Below are positions 1 through 64,000 of a DNA stretch of 64,000 nt, one piece after another. The DNA comes from Azolla caroliniana (Eukaryota > Plantae > Polypodiophyta). The notes beneath the pieces were generated by a model that had not been told where the DNA came from, made no database searches, and saw only the letters and a list, made by a program, of their open reading frames with translations. The stretch is from NCBI GenBank assembly GCA_043228905.1, contig JBHGNT010000058.1, positions 98,067-162,066 on the forward strand, in the 5' to 3' direction. Position 1 is the stretch's first letter. The number at the start of each line of letters is the position of its first letter. The position numbers and the translations under genes were made by a program.

Positions 1-78
1 CGTTGATGCTTGCGCAATATATAAATTATATTTATTACTAATCAATGATTGCAATATTAAAAAGTACAGAAGATATGA

Positions 79-151
79 TCCATTGTAGTCTAGTTGGTTA
101 GGATACTCGGCTTTCATCTAAGAGACCCGTGTTCAAGTCCCGGCAATGGAA
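79..151 (+). pseudogene. tRNA-Glu-like copy, TTC anticodon variant (representative)
   Basis: 73 nt, acceptor stem TCCATTG/CAATGGA, A box TAGTCTAGTTGG, T loop GTTCAAGTC. The anticodon stem and T stem are damaged. Confidence 0.85.
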
Positions 152-3100
152 ACGACAATATCATATATTAAATTTCTGACGCATATGATGTTTTAATTGT
201 TTGATAACTCAAAAACTCAAGATTATGTTTGAAGGATTGATGATGAACTTTCCTCGATCAAGATTCCAAAAATACGCATTGATTGTCAAATAATGGTGAC
301 TTCTCGATTATCATTGCACCATGTTTGTTTATTTGAACGAAAGCACTTGAATATTACATTAACCAATTCATTTACTAAATGAATTCCATTGTAGTCTAGT
401 TCGTTCAGATCCTTGTTTTTTACACAAGACTCCCGGGTACAACAATAGGCATTGGAAAAACTAGATACATTATAGATGATGAGGTAATGTCACATCGATA
501 AAAACCGTTGAAATTATTAAATATTAAAAACGAGAATGTGGTTACGACAAATTAGTACACCGACAATTATAGTTTGGATAACTTGATAGAATTTCCAAAA
601 ATATGCATAGATTGTAGAATAATGGTGAACTCTCGATCCACATTGCACCATATTTCTTTATTTGAAGCAAAGCACTAGAGTATTACATTAACTAATTCAT
701 TTACTAAATAAATTACATTGTTTCCTAGTTGGTTCGGATCCTCATTTTTTTATGCATAGATTGCAGAATTATGGTCAACTATCGAGAGACCCGGGTTCAA
801 CTCCCACCAATAGAAAAGACAATATCATATATCATATTTTGTGACGCATGTCATGTGTTAAGTGTTCGATAACTGAAAAATTGAAGACCTAAAGTAGTTG
901 TTACAATAATGTACAATTAATAAAATAATCAATATTATGTTTGAAGGATTGATAAAGAACTATAGTTTGTTTTTTTTCTCCTAACATTAATTTCTAAACA
1001 TAATCCCATTATTCAATTAAAAGGAGAGGTGTCAAATGAAATTTGACATAACATTATGTATTTCGGAACAAGAAAAAGCAATATATTTAGTCGTGGTTAT
1101 TCCTCAACATCGTTACGACAATTATAGTTTGGGTAGCTTGATACAATTTCCAAAAATACACATAGATTGTAGAATTATAGTGAACTCTCGACGATCATTG
1201 CACCATGTTTCTTTATTTGAAGGAAGGCACTAGAATATTACATTAACTAATTCATTTACTCAATGAATTCCATTGTAGTCTAGTTGGATCAAATCCTTGT
1301 ATTTTACACGAGACTCTCGGGTACATCAATAGGCATTGGGAAAACTATATACATCATAGATCATGATATATTGTGGCATTGATAAAAACCCTTGAAATTA
1401 TTAAATCTTAACAACGAGAGTGTGTTAGAATAATCCTCTGTTTCTCATTGATGCTTGTGAAATATATAAATATTATGTAGTATTACTCAATGACTGCAAT
1501 ATTAAAAAGTGCAAAAGATGTGATCCATCATAGTCTAGTTGTTTAGGATACTCGGCTCTCACCCGAGAGACCTGGGTTCAACTTCCGGCAATGAAAACGA
1601 CAATATCATATATTAAATTTCCCACGCATATCATGTGCTAACTATTGGATAATTTAGAAACTCAAGATCAAGATCTAAAGTAGTTGTTACAATAATGTAC
1701 AATTAACAAAATAAACAATATTATGTCTGAAGGATTGATGAGTAACTTTACCTTGATTTTTTTCTCGTAACATCAATTTCTAAAGTTAATCCAATTATTC
1801 AATTAATGGTAGAGGTTTCAAATGAAATTGGACAAAACATTATGTTTTTGAGGATAACAAGAAGCAGTAGATTTAGGTGGGGTTACTACACCAACAATTA
1901 TAGCTTGGATAACTCGATACAATATAAAACAATACGCAGAATAATGGTCAACTGTCGACAAGCATTCCACATGTTTCTTTATTTGTAGCAAAGCACTAGA
2001 ATAGTACATTAACTAATTCATTTGATAAATGAATTCCATTGTAATCAAGTTGCCTCGGATGCTTGCTTTTTACCCGAGACGCACGACTATAAGTAGATAT
2101 ATCATATATTATGAGTTAATGTGGCATCGATAAAAACCCTTGAAATTATTAAATCTTAAAACCGAAAGTGTGTTAGAAAAATATTATATTATTGCAAAAT
2201 ATTTATATTATTTTTTTCTAATCAATGATTGCAATAATAGAAAGCAGAGAAGATGTAATCCATTGTAGTCTAGTTGGTTAGAATACTCCGCTCCTACCCA
2301 AGAGAACCGGGTTAAACTCCCATCAATGGATACATCATAGCTCATGAGTTAATTTGGCATCGATAGAAATCCGTAAAATTATTAAATCTTAAAAACGAGA
2401 CTGTGTTAGAATAATCCTGTGTTTGTCGTAGATGCTTGCACAATATATAAATATTATTTATTTTTTTCTACTAACATGAATTTCTAAACTTAGTCCCATT
2501 ATTCAATTAATGGTACACCTTTCAAATGAAATTTGAGAAAACATTATGTTGTTCGATATGACAAGAAGAAGTATATTTAGTTCTGGTTATTCCACAACTT
2601 TTTTACAACAAATTATTTCTTTATTTCTAACAAAGGACTAAAAGTAAATATTTCCTATATCATGAGTTAATATGGCATTGATAAAAACCCTTGAAATTAT
2701 TAAATCTTAAAAACGACAGTGTGTTAGAATAATCATTAGTTTTTCGTTGATACCTGCGAAATATATTATTAATTTCTAATCAATGATAAAAAGATTAAAA
2801 AGCACACAAGATCTGATCTACGATAGTCTAGTTGGTTAGGATACTCGGCCCTCACCTGAGAGACCCAGGTTCAACTCCCGGCAATGGAAACGATAATATC
2901 ATATATTAAATTTCTGATGCATATCAGGTGTTAACTCTTTGATAACTCAGAAACTGAAGTCCTAAAGTAGGTGTTACAATAATGTACAATTAACAAAATA
3001 ATCAATTTTATGTTTCAACGATTCATGACGAACTTTACTTTGATTTTCTTCTCCGAACATCAATTTCTAAACTTCATTCCATTATTTGATTTATGGTAGA

Positions 3101-6100
3101 GGTTTCAAATGAAATTGGACAAAATATTATGTTGTTCGGGACAACAAGAAGAAGAAAATATTATGTGGTTACTCCTCAACATTATTACGATAAATTAGTA
3201 CACCAACAATTATAGTTTAGATAACTTGATTCAATTTCAAACAATATGCATAGATTGCAGAATAATGTTCAACTGTCGACAAGCATGATACCATTTTTCT
3301 TTATTTGTAGCATAGCACTAGAATAGTACATTCACTAACTCATTTACTAAATGAATTCCATTGTAATCAAGTTGCCTCGAATCGTTAATTTTTACCCGAG
3401 ACGCGTGGGTACAAGTACATGCATAGGAAAAACTAGACACATCATAGCTCATGAGTTAGTTTGGCATCGATAAAAACCGATGAACTTATTAAATCTTAAA
3501 ATCGAGAGTGTGTTAGAATAATCCTCAGTTGCTCGTTGATGCTTGCGCAATATATAAATATTATTTATTACTAATCTAAATAATGTACAATTAACAAAAT
3601 AATCATTATTATGTTTGAAGGATTGATGACAAACTTTGCTTTCATTTTTTTCTCCTAACATCAGTTTCTCCTAAACTTAATCCCATTATTTAATTGCACC
3701 AAACATTATGTTTTTCGGGAAAACAAGAAGCAGTACATCCAGTTGTGGTTATTCCTAAACATTGTTACAATAAATTAGTAAACCAACAAGTATAATTTTG
3801 ATAATTTGATACAATTTCAAAAAATACTCATAGATTGCAAAATACTGGTCAACTGCCGACAAGCATTGCACCATGTTTCTTTATTTGTAGCAATGCACTA
3901 GAATAGTACATTAACTAATTCATTTACTCAATGAATTCCATTCTAATCAAGTTGCCTCGACTCATTCATTTTCACCCGAGATGCGCGGGTACATGCACAA
4001 GCATAGGAAAAACTAGATACATCATAGATCATTAGTTAATTTGGCATCGATAAAAACCCGTAAAATTATTAAATCTTAAAAACCAGAGTGTGGTAGAATA
4101 ATCCTCTGTTTCTTGTTGATGCTTCCGCAATATATAAATATTATTTATTACTAATCAATGATTACAATATAAAAAAGTGCACAAGATGTGATCCATTGTA
4201 GTCTAGTTGGTTAGAATGCTTGGCTCTCACACGAGAGACCCAGGTTCAACTCCTGGGAATAGATTGCACCAACAATTATAGTTTGGATAACTTGATACAA
4301 TTTCAAACAATACACGTAGATTGCAAAATAATGGTCAACTGTAGTAAAGCACTCGAATATTACATTAACTAATTCATTTATTAAATGAACTCCACTATAG
4401 TCTAGTTCGTTCATATACTTGTTTTTTACAGGAGACTCCCGGGTACAACAATTGGCATGGGAAAAACTAAATACATCATAGATCATGAGTTTACACAAGA
4501 CTCTCGGGTACAACATTATGTTGTTCGGGAAAACAAGAAGCGGTAGATTTGGTTGCGGTTATTCTTGAACATTGTTATGACAAATTAGTACAGCAACAAT
4601 TATACTTTGGATCACTTGATACAATTTCAAACAATACGCGTAGATTGTAGAATAATGGTCAATTGTCGATGACTATTGCACTATGTTTCTTTATTTGTAA
4701 CAAAGGACTACAGTGGTACATTAACTAATTCATTAACAAAGGACTAGAATGGTACATTGTAATCAAGTTGCCCCGGCTACAAGTAGATATATCATATATC
4801 ATGAGTTAATGTGGCATCGATAAAAACCGTTGCAATTGTTAAATCCTAAAAACGATACTGTGTTAGAATAATCCTCAGTTTTTCATTGATGCTTGCACAA
4901 TATATAAATATTATTTATTTCTAATCAATTATTGCAATATTAAAGAGCATACAAGCTGTGATACATTGTACTCTAGTTGGTTAGGATGCTCGGCTCTCAC
5001 TCGAGAGACCCGTGTTGAACTCCCGGCAATGGAAAAGACAATATCATATATCAAATTTTGCGACACATGTCATGTGTGTACTGTTTGATAACTCAAAAAG
5101 TCAACCCCTAAAGTAGTTCTTAAAATAATGTACAATTAACAAAATAATTAATATTATGTTTGAAGGATTGACAAAGAAGTTTACTTTAATTTTTTTCTCC
5201 TAACATCAATTTCTAAACTTAATCCCATTATTCGATTAATGGTAGAGGTTTCGAATGAAATTGGACCAAACATTATGTTGTTCGGGAAAACAAGAAGCAA
5301 TATATTCAGTTGTGGTTATTCCTCAACATTGTTACGATAAATCAGTACACCAACAATTATAGTTTTGATAACTTGATACAATTTCAAAAAATACACATAG
5401 ATTGCAAAATACTGGTCAATTGTCGACAAGCATTGCAGTATGTTTCTTTATTTGTAGCAAAGCACTAGAATAGTACATTAACTAATTCATTTACTCCATG
5501 AATTCCATTCTAATCAAGTTGCCTCGACTCGTTCATTTTTGCCCGAGATGCGCGGGTACAACCACATGCATAGGACAAACTAGATACATCATAGATCATG
5601 AGTTAATTTGTCATCGATAAAAACCCGTCAAATTATTAAATCTTAAAAACGAGAGTGTGTCAGAATAATTTTCTGTTTCTTGTCGATGCTTGCGCAAAAT
5701 ATGAATATTCTTTATTACTAATCAATGATTGCAATATTAAAAAGTGCACAAGATGTGATCCATTCTAGTCTAGTTGGTTAGAATGCTTGGCTCTCACATG
5801 ACAGACCCGGGTTCAACTCCTAGGAATAGATTGCACCAACAATTATAGCTTGGATAACTTGATACAATTTCAAACAATACGCATTGATAGCAGAATAATG
5901 GTCAACTGTAGTAAAGCACTCGAATATTACATTAACTAATTGATTTACTAAATGAATTCCACTATAGTCTAGTTGGTTCAGATACTTGTTTTTTACACGA
6001 GACTCCCGGGTACAACAATTGGCATGGGAAAAACTAAATACATCATAGATCATGAGTTAATATATCATCGATAAAAACCCTTGAAATTATTAAATCTTAA

Positions 6101-9100
6101 AAACGAGAGTGTGTTAGAATAATCCTCAGTTTCTCGTTAATATTTGCGCAATATATAAATATTACTTATTACTAATGAATGATTGCAATATTAAAAACTA
6201 CACTAGATATGATCCATTGTAGTCTAGTTGGTTAGGATACTTGGCTTTCACCCGAGAGACCGGGGTTTAACTACCGGAAATGGAAACGACAATATCATAT
6301 ATAAAATTTCCGACGTATATCATGTGTTAATTGTTTGATAACTTTCGGGTACAAAAATAGGCATTGGAAAAACTAGAGACATCATAGATCATGAGGTAAT
6401 GTCGCATCGATAAAAACTTTTCAAATTATTAAATCTTAAAAATGACAATGTGTTAGAATAATCCTCAGTTTCTCGTTGATGCTTGCCCAATATATCAATA
6501 TCACTTGTTAGTAATCTATGATTGCAATATATCTATACATAAGATAGGATCCATTGTAGTCTAGTTGGTTAAGATACTCGGCTTTCACCTAAGAGACCCG
6601 TGTTCAACTCCCAGCAATGGAAACGACAATATCATATTATAAATTTGCAACGCATATCATGTGTTTGAAGGATTGATGACAAATTTAGTTTGGTTTTTAT
6701 AGTTTCGATAACTTGATAGAATTTCCAAAGATACGCATAGATTGTAGAATAATGTTGAACTCTCGATCAACATTGCACCATAGTTCTTTATTTGAAGAAA
6801 AGCACTAGAATATTACATTAACTAATTCATTTACTAAATTAATTCCATTGTAGTCTAGTTGGTTGGGATACTTGTTTTTTACACGAGATTGCCAGGTACA
6901 ACATTCTGTTGTTCAGGAAAACAAGAAGCGGTAGATTTGGTTGTGGTTATTCTTGAACATCGATAGTTTCGATCGCTTGATACAATTTCAAACAATACGC
7001 ATAGATTGGAGAATAATGGTCAATTGTCGATGACTATTGCACTATGTTTCTTTATTTGTAACAAAGGACTAGAATGGTACATTAAGTAATTCATTAACAA
7101 AGGACTAGAATGGTACATTATAATCAAGTTGCCTCGGATGCTTACTTTTTACCTGGGACGCCCGACTACAAGTAGATATATCATATATCATGAGTTAATG
7201 TGGCATCGATAAAAATCCTTGAAATTATTAAATCCTAAAAACGATAGTGTGCTAGAATAATCCTTAGTTTTTCATTGATGCTTGCGCAATATATAAATAT
7301 TATTTACTTCTAATCAATTATAGCAATATCGAAAAGCATAGAAGATGTGATCCATTGTAGTCTAGTTGGTTAGGATGATCGCATCTCACCTGAGAGACCC
7401 GTGTTCAACTCCTGGTAATGGAAAAGACAATACCATACATCAAATTTTGCGACGCATGTCATGTGTGTATTGTTTGATAACTCAAAAACTCAAGCCCTAA
7501 AGTAGTTCATACAATAATGTACAATTAACAAAATAATTAATATTATGTTTGAAGGATTGACAAAGAACTTTACTTTAATTTCTAAACTTAATCCCATTAT
7601 TGGATTAATGGTAGAGGTTTCGAATGAAATTGGACCAAACATTATGTTGTTCGGGAGAACAAGAAACAATATATTTAGTTGTGGTTATTCATGAACATTG
7701 TTACGATAAATTAGTACACCAACAATTATAGTTTGTATAACTTGATACAATTTTAAGCCATACGCATAGATTGCAAAATAATGGTCAACTGTCGACAAGC
7801 ATTGCAGCATGTTTCTTTTTTTGTAGCAAAGCACTAGAATAGTACATTAACTAATTAATTTATTAAATGAATTCCATTGTAGTCTAGTTGGTTCGGATCC
7901 TTGTTTTTTACACGAGACTCCCGGGTATAACAATAGGCATTGGGAGAACTAGATACATCATAGATCATGAGGTAATGTGACATCGACAAAAACCCTTGAA
8001 ATTATTAAATCTTAGAAACGAGAGTGGGTTATAATAATCTTCAGTTTCTCGTTGATGGTTGCGCAATAAATAAATATTATTTATTACCAATCAATGATTG
8101 CAATATTAAAAAGTGCACAGGATGTCATCCATTGTAGTCTAGTTGGTTAGAATACTCGACTCTCACACGAGAGACCCGGGTTCAACTCTCGGGAATAGAC
8201 AGGACAATATCATATATTAAATTTTGCAACGCATGTTATGTGTTAACAGTTTGATAACTCAAAAATTCAAGACCTAAAGTAGTTACAATTATGTACAATT
8301 AACAAAATAATCAATATTACGTTTGGTGGATTGATAAAGAATTTTAGTTTGATTGTTTTTCCTAATGTCAATTTCTAAATTAAATCCCCTTATTCAATTA
8401 ATACTAGTGGTTTCAAATGAAATTTGACGAAAAATTATGTTGTTTGGGACAAGAAGAACCAGTATATTTAGTTGTGGTTATTCCTCAACATTGTTATCAC
8501 AAATTAGTACACCAAGAATTATAGTTTGGATAACTTGATACAATTTCAAACAATACGCGTAGATTGCAAAATAATGGTCAACTGTTGACTAGCATTGCAC
8601 CATGTTTCTTTCTTTGTAGCAAAGCACTTGAATAGTACATTTACTAATTCATTTAGTCAATGAATTCCATTTTAATCAAGTTGCCTTGAATCTTTGATTT
8701 TTGCTGGAGACGCGTGGGTACAAGCACAGGTATAGGAAAAATTAGATAAAAACCCTTGAAACTAGTAAATCTTAGAAACGAGAGTGTGTTAGAATAATCC
8801 TCAGTTTTTCGTTGATGCTTGCACAAAATATAAATAGTATTTATTTCCAATCAATGATTGTAATATTACAAAGCACACAAAATGTGATCCATTGTACTCT
8901 AGTTGGTTAGGATACTCAACTCTAGGCCGAGAGACCCGGGTTCAACTACCGGCAATGGAAACGACAATATCATATATTAAATTTTCGACGCATATCATGT
9001 CTTAACTGTTTGATAACTCAATAACTCAAGACCTAAAGTAGGTGTTACAATAATGTACAGTTAAATAAATAATCAATATTATGTTTGAAGGATTGATAAA

Positions 9101-12100
9101 GAAATTTACTTTGATTTTCTCCTCCTAACACCAATTTCTAAACTTAATCCCATTATTCGATTGTAATCACGTGGCCTCGAATCGTTGATTTTTACCCAAG
9201 ACGCGCGGTTACAAGCACAGGCATAGGAAAAACTAGATATATCATACATGATGAGTTAATTTGGCACCGATAAAAACCCGTGAAATTATTAAATCTTAAA
9301 AACGAGAGTGTGTTAGAATAATCCTCTGTTTCTTGTTGATGATTGCGCAATATATAAATATTATTTATTACTAATTAATGATTGCAATTTTAAAAAGTGT
9401 ACAATATGTGATCCATTGAAGTCTAGTTGGTTAGAATACTCGGCTCTCACTTGAGAGACCCGGGTTTAACTCCTGGCAATGAAAACGACAATATCATATA
9501 TTAAATTTTTGAGGTATATCTTGTGTTAACTGTTTGATAACTTAAAAACTCAAGACCTAAAGTAGATGTTACAATAATGTACAATTAATAAAATAAACAA
9601 TATTATGTCTGAAGGATTGATGACGAACATTGCTTTCCTTTTTTTCTCTTGTTGACATGGCACCATATTTCTTTATTTGAACCAATATTACATTGACTAA
9701 TTGATTTACTAAATAAATTCCATTGTAGTCTAGATTGCAGAATAATGGTCAACTATTGAGATACCCGGGTTCAACTCCCACCAATAGAAAAGACAATATC
9801 ATATATCATATTTTGTGACGCATGTCATGTGTTAAGTGCTCGATAACTCAACAACTGAAGACCTAACATTATGTTGTTCGGGATAACAACATGCAGTATA
9901 TTTAGTTCTGGTTATCCACAACATTGTTATGACAAATTAGTACACCTACAATTATAGTTTCGATAATTCGATAGAATTTCAAACAATACGCATAGATTAC
10001 AGAGTAATGGTCAATTGTCGATGAGTATTGCACCATGTTTCTTTATTTTTAACAAAGGACTAAAATGGTACATTAACTAAGTCATTTACTAAATGAAAAC
10101 CATTGTAATCAAGTTGCCTCGAATCCTTGCTTTTTACCTGAGACACTCGGGTACAAGTAGATATATCCTATATCATGAGTTAATATGGCATTGATAAAAA
10201 CCCTTGAAATTATTAAATCTTAAAAACGAGAGTGTGTTCGAAAAAACCTCTGTTTCTTGTTGATGCTTGTGCAATATATAAATATTATTTATTTCTAATC
10301 AATGATAGCAAGATTAAAAAGCACACAAGCTGTGATCCACGATAGTCTAGTTGGTTAGGATACTCGGCCCTCATGTGAGAGACCCGGGTACAACTCCCGG
10401 CAATGGAAACGACAATATCCTATATTAAATTTCCGACGCATATAAGGTATAACTAAAAAAATCCAGTCCTAAAGTAGGTGTTACAATAATGTACGACTAA
10501 CAAAATAAAGAATTTTATGTTTCAACGATTGATAACGAACTTTACTTTGATTTTGTCTCCTAACATCAATTTCTAAACTTAATTCCATTATTCGATTAAT
10601 GGTAGAGGTTTCGAATGAAATTGGAAAAAATAATATGTTGTTCGGGACAACAAGAAAAAGTATATTTAGTTGTGGTTATTCCTCAACATTGTTACGATAA
10701 ATTAGTACACCAAGATTTATATTTTAGATAACTTGATCCAATTTCAAACAATACGCTTAGATTGCATAATAATGTTCAACTATCGACAAGCATTGCACCA
10801 TTATTTTTTATTTGGAGCATGGCACTAGAATAGTGCATTAACTAACTCATTTACTAAATCAATTCCTATGTAATCGAGATGCCTGGAATCGTTGATTTTT
10901 ACCCGAGACACGTGGGTACAAGTACAGGAATAGGAAAAACTAGATACAGCATAGCTCATGAGCTAATTTGGCATCGATAAAAACCGGTGAGCTTATTAAA
11001 TCTTAAGAACGAGAGTGTGTTACAATAATCCTCTGTTACTTGTTGATGCTTGCGCAAGATATAAATATTATTTATCACTAATCAATGATTGCAATATTAA
11101 AAAGTGTACCAGATGTGATCCATGGAAGTCTAGTTGGTTAGAATACTCGGCTCTCACCCGAGAGACACGGGTTTAACTCCCGGCAATGAAAATGACAATA
11201 TCATATATTAAATTTCCAAGGCATATCTTGTGTTAACTGTTTGATAACTCAAAAACTCATGACCTCAAGTAGATGTTACAATAATGTACAATTAACAAAA
11301 TAATCAATATTATGTTTGGAGGATTGATGAGGAACATTGCTTTCTTTTTATTCTCCTAACATCAATTTCTAAACTTAATCCCATTATTCAATTAATAGTA
11401 GAGGTTTCAAAAAAATTTGACAAAATATTATTATGTTCGGGACAAGAAGAAGCAATATATTTAGTTGTGGTTATTTCTCAACATTATCATGGTGAATTCT
11501 CGATGAGCATTGCACAATGTTTCTTGATTTGAAGTAATGCACTAGACTATTATATTAACTAATTCATTTACTAAAAGAATTCTAGTATAGTCTAGTTTGT
11601 TCGGATCCTTCTTTTTTAGAGGAGACTCCCGGGTACAACAATTGGCATGGGAAAAACTAAGTCATTTACTAAATGAACACCATTGTAATCAAGTGGCCTC
11701 AAATCCTTGCTTTTTACCTGAGACACCCGGGTACAAGTAGATATATCCTATATCATGAGTTAATATGGCATTGATAAAAACCCTTGAAATTATTAAATCT
11801 TAAAAACGAGAGTGTGTTAGAATAATCCTCAGTTTTTTGTTGATGCTTGCGCAATATATAAATATTATTTATTTCTAATCAATGATAGCAAGATTAAAAA
11901 GCACACAAGATGTGATCCACGATAGTCTAGTTGGCTAGAATACATGACTCTGACCCGAGAGACCCGGGTTCAACTCTCAGGAATAGAAAGGACCATATCA
12001 TATATTACATTTCCAACGCATATCATGTGTTATCTGTTTGATAACTGAATAACTCAAGACCTAAAGTAGGTGTTACAATAATGTACAATTAACAAAATAA

Positions 12101-15100
12101 TCAATATTATGTTTGAAGGATTGATAAGGAACTTTACTTTGATTTTTTTCTCCTAACATCAATTTCTAAACTTAATTCCATTATTCGATTAATGGTAGAG
12201 GTTTCGAATGAAATTGGACAAAATAATATGTTGTTCGGGACAACAAGAAGAAGCATATTTAGTTGTGGTTATTCCTCAACATTGTTACGATAAATTAGTA
12301 CACTAACAATTATAGTTTAGATAACTTGATCCAATTTCAAACAATATACATAGATTAAGAATAATGTTCAACTGTCGACAAGCATTGCACCATTTTTTTT
12401 TATTTGGAGCATGGCACTAGAATAGTGCATTAACTAACTCATTTACTAAATCAATTCCTATGTAATCGAGATGCCTGGAATCGTTGATTTTTACCCGAGA
12501 CACGTGGGTACAAGTACAGGAATAGGAAAAACTAGATACATCATAGCTCATGAGTTAATTTTTCATCGACAAAAACCGGTGAACTTATTAAATCTTAAAA
12601 AGCAGAGTGTATTAGAATAATCCTCTGTTACTTGTTGATGCTTGGGCAACATATAAATAGTATTTATCACTAATCAATGATTGCAATATTAAAAAGTGTA
12701 CCAGATGTGATCCATGGAAGTCTAGTTGGTTAGAATACTCGGCTCTCACTCGAGAGAGTCGGGTTTAACTCCCGGCAATGAAAACGACAATATCATATAT
12801 TAAATTTCCGAGGCATATCTTGTGTTAGCTGTTTGATAACTGAAAAACTCAAGACCTAAAGAAGATGTTACAATAATATACAATTAACAAAATAATCAAT
12901 ATTATGTTTGAAGGATTGATGACGAAGTTTGCTTTCATCAATTTCTAAACTTAATCCCATTATTCAATTCATAGTAGAGGTTTGAAATGAAATTTGACAA
13001 AATATTATGTTGTTCGGGACAAGAAGAAGCTATATATTGAATTGTGGTTATTTCTCAACATGGTTACAACAAATTAGTACACCGATGATTATAGTTTGGA
13101 TAACATGATAGAATTTCTAAAAATACGCGTAGATTGTATAATAATGGTGAACTCTTGATCAACATTGCACCATATTTCTTTATTTGATGCAAAGCACTAG
13201 AATATTACATTAACTAATTCATTTACTAAATAAATTCCATTGTTGTCTAGTTGGTTCGGATCCTTGTTTTTTTACGCATAGATTGCAGAATAATGGTTAA
13301 CTATCGAGAGACCCAGGTTCAACTCCCACCAATAGAAAAGACAATATCATATATCATGTTTTGCGACGCATGTCATGTGTTAAGTGTTCGATAACTGAAA
13401 AACTAAAGACCTAAACTAGTTGTTACAATATGTATTTCGGGAGAAGATAAATCAATATATTTAGTTGTGGTTATTCCACAACATCGTTACGACAAATTAA
13501 TACACCGACAATTATAGTTTGGGTAGCTTGATACAATTTCCAAAAATATGCATAGATTGTAGAATTATAGTGAACTCTCGATGATCATTGCACCATGTTT
13601 CTTTATTTGAAGCAAGGCACTAGAATATTACATTAACTAATTCATTTACTGAATGAATTGCATTGTAGTCTAGTGAGACTCGCGGGTACATGAATAGGCA
13701 TTGGGAGAACTATATACATCATAGATCATGAGGTACTATGGCATTGATAAAAACCCTTGAAATTATTAAATCTTAACAACGAGAGTGTGTTAGAATAATC
13801 CTCTGTTTCTCGTTGATGCTTGTGAAATATATAAATATTATTTATTACTACTCAATGATTGCAATATTAAAAAGTGCAAAAGATGTGATCCATTATAGTC
13901 TAGTTGGTTAGGATACTGGCTCTCACACGAGAAACCCGTGTTCAACTCCCGGGAATATAAAGGACAATATCATATATCAAATTTTAGACGCTTGTCATGT
14001 GTTAACTGTTTGATAACTCAAAAACTAGATACATCATAGATCATGAGTTAATGTGGCATCGAGAAAAACCCTTGAAATTATTAAATCTTAAAAACGAGAG
14101 TGTGTTAGAATAATCCTCAGTTTTTCGTTCATGCTTGCAAAAAATATATATATTATTTTTTTCTAATCAATGATTGCAATAATAGAAAGCAGAGAAGATG
14201 TAATCCATTGTAGTCTAGTTGGTTAGAATACTCCGCTCCTACCGAAGAGAACCGGGTTAAACTCCCGTCAATGGATACATCATAGCTCATGAGTTAATTT
14301 GGCATCGATAGAAACCCATGAAATTATTAAATCTTAAAAACAAGACTGTGTTAGAATAATCCTGTGTTTCTTGTAGATGCTTGCACAATATATAATGTTT
14401 TTTTTTCTTCTTCTAACATGAATTTCTAAACTTAATCCCATTATTCAATTAATGGTACACGTTTCGAATGAAATTTGACAAAAAATTATGTTGTTCGGGA
14501 TAACAAGAAGCAGTATATTTAGTTCTGGTTATTACACAACTTTTTTACAACAAATTATGTCTTTATTTCTAACAAAGGACTAAAATGGTACATTAACAAA
14601 GTCATTTAGTAAATGAATACCATTGTCATCAAGTTGCCTCGGATCCTTGCTTTTTACCTGAGATGCCCGGGTACAAGTAGATATATCCTATATCATGGGT
14701 TAATATGGCATCGATAAAAACCCTTGAAATTATTAAATCTTAAAAACGAAAGTGTGTTACAATAATCGTTAGTTTTTCGTTGATACCTCCGAAATATATA
14801 AATATTATTAATTTCTAATCAATGATAGCAAGATTAATTTCTAATCAATCATAGCTCATGAGTTACTTTGGCATCGATAAAAACCGGTGAACTTATTAAA
14901 TCTTAAAAACGAGAGTGTGTTAGAATAATCCTCAGTTTCTCGTTGATGCTTGCGCAATACATAAATATTATTTATTACTAATCAATGATCGCAATATTAA
15001 AAAGTGCAGCAAATCTGATCCATTGTAGTCTAGTTGGATAGAATACTTGACTCTGACCCGAGAGACCCGGGTTCACATCTCGGGAATAGAAAGGACCATA

Positions 15101-15639
15101 TCATATATTACATTTCCGACGCATATCATGTGTTATCTGTTTGATAACTGAATAACTCAAGACCTAAAGTATCTGAGTTAATATCGCATCGATGGAAACC
15201 GTTGAAATTATTAAATCTTAAAAACGAGAGTGTGTTAGAATAATCCTCTGTTTCTCGTTGATGCCTGTGCAATATATAAATATTATTTATTACTAATCAG
15301 TGATTGCAATATTGAAAAGTACACAAGATATGATCCATTGTAGTCTAGTTGGTTAGGATACTAGGCTCTCACATGAGATAGCCGGGTTCAACTCCCAACA
15401 ATGGAAACGACAATATCATATATTAAATTTTTGACTCATATGATGTTTTAATTGTTTGATAACTCAAAAACGCAAGATTATGTTTGAAGGATTGATGACG
15501 ATCTTTCCTCCATCAACATTCCAAAAATACGCATAGCTTGTCGAATAATGATTAATTCTCGATTAGCATTGCACCATGTTTGTTTATTTGAATGAAAGCA
15601 CTTGAATATTACATTAACCAATTCATTTACTAGTTGAAT

Positions 15640-15712
15640 TCCATTGTAGTCTAGTTCGTTCAGATCCTTGTTTTTTACACAAGACTCCCGGGTACAACAA
15701 TAGGCATTGGAA
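15640..15712 (+). pseudogene. Degenerate second tRNA-Glu copy of the monomer (representative)
   Basis: Aligns without gaps over 73 nt to the near-intact copy 255 bp downstream. B box lost (GGTACAACAA); T6 run in the anticodon arm. Confidence 0.85.
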
Positions 15713-15894
15713 AAACTAGATACATCATAGATGATGAGGGAATGTCGCATCGATAAAAACCGTTGAAATTATTAAATCTTAAAAATGAGAGTGTGTTAGA
15801 ATAATCCTCAGTTTCTCGTTGATGCTTGCGCAATATATAAATATTATTTATTACTAATCTATGATTGCAATATTAAAAACTACACAAGATATGA

Positions 15895-15967
15895 TCCATT
15901 GTAGTCTAGTTGGTTAGGATACTCGGCTCTCACCCGAGAGACCCGGTTTCGACTCTCGGCAATGGAA
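15895..15967 (+). tRNA. tRNA-Glu(CTC)-like copy, probably a pseudogene (representative of ~65)
   Basis: Acceptor TCCATTG/CAATGGA, anticodon arm CTCGG-CTCTCAC-CCGAG intact. Three differences from the array consensus in the T arm, including G53>T. Confidence 0.75.
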
Positions 15968-18900
15968 ACGACAATATCATATATTGAATTTCCGACGGAT
16001 ATCATGTCTTAACTGTTTGATAACTCAAAAACTCAAGACCTAAACTAGCTGTTACAATAATATACAATTAACAAAATAATCAATATTATGTTTGAAGGAT
16101 TGAGGACGATCTTTAGTTTGATTTTTTTCTCCTAACATCAATTTCTAAACTTACTCCCATGATTCGATTAATGGTAGAGCTTTCAAATGAAATTGGACAA
16201 AACATTATGTTGTTGGAGACAACAAGAAGAAGTATATTTGGTTATGGTTATTCGTCAACATTGGTACGACAAATTAGTACACTAACAATTACAGTTGGCA
16301 TAACTCGATACAATTTCAAACAATACGCATAGAATAAAAAATAATGTTCAACTGTCGACAAGTATTGCACCATGTTTTTTTATTTGTAGCAAAGCACTAG
16401 AATAGTACATTGACTAATTTATTTTCTAAATGAATTACATTGTAATCAAATTGCCTCGAATCGTTAATTTCTACTCGAAACGTGCGGGGACAAGTATAGC
16501 CAACTATATCATGAGTTAATGTGGCATCGATAAAAACCCGTGAAATTAATAAATCTTAAAAACGAGAGTGTGTTAAAATAATCCTATGTTTCTTGTTGAT
16601 GCTTGTGCAATATATAAATATTATTTACTACTAATGAATGATTGCAATATTAAAAAGTGTACAAAATGTGATCCATTAATGTCTAGTTGGTTAGAATACT
16701 CGGCTCTCACCCAACAGACCCGTGTTCAACTCTTGGGAATAGAAAGGACGATAACTTATATACAAGTTTGCGACGATTGTCATGTGTTTGATAACTCAAA
16801 AACTGAAGACGTAAAGTATTTACAATAATGTACAATTAACAAAATAATCAATATTATGTTTGAAGTATTTATAAAGAACTTGGGTTTGATTTTTTTCTCC
16901 TCACATCAATTTCTAAACTTCATCCCAATATTCAATTAATAGTAGAGGTTTTTGATGAAATTTTACAAAACATTATGTTGTTCGTGACAAAAAGAAGCAG
17001 TATATTTACTTGGGGCTATTCCTCAACATCGTTACGACAAATTAGTACACCAAGCATTATAATTTCGATAACTTGATACAATTTCCAAAAATACGCATCC
17101 ATTGTCAAATAATGGTGTATTCTCGATGAGCAATGCACCATGTTTCTTTATTTGAAGCAAAGAACTAGAATATTACATTAACAAATTCATTTACTAAATG
17201 AATTCCATTGTAGTCTAGTTGGTTCACATCCTTGTTTTTTACACGAGACTCCGGGGTAGAACAATTGGCATGGGAAAACTAGATACATCATAGATCATGA
17301 GTTAATATAACATCGATAAAAACCCTTGAAATTATTAAATCTTAAAAACGAGAGTGTGTTAGAATAATCCTCAGTTTCTAGTTGATGCTTGCGCACTATA
17401 TAAATATTATTTATTACTAATCAATCATTGTAGTACACAAGATATGATCCATTGTAGTATAGTCGGTCGACGCAGATCTTGTGTTAACTATTTGATAACT
17501 CAAAAACTGAAGGCCTAAAGTAGATGTTATAATAATGTACAATTAACAAAATAATCAATATTATGTTTGAAGGATGGATGACGAGCTTTACTTTCATTTT
17601 TTCCTCCTAACATCAATTTCTAAACTTCATCCCATTATTCAATTAATAGTAGAGGTTTCAAATGAAATTTGACACAACATTATGTTGTTCGTGACAAGAA
17701 TAAGTAGTATATTTAGTCGTGGTTATTTTTCAACATGGTTACGACAAATTAGTACACAGACAATTATTGTTTGGATAACTGGATAGAATTTCAGTAAATA
17801 CGCATAGATTGTAGAAGAATGATGAACTCTCGATCAACATTGCACCATATTTTTTTATTTGAAACACAGCACTAGAATATTACATTAACTAATTCATTGA
17901 CTTATGAATTCCATTGTAGCCTGGTTGGCATTGGCAAAACTAAACACATCCTAGATCATGAGGTAATGTCGCATCGATAAAAACCCTTGAAATTATTAAA
18001 TCTTAAAAACGAGAGTGTGTTAGAATAATCCTTAGTTTCTCGTTGTTGCTTGCGCAATATATAAATATTATTTATTCCTAATCAATGATTGCAATATTAA
18101 AAAGTACACAAGATGTGATCCATTGTAGTCGAGTTGGTTAGGATACTCGGCCATCACCCAAGAGACCTGGGTCCAACCCCCGGCAATGAAAACGACGATA
18201 TCATATATTAATTTTCCGACTCATATCATGTGTTAACTGTTTGGTAGCCCAAGACCTAAAGTAGGTTTTACAAGAATCTACAATTAACAAAATAATTGAT
18301 ATTATGTTCGAAGGATTGATAATGAAATTTGCTTTGATTTTTGTCTCCTAACACCAATTTCTAAACTTAATCCCATTTTTGAATTAATAGTAGCGGTTTC
18401 AAATGAAATTCGACTAATCATTATGTTTTTCGTGATAGGAAGAATTAGTATATTTAGTTGTGGTTACTTCTCAACATTGTTACGAGAAATTAGTACACCA
18501 ATAATTATAGTATCGATAACTTGTTACAATTTCAAACAATACGCATAGATTGCAAAATAATGGTAAACTGTCGACAAGCATTGCACCATGTTTCTTTATT
18601 TGTAGGAAAGCACTAGAGTACTACATTAACTAATTCATTAACTCAATGAATTCCATTGTAATCAACCTACCTCAAATCATTGATTTTTACTCGAGATGTG
18701 CGGGTACAAGCACAGGCATATGAAAAACTAGATACATCATAGATTATGAATTATTTTGGCATTGATAAAAACTCGTGAAATTATTAAATCTTAAAAACCA
18801 GAGCGTGTTAGAATAATTCTTTGTTTTTCGTTGATGCTTGTGCAATATAGAAATAATATTTATTACTAATCAATGATTACAATACTAAAAAGTGCACAAG

Positions 18901-20835
18901 ATGTGATCCAATGTAGTGTAGCTGGTTAGGATACTCGGCTCTCACCCAAGAGACTCGGGTTTAATTCCCAGAAATGGAAATGACAATATCATATATTAAA
19001 CTTCCGACGCATATCATGTGTTAATTGTTTGATAACTTAGAAACTCAAGACCTAAACTAGGTGTTACAATAATGTACAATTAACAAAATAACGTTTGAAG
19101 GATTGATGATGAACTTTACTTTGATTTTTTTCTCCTAACATCAATTTGTAAACTTAATCCCATTATTCGATTAATTCTAGAGATTTCAAATGAAATTGGA
19201 CCAAACATTACGTTGTTCGGGACAACAAGAAGCAGTATATTTAGTTGTGGTTATTACTCAACATTGTTACGATAAATTAGTACACCAATAATTATAGGTT
19301 GGATAACTTGATACAATTTCGAACAATACATATACATTGCAAAATAATGGTCAACTGTCGAATAATGGTGAATTCTCGATGAGGATTGCACCATGTTTCT
19401 TTATTTGAAGTAAAGCACTAGAATATTATATTAGCTAATTCATTTACTAAATGAATTCCATTGTAGTCTAGTTGGTTCAGATCCATGATGTTTACACGAG
19501 ACTCCCGGGTACAGCAATTGGCATGGGAAAAACTAGATACAACATAGATCATGAGTTAATATTGCATCGATGGAAACCGTTGAAATTATTAAATATTAAA
19601 AACGAGAGTGTCTTAGAGTAATCCTGTGTTTCTCATTGATACTTACGGATTATATAAATATTATTTATTACTAATCAATGATTGCAATCTTGAAAAGTAC
19701 ACAAGGTATGATCCATTGTAGTCTAGTTGGTTAGGATACTAGGCTCTCACATGAGATAGCCGGGTTCAACTCCCAACAATGGAAACGACAATATCATATA
19801 TTAAATTTCCGACGCATATGATGTTTTAATTGTTTGATAACTCAAAAACTCAAGATTATGTTTGAAGGATTGATGACGATCTTTCCTCCATCAACATTCC
19901 AAAAATACGCATAGATTGTCGAATAATGGTGAATTCTCGATTAGAATTGCACCATGTTTCTTTATTTGAACGAAAGCACTTGAATATTACAATAACCAAT
20001 TCTTTTACTAAATGAATTCCATTGTAGTCTAGTTCGTTCAGATCCTTGTTTTTTACACAAGACTCCCGGGTACAACAATAGGCATTGGAAAAACTAGATA
20101 CATCATAGATGATGAGGTATTGTCGCATCGATAAAAACTGTTGAAATTATTAAATCTTAAAAACGAGAGTTTGTTAGAATAATCCTCAGTTTCTCGTTGA
20201 TGCTTGCGCAATATATAAATATTATTTATTACTAATCTATGATTGCAATATTAAAAACTACACAAGATATGATCCATTGTAGTCTAGTTGATTAGGATAC
20301 TCGGCTCTCACCCGAGAGACCTGGGCCGGGTTCAACTCCCGGCAATGGAAACGACAATATCATATATTGAATTTCCGATGGATATCATGTGTTAACTATT
20401 TGATAACTCAAAAAATAAAGACCTAAACTAGACAATTAACAAAATAATCAATATTATGTTTGAAGGATTGATGGCGAACTTTACTTTAATTTTTTTCTCC
20501 TAACATCAATTTCTAAACTTAATCCCATTATTCGATTAATGGTAGAGCTTTCAAATGAAATTGGACAAAACATTATGTTGTTCGAGACAACAAGAAGAAG
20601 TATATTTGGTTGTGGTTATTCGTCAACATTGGTACGACAAATTAGTACACCAACAATTACAGTTGGGATAACTCGATACAATTTCACACAATACGCATAG
20701 AATACAAAATAATGTTCAACTGTCGACAAGCATTGCACCATGTTTCTTTATTTGTAGCAAAGCACTAGAATAGTACATTAACTAATTCATTTACTCAATG
20801 TATTCCATTGTAATCAAGTTGCTTCGAATCGCTGA

Positions 20836-23325
20836 TTTTTTTTTTTCCAAAAAAAAAAACTACTACCATTAGTTATGCAATGTACAAAGGATAATTTACA
20901 ACTCATATCTTATAAGACATCTTGCATGTCGAAGGAAAAGAATATGTGTAGATGAAACAACAAAGAAAAAAAACTCCAAAGCACCACATCATTCGATGTG
21001 TATAGCATAACTCGAACACATATTCTCCACGTGAGCCTGATACAAGCAGAAGTTAGAATAGATGTCCTCCATTCGCTCCTCAAGGCAGCACCCATCTAGA
21101 TGTTAGGTACACTTGGAGGGAACAACCATCGTGGTGGTTGATAATTCCACTTCACTTTACCATCCATTAGATGTAGCATCGACGAACTCCATTTCAGCAA
21201 GAAACGAGCTCTCGCTTCTTCACTTGCGTCAGATGGCCCTTGAAGACTTTCAAACTCACCTCGCAACATAGAAATAAGATTGAACCAGATCATCATTAGA
21301 TTCTCTGCCGGCGGGGTTCGTTTACCTGTGAAGGTCTCCTTGCACCTAGATACCCACACTTGCCAGACCGTAAGGCCGACCACTAATACCTATATGTCCA
21401 CGCAACGTTCCTGTAAGAAGAATAAACCTCCTTGCGTTAGTTGCACAGATCCTTGTATCACCTTTAAAGAAGGATTGTTTCCATTCCACCCTTGAAACCA
21501 CGAGGCCGATTCAATGGCCAACCAAGTGATTGCTGCGCTCGATACATGAACCTCAACCCCGAACCGAGCCAAGTTTCTTAACCTCCTCAACCAATTTTCT
21601 TGCGCTCGAGGGCAACACTACAAACAATGAGCGATGTCCTCCAAGCTTGCACTACATGCCTTCCAACCACTCATGCCACCTCTATTCCCAAGCCACTCTC
21701 CCGTTGGAACAACCCGATGGGTGATTAACCAAAAAAACACTTTGATCCGCTCGGGAAGGGATGAGTTCCATATCCTGCTCCTAGTTCTATCCACGAAGGC
21801 TAACTTGATAGCTGCATAGGACCACTTGTTGGCACACTTCTCACGATACGAACCTAACTTTCTCCCCAACCGCGTCGAGTATTCGAAGAAACCTAATGAT
21901 TTATCTTGTTCTCCCTTCCACGTATATTCAACGGGATCCCATTCTACGAGCTCGAGAGGCTTGGCTTCAACCACGTACAAGATCCAATCCTCCTCAACCT
22001 CTTCGACTGGTGGATTCACCTTCCATTTCTTTCCGACTCTTGCCACAATTCTAATCGGGTACCAGCCTGCACTTTCATCTAATAATCCAATCTGGACGGT
22101 CTTCCCATTCTTTCCTAGACCCCTGACATTGATAATTTTTCCGGTATCATCACATTGTCCGGACCATTCACCCTCTTCCTCATTACCAATAGGAAGCGAG
22201 GAGAGAGCTGTATTGACTACGTCAAGCATCTTTCTGCCATTTCGGACCTTTCCCAAGTCTTCATATAGTTGATCACGATTATTGTCGGACAGCCGCATCC
22301 AATAAGCCACCAACTGTATCCCTAGACAATACAATGTAGCCCACGGTATGTGCTTGCTTTGTCCAAGCATCGTTCCTTCTGGCGATTGTACGATCTCGTT
22401 CCACAGTAGGGGTTGGCGCATCCATTTAACACTCGTACTTGGACGATTCTGACTTAGATGCCCACGGAGCATACTCCACGCCTGCATCCCTGACATACAA
22501 GTACGATCAGCCAACCGGTTAGATTTCCTCAACTTTAAGGCCATACAAAAAGGCCACACTTTGTGTGACTTCCAATGCCCACCCAGTCTTGGACTCCCGA
22601 CAATGCTCCTATTATGTATCAATGTTTTCCATAACTCGTTACCAGGTAGCAAGCTCCTTACCAATACCTTACATAACAATGCTTGACTCTGCAATCAAGG
22701 GTCAACCAATCCTAAACCCCCCTTACTCTTGGGAAGAACCAACGTAGACCATGATACTTTGGCTGCCGCGTTGTCTTTCCTCATCCCAGCCCAAAGGAAT
22801 CCCCTAATACACGCTTTAACATTACGAATAGCTTTCTTGTCAAACATCCACACTGAAACTGCATGCCATAATGTAGACAAGAACACATGGTTAGCTACTA
22901 TGATCCTGCCAGCCAATGATAAGTTCATCCCTGACCAGTTGCAAATTTTGTCACAGATTTTGCTTTGAATTTGTTGCAACTGAATTCCTTTGTCGATATC
23001 TACCCCAATCCACGTTCCCAGATACCGAGTGGCTTCCCCGTTTGCAATCCATTTGAATTCAACATTTGGCTTCCAAACAGGCTCGGACTCCAAGATGATC
23101 GAAAAACCCTTGGACTTCTTCCAATTGATGGACGCTACCAATACCTTGCAAAAGAGCTCAATAACACTCTGTGCGCTCTCAAGATTCGCTTCATTTTCTT
23201 GGAGGTATAGCATCGTATCGTCCGGGAACTCCGACTCCAGCAGGGACTTCCTTGAATTAGGGATCGAAAAACCATGAAGATTTGCCCCTTGACTGTTAAA
23301 AAGGCAGACATTGCTTCAGTAATAA
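20836..23325 (-). mobile_element. 5'-truncated L1-clade LINE
   Basis: Poly(A) tail appears as T11 at 20836-20846, merged with the satellite T5 tract. ORF2 remnant on the minus strand; truncated within RT; no TSD seen. Confidence 0.93.
21096..23325 (-). pseudogene. LINE ORF2 remnant (RT C-terminal half, thumb, zf-RVT-like region)
   Basis: Motifs EFPDDTMLYL (YADD-type), RYLGTWIG, LSLAGRIIVAN, VSWSTLVLPKSKGGLG and RIWNSSLPERIKVFFWLITH. Four ORF-track pieces lie in one frame separated by three in-frame stops. Confidence 0.92.
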
Positions 23326-26300
23326 ACTCGAAACGTGCGGGTACAAGTACAGGCATAGGAAAAACTAGATACATTATATGTCATGAGTTAATGTGGCATC
23401 GATAAAAACCCGTGAAATTATTAAATCTTAAAAATGTGAGTGTGTTAGAATAATCCTCTATTTCTTGTTGATGCTTGCGCAATATATAAATATAATTTAT
23501 TACTAATCAATTATTGCAATATTAAAGCGTGTACAAGATGTGATCTATTGAAGTCTATTTGGTTAGAATACTCGGTTCCTTGCTTTTTACCTGAGACGCC
23601 CGGGTACAACTAGATATATCAGATATCATGAGTTATTCAATCTTAAACGAGGTTTTTGATGAAATTTTACAAAACATTATGTTGTTCGTGACAAAAAGAA
23701 GCAGTATATTTACTTGGGGCTATTCCTCAACATCGTTACGACAAATTAGTACACCAATAATTATAGTTTCGATAAGTTGATACAATTTCGAAAAATACGC
23801 ATACATTGTCAAATAATGGTGTACTCTCGATGAGCAATGCACCATGTTTCTTTATTTGAAGCAAAGAACTAGAATATTACATTAACAAATTCATTTACTA
23901 AATGAATTCCATTGTAGTCTAGTTGGTTCACATCCTTGTTTTTTACATGAGACTCCCGGGTAGAACAATTGGCATTGGAAAAACTAGATACATCATAGAT
24001 CATGAGTTAATATCGCATCGAAAAAAACACTTGAAATTATTAAATCTTAAAAACGAGAGTGTGTTAGAATAATCATCAGTTTCTAGTTGATGTTTGCGCA
24101 CTATATAAATATTATTTATTACTAATCAATCATTGCAATATTAGAAAGTACACAAGATATGATCCATTGTAGTCTAGTCGGTCGACACAGATCTTATGTT
24201 AACTGTTTGATAACTCAAAAACTGAAGGCCTAAAGTAGATGCTATAATAATGTACAATTAACAAAATAATCAATATTATGTTTGAAGGATTGATGACGAG
24301 CTTTACTTTAATTTTTTTCTCCTAACATCAATTTCTAAACTTCATCCCATTATTCAATTAATAGTAGAGGTTTCAAATGAAATTTGACAAAACATTATGT
24401 TGTTCGTGACAAGAAGAAGCAGTATATTTAGTCGTGGTTATTATTCAACATGGTTACGACAAATTAGTACACAGACAATTATTGTTTGGATAACTGGATA
24501 GAATTTCCAAAAATATGCATAGATTGTAGAAGAATGATGAACTCTCGATCAACATTGGACCATATTTTTTTATTTGAAACAAAGCACTAGAATATTACAT
24601 TAACTAATTCATTGACTTATGAATTCCATTGTAGTCTGGTTGGCATTGGCAAAACTAAACACATCCTAGATCATGAGGTAATGTCGCATCGATAAAAACC
24701 CTTGAAATTATTAAATCTTAAAAACGAGAGTGTGTTAGAATAATCCTTAGTTTTTCGTTGATGCTTGCGCAAAATATAAATATTATTTATTTCTAATCAA
24801 TGATTGCAATATTAAAAAGCACACAATATGTGATCCATTGTAGTCTAGTTGGTTAGGATACTCCGGTCTCACCCGAGAGACCCGGATTCAACTCCCGGCA
24901 ATGGAAACGACAATGTCATATATTAAATTTCCGACGCATATCATCTGTTAACTGTTTGATAACTGAAAAACTCAAGACCTAAATTTCCGACTCCCGGATA
25001 CAACAAAAGGCATTGGAAAAACAAGATACATCATAGATCATTAGGTAATGTTGCATCGATAAAAACCCTTGAAATTATTTAATCTTAAAAACGAGAGTGT
25101 GTTAGAATAATCCTCAGTTGCTCGTTGATACTTGCGCCATATATAAATATTATTTATTACTAATGTAAATAATGTACAATTAACAAAATAATCATTATTA
25201 TGTTTGAAGGATTGATGATGAACTTTCCTTTCATTTTTTTCTCCTAACATCAATTTCTCCTCAACTTAATCCAATTATTTAATTAATAGTAGAGGTTTTA
25301 AATGAAATTTGACAAAAGATTATGTTGTTCGGGACCAGAAGAAGCAGTATATTTACTCGTGGTTATTTCTCAACATGGTTACGACAAATTAGTACACCGA
25401 CAATTATAGTTTGGATAACTTGATAGAATTTCCAAAAATACGAATAGTTTGTAGAATAATGGTGAACTCTCGAACAACATTGTAGCATATTTCTTTATTT
25501 GAAGCAAAGCACTAGAATATTACATTAACTAATTCATTTACTAAATGAATTCCATTGTAGTCTAGTTGGTTCGGATCCTTGTTTTTCACACGAGACTCCC
25601 GGGTATAACAATTAGCGGTAGATTTGTTTGTGGTTAGTCATCAACATTGTTACGATAAATTAGGACACCAACAATTATAGTTTGGATAACTTGATACAAT
25701 TTCAATCAATACGCATAGATTGCAAAATAATGGTCAACTATCTACAAGCATTGCACCATGTTTCTTTCTTTGTAGCACAACACTAGAATAGTACATTAAG
25801 TAGTTCATTTACTCAATAATGGTCAACCCGTGAAATGATTAAATCTTAAAAACGAGAGTGTGTTAGTATAATCCTCTGTTTCTCATTAATGCCTGCGCAA
25901 TATATAAATATTATTTATTTCTAAGCAATGATTGAAAAAGAACACTAACTGTGATCCATTGTAGTCTAGTTGCTTAGGATACTCGGCTCTCATCGGAGAG
26001 ACCCGTGTTCAATTCCCAGCAACGGAAACGACAATATCGTATATTAAATTTTCTACGCATATCATGTGTTAACTGTTTGATAACTCAAAAACTCAAGACC
26101 TAAAGTCGGTGTTACAATAATGTATAATTAACAAAATAATCAATATTATGTTTGAAGGACTGATAAAGAACTTTACTTTGATTTTTTCCTCCTAATATCA
26201 ATTTCTAAACTTAATCCCATTATTCAATTAATGGTAGAGGTTTCGAATGAAACTAGACCAAACATTAGGTTGTTCGGGACAACAGGAAGCAGTATATTTA

Positions 26301-27752
26301 GTTATGGTTATTCCTCAACATTGTTACGATAAATTAGTAGACCAACAATTATAGTTTGGATAACTTGATACAATTTCAAGCAATACGCATAGATTGCAAA
26401 ATAATGGTCAACGCTTGACAAGTTTTGCACCAGGTTTCTTTATTTGTAGCAAAGCACTAAAATAGTACATTAACTAATTTATTTACTAAATGAATTCCAT
26501 TGTAATCCAGTTGTCTCAAATTGTAGATTTTTACTCGAAACGTGCGGGGACAAGTACAGGCATAGGAAAAACTAGATAGATTATATATCATGAGTTAATG
26601 TGGCATCGATAAAAACGCGTGAAATTATTAAATCTTAAAAACGAGAGTTTGTTAGAATAATCCTCTGTTTCTTGTTGATGCTTGTGCAATATATAAATAT
26701 TATTTATTACTGATCAATGATTGCAATATTAAAAACTGTACAAGATGTAATCCATTAAAGTCTAGTTGGTCAGAATACTTGGCTCTCACGCGAGGTACCC
26801 GTGTTGAACTCTTGGCAATAGAAAGGATAACTCAAAAACTTAAGACGTAAAGTAGTTACAATAATGTACAATTACCAAAATAATCATTATTATGTTGGAA
26901 GGATTGATAAAGAACTTTGGTTTGAGTTTTTTCTCCGCACATCAATTTCTAAACTTAATACGAATATTCTATTAATAGTAGAGGTTTCTAATGAGCTTTG
27001 ACAAAAGATTATGTGGTTTGGGACAAGGAGAAGAAGTATATTTAGTCGTGGTTATTCCTTAACATTGTTACGACAAAGTAGTACACCAAGAATTATAGTT
27101 TGGATAATTTGATACAATTTCCAAAAATACGCATAGATTGTCGAATAATGGTGAATTCTCGATGACCATTGCACCATGTTTCTTGATTTGAAGTAAAGTA
27201 CTAAAATATTAGATTACCTAATTCATTTACTAAAAGAATTCCAGTGTAGTCTAGTTGGTTCGTATCCTTGTTTTTTACACGAGACTCCCGGGTACAACAA
27301 TTGGCATTGGAAAAACTAGCTACATCATAGATCATGAGTTAATATCACATCAATAAAAACCATTCAAATTATTAAATCCTAAAAACGAGAGTTTGTTAGA
27401 ATAGTGCTCAGTTTCTCGGTGACGCTTGCGCAACATATAAATATTATTTATTACGAATGAATGATTGCAATATTAAAAAGTACACAAGATATGATACATT
27501 ATAGTCTAGTTGGTTATGATACTCGGCTCTCACCCGAGAGACCCGGTTTCAACTCCCGGCAATGGAAACGAAAATAATACATTTTAAATTTCCGACGCAT
27601 ATGTTTTGTTAACTGTTTGATAATTGAAAAACTCAAGACCTAAAGTAGATGTTATAATAATGTACAATTAACGAAATAATCAATATTATGTGTGAAGGAT
27701 TGAGGACGAACTTTGCTTTGATATTTTTCTCCTAACATCAATTTTTCAACTT
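23326..27752 (+). repeat. tRNA-Glu-derived satellite, block 2
   Basis: Resumes in register after the LINE (ACTCGAAACGTGCGGGTACAAG); same motifs as block 1. Confidence 0.95.
24834..24906 (+). tRNA. tRNA-Glu(CTC)-like copy, probably a pseudogene
   Basis: Full-length 73 nt; lesions in the anticodon stem/loop (CTCCGGTCTCAC) and G53>A. Confidence 0.7.
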
Positions 27753-30632
27753 TGCGTATGTTTTAGTAGTACATGACAGTAGAATGAAATTGCACAGGTA
27801 ACATCAAACTGAAGAATAGAATATAACGTTAATCTAAATTGATAAAGTTTTATATTATATACCTGTGTCAGAAAACTAATCTAAAACCCATTGAAAATTT
27901 GAAACCATAAAATTTGAAAAAATAAAAAATCTTGGATTTTTAATTGGAATCCAATGCGATGCACTAGATTTCAGTTGAAAATCCAAGTTTTTTTTTTTTT
28001 GTAATTTTTAAAATTTTTTCCATTAAAAAATAAAAAATGGATTTTCAACTAAAATACTATGCACTACATTATATTTTAGTATATATAGCTAGAATCTAAT
28101 GCAATGCGTTGGATTAGAGTCGAAAATCCATTTTTCTTTTTTCTTTTTCCAATGTTATTTATTTATTTATTTTCCATATAAAATAATAATAAACGGCTTT
28201 TCAACTGAAATCCGATACACTACATCAGATCTTAGTCTATACAGCTAGACATTGATGCATTGCATCAGATTTTAGCTGGCAATCCTCTTTCTTTTCAATT
28301 GTTTTTTATTTTTTCAAAAAATAAATAAAAATATATTAGAAAAGTGGATTTGCAACTGAAATCTAATGCACTACATCGAATTTCAATTAAAAATCCAAAT
28401 TTCTTTTAGGTTTTTCATAAAACAATGAGATAATAAAAAAATATTACATTTTCAACAAAATCTGAACCATTGAGTCGGATTTCAATTGCAAATTAATGTT
28501 TTATGAAAAAACATAAGAAAAATATTGGACTTGCAATGGAAATCTGATGCACTGCATCGGATTTCTGTTGAAACTCAATGATTTTGAACGGAAATCCGAT
28601 GCAGTGCATCGGATTTCCATTGAAAATCCTGTTGAAAATGATGTGTTTTCAACGGGAATCCGATGCAGTGCATCGGATTCCCGTTGAAAACACATCATTT
28701 TAAATGGAGAAAATCACAATCTGTTTATTTTTAACACTTTTTTAGAGAAAAATATAAACAAATAAGAAAATTTGTAAACAAACAAGAAAACGTGGACTTT
28801 CAATGGAAATCCGATGCAGTGCATCGGATTCCCGTTGAAAATCCATCTTTTTCAATTCCTATATATTTATTTATGATAAAAACAAAAACAATTCAAAACA
28901 AATACAAAAAGAAAGTCAAAATATCTGAAAAATTGGAAACAAATAAGACAAAATGGATTTTCAATAGAAATCCGATGTAGTGCATCGGATTTCTCTAGAA
29001 AACCCATCTTTTGCAATTTTTATTTATTTACTTATGGGAAAAAATGAAAAAAAATTTAAAAAATACAAAACAATATTTTAAAATATGAAAATTTGGTAAC
29101 AAATAGCAAAAAATTGACTTTCAATACAAATCCGATGCAATAAATCGGATTTCCTTTGAAAATTCATTTTTTCAATTTTTATATAGTTATTTATGAGAAA
29201 ATAGACAAACAAAATACCAAAAAAATTCTAAAAACTATGAAAATTTGGAAATTTTCCATTGAAAATCAATTTTTTCAATATTTATTTATTTTTTATAGAA
29301 AAAATTCAAAAAAATTCAAAAAAAAAGCAAATTTGGGAAAAAATATGTAAAAGTGGACTTTCAACCAAAATCCGATGTAGTGCATCGGATTTCCGTTGAA
29401 AATCCATTTTTTCAATTTTTATTTATTTTTTTATGGGAAAAATAAAAACAAATTCAAAAAAAATTCAAAAAATAAGAAAATTTTCAAAAAAATAACAAAA
29501 ATTGGATTTTCAATTGAATCCGATGCACGGAATTGGATTTCCATTGAAATCTAAAATTTCAATTTTTATTTATTTATTTATGAGTAAAATAAAAAATGTT
29601 TATTTATTTATTTATGGGAAAATGTTTTATTTTTTCAATTTGTATTTATTTATGTATTTTCAGGAAATCCATGCAATGTATTATATTTTAGTCTATGTAG
29701 CTAGAATTCAATGCAATGCATTAAAATGCAAGAGTATTTTTTTAATGGAAATTTTTAAAAAAATTCCAAGACTTACAGGAATCTGATGCATTATATCCAA
29801 TTCTAGATGTATAGAGTAAAATTCGACATGTTGCGTCAAATCTAGATGGAATGAATCGGATTTCTGTACGACATCAAAGGCTTACTATGAGAATCTAAGA
29901 AAAATGGAAAACATCTTTAAGACATTTTTTAGATTCTAATGATTTTGGTAGAAAGCTTCTCTCACATAATCTAATCTTGTAAATGGAAAGTACATAATGA
30001 AATATCATAACGAAAAAGTGAGGAGGAAAGATGCATCAAGCACATCTACTCTTACATTGGATAATGTTTATATATTAGTTTATGACTTATCTTTGACCAA
30101 AACAAGTTATCTATGACAGACCACAATGAAGATACAAAAAGAGGATCTGGAATGTGGCTTCAGACACAACACAAAGACAAACAATAAGCATGACTCATAA
30201 ACTCGATGAGGTTGGATTGCAATTGGATCAACACAATGCATTAGTTTCCATTGATGATGAGGATGAGACCTCATAAACTCGTACTAGTTCATCTAATGGG
30301 TATGAAGATGATGACATAAACTTGAAAAATGATTGCCCTAATACGTTAACTATAAATATTGTATTGCACATCAAGATTTGGAATCAGAATTTCTATAAAT
30401 ATTGGGGTTAGTCATTTTGGACATTCATTTGTAAGTTTGGCATGTCCATTATTTAGGCATTGTTTTGAACACCTAAAATTCCGTACATGCTAAAAATCAA
30501 TATATTTTTGGGTCATTTTTAAAATTCCTTTACGCATGCGGCACACCTTTTTGTGAATCACCCTAATTTGTGTGATTTTTTTATGGACAGTTCTCAAAAT
30601 GCGACATATTACCTGTTTCAAATGTCCCGGTG
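27753..30632. mobile_element. AT-rich insert, probable non-autonomous or decayed DNA transposon fragment with one surviving end
   Basis: Non-satellite sequence with a sharp right junction (...AATGTCCCGGTG | TTTATTTG; reverse complement starts CACCGGG). No matching left TIR, no TSD and no transposase ORF. Confidence 0.5.
27934..29870. repeat. Array of ~45-50 bp palindromic units, consensus GGATTTTCAACGGAAATCCGATGCA(C/G)TGCATCGGATTTCCGTTGAAAATCC
   Basis: More than 15 variably decayed units in A/T-run spacers; perfect 67-bp palindrome at 28635-28701. Confidence 0.9.
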
Positions 30633-33600
30633 TTTATTTGTAGCAAAGCACTAAAATAGTACATTAACTAATTTATTTACTAAATGAATTCCATTGTAAT
30701 CCAGTTGTCTCGAATTGTAGATTTTTACTTGAAACGTGCGGGGACAAGTACAGGCATAGGAAAAACTAGATACATTATATATCATGAGTTAATGTGGCAT
30801 CGATAAAAGCCCGTGAAATTATTAAATCTTAAAAACGAGAGTTTGTTAGAATAATCCTCTGTTTCTTGTTGATGCTTGCGCAATATATAAATATTATTTA
30901 TTACTGATCAATGATTGCAATATTAAAAACTGTACAAGATGTAATCCATTGAAGTCTAGTTGGTCAGAATACTCGACTCTCACGCGAGATACCCGTGTTC
31001 AACTCTTTGCAATAGAAAGGACAATATCATATATAAAATTTTGCGACGAATGTCATGCGTTAACTGTTTGATAACTCAAAAACTTAAGACGTAAAGTAGT
31101 TACAATAATGTACAATTACCAAAATAATCATTATTATGTTGGAAGGATTGATAAAGAACTTTGCTTTGATTTTTTTCTCCGCACATCAATTTCTACACTT
31201 AATACGAATATTCAATTAATAGTAGAGGTTTCTAATGAGCTTTGACAAACGATTATGTGGTTTGGGACAAGGAGAAGAAGTATATTTAGTCGTGGTTATT
31301 CCTCAACATTGTTACGACAAAGTAGTACACCAAGAATTATAGTTTGGATAATTTGATACAATTTCCAAAAATGCGCATAGATTGTCGAATAATGGTGAAT
31401 TCTCGATGAGCATCGCACCATGTTTCTTGATTTGAAGTAAAGTACTAAAATATTATATTACCTAATTCATTTACTAAAAGAATTCCAGTGTAGTTTAGTT
31501 GGTTCGTATCTTTGTTTTTTACATGAGACTCCCGGGTACAACAATTGGCATTGGAAAAACTAGCTACATCATAGATCATGAGTTAATATCACATCAATAA
31601 AAACCATTGAAATTCTTAAATCCTAAAAACGAGAGTCTGTTAGAATAGTCCTCAGTTTCTCGGTGATGCTTGCGCAACATATAAATATTATTTATTACGA
31701 ATGGATGATTGCAATATTAAAAAGTACACAAGATATGATACATTATAGTCCAGTTGGTTAGGATACTCGGCTCTCACCCGAGAGACCCGGTTTCAACTCC
31801 CGGCAATGGAAACGAAAATATTGTATATTAAATTTCCGACGCATATGTTTTGTTAATTGTTTGATAACTCAAAAACTCAAGACCTAAAGTAGATGTTCCA
31901 ATAATGTACAATTAACAAGATAACCAATATTATGTGTGAAGGATTGATGACGAACTTTGCTTTGATATTTTTCTCCTAACATCAATTTCTAAACTTAATC
32001 CAATTATTCAATTAATAGTAGAGGTTTCAAATGAAATTTGACAAAAGATTATGTTGTTCGGGACCAGAAGAAGCAGTATATTTAGTCGTCGTTATTTCTC
32101 AACATGGTTACGACAAATTAGTACACCGACAATTATAGTTTGGATAACTCAATAGAATTTCAAACAATACGCATAGGTTGTAGAATAATGGTCAACTGTC
32201 GATGAGCATTGCACCAGGTTTCTTTATTTGTAATAGAGGACTAGAATATTATATTAACTAATTTATTTACTAAATGAATTCCATTGTAATCAAGTCGAGT
32301 ATAAATCGTTGATTTATACTCGAAATGTGCGGGTACAAGTACAAGCATAGGAAAAACTAGATACATTATATATCATGAGTTAATGTGGCATCGATAAAAA
32401 CCCCAGAAATTATTAAATCTTAAAAACGAGAGTATGTTAGAATAATCCTCTGTTTCTTGTTGATGCTTGCGCAATATATAAATATTATTTATTACTAATC
32501 AATGATTGCAATATTAAAAAGTGTACAAGATGTAATCCATTGAAGTCTAGTTGGTTAGAATACTCGGTTCCTTGCTGTTTACCTGAGACGCCCGGGTACA
32601 ACTAGATATATCAGATATACTGAGTTAATGTGGCATCGAGAAAAACCCTTGAAATTATTTAATCTTAAAAACGAGTGTGGTAGAATAGTCCTCTGTTTCT
32701 CGTTCATGCTTGCGTAAAATATAAATATTATTTATTTGTAATCAACGATTGCAATATTAAAAAGCACACAAAATGTGATCCATTGTAGTCTAGTTGGTTA
32801 GGATACTCGGCTCTCACCCGAGAGTTCCGGGTTCAACTACCGGCAATGGAAACGACAATGTCATATATTAAATTTCCGACACATATAATGCGTTATCTGT
32901 TTGATAACTCCAAAACTCAAGACCTAAAGTAAATGTTACAATAATGTGCAATTAACAAAATAATCAATATTATGTTTGAAGGATTGATGATGAACTTTAC
33001 TTTGATTGAAGGATCGATAGAAACCCATGAAATTATTAAATCTTAAAAACAAGATTGTGTTAGAATAATCCTGTGTTTCTTGTAGATGCTTGCACAATAT
33101 ATAATGTTTTTTTTTCTTCTTCTAACATCAATTTCTAAACTTAATCCCATTATTCGATTAATGGTAGAGGTTTCAACTGAAATTGGACAAAACATTATGT
33201 TGTTCAGGATAACAAGAAGTAGTATATTTGGTTCGTATCCTTGTTTTTTACACGAGACTCCCGGGTAAAACAATTGGCATTGGAAAAACTAGCTATATCA
33301 TAGATCATGAGTTAATATCACATCAATAAAAACCATTGAAATTCTTAAATCCTAAAAACGAGAGTCTGTTAGAATAGTCCTCAGTTTCTCGGAGACGCTT
33401 GCGCAACATATAAATATTATTTATTACGAATGAATGATTGCAATATTAAAAAGTACACAAGATATGATACATTACAGTCTAGTTGGTTAGGATACTCGGC
33501 TCTCACCCGAGAGACCTGGTTTCAACTCCCGGCAATGGAAACGAAAATATTATATATTAAATTTCCGACGCATATGTTTTGTTAACTGTTTGATAACTCA

Positions 33601-36600
33601 AAAACTCAAGACCTAAAGTAGATGTTCCAATAATGTACAATTAACGAGATAACCAATATTATGTGTGAAGGATTGATGACGAACTTTGCTTTGATATTTT
33701 TCTCCTAACATCAATTTCTAAACTTAATCCAATTATTCAATTAATAGTAGAGGTTTCAAATGAAATTTGACAAAAGATTATGTTGTTCGGGACCAGAAGA
33801 AGCAGTATATTTAGTCGTCGTTATTTCTCAACATGGTTACGACAAATTAGTACACCGACAATTATAGTTTGCATAACTCAATAGAATTTCAAACAATACG
33901 CATAGGTTGTAGAATAATGGTCAACTGTCGATGAGCATTGCACCATATTTCTTTATTTATATTAACTAATTTATTTACTAAATGAATTCCATTGTAATCA
34001 AGTCGAGTATAGATCGTTGATTTATACTCGAAACGAGAGTATGTTAGAATAATCCTTGAAATTATTCAATCCCTTCAAAAACCCTTGAAATTAGAGTATG
34101 AAAAACCCTTGAAATTATTCAATCTTAAAAACGAGAGTGTGGTAGAATAGTCCTCTGTTTCTCGTTCATGCTTGCGTAAAATATAAATATTATTTATTTC
34201 TAATCAATGATTGCAATATTAAAAAGCACACAAAATGTGATCCATTGTAGTCTGGTTGGTTAGGATACTCGGGTCTCACCCGAGAGACACGGGATCAACT
34301 CCCGGCAATGGAAACAACTATATCATATATTAAATTTCCGACGGATATCATCTGTTAACTGTTTGATAACTGAAAAACTCAACTTGCCTCGGTACATTAA
34401 CTAATTCATTAACAAAGGACTAGAATGGTATATTGTAATAAAGTTGTCTCAGATGCTTACTTTTTACCTGGGATGCCCTACTACAAGTAGACATATCATA
34501 TATCATGAGTTAATGTGGCATCGATAAAAACCCTTGAAATTATTAAATCCTAAAAACGGTAGTGTGTTAGAATAATCCTCAGTTTTTCATTGATGCTTGC
34601 ACAATATATAAATATTATTTATTTCTAAGCAATTATAGCAATATTAAAAAACCCACAAGATGTGATCCATTGTAGTCTAGTTGGTTAGGATGCTCGGCTC
34701 TCACCCGAGAGACCCGTGTTCAACTCCTGACAATGGAATAGACAATATCATATATCGAATTTGGCGACGCATGTCATGTGTGTACTATTTAATAACTCAA
34801 AAACTCAAGCCCTAAAGTAGATCTTACAATAATGTACAATTAACAAAATAATTAATATTATGTTTGAAGGATTGACAAAGAACTTTACTTTAATTGTTTT
34901 CTCCTAACATCAATTTCTAAATTTAATCCCGTTATTCGATTAATGGTAGAGGTTTCGAATGAAATTGGACCAAACATTATGTTGTTCGGGACAACAAGAA
35001 GCACTATATTTAGTTGTGGTTATTCGTCAACATTGGTACGATAAATTAGTACACCAAACATTATAGTTTGGATAACTCGATACAATTTCAAACAATACGC
35101 ATAGATTGCAGAATAATGGTCAACTGTTGATGACTATTGCACCATGTTTCTTTATATGTAACAAAGGACTAGAATGGTACATTAACTAAATTCCATTGTA
35201 ATTAAATTGCCTCGGATCCTTGCGTTTTACCTGTGATGCCCGGGTACAAATAGATATATCATATATCATGAGTTAATGTGGCAGTGATAAAAACCCTTGA
35301 AATTTGTAAATCTTAAAAACGAGAGTGTGTTAGAACAATCTTGAGTTTTTTCTTGATGCTTCCACAAAATATAAATAGTATTTATTTCTAATCAACGATT
35401 GTAATATTACAAAGCACACAAAATATGATCCATTGTACTTTAGTTCGTTAGGATACTCAGCTCTCACCCGAGAGATCCGGGTTCAACTCCCCACAATAGA
35501 AACGACAATATCATATCTTAAATTTTTGACGCATATCATGTGTTAACTGTTTGATAACTCAATAACTCAAGACCTAAAGTAGGTGTTACAATAATGTACA
35601 ATTAACAAAATAATCAATATTATGTTTGAAGGATTGATAAAGAACTTTACTTTGATTTTTTCCTCCTAACATCAATTTGTAAACTTAATCCCATTATTCC
35701 ATTAATGGTAATGGTAATCAAGTTGCCTTTAATCGTTGATTTTTACCCAAGCCGCACGGTTACAAGCACAGGCATAGGAAAAACTAGATACATCATAGAT
35801 GATGAGTAAATTTCGCATTGATAAAAACCAGTGAAATTATTAAATCTTAACACGAATAGTGTGTTAGAATAATCCACTGTTTCTTGTTGATGCTTGCGCA
35901 ATATGTAAATATTATTTATTACTAATCAATGAATGCAATATTAAAAACTCTGCAATATGTGATCCGTTGAAGTCTAGTCGGTTAGAATACTCGGCTCTCA
36001 CCTGACAAACCCGGGTTCAACTCCTGGCAATGAAAATGACAATATCATGTATTAAATTTCTGACGCATATCTTGTGTGAACTGTTTGATTACTCAAAAAC
36101 TCAAGACCTAAAGTAGATGTTACAATAATGTACAATTACCAAAAATATGCATAGATTGTAGAATAATGGTGAACTCTCGATCAACATTGCACCATATTTC
36201 TTTGCTTGAACCAAAGCACTAGAATATTACATTAACTAATTAATTTACTAAATAAATTCCATTGTAGTCTAGTTGGTTCGGATCCTTGTTTTTTTACACA
36301 TAGATTGCAGAATAATGGTCAACTGTCGAGAGACCCGGGTTTAACTCCCACCAATAGAAAAGACAATATCATATATCATATTTTGCGATGCATGTCAAGT
36401 GTTAAGTGTTCGATAACTCAAAAAGTGAAGACCTAACATTATTTTTGTTCGGGATAACAATATGCAGTATATTTAGTTCCGGTTATTCCACAACTTTCTT
36501 ACGACAAATTAGTACACCAACAATATAGTTTGGATAACTCGATAGAATTTCAAACAATACGCATAGATTGCAGAATAATGATCAACTTTCAATGATTATT

Positions 36601-36717
36601 GCACCATGTTTCTTTATTTCTAACAAAGGACTAAAATGGTACATTAACTAAGTCATTTACTAAATGATTACCATTGTAATCTAGTTGCCTCGGATCCTTG
36701 CTTTTGACCTGAGACGC
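30633..36717 (+). repeat. tRNA-Glu-derived satellite, block 3
   Basis: tRNA-like starts at 30945, 31739 and 32536 give periods of 794 and 797 bp, the best full-length monomers seen. Confidence 0.95.
32779..32851 (+). tRNA. tRNA-Glu(CTC)-like copy, among the best preserved
   Basis: Acceptor, D and anticodon arms match the consensus. AC>TT in the variable loop and C61>A breaks the G53:C61 pair. Confidence 0.75.
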
Positions 36718-38010
36718 TGTCGTGTGAATCTTCACACACTATGTAAAAAAATAATGAAATAATTATTATAGATTAGATTAGTAGCTTACTATAGAAAGAT
36801 GGATATACTCAAGAGCTTCAAAATGTATTTTACTATATACAAAATGGAGAAATACATATCAAGTTATAAGAAAATAAAGTTTGAAAAGATAGGGAAATTA
36901 GAACTATCCCACATAGATAGAAAACTTAAGGCCTTGGCTATATAAGCACCTTGAGCTCCCTTTTTCATTTCTGCTAAGAGCACTTTGGCCACTTTGTCTT
37001 GATGGATGATGGTGGCCAAATTCCCTAAAATTGGAAATTGGTTGGTAAGCAAATCCGGAAAATGGGTCCGGTAAGCAAATCTAGAAACCGGCTAGTATGC
37101 AAACCGGAAACCGGCCGGTATGCAAAACCGGAACCGGAACCGGCAAGCAAAACCAGAACCGACCGGTAAGCAAAACCGGAACCGGAACCGGTATGCAAAC
37201 CGGAACCGGAAATCGACCGGCAAGCAAAACCGATATCGATCGGTAAGCAAAACCGGAACCGAAACCGGTATGCAAACCGGAACCGACCGGCAAGCAAACC
37301 GGAACTGTAACTGGAACCGGCCGGCAAGCAAAATGGAACCGGCCGGCAAGGGATTCAGCGATCGGGCGGAACTGGCAACCGTACGAGGTTGGGCGCAAAT
37401 TGAACGGATAAAAGGATCATGTGGCTATTTAAAGAAAGGTAAAAGAGACTAAAGTAAAGGTCAAGTGGACGGTTGCATGCAAGTAAAGAAAAAGCCATGC
37501 AACTAAAAATAGATTCAACGAAAAGAAAAGCTATGCAACTAAAAGTAGAAGCCATGCAACAAAAAGTGGAGGTATATGATCAACGAGGAAGTCCATATAT
37601 AATTCCATTTCTTTTCCTATACTCAGAAGCTCTCTCCATATTATCTCGATTATTTTTCTTTTCCTTCTCAACTCCCTTATCTTAGGGAAGCTATCTCTCA
37701 AGTAAACCATAATTTCCATACGGAAGCAATCTCTCAAAATCCAAAATTCCTTGTCAAAGCCATATCACTCAAGAATCATAATCTCTTATTTCCTCTAATC
37801 TATTATTCTAATCATCTCCATAAGATAAAACTTTTGTAATCCCAATCTTGAGATTGATTATAATCTTTCTTTCCATTTATTAATGAAATTTGTGAATCTT
37901 TATCATTTTGTATTAATTGTTTAATATAATCATACGAATCTGATATCTTCTGGTCGAAGGCCCCGGGGTCCTGCCTCAAGTTCGCGTATCCTCGTCGTAT
38001 TTTCGCGACA
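36718..38010 (+). mobile_element. Solo LTR, 1293 bp
   Basis: TGTCG...CGACA termini; 4-bp TSD ACGC at 36714-36717 and 38011-38014; satellite is continuous across it; no coding sequence. Strand inferred from the shared 5' motif CACACTATGT with the LTR at 60397. Confidence 0.88.
37050..37350. repeat. AACCGG-based minisatellite inside the solo LTR
   Basis: Repeated GCAAA(A)CCGGAACCGG(AACCGG) units; explains the low-complexity ORFs in the track. Confidence 0.9.
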
Positions 38011-41000
38011 ACGCCCGGGTACAAGTAGATATATCCTATATCATGAGTTAATATGGCATTGATAAAAACCCTTGAAATTATTAAATCTTACAAAAAGAGA
38101 TTGTGTTAGAATAATCATCAGTTTTTTGTTGATGCTTGCGCAATATATAAATATTATTTATTTCTCATCAATGATAGCAAGATTAAAAAGCACACAAGAT
38201 GTGATCCACGATAGTCTAGTTGGTTAGGATACTCGGTCCTCACTTGAGAGACCCGAGTTCAACTCCCGGGAATGGAAATGACAATATCATATATTAAATT
38301 TTCGACGCATATCATGTGTTAACTGTTTGATAACTCAAAAACTCAAGTCCTAAAGTAGGTATTACAATAATGTACAATTAAAAAAACCATCAACTTTATG
38401 TTTCAACAATTGATGACGAGCTTTACTTTGATTTTGTTCTCCTAACATCAATTTCTAAACTTAATTCCATTATTCTATTAATGGTAGAGGTTTGGAAAGA
38501 AATTGGACAAAACATTATGTTGTTCGGGACAACAAGAAGAAGAAAATATTTTATGGTTATTCCTCAACATTATTACGATAAATTAGTACACCAACAATTA
38601 TAGTTTAGATAACTTGATACAATTTCAAACAATACGCATAGATTGCAGAATAACTCTTTGATAACTCAAAAACTCAAGACCTAAAGTAGATGTTATAATA
38701 ATGTACAATTAATAAAATAATCAATATTATGTTTGAAGGATTGATGACGAACATTGCTTTCCTTTTTTTCTCCTAACATCCATTTCTAAACTTAATCCCA
38801 TTATTCAATTAATAGTAGAGGTTTCAAATGAAATTTGACAAAATATTATGTTGTTCAGGACAAGAAGAAGCAATATATTTAGTCGTGGTTATTTCTCAAC
38901 ATGGTCATGACAAATTAGTACACCGACAATTATAGTTTGGATAACTTGATAGAATTTCCAAAAATACGCATAGATTGTAGAATAATGGTGAACTCTCAAT
39001 CAACATTGCACCATATTTCTTTAATTGAACCAAAGCACTAGAATATTACATTAACTAACTCATTTACTAAATGAATTCCATTGTAGTCTAGTTGGTTCAG
39101 ATCCATTATTTTTACACGAGACTCCCGGGTACAGCAATTGGCATGGGAGAAACTAGATACATCATAGATCTAGAGTTAATATCGGATCAATGGAAACCCT
39201 TGAAATTATTAAATCTTATAACCGAGAGTGTGTTAGAATAATCCTTTGTTTCTCGTTGATGCTTGCGCAATATATAAATATTATTTATTAGTAATCAATG
39301 ATTGCAATATTGAAAAGTACACAAGATATAATCTATTGTAGTCTAGTTGGTTAGGATACTAGGCTCACCCGAGAGACCCGGGTTCAACACCCGACAATGG
39401 AAACGACAATATCATATATTAAATTTCCGACGCATATCATGTTTTAATTGTTTGATAACTCAAAAACTCAAGATTATGTTTGAAGCATTGACGACAAACT
39501 TTCCTCGATCAACATTGCAAAAATACGCATAGATTGTAGAATAATAGTGAATTCTCGATCAACATTGCAACATATTTCTTTATTTGAAGCAAAGCACTAG
39601 AATATTACGTTTAGTAATTCATTTACTAAAGTAATTTCATTGTAGTCTCCTTGGTTGGGATCCTTGTTTTTTACACGAGACTCCCGGGTACAACAATAGG
39701 CATTGGAAAACTAGAGTTGTGGTTATGGTTGTGGTTATTTGGTTGTGATTATTCGTCAACATTGGTACGACAAATTAGTACACCAGCAATTATAGTTTGG
39801 ATAACTCGATACAATTTCAAACAATACGAATAGAATACAAAATCATGTTCAACTGTCGACAAGCATTGCACCATGTTTCTCTATTTGTAGCGAAGCACTA
39901 GAATAGTACATTGACTAATTTATTTTCTAAATGAATTCCATTGTAATCAAGTTGCTTGGAATCGTTAATTTCTACTCGAAACGTGCAGGGACAAGTACAG
40001 GCATACTAAAAACTAAATACATTATATATCATGAGTGAATGTGGCATAGATAAAAACCCGTGAAATTAATAAATCTTAAAATTGAGAGTGTGTTAGAATA
40101 ATCCTTTGTTTCTTGTTGATGCTTGCGGAACATAGAAATCATATTTATTACTAATCAATGATTACAATATTAAAAAGTGCACAGGATGTGATACAATGTA
40201 GTGTAGTTGTTTAGGATACTCGGCTCTCAACCGAGAAACTTGGGTTTAATTCCCGGAAATGGAAAAGACAATATCATATATTAAACTTCCGACGCGTATC
40301 ATGTGTTAATTGTTTGATAACTCAAAAACTCAAGACCTAAAGTAGGCATTACAATAATGTTTTACACTAGACTCCCGGGTAGAACAATTAGCATGGGAAA
40401 AACTCGATACATCATAGATCATGAGTTAATATGACATCGATAAAAACCGTTGAAATTATTAAATCTTAAAAACGAGAGTGTGTTAGAATAATCCTCAGTT
40501 TCTAGTTGATGCTTGCGCACTATATAAATATTGTTTATTACTAATCAATCATTGCAACATTAGAAAGTATATGATCCATTGTAGTCGAGTCGGTTAGGAT
40601 ACTCGGCTCTCACCTGAGAGACCCGGGTTCAACTCCCCCTGCAATCGAAACGACAACATCATATATTAAATTTTCGACGAGATACTATGTTAACTGTTAG
40701 ATAACTCAAAAACTCTAGGCCTAAAGTAGATGTTACAATAATGTACAACTAACAAAATAATCAATATTATGTTTGAAGGATTGATGATGAACTTTACTTT
40801 CATTTTTTTCTCCTCATATAAATTTCTAAACTTCATGCCATTATTCAATTAATAGTAGAGGTTTCAAATGAAATTTGACAAAACATTATCTTGTTCGTGA
40901 CAAGAAGAAGCAGTATATTTAGTCGTGGTTATTTCTCAACATGGTTACGACAAATTAGTACACCGACTATTATAGTTTGGATAACTAGATAGAATTTCCA

Positions 41001-44000
41001 AAAATACGGATAGATTGCAGAGTAATGTTGATCTCTCGATCAACATTGCACCATATTTTTTTATTTGAAGCAAAGCACTAGAACATTATATTAACTAATT
41101 CATTTACTTAATGAATTCCAATGTAGTCTAGTTGGCATTGGAAAAACTAGACACATCCTAGATCATGAGGTAATGTCGCATCGATAAAAACCCTTGAAAT
41201 TATTAAATCTTAAAAACGAGAGTTTGTTAGAATAATCCTCAGTTTCTCGTTGTTGCTTGCGCAATATATAAATATTATTTATTACTAATCAATGATTGCA
41301 ATATTAAAAACTACACAAGATGTGATCCATTGTAGTCTAGTTGGTTAGGATACTCGGCTCTCACCCGAGAGACTCGGGTTCAACCATAGCAATATTATTT
41401 ATTACTAATCAATCATAGCAATATGAAAAAGTACACTAGATATGATCCATTCTAGTCTAGTTGGTTAGGATACTTGGCTCTCACCTTAGAGACCCGGGTT
41501 CAACTCCCAGCAATGGAAACGACAATATCATATATTAAATTTCCGATGCATATCATGTGTTAACTATTTGATAACTCAAAAGCTCAAGACCTAAAGTAGG
41601 TATCAAACAAAAACTCAAAACCTAAAGTAGGTGTTACAATAATGTACAGTTAGCAAAATATTCAATATTATGTTTGGAGGATTGATAATGAATTTTACTT
41701 TGGTTTTTTTCTCCTAACATCAATTTCTAAACTGAATCCTATTATTCAATTAATACTAGAGGTTTCAAATGAAATTTGACAAAACATTATGTTGTTCGGG
41801 ACAAGAAGAAGTAGTATATTTAGTTGTGGTTATTCCTCAACATTGTTACGACAAATTAGTACACCAAAAATTATAGTTTGGATAATTTGATACAATTTAT
41901 AACAATACGCATAGATTGAAAAATAATAGTCAACTGTCGATGATCATTGCACAATGTTTCTTTCTTTGTAACAAAGGACTAGAATGGTACATTAGCTAAT
42001 TCATTTACTAAATGAATTCCATTGTAATGAAGTTGCCTCGCATTCTTTGCATTTTACTTGACACGCTCGGGTACAAGTAGATATATCATATATCATGAGT
42101 TAATGTGGCATCGATAAAAACCCTTGAAAGTATTAAATCTTAAAAATGAGAGTGTGTTAGAATAATTGTCAGTTTTTCGTTGATGGTTGCGCAATATATA
42201 AATATTATTTATTTCTAATCAATGATTGCAATATTAAAAAGCACACAAGATGTGATCCATTGTAGTCTACTTGGTTAGATTACTCAGCTCTCATCCGAGA
42301 GACCCGGGTTCCACTCCCGGTAATGGAAAAGACAATATCATATATCAAATTTTGCAACCATATCATGTGTTAATTGTTTGATAACTCAAAAACTCACGAC
42401 CTAAAGTAGGTGTTCCAATAATGTACAATTAACAAAATAATCAATATTATGCTCGAAGGATTGATGACGAACTTTACTTTGATTTTTTTCTCCGAACATG
42501 AATTTCGAAACTTACTCCCATTTTTTGATTAATAGTAAATGTTTCAAATGAAATTGGACAAAACATAATGTTGTTCGAGACAACAAAAAGATGTATAGTT
42601 GGTTGTGGTTGTTCGTCAACATTGGTACGACAAATTAGTACATCAACAATTATAGTTTGGATAACTCGATACAATTTCAAACAATACGCATAGATTGCAG
42701 AATAATGGTCAACAGTCGATAAGCATTGCTAAATGAATTCCATTGTAATCAAGTTGCCTCAAATCGTTGATTCTTACTCGAAACGCGATAGGAAAAACTA
42801 GATACATTATATATCATGAGTGACTGTGGCATCGATAAAAAGCCGTGAAATTATTAAATCTTAAAAACAACAGTGTGTTACAACAATCCTCAGTTTTTCA
42901 TTGATGCTTAAGGAATATATAAATATTATTTATTACCAATCAATGATTAGAATATTAAAAAGTGCACAAGATGTGATCCATTGAAGTCTAGTTGGTTAGA
43001 ATACTTGGCTCTCACCCGAGATACCCGTGTTCATCTCCTGGCAATAGAAAGGACAATATCATATATAAAATTTTGCGACGCATGTCATGTGTTAACTGTT
43101 TGATAACTCAAAAACTCAAGACGTAAAGTAGTTACAATAATGTACAATTAATAAAATGAACTCAAAAACTCAAGCTCTAAAGTAGTCGTTACATTAATAT
43201 ACAATTAACAAAATAATCAATATTATGTTTGATGGATTGATAATGAACTTTGCTTTGATTTTTTTCTCCTCACATCAATTTCTAAACTTAATACGAATAT
43301 TCAATTAATAGTAGAGGTTTCTAATGAACTTTGACAAAACATAATGTGGTTCGGGACAAGGCGAAGCAGTATATTTAGTCGTGGTTATTCCTCAACATTG
43401 TTACGACAAATTAGTACACCAACATTGTTTCTTGATTTGAAGTAAAAGACTAGAATATTATAATAACCAATTCATTTACTAAAAGACTTCCACTATAGTC
43501 TAGTTGGTTCGGATCCTTGTTTTTTACACGAGACTCTTGTGTACAACAATTGGCATGGGAAAAACTCGATACATCATCGATCAGGAGTTAATATCGCATC
43601 GATAAAAACACTTGAAATTATTAAATCTTAAAAATGAGAGTGTGTTAGAATAATCCTCAGTTTCTTGTTGTTGCTTCCACAACATATAAATATTATTTAT
43701 TACTAATCTATGATTGCAATATTAAGAAGTACAGAAGATAGGATCCACTGTAGTCTAGTTCGTTAGGATACTCGGCTTTCACCCCAGAGACCCGTGTTCA
43801 ACTACCGGCAATGAAAACGAGTATATCATATATTAAATTTCCGGCTCATAGCATGTGTTAACGGTTTGATAACTCAAGACCTAAAGTAGATGTTACAATA
43901 ATGTAGAATTACGAAAATAATCAATATTATGTTTGAAGGATTGATGACGAACTTTGCTTTGATATTTCTCTCCTAACATCAATTTCTAAAGTTAATCCCA

Positions 44001-46934
44001 TTATTGAATTAATAGTAGAGGTTTCAAATGAAATTTGACAAAACATTATGTTGTTTGGGACGAAAAGAAGCAATATATTCAGTCGTGGTTATTTATCAAC
44101 ATGGTTACGACAAATGACAGTGTGTTAGAATAATTGTCAGTTTTTCGTTGATGGTTGCCCAATATATAAATATTATTTATTTCTAATCAATGATTGCAAT
44201 ATTAAAAAGCACACAAGATGTGATCCATTGTAGTCTACTTGGTTAGATTACTCAGCTCTCACCCGAGAGACCCGGGTTCCACTCCTGGTAATGGAAAACA
44301 CAATATCATATATCAAATTTTGAAACAATATCATGTGTTAATTGTTTGATAACTCAAAAACTCAAGACCTAAAGTAGGTGTTCCAATAATGTACAATTAA
44401 CAAAATAATCAATATTATGTTTGAAGGATTGATGACGAACTTTGCTTTGATTTTTTTCTCCTAACATCAATTTCTAAACTTAATCCCATTATTCAATTAA
44501 TAGTATAGGTTTCAAATGAAATTTGACAAAACATTATGTTGTTCGGGACAAGAAGAAGCAGTATATTTAGTCGTGGTTATTCCTCAACATTGTTACGATA
44601 AATTAGTACACCAAGAATTATAGTTTGGATAACTTGATACAATTTCTAAAAATACACATAGATTGTCGAATAATGGTGAATTCTCGATAAGCATTGCACC
44701 ATGTTTCTTTATTTGAACAAAAGCACTTGAATTATAGTTTGGATAATTGTTTTTTACACAAGACTACTGGCTAAAACAATAAGCATTAGAAAAACTAGAT
44801 ACATCATACATCATGACGTAATGTCGCATAGATAAAAACCATTCAAATTATTTTAATCTTAAAAACGAGAGTGTGTTAGAATAATCCTCAGTTTCTCGTT
44901 GATGCTTTCGCAATATATCAAGATTACTTATTACTAATCTATGATTGCAATATATCTTTACACAAGATAGGATCTATTCTAGTCTAGTTGGTTAGGATAC
45001 TCTGCTTTCACCCGAGAGACCCGTGTTCAACTCCCGGCAATGGAAATGACAAAATCATATTATAAATTTCTAACGCATACCATGTGTTAACTATTTGATA
45101 ACACAAAAACTCAAGACCTAAAGGAGTTGTTACAATAATGTAAAATTAACAAAATAATCAATATTATGTTTGAAGGATTGATGACAAACTTTAGTTTGGT
45201 TTTTATAGTTTGGATAACTTGATAGAATTTCCAAACATACGCATAGATAGTAGAATAATGTTGAACTCTCGATCAAGATTGCACCATAGTTTTTTATTTG
45301 AAGAAAAGCACTAGAATATTACATTAACTAATTCATTTACTAAATGAATTCTATTGTAGTCTAGTTGGTTTGGATCCGTGTTTTTCACACGAGACTCCTG
45401 GGTACAACAATAGGCATTGGAAAAACTAGATACGTCATAGATCATGAGGTAATGTTGCATCGATAAAAACCCTTGAAAGTATTTAATCTTAAAAACGAGT
45501 GTGTGTTAGAATAATCCTCAGTTCCTCGTTGATGCGTGCGCAATATATAAATATTAGTTATTACTAATCTATGATTGCAATATTAAGAAGTATATAAGAT
45601 AGGATTCATTGTAGTCTAGTTGGTTAGGATACTCGGCTTTCACCTCAGAGATCCGGGTTCAACTCCTGGCAATGGAAACGAGTATATCATATATTAAATT
45701 TTCGACTCATAGCATGTGTTAACGGTTTGATAACTCAAAAACTCAAGACCTAAAGTAGATGTTCCAATAATGTACAATTAACAAAATAATCAATATTATG
45801 TTTGAAGGATTGATGACGAAGTTTGCTTTGATTTTTTTCTCCTAACATCAATTTCTAAAGTTAATCCCATTATTCAATTAATCATAGAGGTTTCAAATGA
45901 AATTTGACAAAACATTATGTTGTTCGGGACAAGAAGAAGAAATATATTTTGTCGTGGTCATTTCTCAACATGGTTACGACAAATTAGTACACTGACAATT
46001 ATGGTTTGGATAACTGGATAGAATTTCCAAAAATACGCATAGATTGTAGAATAATGGTGAACTCTCAATCAACATTGCACCAAATTTCTTTATTTGAAGC
46101 AAACCACTAGAATATTATGTTTGAGGTATTGAAAATGTACTTTACTTTAATTTTTTTCTCCTAACATTAATTTCTAGACTTAATCCCATTATTCGATTAA
46201 TGGTATAGGTTTCGAATGAAATTGCACCAAACATTATGTTTTTCGGGAAAACAAGAAGCAATACATCCAGTTGTGGTTATTCCTAAACATTGTTACGATA
46301 AATTAGTAAACCAACAAGTATAGTTTGGATAATTTGATACAATTTCAAAAAATACTCATAGATTGCAAAATACTGGTCAACTGTCGACAAGCATTGCACC
46401 ATGTTTCTTTATTTGTAGCAATGCACTAGAATAGTACATTAACTAATTCATTTACTCAATGAATTCCATTCTAATCAAGTTGCCTCGACTCATTCATTTT
46501 CACCCGAGATGTGCGGGTACAACCACATGCATAGGAAAAACTAGATACACCATAGATCATGAGTTAATTTGGTATCGATAAAAACCCATGAAATTATTAA
46601 ATCTTAAAAACGAGAGTGTGTTAGAATAATCTTCTGTTTCTTGTTGATGCTTGCGCAATATATGAATATTCTTTATTACTAATCAATGATTGCAATATAA
46701 AAAAGTGCACAAGATGTGATCCATTGTAGTCTAGTTGGTTAGAATGCTTGGCTCTCACACGAGAGACCCGGGTTCAACTCCTAGGAATAGATTGCACCAA
46801 CAATTATAGCTTGGATAACTTGATACAATTTCAAACAATACGCATTGATAACAGAATAATGGTCAACTGTAGTAAAGCACTCGAATCTTACATTAACTAA
46901 TTCATTTACTAAATGAATTCCACTATAGTCTAGT
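38011..46934 (+). repeat. tRNA-Glu-derived satellite, block 4
   Basis: Resumes in register after the solo LTR; ends at the CTAGT target-site duplication. Confidence 0.95.
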
Positions 46935-47342
46935 TGTCCGGAATAGTACTAAAGCAGAGATGGAATTAGTGCTAAGAAGAACAGTACTATTAGTACTAAG
47001 AGGACGGGACTGCGTAAGATTTCCGAGAGAGAGGAAGTGAGAAGAGGAGAGAGAGAGATAGGATGATGACAGCAGCTCTTATATTATATGAAAGATAAGT
47101 ACAAATTCGCTAAGAGGCTTAAGACTGGTGTTGAACCAATTTGGTTCAAAACAATGCCTTGTGCCTCCTTTTATAGTGTTTTTAGGAATAATCCTGAAGC
47201 TTCTAGAATGTTCCAGAGAGATCTGGAATATACATCAATTTTCTATGATAAAGCATAAATAAAAATAGTATCCTACAAATTACAATTCATAGTCTAATGG
47301 TAAGAGCTCGACCCATGGTTCGAGTCTTGCCATATCATGACA
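46935..47342 (-). repeat. 3' LTR of the chromovirus (408 bp)
   Basis: TG...CA termini; direct repeat of 53600-54023 with about 15 substitutions and one 16-bp indel (counted by eye). Confidence 0.95.
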
Positions 47343-47345
47343 CTA

Positions 47346-47355
47346 TCTCCCCCTT
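47346..47355 (-). promoter_or_regulatory. Polypurine tract
   Basis: AAGGGGGAGA on the minus strand, 3 nt before the 3' LTR. Confidence 0.85.
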
Positions 47356-48140
47356 AAAGACGACGAGTGGAACGAGTCGGCGCTAATTGTGGACCGGGTT
47401 TGTCCGGATACTTTCGGTGGAAATCGGCAAGAAGATCTTGTGCATTGGCAACATGCTGGACGGGTTCCCAAGTACGTTCGCTCAGACTATAACCGAACCA
47501 ATTGACCAAGTAATAAAGTTTGTTGCGAACAAGTTTGGAATCGAGGATGGCAGCAACTTCATACTTCGGGCCGGTGTCCAACTCCAGCGGGGGTGGCAGT
47601 GGTGTCACACGATCGGGAATGGTGTTTGCTTTATAAGGTTCAAGAAGAGAACAATGGAAAACCGGATGTATCTGAAGCTACAAAGGGAGATCAAGGCGGA
47701 AGGAGACATCATTAATCTTACCCGTAATACGGAAGGGACCGAGTCGTCGATAATCCAACTTGTCGCACGGTCGAGTAGTCTTGATGTGACGACGTAAGAG
47801 CCATACTCGATCTCCGATGGCAAAAGAGGAGGGAATTCGATGACGATACGCATAAGTCTTTTGTGTGAGTTGAGCATGACGAAGGTGAGTAGAGAGATCC
47901 ATCTGGATCTTGCGTAGCCTCTCCAAATGATCCTCGGCACGAGGGTTGGTAGGTAGCTCCGGAGTGTCGATCACCGACCAGCGAGGATGGAAACCGGTAT
48001 AAGAGAAAAATGGGGAGACCCGAGTCGAGGAGTGAATAGCATTATTATACGCAAACTCCGCAAAGTGGAGAATCTCGGCCCAATCGTCCCGTTGATAACT
48101 CAGCGTTTGGTTTGTTCGTTCCGCTTGCCCGTCGGTCTGA
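47354..48140 (-). pseudogene. Duplicated integrase C-terminus plus chromodomain
   Basis: QTDGQAERTNQ, GPF and YEVAAILDSK...YYLVNWFGY...TWEP motifs; about 19 differences from 48932-49718. Confidence 0.9.
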
Positions 48141-48930
48141 TACGTCATAGATCATGAGGTAATGTCACATCGATAAAAACCCTTGAAACTATTTAATCTT
48201 AAAAACGAGTGTGTGTTAGAATAATCCTCAGTTCCTCGTTGATGCGTGCGCAATATATAAATATTAGTTATTACTAATCTATGATTGCAATATTAAGAAG
48301 TACATAAGATAGGATTCATTGTAGTCTAGTTGGTTAGGATACTCGGCTTTCACCTCAGAGATCCGGGTTCAACTCCTGGCAATGGAAACAAGTATATCAT
48401 ATATTAAATTTTCGACTCATAGCATGTGTTAACGGTTTGATAACTCAAAAACTCAAGACCTAAAGTAGATGTTCCAATAATGTACAATTAACAAAATAAT
48501 CAATATTATGTTTGAAGGATTGATGACGAAGTTTGCTTTGATTTTTTTCTCCTAACATCAATTGCTAAAGTTAATCCCATTATTCAATTAATCATAGAGG
48601 TTTCAAATGAAATTTGACAAAACATTATGTTGTTCGGGACAAGAAGAAGAAATATATTTTGTCGTGGTCATTTCTCAACATGGTTACGACAAATTAGTAC
48701 ACTGACAATTATAGTTTGGATAACTGGATAGAATTTCCAAAAATACGCAAACCACTACAATATTATGTTTGAAGTATTGAAAATGTACTTTACTTTAATT
48801 TTTTTCTCCTAACATTAATTTCTAGACTTAATCCCATTATTCGATTAATGGTATAGGTTTCGAATGAAATTGCACCAAACATTATGTTTTTCGGGAAAAC
48901 AAGAAGCAGTACATCCAGTTGTGGTTATTC
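48141..48930 (+). repeat. Satellite segment inside the chromovirus; copy of ~45431-46285
   Basis: Shares diagnostic variants with 45431-46285 (TACGTCATAG, GATGCGTGCG, GGATTCATTG, CACCTCAGAGATCCGGG, ACATCCAGTTG). Confidence 0.92.
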
Positions 48931-48931
48931 C

Positions 48932-50248
48932 TTAAAGACGACGAGTGGAACGAGTCGGCGCTAATTGTGGACCGGGTTTGTCCGGATACTTTCGGTGGAA
49001 ATCGGCAAGAAGATCTTGTGCATTGGCAACATGCTGGACGGGTTCCCAAGTATGTTCGCTCAGAGTATAACCGAACCAATCGACCAAGTAATAAAGTTTG
49101 CTGCGAACAAGTTTGGAATCGAGGATGGCAACAACTTCATACTTCGGGCCGGCGTCCAACTCCAGCAGGGGCGGCGGTGGTGTCACACGATCCGGAATGG
49201 TGTTTGCTTTATAAGGTTCAAGAAGAGAACAATGGAAAACCGGATGTATCTGAAGCTACAAAGGGAGATCAAGGCGGAAGGAGACATCATTAATCTTACC
49301 CGTAATACGGAAGGGACCGAGTCGTCGATAATCCAACTTGTCGCATGGTCGAGTAGTCTTGATGTGATGACGTAAGAGCCATACTCGATCTCCGATGGCA
49401 AAAGAGGAGGGAATTCGATGACGATCCGCATAAGTCTTTTGTGTGTGTTGAGCATGACGAAGGTGAGTAGAGAGATCCATCTGGATCTTGGGTAGCCTCT
49501 CCAAATGATCCTCGGCACGAGGGGTGGTAGGTAGCTCCGGAGTGTCGATCACCGACCAGCGAGGATGGAAACTGGTATAAGAGAAAAATGGGGAGACCTG
49601 AGTCGAGGAGTGAATAGCATTATTATACGCAAACTCCGCAAAGTGGAGAATCTCGGCCCAATCGTCCCGTTGATAACTCAGCGTTTGGTTTGTTCGTTCC
49701 GCCTGCCCGTCGGTCTGAGGATGGTTGCCGGAGGAGAGGTTGCAGGAGACCTTGAGCATCTTGAAGAGATGCTGCCAAAATTTGGAGACGAATTGCGGGC
49801 CTCGGTCACTGATAATACTGTCTGAGAGGCCATGATGCCGAAATACCTCACGCATAACAAGAGCGGCGGTTTCCTCGCTAGTGATGGCTTTAGTACACGG
49901 CACAAAATGTGCCATCTTCGTGTATCGATCGACGACGGTTAGGATAGCATCGAACCCCTTCGAAACCGGCCGATCTGTGATAAAATCAAGACAAATAGAC
50001 TGCCACGGCCTACTTGGAATCGGTAAGGGTTCCAACAAGCCATATGGATGGTGTCGTGGCATCTTTGCTCGGCAGCAAGCATCACAGGTATGAACGTAGT
50101 CATCAACAAAACGCCGCATGTGGGGCCACCAAAAAGATCGCTGCCCTAGCTCCATCGTCTTAGTACTACCGAAATGTCCCGCGTATGGGTGTCGTGACAA
50201 TGTTGGACGATTTGAAGGCGACAGGAGCAATCGGGGACATATACGCAC
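48932..50248 (-). pseudogene. Integrase (zinc-binding HHCC region, DDE core, GPF motif) plus chromodomain
   Basis: GHFG..KT, CDACCR, ICLDFIT, IISDRGPQF, PQTDGQAER, YEVVAILDSK..YYLVDWFGY..TWEP; interrupted by a stop. Confidence 0.93.
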
Positions 50249-50626
50249 TTTTTAAAGAATAACAAACCATCATGATATTCGAATTGTCAGTAGTCAATAC
50301 CTGGTTGTTGAGACCGAGAACAGGATGCCCGAGAAGTATCAATGTGCGCCAAGATGTCTTGAGCAAAACTATCCGTCTTCAAGGTTGCACGTATGTCATC
50401 GGTAATCCGTGAATCCATCGGGGTGTGAAAAATCCGCGTCGTGTGCAATCATGTTGGTCCCAAGATTACTTGCTTTTGATTATCAAATGTTGCGTCACAA
50501 GGACGAGGTGCAAGATAGTGCATCTGCTTTTCCTTGATGCTTCCCCGGTCGATATGTGATTTTGAAGTCGAAACGCGTGAGGAATTGCGCCCATCGAGCT
50601 TGCCGTCGATTTAGTACGCGAGCGTT

Positions 50627-51718
50627 CTAAAAATAAGCAAGATTTTTATGATCGCTAAAGACAATGACCTGATGTGGAGAGCCCTCTAAGAGATGCCGCC
50701 ATTGTACAAATGAATCCACGATGGCTAATAACTCCTTGTCATGTATTTCGTAGTTGATTTCTACGACATCGAATTTGCGCGAATGGAAAGCCACCGGATG
50801 CAACTCTTCTTTATCGCCTTGTTGAGAAAGGATGCTACCGAGGGCGAAATCTGATGTGTCGGCCTCCATGATGAATGGTTTGCTTGTATCCACATGAGCT
50901 AGAATCGGTGCTGATGTAAAGGCCATATCTGCTTCTATGGACCAAAGAAATGCTTGGCCCTTCTTCGTAAGTTGTGTGAGAGGTAAAATAATCTTCGAGT
51001 AATCCTGTATAAACTTACGGTAGAAGTTAGCAAAACCTAGAAAACATTGTACATCTCGTATCGACTGTGGAATTTGCCACTCTAGTACAGTTTGGATTTT
51101 AGCTGGATCCATGGTGATGCCCTTTGAGGAGATGACGTAGCCTAGAAATTCCACTTGCTTGCAGCCAAAGCTACATTTTTCTAGCTTGGCATAAAGACCA
51201 TTCTCACGGAGTCGCTTTCGTACTAATAGTACATGAGAATCGTGCTCTTCCTGGGACTTCGAATAAATCAATAGATCATCCAGATAAATGATCAAACAGA
51301 TATCCAAGAGGTCTCTGAATATATCATTTGCCATGTGTTGGAAGACTGCGGGTGCATTGGTTAGGCCAAACGGCATAACAGTATACTCGAAATGCCCATA
51401 CCACGTGCGAAAGGCGGTCTTCCACTCATCTCCCGGTCGGATCTGCACGAGGTTATACGCTCCTCATAGGTCGATTTTAGTAAAAAACTTGGCACCATTA
51501 ACTCGCTCTAAAAGACTTGATATAAGAGGAAGTGCATACCTATTCCGGATGGTGACTTTATTCAATCCGTGGTAATCAACGACAAGACGAAGTGAGCCAT
51601 CTTTCTTCTTGACAAAGAAGATGGGTGCACCGACCGGAGATTTCGAATGGCGGATGAACCCTTTTGCCAAGTTCTCCTCTATGTAGGCTCGAAGGACTTC
51701 TAACTCGGTGGGTGACAA
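50627..51718 (-). pseudogene. Reverse transcriptase plus RNase H
   Basis: [66 protein letters not shown]; stop codon at ~51464. Confidence 0.95.
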
Positions 51719-51923
51719 GTTGTAAATTGGTCCCCATGGTGGCTCGGTTCCTGGTTGTAAATCGATGGGACAGTCATAGGGATGGTGATGAGGAAGGGTA
51801 CCGGCTTTTACCTTGTCAAATATATCGGCATAAGGATGCTATTTTGCCGGAAGTTGTACTGAGGAGTCCTTCTTGGGGTGAAATGGTCGAAACTTGGTGA
51901 GTTGATTCTTGGGGTGGTCGATA

Positions 51924-52379
51924 TCAGACTTCTCTTGTTCTCCAATCTATGGCTGGATTATGTAATTCAAACCAAGGTAATCCTAGGACAATGGGATGCT
52001 CTGGACTACTAATTATATTAAATGATATTACACACACAAAACTACCTAGGACAACCTGAATGGGTTCTGATTCTTCTACAATATTCCCGGAAGCAATGGG
52101 ATGACCATCAATGACTACTACAGATGGAGGACAAGGAAGATTTCTTAAGGATATCTGAGAAGCTTGGGCAAAATTTCGATCCATGAAAAAGGAATTAGCT
52201 CTGGAATCTAAAAGTGCTAGGACGGGTACTGGGGGAGTACTTGTAGTACTAACAATGACTTGGGCTAGGAACACATTGCTAACTTGCTTGGAAGGAATGG
52301 AACCACTAATGGGCTGTACAGATCTAGGGTTGCTGTCCAACCAAACGGCTCCTATTTTGGCTGGACTCAATCGTTTAAC
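51924..52379 (-). pseudogene. Aspartic protease region (start of pol)
   Basis: ALLDSRANSFF (DSG motif mutated to DSR) and IVLGLPWFELHNPAIDW. Confidence 0.88.
52335..52379 (-). promoter_or_regulatory. Putative -1 ribosomal frameshift signal (gag to pol)
   Basis: G TTA AAC heptamer just before the gag stop; the -1 frame is the protease frame; 6-nt spacer then an 11-bp stem GTCCAGCCAAA/TTTGGTTGGAC. Confidence 0.75.
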
Positions 52380-53525
52380 TCTTCATCTAATTGACTAAGG
52401 ATTTCAAATTTATTTGAGATACTTGGGCTATTAGTACTATGAATACTATCAAACACTCTATTAGTACTATTAATACTATCAGACACTCCTGAGGGAAGAA
52501 TTGACTCAGGTTTAGTACAGGCTACAATTTGATTTACCTGTCTTCTTGGCTTATGGGGACAATTGATTGCGATATGCCCTGGTCCACCGTAATAAAGACA
52601 TAATCGATTTGCACATCGTCGTTGCTTTTCTTCTTTCGATAACGGGCCGCGTCGACGCATGGTATCGATCTCCATTGGTGTCGAAGTATTTGCTTGAGGT
52701 ATGTCTCGTGCAAACGGTCTAGCCGCGACTGCGGCATAAGTGGGCTCCAGCCTAGCGCGTGGTATCTGTAATTGACGTTCCGAACGCCGTTCGAAAAGGC
52801 GGTTGTCACATCGGACCACTCGACTGATTGCCTCCGTAATAGACTTTGGTTCTTCGGGGAAGGTTAGAAGTAGATCTTTGACATCATTTCGCAGACCATA
52901 GCGAAACTGCTCCATTAGTGCTTGATCATCCGCCGCGTAGGCGGAAAGCGAGTAGGCGGAAATCCGCCGCGTAGGCCGAGGCTGGACGATCGCCTTGACG
53001 CAATCGCCGGATCTTGTTGATCGTCGTCCTGATGTTGTCGGTGTCTCCAAAGCAGGCTTTGAACTCACTAATAAAATCTTCAAAGTTATTAAGCAAGGGC
53101 GATTGTTTTTCTAGAAGCGGAGTGAACCATGCTAAGGCTGAGCCACTAAGCAACGTGCCTATTAAGCCGACTCGGGATGCATCAGTGGGGTATCGGGAAA
53201 GATGCATTTGGAGGACTAATCGTACCTGATTAAGGAATCCCCTGAATTGCGATCGCGTTCCATCAAATTTCACAAGAACTCCAATCTTCGGCTCTTTATG
53301 AAATCCTTGGGGACTTGATCCTTGTTGTTGCAATGCCGCTTCGAGTTGTTGCACCCGTAACACTAACTCCCCATGTTGTTGCTGCGTTTGTTGCTTTTCT
53401 AGAGCGATTTGTTGCAGATCCCCTATCAGCAGTTGGTTTTCTTGTTCTAGGGCAACAAACTTTTCTTTTCGGCACTGTAACTCGGAGAAAACGGATTGAT
53501 ATTCTTGGGCGCTAACAGTAGCCAT
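52367..53525 (-). pseudogene. Gag (frameshifted)
   Basis: KFDGTRSQFRGFLNQ, LLSGSALAWF, LRQG, TPMEID and a decayed zinc knuckle CLYYGGPGHIAINC; ATG at 53525; split over two frames near 52930-52960. Confidence 0.9.
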
Positions 53526-53585
53526 AGTAGAGGGAAAAGGGTATGAGGATGAGGGAGAACGACAAGTAGGCTGGAGGAAAGAAAA

Positions 53586-53597
53586 AAATTGGTTCAA
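53586..53597 (-). promoter_or_regulatory. Putative self-priming primer-binding site
   Basis: TTGAACCAATTT, 2 nt after the 5' LTR, with no TGG. It is complementary to AAATTGGTTCAA at 53807-53796 on the same strand within the LTR. Confidence 0.75.
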
Positions 53598-53599
53598 AC

Positions 53600-54023
53600 T
53601 ATCAAGAATAGTACTAAAGCAGAGATGGAATTAGTACTAAGAAGAACAGTACTATTAGTACTAAGAGGACGGGACTGCGTAAGATTCCCGAGAAAGAGGA
53701 AGTGAGAAGAGGAGAGACAGAGATAGGATGATGACATCAGCTCTTATATTATATGAAAGATAAGTACAAATCGGCTAAGAGGCTTAAGACTGGTGTTGAA
53801 CCAATTTGGTTCAAAACAATGCCTTGTGCCTCCTTTTATAGTGTTTTTAGGAATAATCTTGAAGCTTCTAGAATGTTCCAGAGAGATCTGGAATATACAT
53901 CAATTTTCTATGATAAAGAATAAATAAAAATAATACCCTACAAATTACAATTCATAGTCTAATGGTAAGAGCTCGACCCATGTAGCATAAGGTCATGGGT
54001 TCGAGTATTGCCATATCATGACA
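53600..54023 (-). repeat. 5' LTR of the chromovirus (424 bp)
   Basis: Direct repeat of 46935-47342; TATAAAA at 53840-53834 on the minus strand; inner terminus mutated. Confidence 0.95.
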
Positions 54024-54267
54024 CTAGTTGGTTCAGATACTTGTTTTTTACACGAGACTCCCGGGTACAACAATTGGCATGGGAAAAACTAAATACATCA
54101 TAGATCATGAGTTAATATCTCATCGATAAAAACCCTTGAAATTATTAAATCTTAAAAACGAGAGTGTGTTGGAATAATCCTCAGTTTCTTGTTAATACTT
54201 GCACAATCTATAAATATTATTTATTACTAATCAATGATTGCAATATTAAAAAGTACACTACATATGA

Positions 54268-54340
54268 TCCATTGTAGTCTAGTTGGTTAGGATACTTGGC
54301 TTTCACCCGAGAGACTCGGGTTTAACTCCCGGCAATGGAA
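54268..54340 (+). pseudogene. tRNA-Glu-like copy, TTC anticodon variant
   Basis: All four stems can still pair (with G-U), but the T loop reads TTTAACT (C56>T), which damages the B box. Confidence 0.8.
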
Positions 54341-56971
54341 ACGACAATATCATATATAAAATTTCCGACGTATATCATGTGTTAATTGTTTGATAACTTC
54401 CGGGTACAACAATAGGCATTGGAAAAACTAGAGACATCATAGATCATGAGGTAATGTCGCATCGATAAAAACTTTTCAAATTATTAAATCTTAAAAATGA
54501 TAGTGTGTTAGAATAATCCTCAGTTTCTCGTTGATGCTTGCCTAATATATCAATATCACTTATTAATCTATGATTGCAATATATCTATACATAAGATAGG
54601 ATCCATTGTAGTCTAGTTGGTTAAGATACTCGGCTTTCACCAGAGAGACCCGTGTTCAACTCCCGGCAACGGAAACGACAATATCATATTATAAATTTCC
54701 AACGCATATCATGTGTTAACTGTTTGATAACTCAAAAACTCAAGACCTAAAATGTAAAATTAACAAAATAATCAATATTATGTTTGAAGGATTGATGACA
54801 AATTTAGTTTGGTTTTTATACATTTCGATAACTTGATAGAATTTCCAAACATACGCATAGATTGTAGAATAATGCTGAACTCTCGATCAACATTGCACCA
54901 TAGTTCTTTATTTGAAGAAAAGGACTAGAATATTACATTAACTAATTCATTTACTAAATTAATTCTATTGTAGTCTAGTTGGTTATCCTTGTTTTTTACA
55001 CGAGATTGCCGGGTACAACATTATGTTGTTCAGGAAAACAAGAAGCGGTAGATTTGGTTGTGGTTATTCTTGAACATCGATAGTTTCGATCACTTGATAC
55101 AATTTCAAACAATACGCATACATTGGAGAATAATGGTTAATTGTCGATGACTATTGCACTATGTTTCTTTATTTGTAAGAAAGGACTAGAATGGTACATT
55201 AACTAATTCATTAACAAAGGACTAGAATGGTACATTGTAATCAAGTTGCCTCGGATGCTTACTTTTTACCTGGGACGCCCGACTACAAGTAGATATATCA
55301 TATATCATGAGTTAATGTGGCATCGATAAAAATCCTTGAAATTATTAAATCCTAAAAACAATAGTGTGTTAGAATAATCCTCAGTTTTTCATTGATGCTT
55401 GCGCAATATATAAATATTATTTATTTCTAATCTATTATAGCAATATTGAAAAGCATAGAAGATGTGATCCATTGTAGTCTAGTTGGTTAGGATGATCGCA
55501 TCTCACCCGAGAGACCCGTGTTCAACTCCCGGTAATGGAAAAGACAATACCATATATCAAATTTTGCGACGCATGTCATGTGTGTACATGTCAAAAACTC
55601 AAGCCCTAAAGTAGTTCATACAATAATGTACAATTAACAAAATAATTAATATTATGTTTGAAGGATTGACAAAGAACTTTACTTTAATTTCTAAACTTAA
55701 TCCCATTATTCGATTAATGGTAGAGGTTTCGAATGAAATTGGACCAAACATTATGTTGTTCGGGAGAACAAGAAACAGTATATCTAGTTGTGGTTATTCA
55801 TGAACATTGTTACGATAAATTAGTACACCAACAATTATAGTTTGTATAACTTGATACAATTTTAAGCAATACGCATAGATTGCAAAATAATGGTCAACTG
55901 TCGACAAGCATTGCAGCATGTTTCTTTTTTTGTAGCAAAGCACTAGAATAGTACATTAACTAATTAATTTACTAAATTAATTCCATTGTAGTCTAGTTGG
56001 TTCGGATCCTTGTTTTTTACACGAGACTCCCGGGTACAACAATAGGCATTGGGAAAACTAGATACATCATAGATCATGAGGTAATGTGATATCGACAAAA
56101 ACCCTTGAAATTATTAAATCTTAAAAACGAGAGTGGGTTATAATAATCATCGGTTTCTCGTTGATGGTTGTGCAATAAATAAATATTATTTATTACCAAT
56201 CAATGATTTATCACTAATCAATAATTGCAATATTAAAAAGTGTACCAGATGTTATCCATGGAAGTCTAGTTGGTTAGAATACTCGGCTCTCACACGAGAG
56301 ACACGGGTTTAACTACCGGCAATGAAAACGACAATATCATATATTAAATTTCCGAGGCATATATTGTGTTAACTGTTTGATAACTCAAATAATCAAGACC
56401 TCAAGTAGATGTTACAATAATGTACAATTAACTAAATAATCAATATTATGTTTGAAGGATTGATGACGAACATTGCTTTCCTTTTTTTCTCCTAACATCA
56501 ATTTCTAAACTTAATCCCATTATTCAATCTAATAGTAGAGGTTTCAAATGAAATTTGACAAAATATTATTATGTTCGGGATAAGAAGAACCAATATATTT
56601 AGTCGTGGTTATTTCTCAACATTATTACGACAAACTAGTACACCAAGAATTATAATTTGGATAACTTGATAGAATTTCTTAAAATATGCATAGATTGTCG
56701 AATAATGGTGAATTCTCGCTGACATGGCACCATGTTTCTTTATTTGAAGTAAAGCACTAGAATATTACATTAACTAATGTATTTACTAAATGAATTCCAT
56801 TGTAGTCTAGTTGGTTTAGATCATTGTGTTTTACACAAGACTCCCAAGTACAGCAATTGGCATGAGAAAAACTAGATACATCATAGATCATGAGTTAATA
56901 TCGCATCGATTAAAACCCTTGGAATTATTAAATCTTAAAAAAAGAGTGTGTTCGAATAATCCTCAGTTTCT

Positions 56972-59900
56972 CGTTGATGCTTGCGCAATATATAAATTAT
57001 ATTTATTACTAATCAATGATTGGAATATTAAAAAGTACAGAAGATATGATCCATTGTAGTCTAGTTGGTTAGGATACTCGGATTTCACCTGAGAGACCTG
57101 TGTTCAAGTCCCGGCAATGGAAACGACAATATCATATATTAAATTTCTGACGCATATGATGTTTTAATTGTTTGATAACTCAAAAACTCAAGATTATGTT
57201 TGAAGGATTGATGATAAACTTTCCTCGATCAAGATTCCAAAAATACGCATTGATTGTCAAATAATGGTGAATTCTCGATTATCATTGCACCATGTTTGTT
57301 TATTTGAAAGAAAGCACTTGAATATTACATTAACCAATTCATTTACTAAATGAATTCCATTGTAGTCTAGTTCGTTCAGATCCTTGTTTTTTACACAAGA
57401 CTCCCGGGTACAACAATAGGCATTGGAAAAACTAGATACATTATAGATGATGAGGTAATGTCGCATCGATAAAAACCATTGAAATTATTAAATATTAAAA
57501 ACGAGAATGTGGTTACGACAAATTAGTACACTGACAATTATAGTTTGGATAACTTGATAGAATTGCCAAAAATATGCATAGATTGTAGAATAATGGTGAA
57601 CTCTCGATCCACATTGCACCATATTTCTTTATTTGAAGCAAAGCACTAGAATATTACATTAACTAATTCATTTACTAAATAAATTCCATTGTTGCCTAGT
57701 TGGTTCGGATCCTCATTTTTTTACGCATAGATTGCAGAATTATGGTCAACTATCGAGAGACCCAGGTTCAACTCCCACCAATAGAAAAGACAATATCATA
57801 TATCATATTTTGTGACGCATGTCGTGTGTTAAGTGTTCGATAACTGAAAAATTGAAGACATAAAGTAGTTGTTACAATAATGTACAATTAACAAAATAAT
57901 CAATATTATGTTTGAAGGATTGATAAAGAACTATAGTTTGATTTTTTTCTCCTAACATTAATTTCTAAACTTAATCCCATTATTCAATTAAAAGGAGAGG
58001 TGTCAAATGAAATTTGACATAACATTATGTATTTCGGGACAAGAAAAAGCAATATATTTAGGCGTGGTTATTCCTCAACATCGTTACGACAATTATAGTT
58101 TGGGTAGCTTGATACAATTTCCAAAAATACGCATAGATTGTAGATTTATAGTGAACTCTCAATGATCATTGCACCATGTTTCTTTATTTGAAGCAAGGCA
58201 CTAGAATATTACATTAACTAATTCATTTACTCAATGAATTCCATTGTAGTCTAGTTGGATCAGATCCTTGTATTTTACACGAGACTCCCGGGTACATCAA
58301 TAGGCATTGGGAAAACTATATACATCATAGATCATGATATATTGTGGCATTGATAAAAACCCTTAAAATTATTAAAGCTTAACAACGAGAGTGTGTTAGA
58401 ATAATCCTTTGTTTCTCATTGATGCTTGTGAAATATATAAATATTATCTATTATTACTCAATGACTGCAATATTAAAAAGTGCAAAAGATGTGATCCATC
58501 ATAGTCTAGTTGTTTAGGATACTCGGCTCTCACCCGAGAGACCTGGGTTCAACTTCCGGCAATGGAAACGACAATATCATATATTAAATTTCCCACGCAT
58601 ATCATGTGCTAACTATTGGATAATTTAGAAACTCAAGATCAAGATCTAAAGTAGTTGTGACAATAATGTACAATTAACAAAATAAACAATATTATGTCTG
58701 AAGGATTGATGAGTAACTTTACCTTGATTTTTTTCTCGTAACATCAATTTCTAAAGTTAATCCAATTATTCAATTAATGGTAGAGGTTTCAAATGAAATT
58801 GGACAAAACATTATGTTTTTGAGGATAACAAGAAGCAGTAGATTTAGGTGGGGTTACTACACCAACAATTATAGCTTGGATAACTCGATACAATATAAAA
58901 CAATACGCAGAATAATGGTCAACTGTCGACAAGCATTCCACATGTTTCTTTATTTGTAGCAAAGCACTAGAATAGTACATTAACTAATTCATTTGATAAA
59001 TGAATTCCATTGTAATCAAGTTGCCTCGGATGCTTGCTTTTTACCCGAGACGCACGACTATAAGTAGATATATCATATATTATGAGTTAATGTGGCATCG
59101 ATAAAAACCCTTGAAATTATTAAATCTTAAAACCGAGAGTGTGTTAGAATAATCCTCAGTTTTTCGTTGATGGTTGCGAAAAATATTTATATTATTTTTT
59201 TCTAATCAATGATTGCAATAATAGAAAGCAGAGAAGATGTAATCCATTGTAGTCTAGTTGGTTAGAATACTCCGCTCCTACCCAAGAGAACCGGGTTAAA
59301 CTCCCATCAATGGATACATCATAGCTCATGAGTTAATTTGGCATCGATAGAAATCCGTGAAATTATTAAATCTTAAAAACGAGACTGTGTTAGAATAATC
59401 CTGTGTTTCTCGTAGATGCTTGCACAATATATAAATATTATTTATTTTTTTCTTCTAACATGAATTTCTAAACTTAGTCCCATTATTCAATTAATGGTAC
59501 ACCTTTCAAATGAAATTTGAGAAAACATTATGTTGTTCGATATAACAAGAAGAAGTATATTTAGTTCTGGTTATTCCACAACTTTTTTACAACAAATTAT
59601 TTCTTTATTTCTAACAAAGGACTAAAAGTAAATATATCCTATATCATGAGTTAATATGGCATCGATAAAAACCCTTGAAATTATTAAATCTTAAAAACGA
59701 CAGTGTGTTAGAATAATCATTATTTTTTCGTTGATACCTGCGAAATATATAAATATTATTAATTTCTAATCAATGATAAAAAGATTAAAAAGCACACAAG
59801 ATCTGATCTACGATAGTCTAGTTGGTTAGGATACTCGGCCCTCACCTGAGAGACCCAGGTTCAACTCCCGGCAATGGAAACGATAATATCATATATTAAA

Positions 59901-60396
59901 TTTCTGATGCATATCAGGTGTTAACTCTTTGATAACTCAAAAACTGAAGTCCTAAAGTAGGTGTTACAATAATGTACAATTAACAAAATAATCAATTTTA
60001 TGTTTCAACGATTGATGACGAACTTTACTTTGATTTTCTTCTCCTAACATCAATTTCTAAACTTCATTCCATTATTCGATTAATGGTAGAGGTTTCAAAA
60101 GAAATTGGACAAAATATTATGTTGTTCGGGACAACAAGAAGAAGAAAATATTATGTGGTTACTCCTCAACATTATTACGATAAATTAGTACACCAACAAT
60201 TATAGTTTAGATAACTTGATTCAATTTCAAACAATATGCATAGATTGCAGAATAATTTTCAACTGTCGACAAGCATGATACCATTTTTCTTTATTTGTAG
60301 CATAGCACTAGAATAGTACATTCACTAACTCATTTACTAAATGAATTCCACTGTAATCAAGTTGCCTCGAATCGTTGATTTTTACCCGAGACGCGT
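56972..60396 (+). repeat. Higher-order duplicate of positions 1-3406
   Basis: Same order of monomer variants and deletion junctions; identical spurious ORFs at offset 56971 (1806 vs 58777). Confidence 0.95.
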
Positions 60397-61239
60397 TGTC
60401 GTAGTGTAGGTTGCACACTATGTGGAAATTATATTTTTGTCCCTCCGGATAGAGAATGGAGTGCTCGGTGAGAACCGGAAGAAAACGGCATACCGGCAAG
60501 GAGGAAAACGGCATACCGGCAAGGAGGAAAAACGGCATACCGGCAAGGAAGAAAACGGCATACCGGCAAGGAAGAGCCGGATAAAGAGACATAAATGTAA
60601 AAAAAAAGGAAATACTCACTACTGCGCAGGGCGTGAGTCGAACTCTGCACCTCCACGTTGACAAACCCCAACCTTACCATTACATTAAATTATCTTAAGT
60701 GTTTTAAATATAGATTTAATATGTATAAGACCTTTATTTATGCATACCTTTATTAAAAGGTAAATCGTGTATTTCTTTAATATATGAAAAAGAAAAAACA
60801 CGAGACACTAAAAATAACTCATGCACATCTAGCGTGCATGAGCCCTATACTTAGGAAATAAAAAAAAAGCATCACATGCACATTTAGTGGACATGAACAC
60901 TTTTTGTAAAAAAAAAAAAAAAAAAGCATGAAGCCATGCTTAGCTCTTCTTTCCTTATATAAGGAGGAGAGAAATATGTAAAGGGTTGATGATTATTTGG
61001 ATTAAGTATTAATCAATACAAAAATTATTCGTGGGATTCACGATTTATACATCTACTTCTCTCTTAACACCCTAAGTACCAATTAATATAGTATACTCGT
61101 GTGATTCACGAGTTTCTTATCTTTCTCTTTGCTATTTACTCATAATTAATCTCTATCTCACGAACTTCTTTCTCCTAGTCCAAGACCTCTGTGGTTCCCA
61201 CCCGACTCACGCAACGATCCGCAGCCGAAAGGCACGACA
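60397..61239 (+). repeat. 5' LTR (843 bp)
   Basis: TGTCGT...ACGACA inverted termini; TATATAA near 60955; PBS follows after 4 nt. Confidence 0.88.
60481..60573 (+). repeat. 23-bp tandem repeat x4 in U3 (GAAAACGGCATACCGGCAAGGAR)
   Basis: Directly visible. Confidence 0.92.
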
Positions 61240-61243
61240 CAGT

Positions 61244-61261
61244 TGGTGAACCCGACGTGAA
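61244..61261 (+). promoter_or_regulatory. Primer-binding site, tRNA-Trp
   Basis: TGGTGAACCCGACGTGAA is complementary to the 3' end TTCACGTCGGGTTCA-CCA of plant cytosolic tRNA-Trp (sequence recalled, not searched). Confidence 0.85.
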
Positions 61262-61277
61262 GACGGGTGGCAAGGAG

Positions 61278-63317
61278 ATGGAGGCTCAACAAGCTAACAA
61301 TATGATGGCGATGTTCGAACGGATGCTTCAAGAACAACGCACGATGTCGGAGATTTCGGCATCAGTAGAGCGGCTCGTGCAACGCAACGGGCAATTTAAT
61401 GGTAAGGATGTGTTGCGATATTTGCAGGACTACAAGGCGGAGATGCTCCGGTGCCGGGCTTCGGAAGGACTGCAAGTGACATCCTTTAACCGGGTGGCGA
61501 CCGACGGGCTTCAAGGGAGTATCCACGGGTTGCAACAACAAAATCCGACGTGGGAAGCATTCGAAGAGGCGTTAAAGACCACGTTTGCCATCGAGGACTC
61601 CTCCAAGGCAACGCGGAGGGGATTCGAGGATTGGGTGGAAACGTCAGGTAAGGGGCTGAAGGTCCTCGAAGTGTTTTCGACATTCGAAGGTCGGTTCGGG
61701 AGGTTGTCCGCGAGAGATCAAACTATTCTTGCACCGGACAAAGTCATCATGTTTTTGCGAGCTGTGGACGTCCGGGACCGGAAAGATCTCGGAGTGCTTC
61801 TTGAGGACACGACCACCGAAAGCGGCCTCACCGAAACATGGGAAAGCGTGCGGGATATCGTCGCGCGGTACACGAAGAGGGGGCAATGGCTTGCCAACGA
61901 AGAAAAGAGGGTTTCGGAACCAATTCCGAAACCGAGAACGGGACTGGAAGACCATCAACCGAGGGCTCGGGAGATTACGGCCGAGAAGGGAGTCGACGCG
62001 TCTACGGTGGAGCAGCTGCTGAAGGAGATGGAGAATCTAAAGATCGCGATAGTGAAGAAGTCGGACGACCGCCCCACAAGCTCCAAATATACGGATCAAT
62101 GGTGCATATGGTGCGATAGCGCCGAACACGATCGGAGGGATTGCGACGACCATAAGGAGGCGCTACGACGGGATCTCATCTACTACGAGGGAAACCAGAT
62201 TCATTCGATGGACTCTCGGAAGCCACTCCGACCGAACTTCCGGAAAGGCGGCATGAAGAAGGTGCTCGAGGAGGAGTTAGCGGCAAGAAGAAACTATGCG
62301 ACAACCGCGGGAATATGTGTCGGGGAGTCAACGGGAGCGAAGGCGTCTTTCTGGCCGGAGGTGCTAGGAAACACCGAGAAAACCGACTCCAACGATATCC
62401 GAAACACCGCGGAAGGCGTCCGGGAAGCTACGGGATGGGAGTGCCCTGTCGACAAGAATAGCATATACACCCTGTGTCAATTACATGAGGTGTATGTGGA
62501 CGAGAAACGACGGCGCACGGAGGATGCGGCCGGACCATCGAAGATACCGGAAAGCTGGAACTCCGGAGGTAAGGGAAAAGAAAAGGCGACTTCGGCATTC
62601 AAGCTCGCCTCGGACATAGAGCAACAAACCGACTTGAAAAGAGTGTTCGAGGAAAGAATCTTGGATAGCCGGGTAGATTTTTCGCTGCGGGAATTACTCG
62701 GAATAGCGAAGAAGGAGTTTCACGATCTTCTCGTGGATCTCGTGAAAAGGAAGAGACAAAGTACGGAGGAAAATGCTCCAAGGGTGAATGCAAATACCGT
62801 TTCAATGAACGACACCGAAGTGGAAGGCGAAATTCCGAACTCCCACTATACAAGGCCACACTGGGCACGTGCGATTACGGAGACTCCGGTCCGAATCGGC
62901 AACATCAAAGAACCCGTGCTAGCATTGATTGATCACGGATCGGAGATCAACTTGATGTCCAAGGAGTTCTACCGAAAGGGGAAGTGGCCTATAAACACCA
63001 ACCATGGATGGAAGATTCGGGCAGCCACGAAAACGACAGAAGACCTATTTGCGGCTTGTCCGGATGTGACGGTAAAGATCGGGGATGTCGAAATTGACCA
63101 AAATTTCTTTGTGCAGGATGAGGTTTCACATTCTGTCATCCTCGGCCAACCCTTTATCACGGCTTCACGGATGGAGACGAAGGTGCTCGATAGTGGTGCG
63201 GCTTTTGCGCGAATTCGGAGCCAAAACGGAGGGAAATCCGTCCAATTCCTAACGGTGCCGGCAAATCACGAAAGGAACAAGAGGGAACTCTTGTCCCAAG
63301 TGAGAATGGATTTTTAA
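61278..63317 (+). CDS. gag: Gag-protease polyprotein (679 aa)
   Basis: First ATG after the PBS, in frame with track ORF 61191-63317; FNGKDVLRYL, knuckle CIWCDSAEHDRRDC, protease ALIDHGSEINLM and VILGQPF. Confidence 0.88.
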   Translation: MEAQQANNMMAMFERMLQEQRTMSEISASVERLVQRNGQFNGKDVLRYLQDYKAEMLRCRASEGLQVTSFNRVATDGLQGSIHGLQQQNPTWEAFEEALKTTFAIEDSSKATRRGFEDWVETSGKGLKVLEVFSTFEGRFGRLSARDQTILAPDKVIMFLRAVDVRDRKDLGVLLEDTTTESGLTETWESVRDIVARYTKRGQWLANEEKRVSEPIPKPRTGLEDHQPRAREITAEKGVDASTVEQLLKEMENLKIAIVKKSDDRPTSSKYTDQWCIWCDSAEHDRRDCDDHKEALRRDLIYYEGNQIHSMDSRKPLRPNFRKGGMKKVLEEELAARRNYATTAGICVGESTGAKASFWPEVLGNTEKTDSNDIRNTAEGVREATGWECPVDKNSIYTLCQLHEVYVDEKRRRTEDAAGPSKIPESWNSGGKGKEKATSAFKLASDIEQQTDLKRVFEERILDSRVDFSLRELLGIAKKEFHDLLVDLVKRKRQSTEENAPRVNANTVSMNDTEVEGEIPNSHYTRPHWARAITETPVRIGNIKEPVLALIDHGSEINLMSKEFYRKGKWPINTNHGWKIRAATKTTEDLFAACPDVTVKIGDVEIDQNFFVQDEVSHSVILGQPFITASRMETKVLDSGAAFARIRSQNGGKSVQFLTVPANHERNKRELLSQVRMDF

Positions 63318-63371
63318 AGCGGACTGTTGCAGAGTGGGGAAGTGATAGTCCGAGAAGCCCTGATACCCCAC
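63308..63371 (+). promoter_or_regulatory. Putative -1 frameshift signal with H-type pseudoknot
   Basis: G GAT TTT immediately before the TAA; 5-nt spacer; stem 63320-63330/63342-63352; loop GTGGGG can pair with CCCCAC at 63366-63371. Confidence 0.78.
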
Positions 63372-64000
63372 ACAGGAAGAAAACTCTCGGAGCAAAACAA
63401 GTACGAATCGGCCCGGATGGGGCATCTACGTACACGGCCGTAACCGGAGGAATGAAGAAACAATACCGACAAGTGGAGGATAAGTTACGGTCGGCATCAA
63501 TAATAAAAGAAGACGAAGAAATCGTGGGAGTGATCGAGGAAGTGTTCTATGGGAATACACTACAACGGCTTGAAGAGCTTGCGGAAGATAAAAGCCAAGG
63601 GAACCGGGTAGTCCCGGTGGAATCGGTCGAGATGTACGAGATCGTTGCGAAAATGGGGCCGGATGCGCTCCGCAAAGAAGAAGCAATGGTAAGTACGAAA
63701 TACAAGACCGTGGAGAAGAAGGTGAAACCGGCCGCAGGACCACTACCCGCCGATAGCGAACAAAAGAAGAAAGAAGTCTCGGGAGATCCGACACTTCGGA
63801 AGTCCGTGGATATCGGACATGCCTTCACAGATGAGACCCGGAAGAAACTTCGGATCGGTGGAGGTGGGTTCCTCTTACAAGAAGAAGAAAAACGGTTTCG
63901 AGAGATGTTGGAGCAACATGGCAAAGCATTCGCGTTCACATCGAGGGAGATCGGATGCATTGATCCAAAGATAGTGGAGCCGATGGTGATTTTCACGATT
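63308..64000 (+). CDS. pol: Pol N-terminal part (pre-RT and start of RT) in the -1 frame, partial
   Basis: Translated by hand with no stop to the window end: ...TKYKTVEKKVKPAAGPLP...FREMLEQHGKAFAFTSREIGCIDPKIVEPMVIFTI. Absent from the ORF track because it has no stop in the window. Confidence 0.85.

Follow-up and report, generated by a model that had tools for sequence, protein, structure and literature searches.

Clusters of tRNA genes have been described in several plants, among them the Ser-Tyr-Tyr (27 units) and Pro clusters of Arabidopsis, the Ile/Ala clusters of maize and the Gln clusters of barley (PMC7544208, PMC13437025, PMC13578239). These known clusters are silent and methylated. 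In animals, the satellite-like tandem family PolIII/TAN of the newt, with a unit descended from tRNA-Glu, was attributed to retroposition (Nagahashi et al. 1991, J Mol Biol 222:391, as cited in PMC12054243). Long tandem arrays of a Pol III promoter module are also known from the 5S-carrying Cassandra TRIM arrays (PMC7215508) and from SINE-derived satellites (PMC10702118), which are of mobile-element origin. Finally, masses of tRNA-like sequences and pseudogenes have been reported in fern and gymnosperm genomes, with over 10,000 of them in Azolla filiculoides (PlantRNA 2.0 preprint, 10.1101/2021.12.21.473619).

Here we analysed a window of 64,000 nucleotides from Azolla caroliniana (contig JBHGNT010000058.1), most of which is a tandem array of tRNA-Glu-derived monomers. 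Like the plant clusters, it appears to stem from a nuclear tRNA gene that was duplicated in tandem, in one orientation and along with its flanks, it forms a compact array of a single isotype, and it is probably silent and methylated. In the plant clusters the genes are intact, have kept their Pol III cis elements and are open to reactivation, whereas here all copies are pseudogenes. In addition, one of the two copies in the dimeric unit is long dead, and the array, with 60 kb in the window and probably more in all, is far larger and invaded by transposable elements; neither the Glu isotype nor the fern lineage is present in the lists of those papers. The locus shares with the newt family, as that family is cited, the satellite-like tandem arrangement and the descent from tRNA-Glu, but its copies have no CCA or tail and carry gene-type flanks. 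Unlike the Cassandra and SINE-derived arrays, it shows no sign of mobility. It resembles the PlantRNA 2.0 fern and gymnosperm sequences in its very many tRNAscan-type matches that are not true genes; that survey gives counts only and does not describe satellite organisation or isotype. In a literature search that covered few subscription journals, we found no paper on a tRNA-Glu satellite in ferns. The satellite itself is apparently undescribed, but its kind is known. Judged by its sequence, the array is most likely (with a probability of about 85%) an old satellite of tRNA pseudogenes, which would have no tRNA function today and be at most a passive heterochromatic repeat.

Results

The array of a 796-bp monomer occupies positions 1-60396 on the plus strand. 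It is truncated by the start of the window and interrupted by five insertions, and satellite-assigned bases make up 77% of this span. With blastn-short we found 63 tRNA-Glu(CTC)-like copies, all on the plus strand and with a modal spacing of ~795 bp (copy number is 62-63, and the per-copy lesion tallies below use n=62). ARAGORN called 33 tRNA genes in the array, all on the plus strand and nearly all Glu, while 46 matches to Rfam RF00005 reached the gathering score, again all on the plus strand, ~0.8 kb apart and of the Glu type. A consensus monomer of 796 bp was built from 22 full-length units. Its first 73 nucleotides, the copy that we call tRNA-A, form a perfect cloverleaf typed as tRNA-Glu(ctc) by ARAGORN, with an A box at 8-19, a B box at 52-62 and all invariant bases (U8, A14, G18G19, U33, G53, T54, T55 (pseudouridine 55), C56, A58 and C61). 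Head-to-tail, co-oriented units that extend over tens of kilobases and are related by descent with unequal exchange characterise this locus as satellite DNA. It also falls within the definition of a plant tDNA cluster, with five or more tDNAs inside 5 kb (PMC13437025), here of a single isotype and in the same orientation.

The original prediction had described ~65 plus-strand copies, one per ~795-bp monomer, and a cloverleaf consensus with A and B boxes. The copy number, strand and spacing were reproduced closely, and our rebuilt 73-nt consensus was identical to the predicted one. The picture of one unit per monomer holds for the spacing, but only about one unit in three is collinear and full-length, and coverage is 77%. 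Likewise, the satellite does stop at 60396, as had been claimed, but this edge is an LTR-retroelement insertion and not the end of the array. The monomers have a mean pairwise identity of 81% and a median K2P distance of 0.199. A representative collinear full-length monomer lies at 25955-26750 (plus strand, 796 bp, 92% identity to the consensus), with its tRNA-A at 25955-26027.

Every monomer carries a second, decayed tRNA-Glu relic, B, at consensus 542-614 (26496-26568 on the plus strand in the representative monomer), and the repeat unit is therefore a dimer of A and B. The consensus of B differs from that of A at 22 of 73 positions. The alignment score of the two is 58, compared to 20 +/- 2.8 (maximum 34) in the shuffled null, and the homology runs 17-20 nt into the trailer. 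An nhmmer profile made from 60 copies gave 62 matches at the A position and 63 at the B position. A local duplication of B is present in some units. We also considered a cryptic trimer of ~265 bp, and rejected it as unsupported when pairwise alignment, 100-mer self-scans and the nhmmer profile revealed no third relic at a recurrent monomer position.

None of the 62 tRNA-A copies is intact, as each lacks at least one of the 21 pairs or an invariant base or has an indel. The commonest number of broken stem pairs per copy is 3-4, and most copies have 3-5. The copy nearest to the consensus (20273-20350, plus strand) has one substitution and a 5-nt insertion ahead of the T stem, and three copies have three substitutions. 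Among these best-preserved copies, the one at 15895-15967 (plus strand, Rfam 54.8 bits) has lost the G53-C61 pair through a change of G53. Even the top-scoring copy (54268-54340, plus strand, 58.1 bits) has its anticodon mutated to TTC and the invariant C56 changed to T. Overall, C56 is mutated in ~21% of the copies and U8 in ~16%. Both consensus boxes are kept in only 10 copies, and only 21 of the 62 are followed within 30 nt by a run of at least four T; the consensus itself offers just TTT at +21. Thus the complete cloverleaf with its invariant bases exists in the consensus and in no single copy.

The stems showed no covariation (83.7% of cells paired, compared to 84.1% in shuffles), and double-sided stem changes numbered 3 where 6.0 were expected, so that neither compensatory changes nor an excess of pairing was observed. 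Most lesions are common to several copies: variants carried by at least three copies account for 344 of the 435 occurrences (79%), only 43 are singletons, and the pair-breaking G24>A is present in 21 copies across the window. Dead copies therefore kept being amplified. The earlier claim that none of the best-preserved copies equals the consensus held for all 62, but the statement that each of them has several private lesions needs correcting, most lesions being shared. The proposed function is weakened by the lack of intact copies, the missing stem compensation, the amplification of stem-breaking lesions and the small number of copies that have both boxes or a T run.

Decay of the tRNA part is only slightly slower than that of the spacer (observed/expected ~0.7). 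The class-adjusted divergence of tRNA-A (0.70) is the lowest in the monomer and below that of all 506 spacer windows (minimum 0.74). In young duplicates, with differences polarised against the consensus, tRNA-A had 45 differences where 73.8 were expected. These low values could reflect weak residual constraint or gene conversion. However, in young duplicates the dead relic B showed a similar deficit (0.70), and tRNA-A came out no lower than about the 5th percentile among the windows; the least-mutated window covers -40 to +32 of tRNA-A.

Divergence by site class was 6% at A/T, 15.5% at CHH, 31% at CHG and 20% at CpG sites, and C/G sites thus mutate 2.6-5 times faster than A/T sites. Transitions make up 70% of the CpG changes. 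The C/G bias is consistent with methylated cytosines being deaminated in silent chromatin; the lack of gross CpG depletion (observed/expected 0.94 overall) counts against this reading. Strand ratios of complementary substitutions were 1.05-1.58 in the raw data and ~1.0-1.15 when each variant was counted once; strand asymmetry was therefore not informative as a footprint of transcription.

The array has been reshaped repeatedly. Positions 1-3406 and 56972-60396 (both plus strand) are segmental duplicates with 97.75% identity over 3.4 kb, or ~4.5 units. The second copy ends at a retroelement insertion, and in the first the satellite runs on past the corresponding point. Duplicate blocks range from 0.5 to 3.4 kb and are 93-99% identical, and one of them copied chromovirus sequence along with the satellite. 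Many units are truncated by deletion or chimeric. Together, the multi-monomer duplications and the five insertions show continuing unequal exchange.

Four of the five insertions are clean retroelement insertions. In relic B, at consensus 578/579, lies a LINE-like element (20847-23321, minus strand); it has a zf-RVT ORF, and the T/A run at its left end corresponds to its poly-A tail. A probable solo LTR at 36718-38010, with termini TGTCG...CGACA and a 4-bp duplication ACGC through which the monomer is restored, sits in relic B at consensus 586-589. A Ty3/gypsy chromovirus at 46937-54026 (minus strand) encodes gag, RT, RNase H, integrase and a chromodomain, and interrupts, at consensus 556-559, a tRNA-like copy in the B position. 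Its LTRs (46941-47345 and 53606-54026) differ by a K2P of 0.030, which, as a measure of relative age, compares with the median of 0.199 between monomers. The chromovirus is rearranged inside: its integrase segments are duplicated (47352-48140 and 48930-49718), and a 797-bp piece of satellite (48139-48935) separates the two. The fourth, an LTR-type retroelement of a multi-copy family at 60397-64000 (plus strand, truncated by the window end), starts with TGTCG directly after consensus 589 in relic B and contains an intact 708-aa gag/aspartyl-protease-like ORF (61191-63317). The apparent edge of the array at 60396 is this insertion. The fifth insertion, an AT-rich (25% GC) non-satellite block at 27753-30632 with 147-161-bp tandem repeats, replaces consensus 259-484 and is therefore not a clean one. 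All four clean insertions lie in consensus 556-591, a 35-bp stretch of relic B, and none of the four in the equally GC-rich tRNA-A. The insertions, including the chromodomain chromovirus, together with the fast C/G sites and the dominant CpG transitions, indirectly suggest that the array is heterochromatic.

Discussion

In the order of events that this one window suggests, the first step would have been the tandem duplication of a functional nuclear gene for tRNA-Glu(CTC) together with its flanks, as the anatomy of the unit indicates. Copy B would then have decayed by ~30% while copy A, presumably under selection, stayed a perfect cloverleaf. Unequal crossing-over may next have amplified the 796-bp dimer into arrays of tens of kilobases. 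After amplification the copies would have escaped selection and diverged from the consensus by ~9%, with most changes at C/G sites. Damaged units were probably duplicated further in multi-unit blocks, deleted and recombined, and retroelements would have entered, some to be caught up in later duplications.

The start of this history, which the original prediction had put as a tRNA gene amplified into satellite DNA, is supported by the perfect-cloverleaf consensus and by the flanks. The family probably arose by gene duplication and not by retroposition, because there is no CCA, the consensus upstream of tRNA-A is AT-rich with CAA at -10 to -8, and the homology of A and B extends into the trailer. 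That the family was instead retroposed from a tRNA-Glu transcript or a tRNA-derived SINE and became tandem later, as proposed for the newt, has a precedent in the tRNA-Glu-derived family (Nagahashi et al. 1991, as cited in PMC12054243) and in known SINE-derived satellites (PMC10702118). Such an origin would predict a 3' CCA or an A-rich tail and no gene flanks. Neither CCA nor A-rich tail follows position 73, where the sequence most often goes on with ACGA, the upstream region resembles a plant tDNA promoter context, and the trailer sequence common to A and B is what gene duplicates would show. We therefore regard retroposition as very improbable. The array might instead be a reserve bank of tRNA-Glu genes that most tissues keep silent and that certain cells or conditions switch back on. 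This would agree with the consensus, which is a perfect tRNA with both boxes, with the 46 copies above the Rfam threshold and with the slight substitution deficit in tRNA-A and the upstream 40 bp; Arabidopsis clusters are indeed silent yet can be reactivated (PMC7544208, PMC12308677). However, these clustered tDNAs retain their cis elements (PMC7544208), and intact members with CAA upstream and poly-T downstream, as in the Arabidopsis SYY and Pro clusters, were not found here, the CAA being present in the consensus. With no intact copy among 62, mostly 3-5 broken pairs without compensation, frequent loss of C56 and U8, and T runs in only 21 copies, a reserve bank seems hardly credible.

Somewhat less remote, though still unlikely, is that the dead array continues to organise chromatin, through TFIIIC/Pol III at tRNA-A or through phased nucleosomes, and thereby makes relic B a hotspot for retroelement integration. 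The 35-bp stretch lies ~205-240 bp upstream of each tRNA-A. It received one LINE and three different LTR elements, whereas tRNA-A received none; both consensus boxes survive in ten copies, and in young duplicates mutations are fewest in a window across the start of tRNA-A. On the other hand, the four events are only partly independent. The monomer has just two runs of at least five T, and the LINE sits at one of them, a sequence preference may be common to the two TGTCG elements, and the substitutions are without strand asymmetry. Moreover, the known Pol III-targeted elements integrate beside tRNA genes and not inside them. We also think it quite improbable that the array is a centromeric or sex-chromosome-specific satellite of the species. 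It is long, AT-rich and invaded by transposable elements, with a chromodomain-bearing chromovirus inside, but the cores of active centromeres are homogenised, and the monomers here are only ~81% identical and heavily rearranged.

An old satellite of tRNA pseudogenes thus remains our preferred reading, and as such the locus would be a clear and dated case of a tRNA gene turning into satellite DNA in a large-genome plant: a gene is duplicated, one copy dies, the dimer is amplified, and neutral decay proceeds with continued unequal exchange. If the relic B hotspot occurred genome-wide, it would be a testable lead on the target-site choice of plant retroelements. Integration directed by tRNA genes is known from Ty1/Ty3 in yeast and from Dictyostelium elements. 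Should the hotspot reading be true, the array would offer a plant counterpart, with one site common to unrelated retroelements (LINE, chromovirus and other LTR families). Arrays of this kind also inflate tRNA gene counts, here by 46 Rfam-passing "tRNAs" in 60 kb, none of them intact, and should therefore be masked before tRNA repertoires are compared. They may explain part of the extreme numbers of tRNAs and pseudo-tRNAs in fern genomes.

A co-oriented array of tRNA-Glu-like copies

The original prediction described about 65 plus-strand units of 73 nt, one per monomer of ~795 bp. When one copy was used as query in blastn-short, 63 tRNA-Glu-like copies were found, on the plus strand only and with a modal spacing of ~795 bp, in good agreement with this description. 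ARAGORN called 33 tRNA genes in the window, on the plus strand throughout; 31 of these were tRNA-Glu, and the other two, with mutated anticodons, were called SeC and Arg. The Rfam tRNA model gave 46 matches at or above the gathering score in the window, all on the plus strand. A monomer consensus of 796 bp was derived from 22 full-length units. Its first 73 nt (tRNA-A) are identical to the previously proposed consensus, are called tRNA-Glu(ctc) by ARAGORN and, as predicted, form a complete cloverleaf (21 of 21 pairs standard) with both A-box and B-box regions. Satellite sequence makes up 77% of positions 1-60396, and its last base is indeed the predicted array end at 60396. The large co-oriented array is thereby confirmed, far beyond chance.

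The monomer carries a second, decayed tRNA-Glu copy at consensus 542-614 (relic B), which shares 51 of 73 positions with tRNA-A. Aligned to each other, the two score 58, compared to 20.1 +/- 2.8 (maximum 34) for shuffled queries. Their homology extends 17-20 nt into the 3′ trailer, as expected of duplicated genes. An nhmmer profile made from 60 tRNA-A copies matched the plus strand 62 times at the tRNA-A position and 63 times at the relic B position, with a few recombinant copies besides, and found no recurrent tRNA match at any third position of the monomer. The repeat unit is therefore a dimer of 541 + 255 bp. A cryptic trimer of ~265 bp was also considered and rejected, as neither the alignment against shuffles nor the nhmmer profile gave a statistic in its favour. 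Some units show a local duplication of relic B, and A/B chimeras are a minority of the copies at the relic B position.

Neither a CCA nor an A-rich tail was found after position 73, and the 100 bp preceding the tRNA are AT-rich and include CAA at -10 to -8. The latter approximately matches the CAA at -7 to -3 of Arabidopsis clustered tDNAs (PMC7544208). From these sequence features, the origin of the satellite looks gene-type rather than retroposed.

Decay of the tRNA-A copies

The original prediction stated that none of the best-preserved copies inspected equals the consensus, and this holds for all copies (0 of 62). The closest copy has one substitution and a 5-nt insertion, three copies have three substitutions each, and the median is ~7 of 73 positions. 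In none of the 62 copies are all 21 pairs and all invariant bases retained with no indel. Most commonly three to four stem pairs per copy are broken, and the invariant bases C56 and U8 are altered in ~21% and ~16% of the copies, respectively. Both boxes are in consensus form in only 10 copies, and only 21 of 62 have a run of at least four T within 30 nt downstream; the consensus itself has TTT at +21 and its next strong run, T7, at +154.

The anticodon is CTC in 44 of the 62 copies, TTC in 10 and another triplet in 8. The TTC copies start at positions 79, 6213, 6550, 43744, 44973, 45605, 48315, 54268, 54602 and 57050. They carry a shared C>T transition and do not form a separate tRNA-Glu(TTC) gene lineage. 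Annotation tools will label them as a different isoacceptor.

The lesions had also been described as private to each copy, which did not hold for most of them. In total, 344 of 435 lesion occurrences belong to variants found in at least three copies, and only 43 are singletons. Several shared variants break stem pairs and are spread across the whole window, namely G24>A (21 copies), G52>T (16), G7>A (13), G64>A (13) and G70>A (12). Since these lesions are common to many copies, damaged units were amplified, and tRNA function was thus not what drove the amplification.

To assess constraint on the tRNA part, covariation was examined in an alignment of 60 copies. Stem cells were paired in 83.7% of cases, compared to 84.1% after partner shuffling, double-sided stem changes numbered 3 vs 6.0 expected, and no compensatory changes were found. 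Divergence from the consensus was then adjusted by site class (A/T, CHH, CHG and CpG). The observed/expected ratio of tRNA-A was 0.70. Each of the 506 spacer windows of the same length (73 bp) scored higher, if only narrowly, their minimum of 0.74 coming from the region upstream of the tRNA. Relic B reached 1.47. In 16 young duplicate block pairs (identity at least 92%, differences polarised by the consensus), tRNA-A had 45 differences vs 73.8 expected, and the dead relic B was similarly short (27 vs 38.6). Here tRNA-A lies at about the 5th percentile of all 796 circular windows, and the minimum is reached by the window from -40 to +32 of tRNA-A. We take the deficit to be no more than a weak effect of context or conversion, rather than a sign of selection for tRNA function.

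Array dynamics and inserted elements

Full-length units have a mean identity of 81% (range 69-97%) and a median K2P of 0.199. Only about one unit in three is collinear; the others have internal deletions or partial duplications. Multi-unit blocks are repeated at 93-99% identity, such as 1-3406 and 56972-60396 (97.75%), 15171-16470 and 19548-20838, and 16945-18243 and 23649-24958. Divergence is 6% at A/T, 15.5% at CHH, 20% at CpG and 31% at CHG sites, so that C/G sites diverge 2.6-5 times as much as A/T sites, and transitions make up 70% of CpG-site changes. This spectrum is weakly compatible with methylated, silent DNA, the weakness being due to an overall CpG observed/expected ratio of 0.94. 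No convincing strand asymmetry of complementary substitution rates was found among the array copies.

A Ty3/gypsy chromovirus occupies 46937-54026 on the minus strand, with gag, RT, RNase H, integrase and a chromodomain (E = 3e-12). The K2P of 0.030 between its LTRs is roughly a sixth of that between monomers. Part of the element was later duplicated jointly with 797 bp of satellite, so the array went on rearranging after the insertion, and its duplication machinery acted on the chromovirus. The satellite piece inside the element (48139-48935) is 98.9% identical to 45429-46039, and the integrase 3′ segment is present on either side of it (47352-48140 and 48930-49718; 97.6% identical).

At the right boundary, the copies of the 3.4-kb duplication agree up to GACGCGT. 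Copy 1 then stays satellite, whereas copy 2, ending at 60396, changes to TGTCG, followed by an intact plus-strand ORF of 708 aa (61191-63317) with DUF4100 and weak aspartyl-protease similarity. What looks like the end is thus an inserted retroelement, past which the array probably continues outside the window. The ORF family is multi-copy, with relatives of up to 97% identity and a cluster of 57 member sequences, and its sequences suggest a recently active retroelement family.

At 27753-30632, 226 bp of a monomer are replaced by a different repeat with a GC content of 25%. It consists of tandem units of 147-161 bp round a short palindrome, AAATCCGATGCA...TGCATCGGATTT, and may be a second kind of satellite or an insert resembling a MITE or a Helitron.

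Clustering of insertions in relic B

All four clean retroelement insertions fall within consensus 556-591, a 35-bp stretch of relic B. The next tRNA-A follows ~205-240 bp downstream, and tRNA-A itself received none of the four. The chromovirus entered at monomer 556-559, where its flanks overlap by GTTG, and a LINE (20847-23321) at 578/579, at a T5 run. A probable solo LTR (36718-38010) lies at 586-589, where an ACGC duplication restores the monomer. The right-flank LTR element with a gag/protease ORF (60397-64000) starts with TGTCG just after 589. CCGG-rich minisatellites were observed near the 5′ ends of both TGTCG-type elements (37044-37339 and 60477-60575), with units of 23-77 bp in one and 23 bp in the other; the two are otherwise alike only over ~35 nt of terminal similarity.

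This clustering could reflect an insertion hotspot, and the rough scan-type probability of four sites in 35 of 796 bp is ~3e-4, for events that are not fully independent. It could also be produced by shared weak sequence preferences. LINEs favour T runs and the LINE sits at one, and the two TGTCG elements may have a common preference, which is also why independence is incomplete. The clustering is the basis for reading the locus as a dead array that would still impose a fixed chromatin architecture and guide integration to relic B, to which we assign a probability of only about one in ten.

Comparison with known systems

Tandem tRNA gene clusters have been described in plants, including Ser-Tyr-Tyr (27 units), Pro and Cys in Arabidopsis, Ile/Ala in maize and Gln in barley. 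These are silent, methylated and sometimes reactivated, but they have kept intact genes and cis elements (PMC7544208, PMC13437025, PMC13578239). In contrast, the genes of the Azolla caroliniana array are not intact, and it therefore does not belong to the functional tDNA clusters. A newt tandem family derived from tRNA-Glu, as cited in PMC12054243, has been ascribed to retroposition, and fern genomes contain thousands of tRNA-like pseudogenes (preprint 10.1101/2021.12.21.473619). Our literature search found no published description of this satellite. The array behaves like any decaying satellite. Tandem tRNA clusters and a tRNA-Glu-derived tandem family were already known; what is new is the 796-bp satellite of Azolla caroliniana itself.

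Follow-up and report, generated by a model that had tools for sequence, protein, structure and literature searches.

Four retroelement insertions within a 39-bp patch of a tRNA-Glu-derived satellite in Azolla caroliniana

Introduction

Why should four retroelements inserted into a tandem array with a repeat unit of 796 bp all be found within the same 39 bp of that unit? The question is raised by a stretch of 64,000 nt from Azolla caroliniana (contig JBHGNT010000058.1, in the following the window). According to a preliminary description of this DNA, the elements hit a degenerate tRNA copy, which might act as a landing pad set by Pol III factors or phased chromatin.

Results

A Satellite Monomer With a Near-Intact and a Decayed tRNA Copy

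1..60396, forward strand: tRNA-Glu-derived satellite array of many rearranged units, interrupted by inserted blocks

Within the array, 33 tRNA-Glu-like calls are found, every one on the forward strand. A 796-bp consensus was made from 11 canonical monomers and the window was then mapped to it base by base, placing 46,284 satellite bases. The near-intact tRNA corresponds to consensus positions 1-73, and a decayed tRNA copy, identical to the former at 50 of 73 positions, to 542-614. The B box of the decayed copy is broken (GGTACAAGTAC versus intact GGTTCGANTCC) and its A-box position reads TAATCAAGTTGC, neither box being intact. Only about half of the tRNA copies still score as tRNA, and weakly so (29-58 bits). 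Moreover, the array is heavily rearranged via duplication and deletion, showing 60 distinct non-TE breakpoints over 46 kb. Strong CpG depletion of the array was considered as a sign of methylation and rejected, as the observed/expected ratio is 0.93. C>T and G>A changes are somewhat overrepresented among the variants between satellite copies.

None of ten satellite-encoded ORFs was present in the protein collection searched, an 83-aa ORF retrieving only itself. A conserved satellite 21-mer matched 21 loci in metagenomes, only one of which (L006) represents this satellite, carrying no junction. When 200-400-bp Logan contigs from four runs were placed on 16672-20840 (80% likeness), the loose ends listed came from dispersed genes for tRNA-Glu or from divergent variants of the satellite.

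Position of the Four Insertions

Four separate retroelement insertions, i.e., a 5'-truncated LINE, a solo LTR, a chromovirus and a gypsy element, are located at consensus 553-591 (the patch). With junction positions read straight from the sequence and mapped to the consensus, the nucleotides of the decayed copy previously claimed for all four matched exactly, and the distance to the next near-intact tRNA, put at about 205-245 bp, was measured as 206-244 bp upstream; the previous tRNA lies 480-518 bp away, with the sites downstream of it. The four were also described as independent, which is correct for the events as such, but two elements share a lineage, so that three unrelated integration machineries are represented.

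The LINE

20804..20840, forward strand: first 37 nt of the LINE-split decayed tRNA copy, the remainder resuming at 23326
20841..23325, reverse strand: 5'-truncated non-LTR (LINE) retroelement with zf-RVT domain, its poly(A) end facing the target T run

The LINE separates nt 37 from nt 38 of the decayed copy (consensus 578 and 579) at GATTTTT/ACTCGA, and its poly(A) adjoins the target T run, resulting in a T11 stretch (20836-20846) made up of 5 native T and extra Ts that run into the element. The zf-RVT domain scores 28.1 bits at a cut-off of 27.5, and the look-alikes in a protein atlas are all zf-RVT clusters from Streptophyta, while a PDB sequence search with the LINE ORF gave no match. LINEs of the L1 type proceed by target-primed reverse transcription at TTTT/A. 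The element at hand resembles them in the nick at a T run before A, the poly(A) joined to this run and the 5' truncation, but differs in that no target-site duplication (TSD) is visible, the consensus being contiguous across the insert.

The Solo LTR and the Gypsy Element

36718..38010, forward strand: Phygy-like solo LTR (TGTCGT...CGCGACA) with 4-bp TSD ACGC at 36714-36717 and 38011-38014
60397..64000, forward strand: non-chromovirus Ty3/gypsy element, Phygy-like, continuing past the window and 98% identical to contig L001
60397-61239: gypsy LTR, followed by a tRNA-Trp primer-binding site at 61244-61260 and a gag-protease ORF up to 63317
3340..3450, forward strand: uninterrupted paralog of the gypsy target, …GAGACGCGT/GGGTACAAG…

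The TSD of the solo LTR equals nt 45-48 of the decayed copy, and the gypsy element begins after nt 50, preceded by GCGT at 60393-60396 (nt 47-50), so neighboring CpGs were taken by the two. The first ~28 bases of the solo LTR align to the start of the gypsy LTR, and TGTCG..CGACA termini are common to both. On contig L001, pol encodes reverse transcriptase (RT), RNase H and integrase and gives no match to the Chromo domain, and its ORF ends at 5856, inside the 3' LTR starting at 5844, coding sequence thus filling nearly the whole internal region. Four insertions of this kind show NCGN (ACGC/ACGC at the solo LTR, GCGT at the gypsy element, ACGG at L001 and ACGG/ACGC at L023), amounting to up to six CpG-centered flank tetramers.

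A preference for NCGN insertion sites has been published for Phygy elements (Neumann et al., 2019, PMC6317226), and a 4-bp TSD is given as typical of them in PMC6911290. Likewise, Phygy is a non-chromovirus gypsy lineage with a polyprotein spanning nearly the whole interior. Unlike the elements found here, however, it was reported as a lineage restricted to Physcomitrella (Neumann et al., 2019, PMC6317226), the present lineage being matched to it by features. Going by these sequence features, solo LTR and gypsy element are assigned to one putative CpG-targeting, tRNA-Trp-primed, non-chromovirus Phygy-like lineage.

The Chromovirus

46935..54023, reverse strand: chromovirus with gag, RT-RNase H, integrase and chromodomain; 5-bp TSD CTAGT at 46930-46934 and 54024-54028
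About 46935-47342 and 53600-54023: chromovirus LTRs, about 410-425 bp long, mutual likeness 93%
48139..49716, no strand assigned: secondary rearrangement within the chromovirus, a 797-bp satellite piece followed by a second integrase C-terminal region
5930..6010, forward strand: uninterrupted paralog of the chromovirus target, …TATAGTCTAGTTGGTTCAG…

The TSD corresponds to nt 12-16 of the decayed copy. An empty site exists in the same window, where 5150-5975 and 5969-6665 match the two flanks and overlap at the TSD. The chromodomain (PF00385, E=4e-13) is encoded at 47357-47608 on the minus strand, downstream of the integrase and SH3 domains. Within the rearranged part, the 797-bp satellite piece is a copy of 45429-46287 (98-99%) and the integrase duplicate one of 47352-48138 (97.6%). 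A repeated block of 1.19 kb was rejected as the LTR, the true LTR having the length given above. Also discarded was a Pol III-like tRNA in the LTR end, where A-box-like and B-box-like motifs are present but Rfam finds none even at E<=1.

The four insertions are spread in time, as the chromovirus LTRs have diverged to the extent listed, while the gypsy element is younger than an array duplication: window 1-3406 equals 56972-60396 at 97.8%, with the match stopping exactly at the gypsy junction. Both the gypsy and the chromovirus site are thus corroborated by paralogous copies free of the insert.

An AT-Rich Block Outside the Patch

27753..30632, no strand assigned: unclassified block of AT-rich DNA (GC content 25%), internally made of tandem as well as inverted repeats of ~150 bp in part

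This block had been described as a further insert with one surviving end close to the patch, which does not hold. Its junctions are at consensus 258 and 485 and it is flanked by a 1.3-kb direct array duplication (26439-27752 equals 30633-31996 at 96%); it is not a simple insertion.

Chance and Site Preference

Under a uniform model, the simulated probability of such a cluster is 4.2e-4, reproducing the earlier estimate of about 5e-4. With the AT-rich block counted as a fifth event, the chance is 2-3e-3. All these cluster probabilities, including those below, are post hoc. The patch is the second GC island of the monomer, with AT-rich DNA on both sides and a conserved T5/A run alongside its CpGs. 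Of the 23 consensus CpGs, six lie in the patch within 29 bp, forming the densest CpG cluster of the monomer. With only 5.1% of the array bases, the patch holds 15.4% of the CpGs and 15.0% of the RCGY sites as well as 15.2% of the TTTT/A and 17.5% of the T5/A sites, and local preference lifts the per-element chance of hitting it from 5% to about 15% for the LINE and the Phygy-like elements. Unused RCGY sites at consensus 432, 731 and 102 are, on the other hand, commoner than those of the patch. Family-aware null models still gave 7e-4 to 1.1e-3, about two-fold over uniform, and therefore site preference alone does not explain the cluster. The idea that the local preference of each family accounts for everything stands for the share of the patch, and falls short for the joint probability, which changes little, from 4e-4 to about 1e-3.

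Within the decayed copy, non-TE rearrangement breakpoints are enriched about 1.8-fold, with p=0.007 for 20 of 120 ends and p=0.055 when counted by events (16 of 60), which hints at something regional at work.

Relatives of the LTR Elements Outside the Array

Relatives of the two LTR lineages were found on 13 contigs, five of them with readable flanks (L001, L023, L027, L028, and L030). ARAGORN detected no tRNA on six relative contigs, including these five, in flanks of 0.2-5.7 kb, and no satellite was found in the flanks of the five. An occurrence of the same LTR families near ordinary tRNA genes was not seen: all five readable copies reside outside the satellite, in DNA devoid of tRNA genes, which argues against dedicated targeting, while adding no further junctions within the array.

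Discussion

Element-Specific Target Choice

The likeliest origin of the 39-bp cluster is element-specific target choice combined with small-sample luck, and not a dedicated landing pad. TTTTT/A was nicked by the LINE endonuclease, which then primed on the poly(A), a step directly visible at the junction. The solo LTR and the gypsy element, of a lineage with CpG-centered 4-bp duplications, took adjacent CpGs of the patch. The chromovirus may have been steered to heterochromatin in general by its chromodomain, in line with the role attributed to this domain in chromovirus integration (Gao et al., 2008, cited by PMC11735389). It resembles chromodomain-directed chromoviruses in the order of integrase and chromodomain and in its location within a satellite array. 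Such a mechanism, however, accounts for regional and not for nucleotide-level targeting, and related copies here lie outside the satellite; only the chromovirus site (CTAGT) has no sequence explanation. With four events being too few, the clustering is suggestive, yet unproven as a special landing pad.

Accumulation of LTR elements inside tandem repeats is likewise seen with ATHILA and Tal1, which invade the centromeric satellites of Arabidopsis (PMC11735389). There, however, CENH3 chromatin is targeted at the scale of the array, in contrast to the 39-bp monomer position found here. From the centromere work on ATHILA and Tal1, we know of no monomer-position hotspot common to unrelated families.

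A Regional Hotspot or Selective Survival

A true regional hotspot common to unrelated elements is possible, if doubtful. Its basis would lie in chromatin or DNA structure, either a positioned nucleosome or linker in the phased array or hairpin-prone tRNA-like stems, so that the LINE endonuclease as well as the LTR integrases would find this DNA easier to access or more favorably bent. The cluster probability of about 1e-3, obtained even with family site preference allowed for, is consistent with this, as are the GC island amid AT-rich DNA and the enrichment of rearrangement breakpoints and of 26-47-bp deletions within the decayed copy. Plant LTR elements are, moreover, reported to favor palindromes and nucleosome-occupied DNA, as stated in PMC6911290. 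Against a hotspot speaks that just four events are involved, identified post hoc, that the AT-rich block falls outside the patch, and that the near-intact tRNA, a stronger and CpG-rich GC island with better palindromes, is spared. Of the integration hotspot put forward in the preliminary description, the cluster itself is real, while its Pol III mechanism gains no support, given the broken B box, the hits within the tRNA-like body and the relatives without tRNA in the flanks read.

It is improbable that insertions occurred anywhere in the monomer and those outside the decayed copy were lost via selection or removal by unequal exchange. Turnover is indeed high, as evident from the many breakpoints of an array rearranged by duplication and deletion, but unequal exchange removes inserts whatever their monomer position, and the AT-rich block persists at consensus 258/485. 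Furthermore, the weakly scoring tRNA copies present no evident function to select.

Pol III-Guided Integration

Several retroelements are tied to tRNA-type sequences, a feature shared by the insertions described here. Ty3 insertions lie immediately before the 5' end of the tRNA, only a few bp from where Pol III starts transcription. For Ty1, the target is a stretch of several hundred bp ahead of Pol III genes, with nucleosome periodicity, and the Dictyostelium elements TRE5, TRE3 and DGLT-A keep fixed distances from tRNA genes of about 48 bp upstream, about 100 bp downstream and 13-33 bp upstream, respectively. The position of the tRNA-derived target 206-244 bp upstream of the near-intact tRNA is within the range of Ty1, four events being too few for revealing periodicity, but, with the previous tRNA 480-518 bp away, does not correspond to the Dictyostelium distances. 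Unlike Ty3, the elements are not located at a Pol III start but inside the decayed copy (nt 12-16, between 37 and 38, 45-48, and 47-50), the A and B boxes of the target are not intact, several families are involved and their relatives are not found beside tRNA genes. Guidance by TFIIIC/TFIIIB on tRNA-like sequences, as in Ty3, Ty1 and TRE, is therefore highly unlikely and Pol III-guided targeting of the patch not supported, considering a decayed copy with a broken B box, sites at three different places of the tRNA-like body with no fixed offset, three distinct integration machineries that would need to read one factor, relatives of both LTR lineages outside the satellite and without tRNA gene in flanks of 0.2-5.7 kb, and a sequence that accounts for the LINE and Phygy-like sites.

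Implications

On the preferred reading, i.e., element-specific target choice plus small-sample luck, the case illustrates that an integrase targeting CpG and an endonuclease nicking T runs can end up in the same GC island of a repeat that is otherwise AT-rich. It also warns that seeming replicates nearby in such arrays may have arisen as copies through large segmental duplications. Tentatively, the decayed tRNA copy might instead be a multi-family hotspot of integration and breakage, about 40 bp per 796-bp unit genome-wide, brought about by phased chromatin or hairpin-prone DNA. If so, one short sequence drawing retroelements of different integration chemistry would represent a natural test system, and long-monomer satellites could report chromatin phasing in a non-seed plant.

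Organization of the satellite array

In the window, ARAGORN finds 33 tRNA-Glu-like sequences, all in the same orientation, and alignment of canonical units gives a monomer consensus of 796 bp carrying a near-intact tRNA (consensus 1-73) and a decayed tRNA copy (consensus 542-614) that shares 50 of its 73 positions with the tRNA; nt refers to numbering within this 73-nt copy. According to BLAST of the window against a consensus dimer, 46,284 bases are satellite, interrupted by five non-satellite blocks, and this map contains no further insert of at least 50 bp.

Non-satellite blocks and tRNA variants in the window
20841-23325, minus strand: 5'-truncated LINE, zf-RVT domain above Pfam cut-off
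27753-30632: AT-rich block of 2.9 kb, 25% GC, ~150-bp tandem and inverted repeats
36718-38010, plus strand: solo LTR, TGTCGT…CGCGACA, target site duplication (TSD) ACGC at nt 45-48
46935-54023, minus strand: chromovirus with gag, RT-RNase H, integrase and chromodomain
60397 to window end, plus strand: gypsy element, 843-bp LTR with TGTCG…CGACA termini as in the solo LTR
61244-61260: tRNA-Trp primer site of the gypsy element, TGGTGAACCCGACGTGA
714-830, 13236-13350, 36258-36375 and 57685-57800: chimeric tRNA variant, four occurrences

The array is strongly rearranged (60 distinct non-TE breakpoints), and its 796-bp periodicity is overlain by segmental duplications of 94-98% identity with offsets of about 57 kb and 41-48 kb: window 1-3406 duplicates 56972-60396 (97.8% identity, offset 56,971), and 5150-7350 corresponds to 46111-55467. 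Satellite ORFs have no member in the protein collection searched. One contig of pure satellite came from a metagenome scan; contigs of four runs, aligned on six monomers, were only 200-400 bp long and gave no usable list of junctions. In two coded organisms, A and B, as in a 'leaf metagenome', satellite k-mer depth is very high (runs X1-X12); organisms C and D, from the same study, essentially lack the satellite. For the fern Azolla filiculoides, about 7,500 tRNA genes have been reported (PMC13437025). The retroelement lineages in the window suggest a land plant without seeds.

Insertions into the decayed tRNA copy

The preliminary description had placed four retroelement insertions within one short patch of the decayed copy, and each junction lies exactly where it put it; in consensus coordinates the patch is 553-591. 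Uninterrupted paralogs for the gypsy element and the chromovirus identify true insertions, in different monomers and at different times. The four are separate events, as claimed, but not four unrelated integration machineries, as the solo LTR and the gypsy element belong to one lineage.

The poly(A) end of the LINE, whose Atlas look-alikes are plant zf-RVT clusters, abuts the T5 run native to the decayed copy; the junction GATTTTT/ACTCGA falls between consensus 578 and 579, and beyond the element the satellite continues with the following base of the consensus. Exactly this point, between nt 37 and 38, is occupied in the chimeric variant by a 35-bp filler derived from consensus 430-464, joining nt 1-37 of the decayed copy to the 3' half of a near-intact tRNA. 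This is the canonical tRNA-intron position.

The chromovirus is flanked by the TSD CTAGT (nt 12-16), and its empty site is preserved in window 5150-5975 and 5969-6665, which match both flanks and overlap at the TSD. Its LTRs measure about 410-425 bp and are 93% alike. A 1.19-kb repeated block beside the element, previously taken for the LTR, was rejected as such, as it comprises the true LTR together with the C-terminal part of the integrase. The chromovirus harbours (47352-49716) a 797-bp satellite piece copying 45429-46287 at 98-99% identity and, after it, a duplicate of the region coding for the integrase C-terminus and chromodomain (97.6% identity). This looks like a tandem duplication across the element end and flank with subsequent deletion, later than the element itself, and it makes an LTR of about 0.41 kb appear 1.19 kb long. 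The outer LTR end (53945-54023, also 46935-47010) bears A-box-like TAGTCTAATGG and B-box-like GGTTCGAGT motifs, kept in relatives on contigs L030 (232-300) and L031 (103-160); an Rfam search of this end (E<=1) gave no tRNA.

The gypsy element, which carries a gag-protease ORF, is directly preceded by GCGT (nt 47-50). The match between window 1-3406 and 56972-60396 stops at its junction, the uninterrupted paralog reading …GACGCGT/GGGTAC…. BLAST reveals no overall similarity between its LTR and the solo LTR; both contain short tandem repeats on the motif ACCGGCAAG (60470-60575 and 37068-37305, respectively), a further sign of their relatedness. Phygy is the only plant LTR lineage preferring NCGN, and its elements are short, the internal region being taken up by coding sequence (Neumann et al., 2019, PMC6317226); TSDs of Phygy are mostly 4 bp long (Jedlicka et al., 2019, PMC6911290). 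The CpG-centred 4-base target sites in the window, ACGC and GCGT, resemble this pattern. Contig L001, 98% identical to the gypsy element, encodes a pol of gypsy order without chromodomain, and its coding sequence takes up nearly the whole internal region, as in Phygy, with the pol ORF extending into the 3' LTR. Its 3' flank is ACGG. A second copy, L023 (561-7745), has flanks ACGG and ACGC; given these unequal flanks and LTRs only 87% alike, it could be old or else a chimera of metagenome assembly. As all readable target sites of this lineage are CpG-centred, the solo LTR and the gypsy element took neighbouring CpGs of one cluster.

The AT-rich block had been described as a simple insertion close to the same segment. 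This was rejected: its junctions lie at consensus 258 and 485, outside the patch, and its flanks are a 1.3-kb direct duplication of the array (26439-27752 and 30633-31996, 96% identical). Its repeats surround a palindrome (…AATCCGATGCAGTGCATCGGATT…), neither terminal repeats nor a TSD were seen, and no ORF of at least 100 aa is present, the longest having 94 aa.

Site preference and alternative explanations

After the tRNA itself, the patch is the monomer's second GC island, and 29 bp of it contain 6 of the 23 CpGs in the consensus. Comprising 5.1% of array bases, it contains 15.4% of CpGs, 15.0% of RCGY sites, 15.2% of TTTT/A sites and 17.5% of T5/A sites. The simulations measured the smallest circular span to hold all four events.

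Probability of a span <= 35 bp under different null models
Uniform: P 4.2e-4
Chromovirus uniform, LINE at TTTT/A, both Phygy-like elements at CpG: P 6.9e-4
Strictest (GC-rich positions only, T5/A, RCGY): P 1.1e-3
Four of five, AT-rich block counted: P 1.8e-3 to 2.9e-3

The cluster is hence nominally improbable by chance. All these values are post hoc, since the pattern had been singled out visually from the genome's many satellite windows.

Ordinary site preference plus luck has about an even chance of accounting for the cluster. Three hits lie at sites favoured by the elements' own enzymes (LINE at T5/A, two Phygy-like elements at CpG), and two of the four belong to a single CpG-targeting lineage. 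Family preference, considered before as a full explanation, holds in so far as these three hits are unsurprising when taken singly; the joint cluster is left unexplained by it, with P still at 6.9e-4 to 1.1e-3. This persistence under family-aware nulls favours a real hotspot set by chromatin or DNA structure, a possible though less probable reading. The decayed copy also has an excess of non-TE rearrangement ends (20 of 120, where 9.3% would be expected, p = 0.007; counted by events, 16 of 60, p = 0.055). Together with the recurrent filler at the LINE site, this is compatible with a fragile or accessible patch, and also with less reliable alignment of the segment that diverges most. Guidance by Pol III factors, with the decayed tRNA as landing pad, as earlier proposed, is very improbable and nothing here supports it: the B box of the decayed copy is broken, the near-intact tRNAs themselves score weakly (29-58 bits), the insertions fall inside the tRNA-like body, at three separate points and in both orientations (two plus, two minus), and other copies of both LTR lineages with readable flanks (L001, L023; L027, L028, L030) reside in non-satellite DNA free of tRNA genes. 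The large segmental duplications mean that TE insertions in the array can be copied, and de-duplication is therefore needed before they are counted.

Follow-up and report, generated by a model that had tools for sequence, protein, structure and literature searches.

What was the original unit of the tandem array that runs through this window, the 64,000-nucleotide stretch of Azolla caroliniana DNA analysed here, and how many tRNA genes did that unit once hold? A ~795-bp monomer is repeated in tandem on one strand from position 1 to ~60.4 kb of the window, which has an AT content of 66%, and the array is broken up by retroelements and other insertions. The first-pass annotation had read the monomer as the fossil of a tandem triplication, composed of a near-intact tRNA gene (here B), a degenerate copy (A) and a third copy reduced to a ghost. 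Its quoted strings and coordinates are all present in the sequence, the ghost start, end and flank strings lying at consensus positions 497-520, 575-593 and 698-735, respectively.

ARAGORN finds 33 tRNA genes in the window, all on the plus strand, comprising 31 tRNA-Glu genes and two with a mutated anticodon. Matches to the Rfam tRNA model above its gathering score number 46, all on the plus strand, all at the B position of the monomer and with scores of 29.5-58.1 bits; no A copy and no ghost copy in the window passes this covariance model. The monomer consensus, first built from 12 full-length copies and then refined with all copies (37-69 per position), places body A at 1-72, body B at 256-327 and the proposed ghost at ~516-595. 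In the monomer listed in Table 1 and the one that follows it, bodies start at 31484 (A), 31739 (B, +255), ~31999/32000 (ghost, +260), 32280 (A, +280) and 32536 (a hybrid body, +256), the three monomer segments being 255, 260 and 280 bp long.

Table 1. Features of one monomer and of the beginning of the next (positions in the window).
Feature	Position	Strand	Details
Motif copy M1	31386..31393	+	Local sequence CGAATAAT; consensus AGAATAAT; 98 nt 5' of the degenerate body
Unit A body, degenerate tRNA-Glu pseudogene	31484..31555	+	Own covariance model 81.6 bits; no Rfam or ARAGORN call
Unit A flank	31556..31738	+	Detectable homology with the B flank limited to its first ~20 nt and two short in-register islands
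Motif copy M2	31642..31649	+	Local sequence AGAATAGT; 97 nt 5' of the tRNA (B)
Unit B body, near-intact tRNA-Glu(CTC)	31739..31811	+	ARAGORN call; Rfam 45.6 bits; own model 89.9 bits
Motif copy M3	31898..31905	+	Local sequence CCAATAAT; consensus ACAATAAT; 102 nt 5' of the ghost
Proposed ghost third body	31999..32078	+	In the predicted register; likeness to A marginal, to B absent
Motif copy M1 of the next monomer	32182..32189	+	AGAATAAT; 98 nt 5' of the next degenerate body
Unit A body of the next monomer, further decayed	32280..32353	+	Own covariance model 48.5 bits
Recombinant B/A body	32536..32616	+	B-type 5' half and A-type 3' end, then A flank; own model 49.1 bits

The relationship between A and B is secure. 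The degenerate copy at 31484 is a real tRNA-Glu copy, as had been proposed: the two bodies align without gaps at 56 of 72 positions (78% identity, 16 differences), local alignment of the two thirds gives z=14 when scored against dinucleotide shuffles, and nhmmer reports an E value of ~1e-12. The nhmmer match extends ~20 nt beyond the 3' end of the body, which points to a duplication at the DNA level and not to a processed copy. Further out, the A and B flanks are near random overall, both by alignment and by whole-diagonal identity, apart from two islands in register (P about 0.015), of which one matches at 12/13 positions at an offset of exactly 255. The background-level identity of the flanks is what would be expected if retro-insertion or ectopic gene conversion had brought tRNA sequence A into an unrelated spacer, an origin that we consider scarcely credible, as the likeness also reaches ~10 nt upstream of the body in addition to the ~20 nt downstream, comes without CCA or A tail, and recurs in register in the two flank islands. 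A two-unit tandem origin of the monomer from A and B is certain. The proposal that the monomer is an old tandem multimer thus stands for two units, which share the body, the ~20 nt downstream and the two islands; a third unit is only plausible, based on the 255/260/280 spacing, the upstream motif and weak matches.

In the consensus, body B forms all 21 of 21 cloverleaf pairs and body A keeps 18 of 21. A retains the 5' half and the anticodon stem, which is fully paired thanks to a double change from G:C to T:A and to a wobble pair produced by a C-to-T change, and its anticodon loop reads TTTTTAC, with TTT as the anticodon. With two pairs gone from the T arm and a change at T55, its B box is damaged. 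The paired anticodon stem and canonical loop may mean that pseudogene A stayed under structural constraint for some time after the duplication. Anticodons also vary among the B copies: a subfamily with tRNA starts at 79, 6213, 6550, 44973, 45605, 48315, 54268, 54602 and 57050 has TTC instead of CTC, and the single copies at 7351 and 14203 are called SeC(TCA) and Arg(CCT), respectively, variants that indicate anticodon drift within the array.

The array is an ordinary higher-order tRNA-gene satellite, a known type of structure. Its repeats are head-to-tail and co-oriented with a tRNA gene in each, as in a tandem tRNA-gene cluster; the amplified unit holds at least two homologous, diverged sub-monomers (A and B), and copies of the whole block, which are 77-95% identical, are more alike than the flanks of A and B, which show background identity. 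In higher-order satellite repeats of the alpha-satellite type, diverged sub-monomers are amplified together as one block, and there, as here, the block copies resemble each other (80-90%) more than the sub-monomers do. In contrast to alpha-satellite, the sub-monomer here is a Pol III gene unit and not a centromeric monomer, and outside the tRNA body little more than random similarity is left between the sub-monomers. Tandem tRNA-gene clusters described in plants include the Ser-Tyr-Tyr and Pro clusters on Arabidopsis chromosome 1 and 0.4-kb Cys repeats (PMC7544208, PMC12308677, PMC10701932, PMC13437025), and clustered plant tRNA genes have been reported to be methylated and mostly silent (PMC7544208, PMC12308677, PMC13437025). 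Like the Arabidopsis clusters, the tRNA-Glu array consists of head-to-tail, same-strand repeats of a tRNA-gene unit, and the Arabidopsis Ser-Tyr-Tyr unit also has an internal duplicate (Tyr1/Tyr2). Unlike them, it is far more decayed (~10% from consensus) and split by retroelements, only one of its two or three sub-units is still a tRNA, and a run of T follows only ~155 nt downstream. No description of such a tRNA-Glu satellite was found in our literature searches.

Does the remaining third of the monomer descend from the same unit? A low-threshold search with a tRNA covariance model, which the first-pass annotation had put forward as a check, does not recover the ghost: at E<=10 over 28-36 kb the Rfam model returns B copies only, and a dedicated model trained on 18 B and 14 A bodies, applied to the whole window with filters off, picks up ~125 bodies of types A and B but none of the ~50 ghost copies in register. 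When nhmmer profiles of each third are compared with the other two, only the A-B match is significant, with E values of 0.04 or worse for A or B against the third segment. In local, semiglobal, transition-tolerant and composition-aware log-odds alignments of the third segment, z does not exceed ~2 with A and is negative with B. When the bodies are compared with it by plain local alignment, P is 0.17 for A and 0.53 for B, and the best B match lies out of register, at consensus 590-610. None of the ghost subfamily copies in the array looks more tRNA-like.

These negative results are what would be expected if the monomer were a dimer followed by unrelated spacer. The 280-285 bp after B would then be original intergenic DNA and the ghost a chance likeness in 70% AT sequence, an account that we think unlikely though it deserves serious weight. 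Consistent with it, the generic, HMM and covariance-model tests of the third segment are all negative, the segment has no similarity to intact tRNA, and an equally good tRNA-like match lies out of register at the 590-610 position just mentioned.

Position-specific comparisons are more favourable to a third body, and the likeness that they reveal is to A. Against the intact tRNA of B the ghost has no match (P=0.13-0.5); against A, P lies anywhere between 0.003 and 0.3, according to the extent of the scanning correction. In a position-fixed global alignment, the ghost with 25 nt upstream matches A at a level attained in 5 of 2000 controls, while alignment of the body only gives 63/3000 against A and 394/3000 against B. 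An unbiased scan of all monomer windows against A plus its upstream 25 nt returns as top non-self window exactly the ghost; when only the body is scanned, five other windows match A equally well, and against B the ghost window comes 16th. The 3' 18-mer of the ghost is at an edit distance of 3 from A (P<1/3000 in a fixed window), and when all k-mers and positions are scanned the ghost-to-A match has P=0.02-0.3. Several of these test windows were chosen after matches picked by eye in the first-pass annotation, and the small ghost P values are therefore partly post hoc. On such comparisons, the putative ghost tRNA cannot be told from chance similarity in AT-rich DNA and lacks likeness to the intact tRNA.

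The best-supported periodic signal is a three-fold motif. A[GC]AATAAT, which had been noted upstream of all three bodies, occurs exactly three times in the consensus, 98, 97 and 102 nt upstream of the A, B and ghost bodies and nowhere else, with spacings of 255/284/256. The 13-nt context of M3 is identical to that of M2 at 12 of 13 positions, at an offset of 255. A three-way in-register 9-mer with at most one variable column is found in 5 of 600 shuffles, and a three-way in-register 8-mer in 20 of 300. In a circular self-comparison of the consensus, with tRNA bodies excluded and hits defined as ungapped matches of 13/17 or better, five of the ten hits fall at offsets of 250-290 (binomial P about 2e-3; 0/300 shuffles); a Poisson estimate that counts the three interdependent motif hits as two gives ~0.006, and in-register hits that involve the third segment alone have P about 0.1. 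Whole-diagonal identity shows no peak at offsets of 250-290, the A-B flanks included, and the columns identical in all three segments of a three-way MAFFT alignment give z=1.7. The matches of the third segment are collinear, with the upstream/start region, the 3' end and the motif at offsets of 280, 271 and 256. An off-diagonal signal at 255-280 bp is present, most of it carried by the A-B pair and the motif, and the refutation envisaged in the first-pass annotation (no such signal above shuffled AT-rich controls, especially for the ghost third) therefore neither takes hold nor is clearly avoided. The claim of a ghost third copy exceeds chance marginally, the motif and register signal speaking for it and the Rfam, covariance-model, nhmmer and plain alignment results against it.

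Among present-day copies, the least variable stretches include consensus 128-145, 500-517, 766-783 and 149-166, which take in ~18 nt just 5' of the ghost and of body A as well as the AGAATAAT motif; their low variability may simply reflect AT-rich, CpG-free sequence. That A[GC]AATAAT would be a selected, positioned cis-element, involved for example in chromatin phasing or in binding of a Pol III-related factor, seems to us very improbable. If it were selected, the array unit would be kept in three-fold phase and would not merely be decaying.

As proof of a third body the motif does not suffice by itself, since unequal exchange between two short direct repeats also gives three motifs with two bodies. 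This is how the dimer with unrelated spacer would account for it, R-S-R becoming R-S-R-S-R, a footprint of unequal exchange that we likewise hold to be possible, if doubtful. The P of about 0.1 for hits of the third segment alone agrees with such an origin. This account nevertheless calls for several coincidences together: a spacer within 12% of the unit in length, a best match to A that happens to sit at the predicted body position, a 12/13 direct repeat already in place at a 255-bp spacing, and off-diagonal hits that cluster at offsets of 250-290 all the same.

Alternatively, and in our view improbably, old deletions, partial duplications and hybrids could have turned the third segment into a mosaic of scrambled unit fragments. 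Today's array is full of rearrangements, with local periods of 120, 163, 243, 315-339 and 488 bp and many jumps in monomer coordinate, and the A-like 3' end at consensus 575-593 is directly followed by the weak, D-arm-like piece at 590-610. Neither of these two pieces is significant alone, and the collinearity of the in-register matches is not what a mosaic would be expected to leave.

Taken overall, the explanation that we prefer, with rather more confidence for it than against it, makes the array a higher-order repeat derived from an old tandem cluster of tRNA-Glu genes. As to the number of units, the near-equal segment lengths, the motif spacing, the predicted position of the best A match and the collinear matches favour a third unit, and the complete lack of likeness to intact tRNA and the post hoc choice of some windows count against it; on these sequence comparisons, a third and far more decayed unit is probably present in the monomer, by a modest degree.

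For A and B the sequence shows the following history: a ~255-bp tRNA-Glu unit was duplicated in tandem at the DNA level, flanks included. A lost its T arm and B box and acquired a TTT anticodon, with B staying a perfect cloverleaf, and the whole ~795-bp block was subsequently amplified head to tail, reaching about 60-69 copies per position in the window. Exchange goes on and yields B/A hybrid bodies and multi-monomer block duplications, and after amplification all parts, B included, have drifted at one rate, with CpG sites changing about twice as fast. The remaining 280-285 bp would represent a third unit that is much older or decayed faster. If this unit is real, a duplicate of an already decayed A-type unit is more likely than a single triplication, because in the T-arm and acceptor region, as in the 25 nt upstream, the states that the ghost appears to share are those of A, with none of B's, an argument from derived states that is partly circular, the ghost having been found through its likeness to A. 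The three stages of decay fit the data as fixed before amplification, because the A-type and ghost states are common to all copies. That selection preserved only one copy, as had been suggested, is an inference, to which gene conversion may be an alternative.

Since amplification, B has been decaying at the pace of the spacers. At non-CpG sites the copies differ from the consensus by 0.093 in the B tRNA, by 0.093-0.119 in flanks and spacers and by 0.104 in the ghost; divergence at CpG sites is 0.12-0.26, and these sites change 1.5-2.5 times faster than others. Among the array copies, non-CpG divergence thus reveals no purifying selection on the B tRNA body relative to its flanks, which means that B is under no detectable purifying selection now. 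Uniform drift together with the CpG excess suggests that the array is a methylated, silent satellite. A Pol III terminator shortly 3' of B is absent from the consensus, in which the first run of at least four T stands ~155 nt downstream (482-488).

Exchange between units can be followed directly. The hybrid at 32536-32616, which creates a local 243-bp period (TRF, 32355-32810), directly documents unequal exchange between the two body types, and jumps in monomer coordinate are many across the array. Blocks of several monomers have also been duplicated: 1-3400 and 56972-60390 are 97.7% identical and 15174-16435 and 19552-20800 are 93.5% identical, values far above the 77-90% typical between monomers, which indicates recent segmental duplications atop an old array.

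For the fern Azolla, more than 7,500 tRNA genes and more than 10,000 tRNA-like sequences have been reported. If the trimer is true, the array would show a working tRNA gene cluster turning into a satellite, in which sub-units die singly, the multimer becomes the unit of amplification and everything then drifts, and it would go some way towards explaining why so many tRNA genes and tRNA-like pseudogenes are reported for some plant genomes, such as that of Azolla. It also counsels caution in annotation, as many "tRNA genes" in such genomes would be neutral satellite copies. The tRNA-Glu array adds detail to a known process and no new mechanism.

Several other elements lie within or next to the array. 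An insertion at 28000-29600 is full of ~150-160-bp tandem units with a perfect hairpin in each; these units score below threshold with the models of several miRNA families (for mir-580, 48.8 bits where the gathering score is 83), and the insertion looks like a MITE-like repeat. A degenerate AACCGG-rich minisatellite at 37044-37339 (periods 6, 12, 23, 48 and 77) and a 23-bp tandem repeat of 4.3 copies at 60477-60575 each mark the edge of an insertion in the array. The array is interrupted or ended by a Ty3/gypsy-type element on the minus strand (48936-54024) with reverse transcriptase (RT), RNase H, integrase and a Tf2-1-like SH3 domain, and by a 708-aa open reading frame on the plus strand (61191-63317) with a weak DUF4100 match.

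A search of metagenome contigs with a DNA pattern, run to obtain an outgroup array, gave a single match, contig L001, which was rejected for this purpose because it carries the same satellite, 89-97% identical to the consensus. This 2-kb contig of the public metagenome assembly ERZ1034427 contains the tRNA-Glu satellite at 1-1087, which indicates that host plant DNA was present in that sample.
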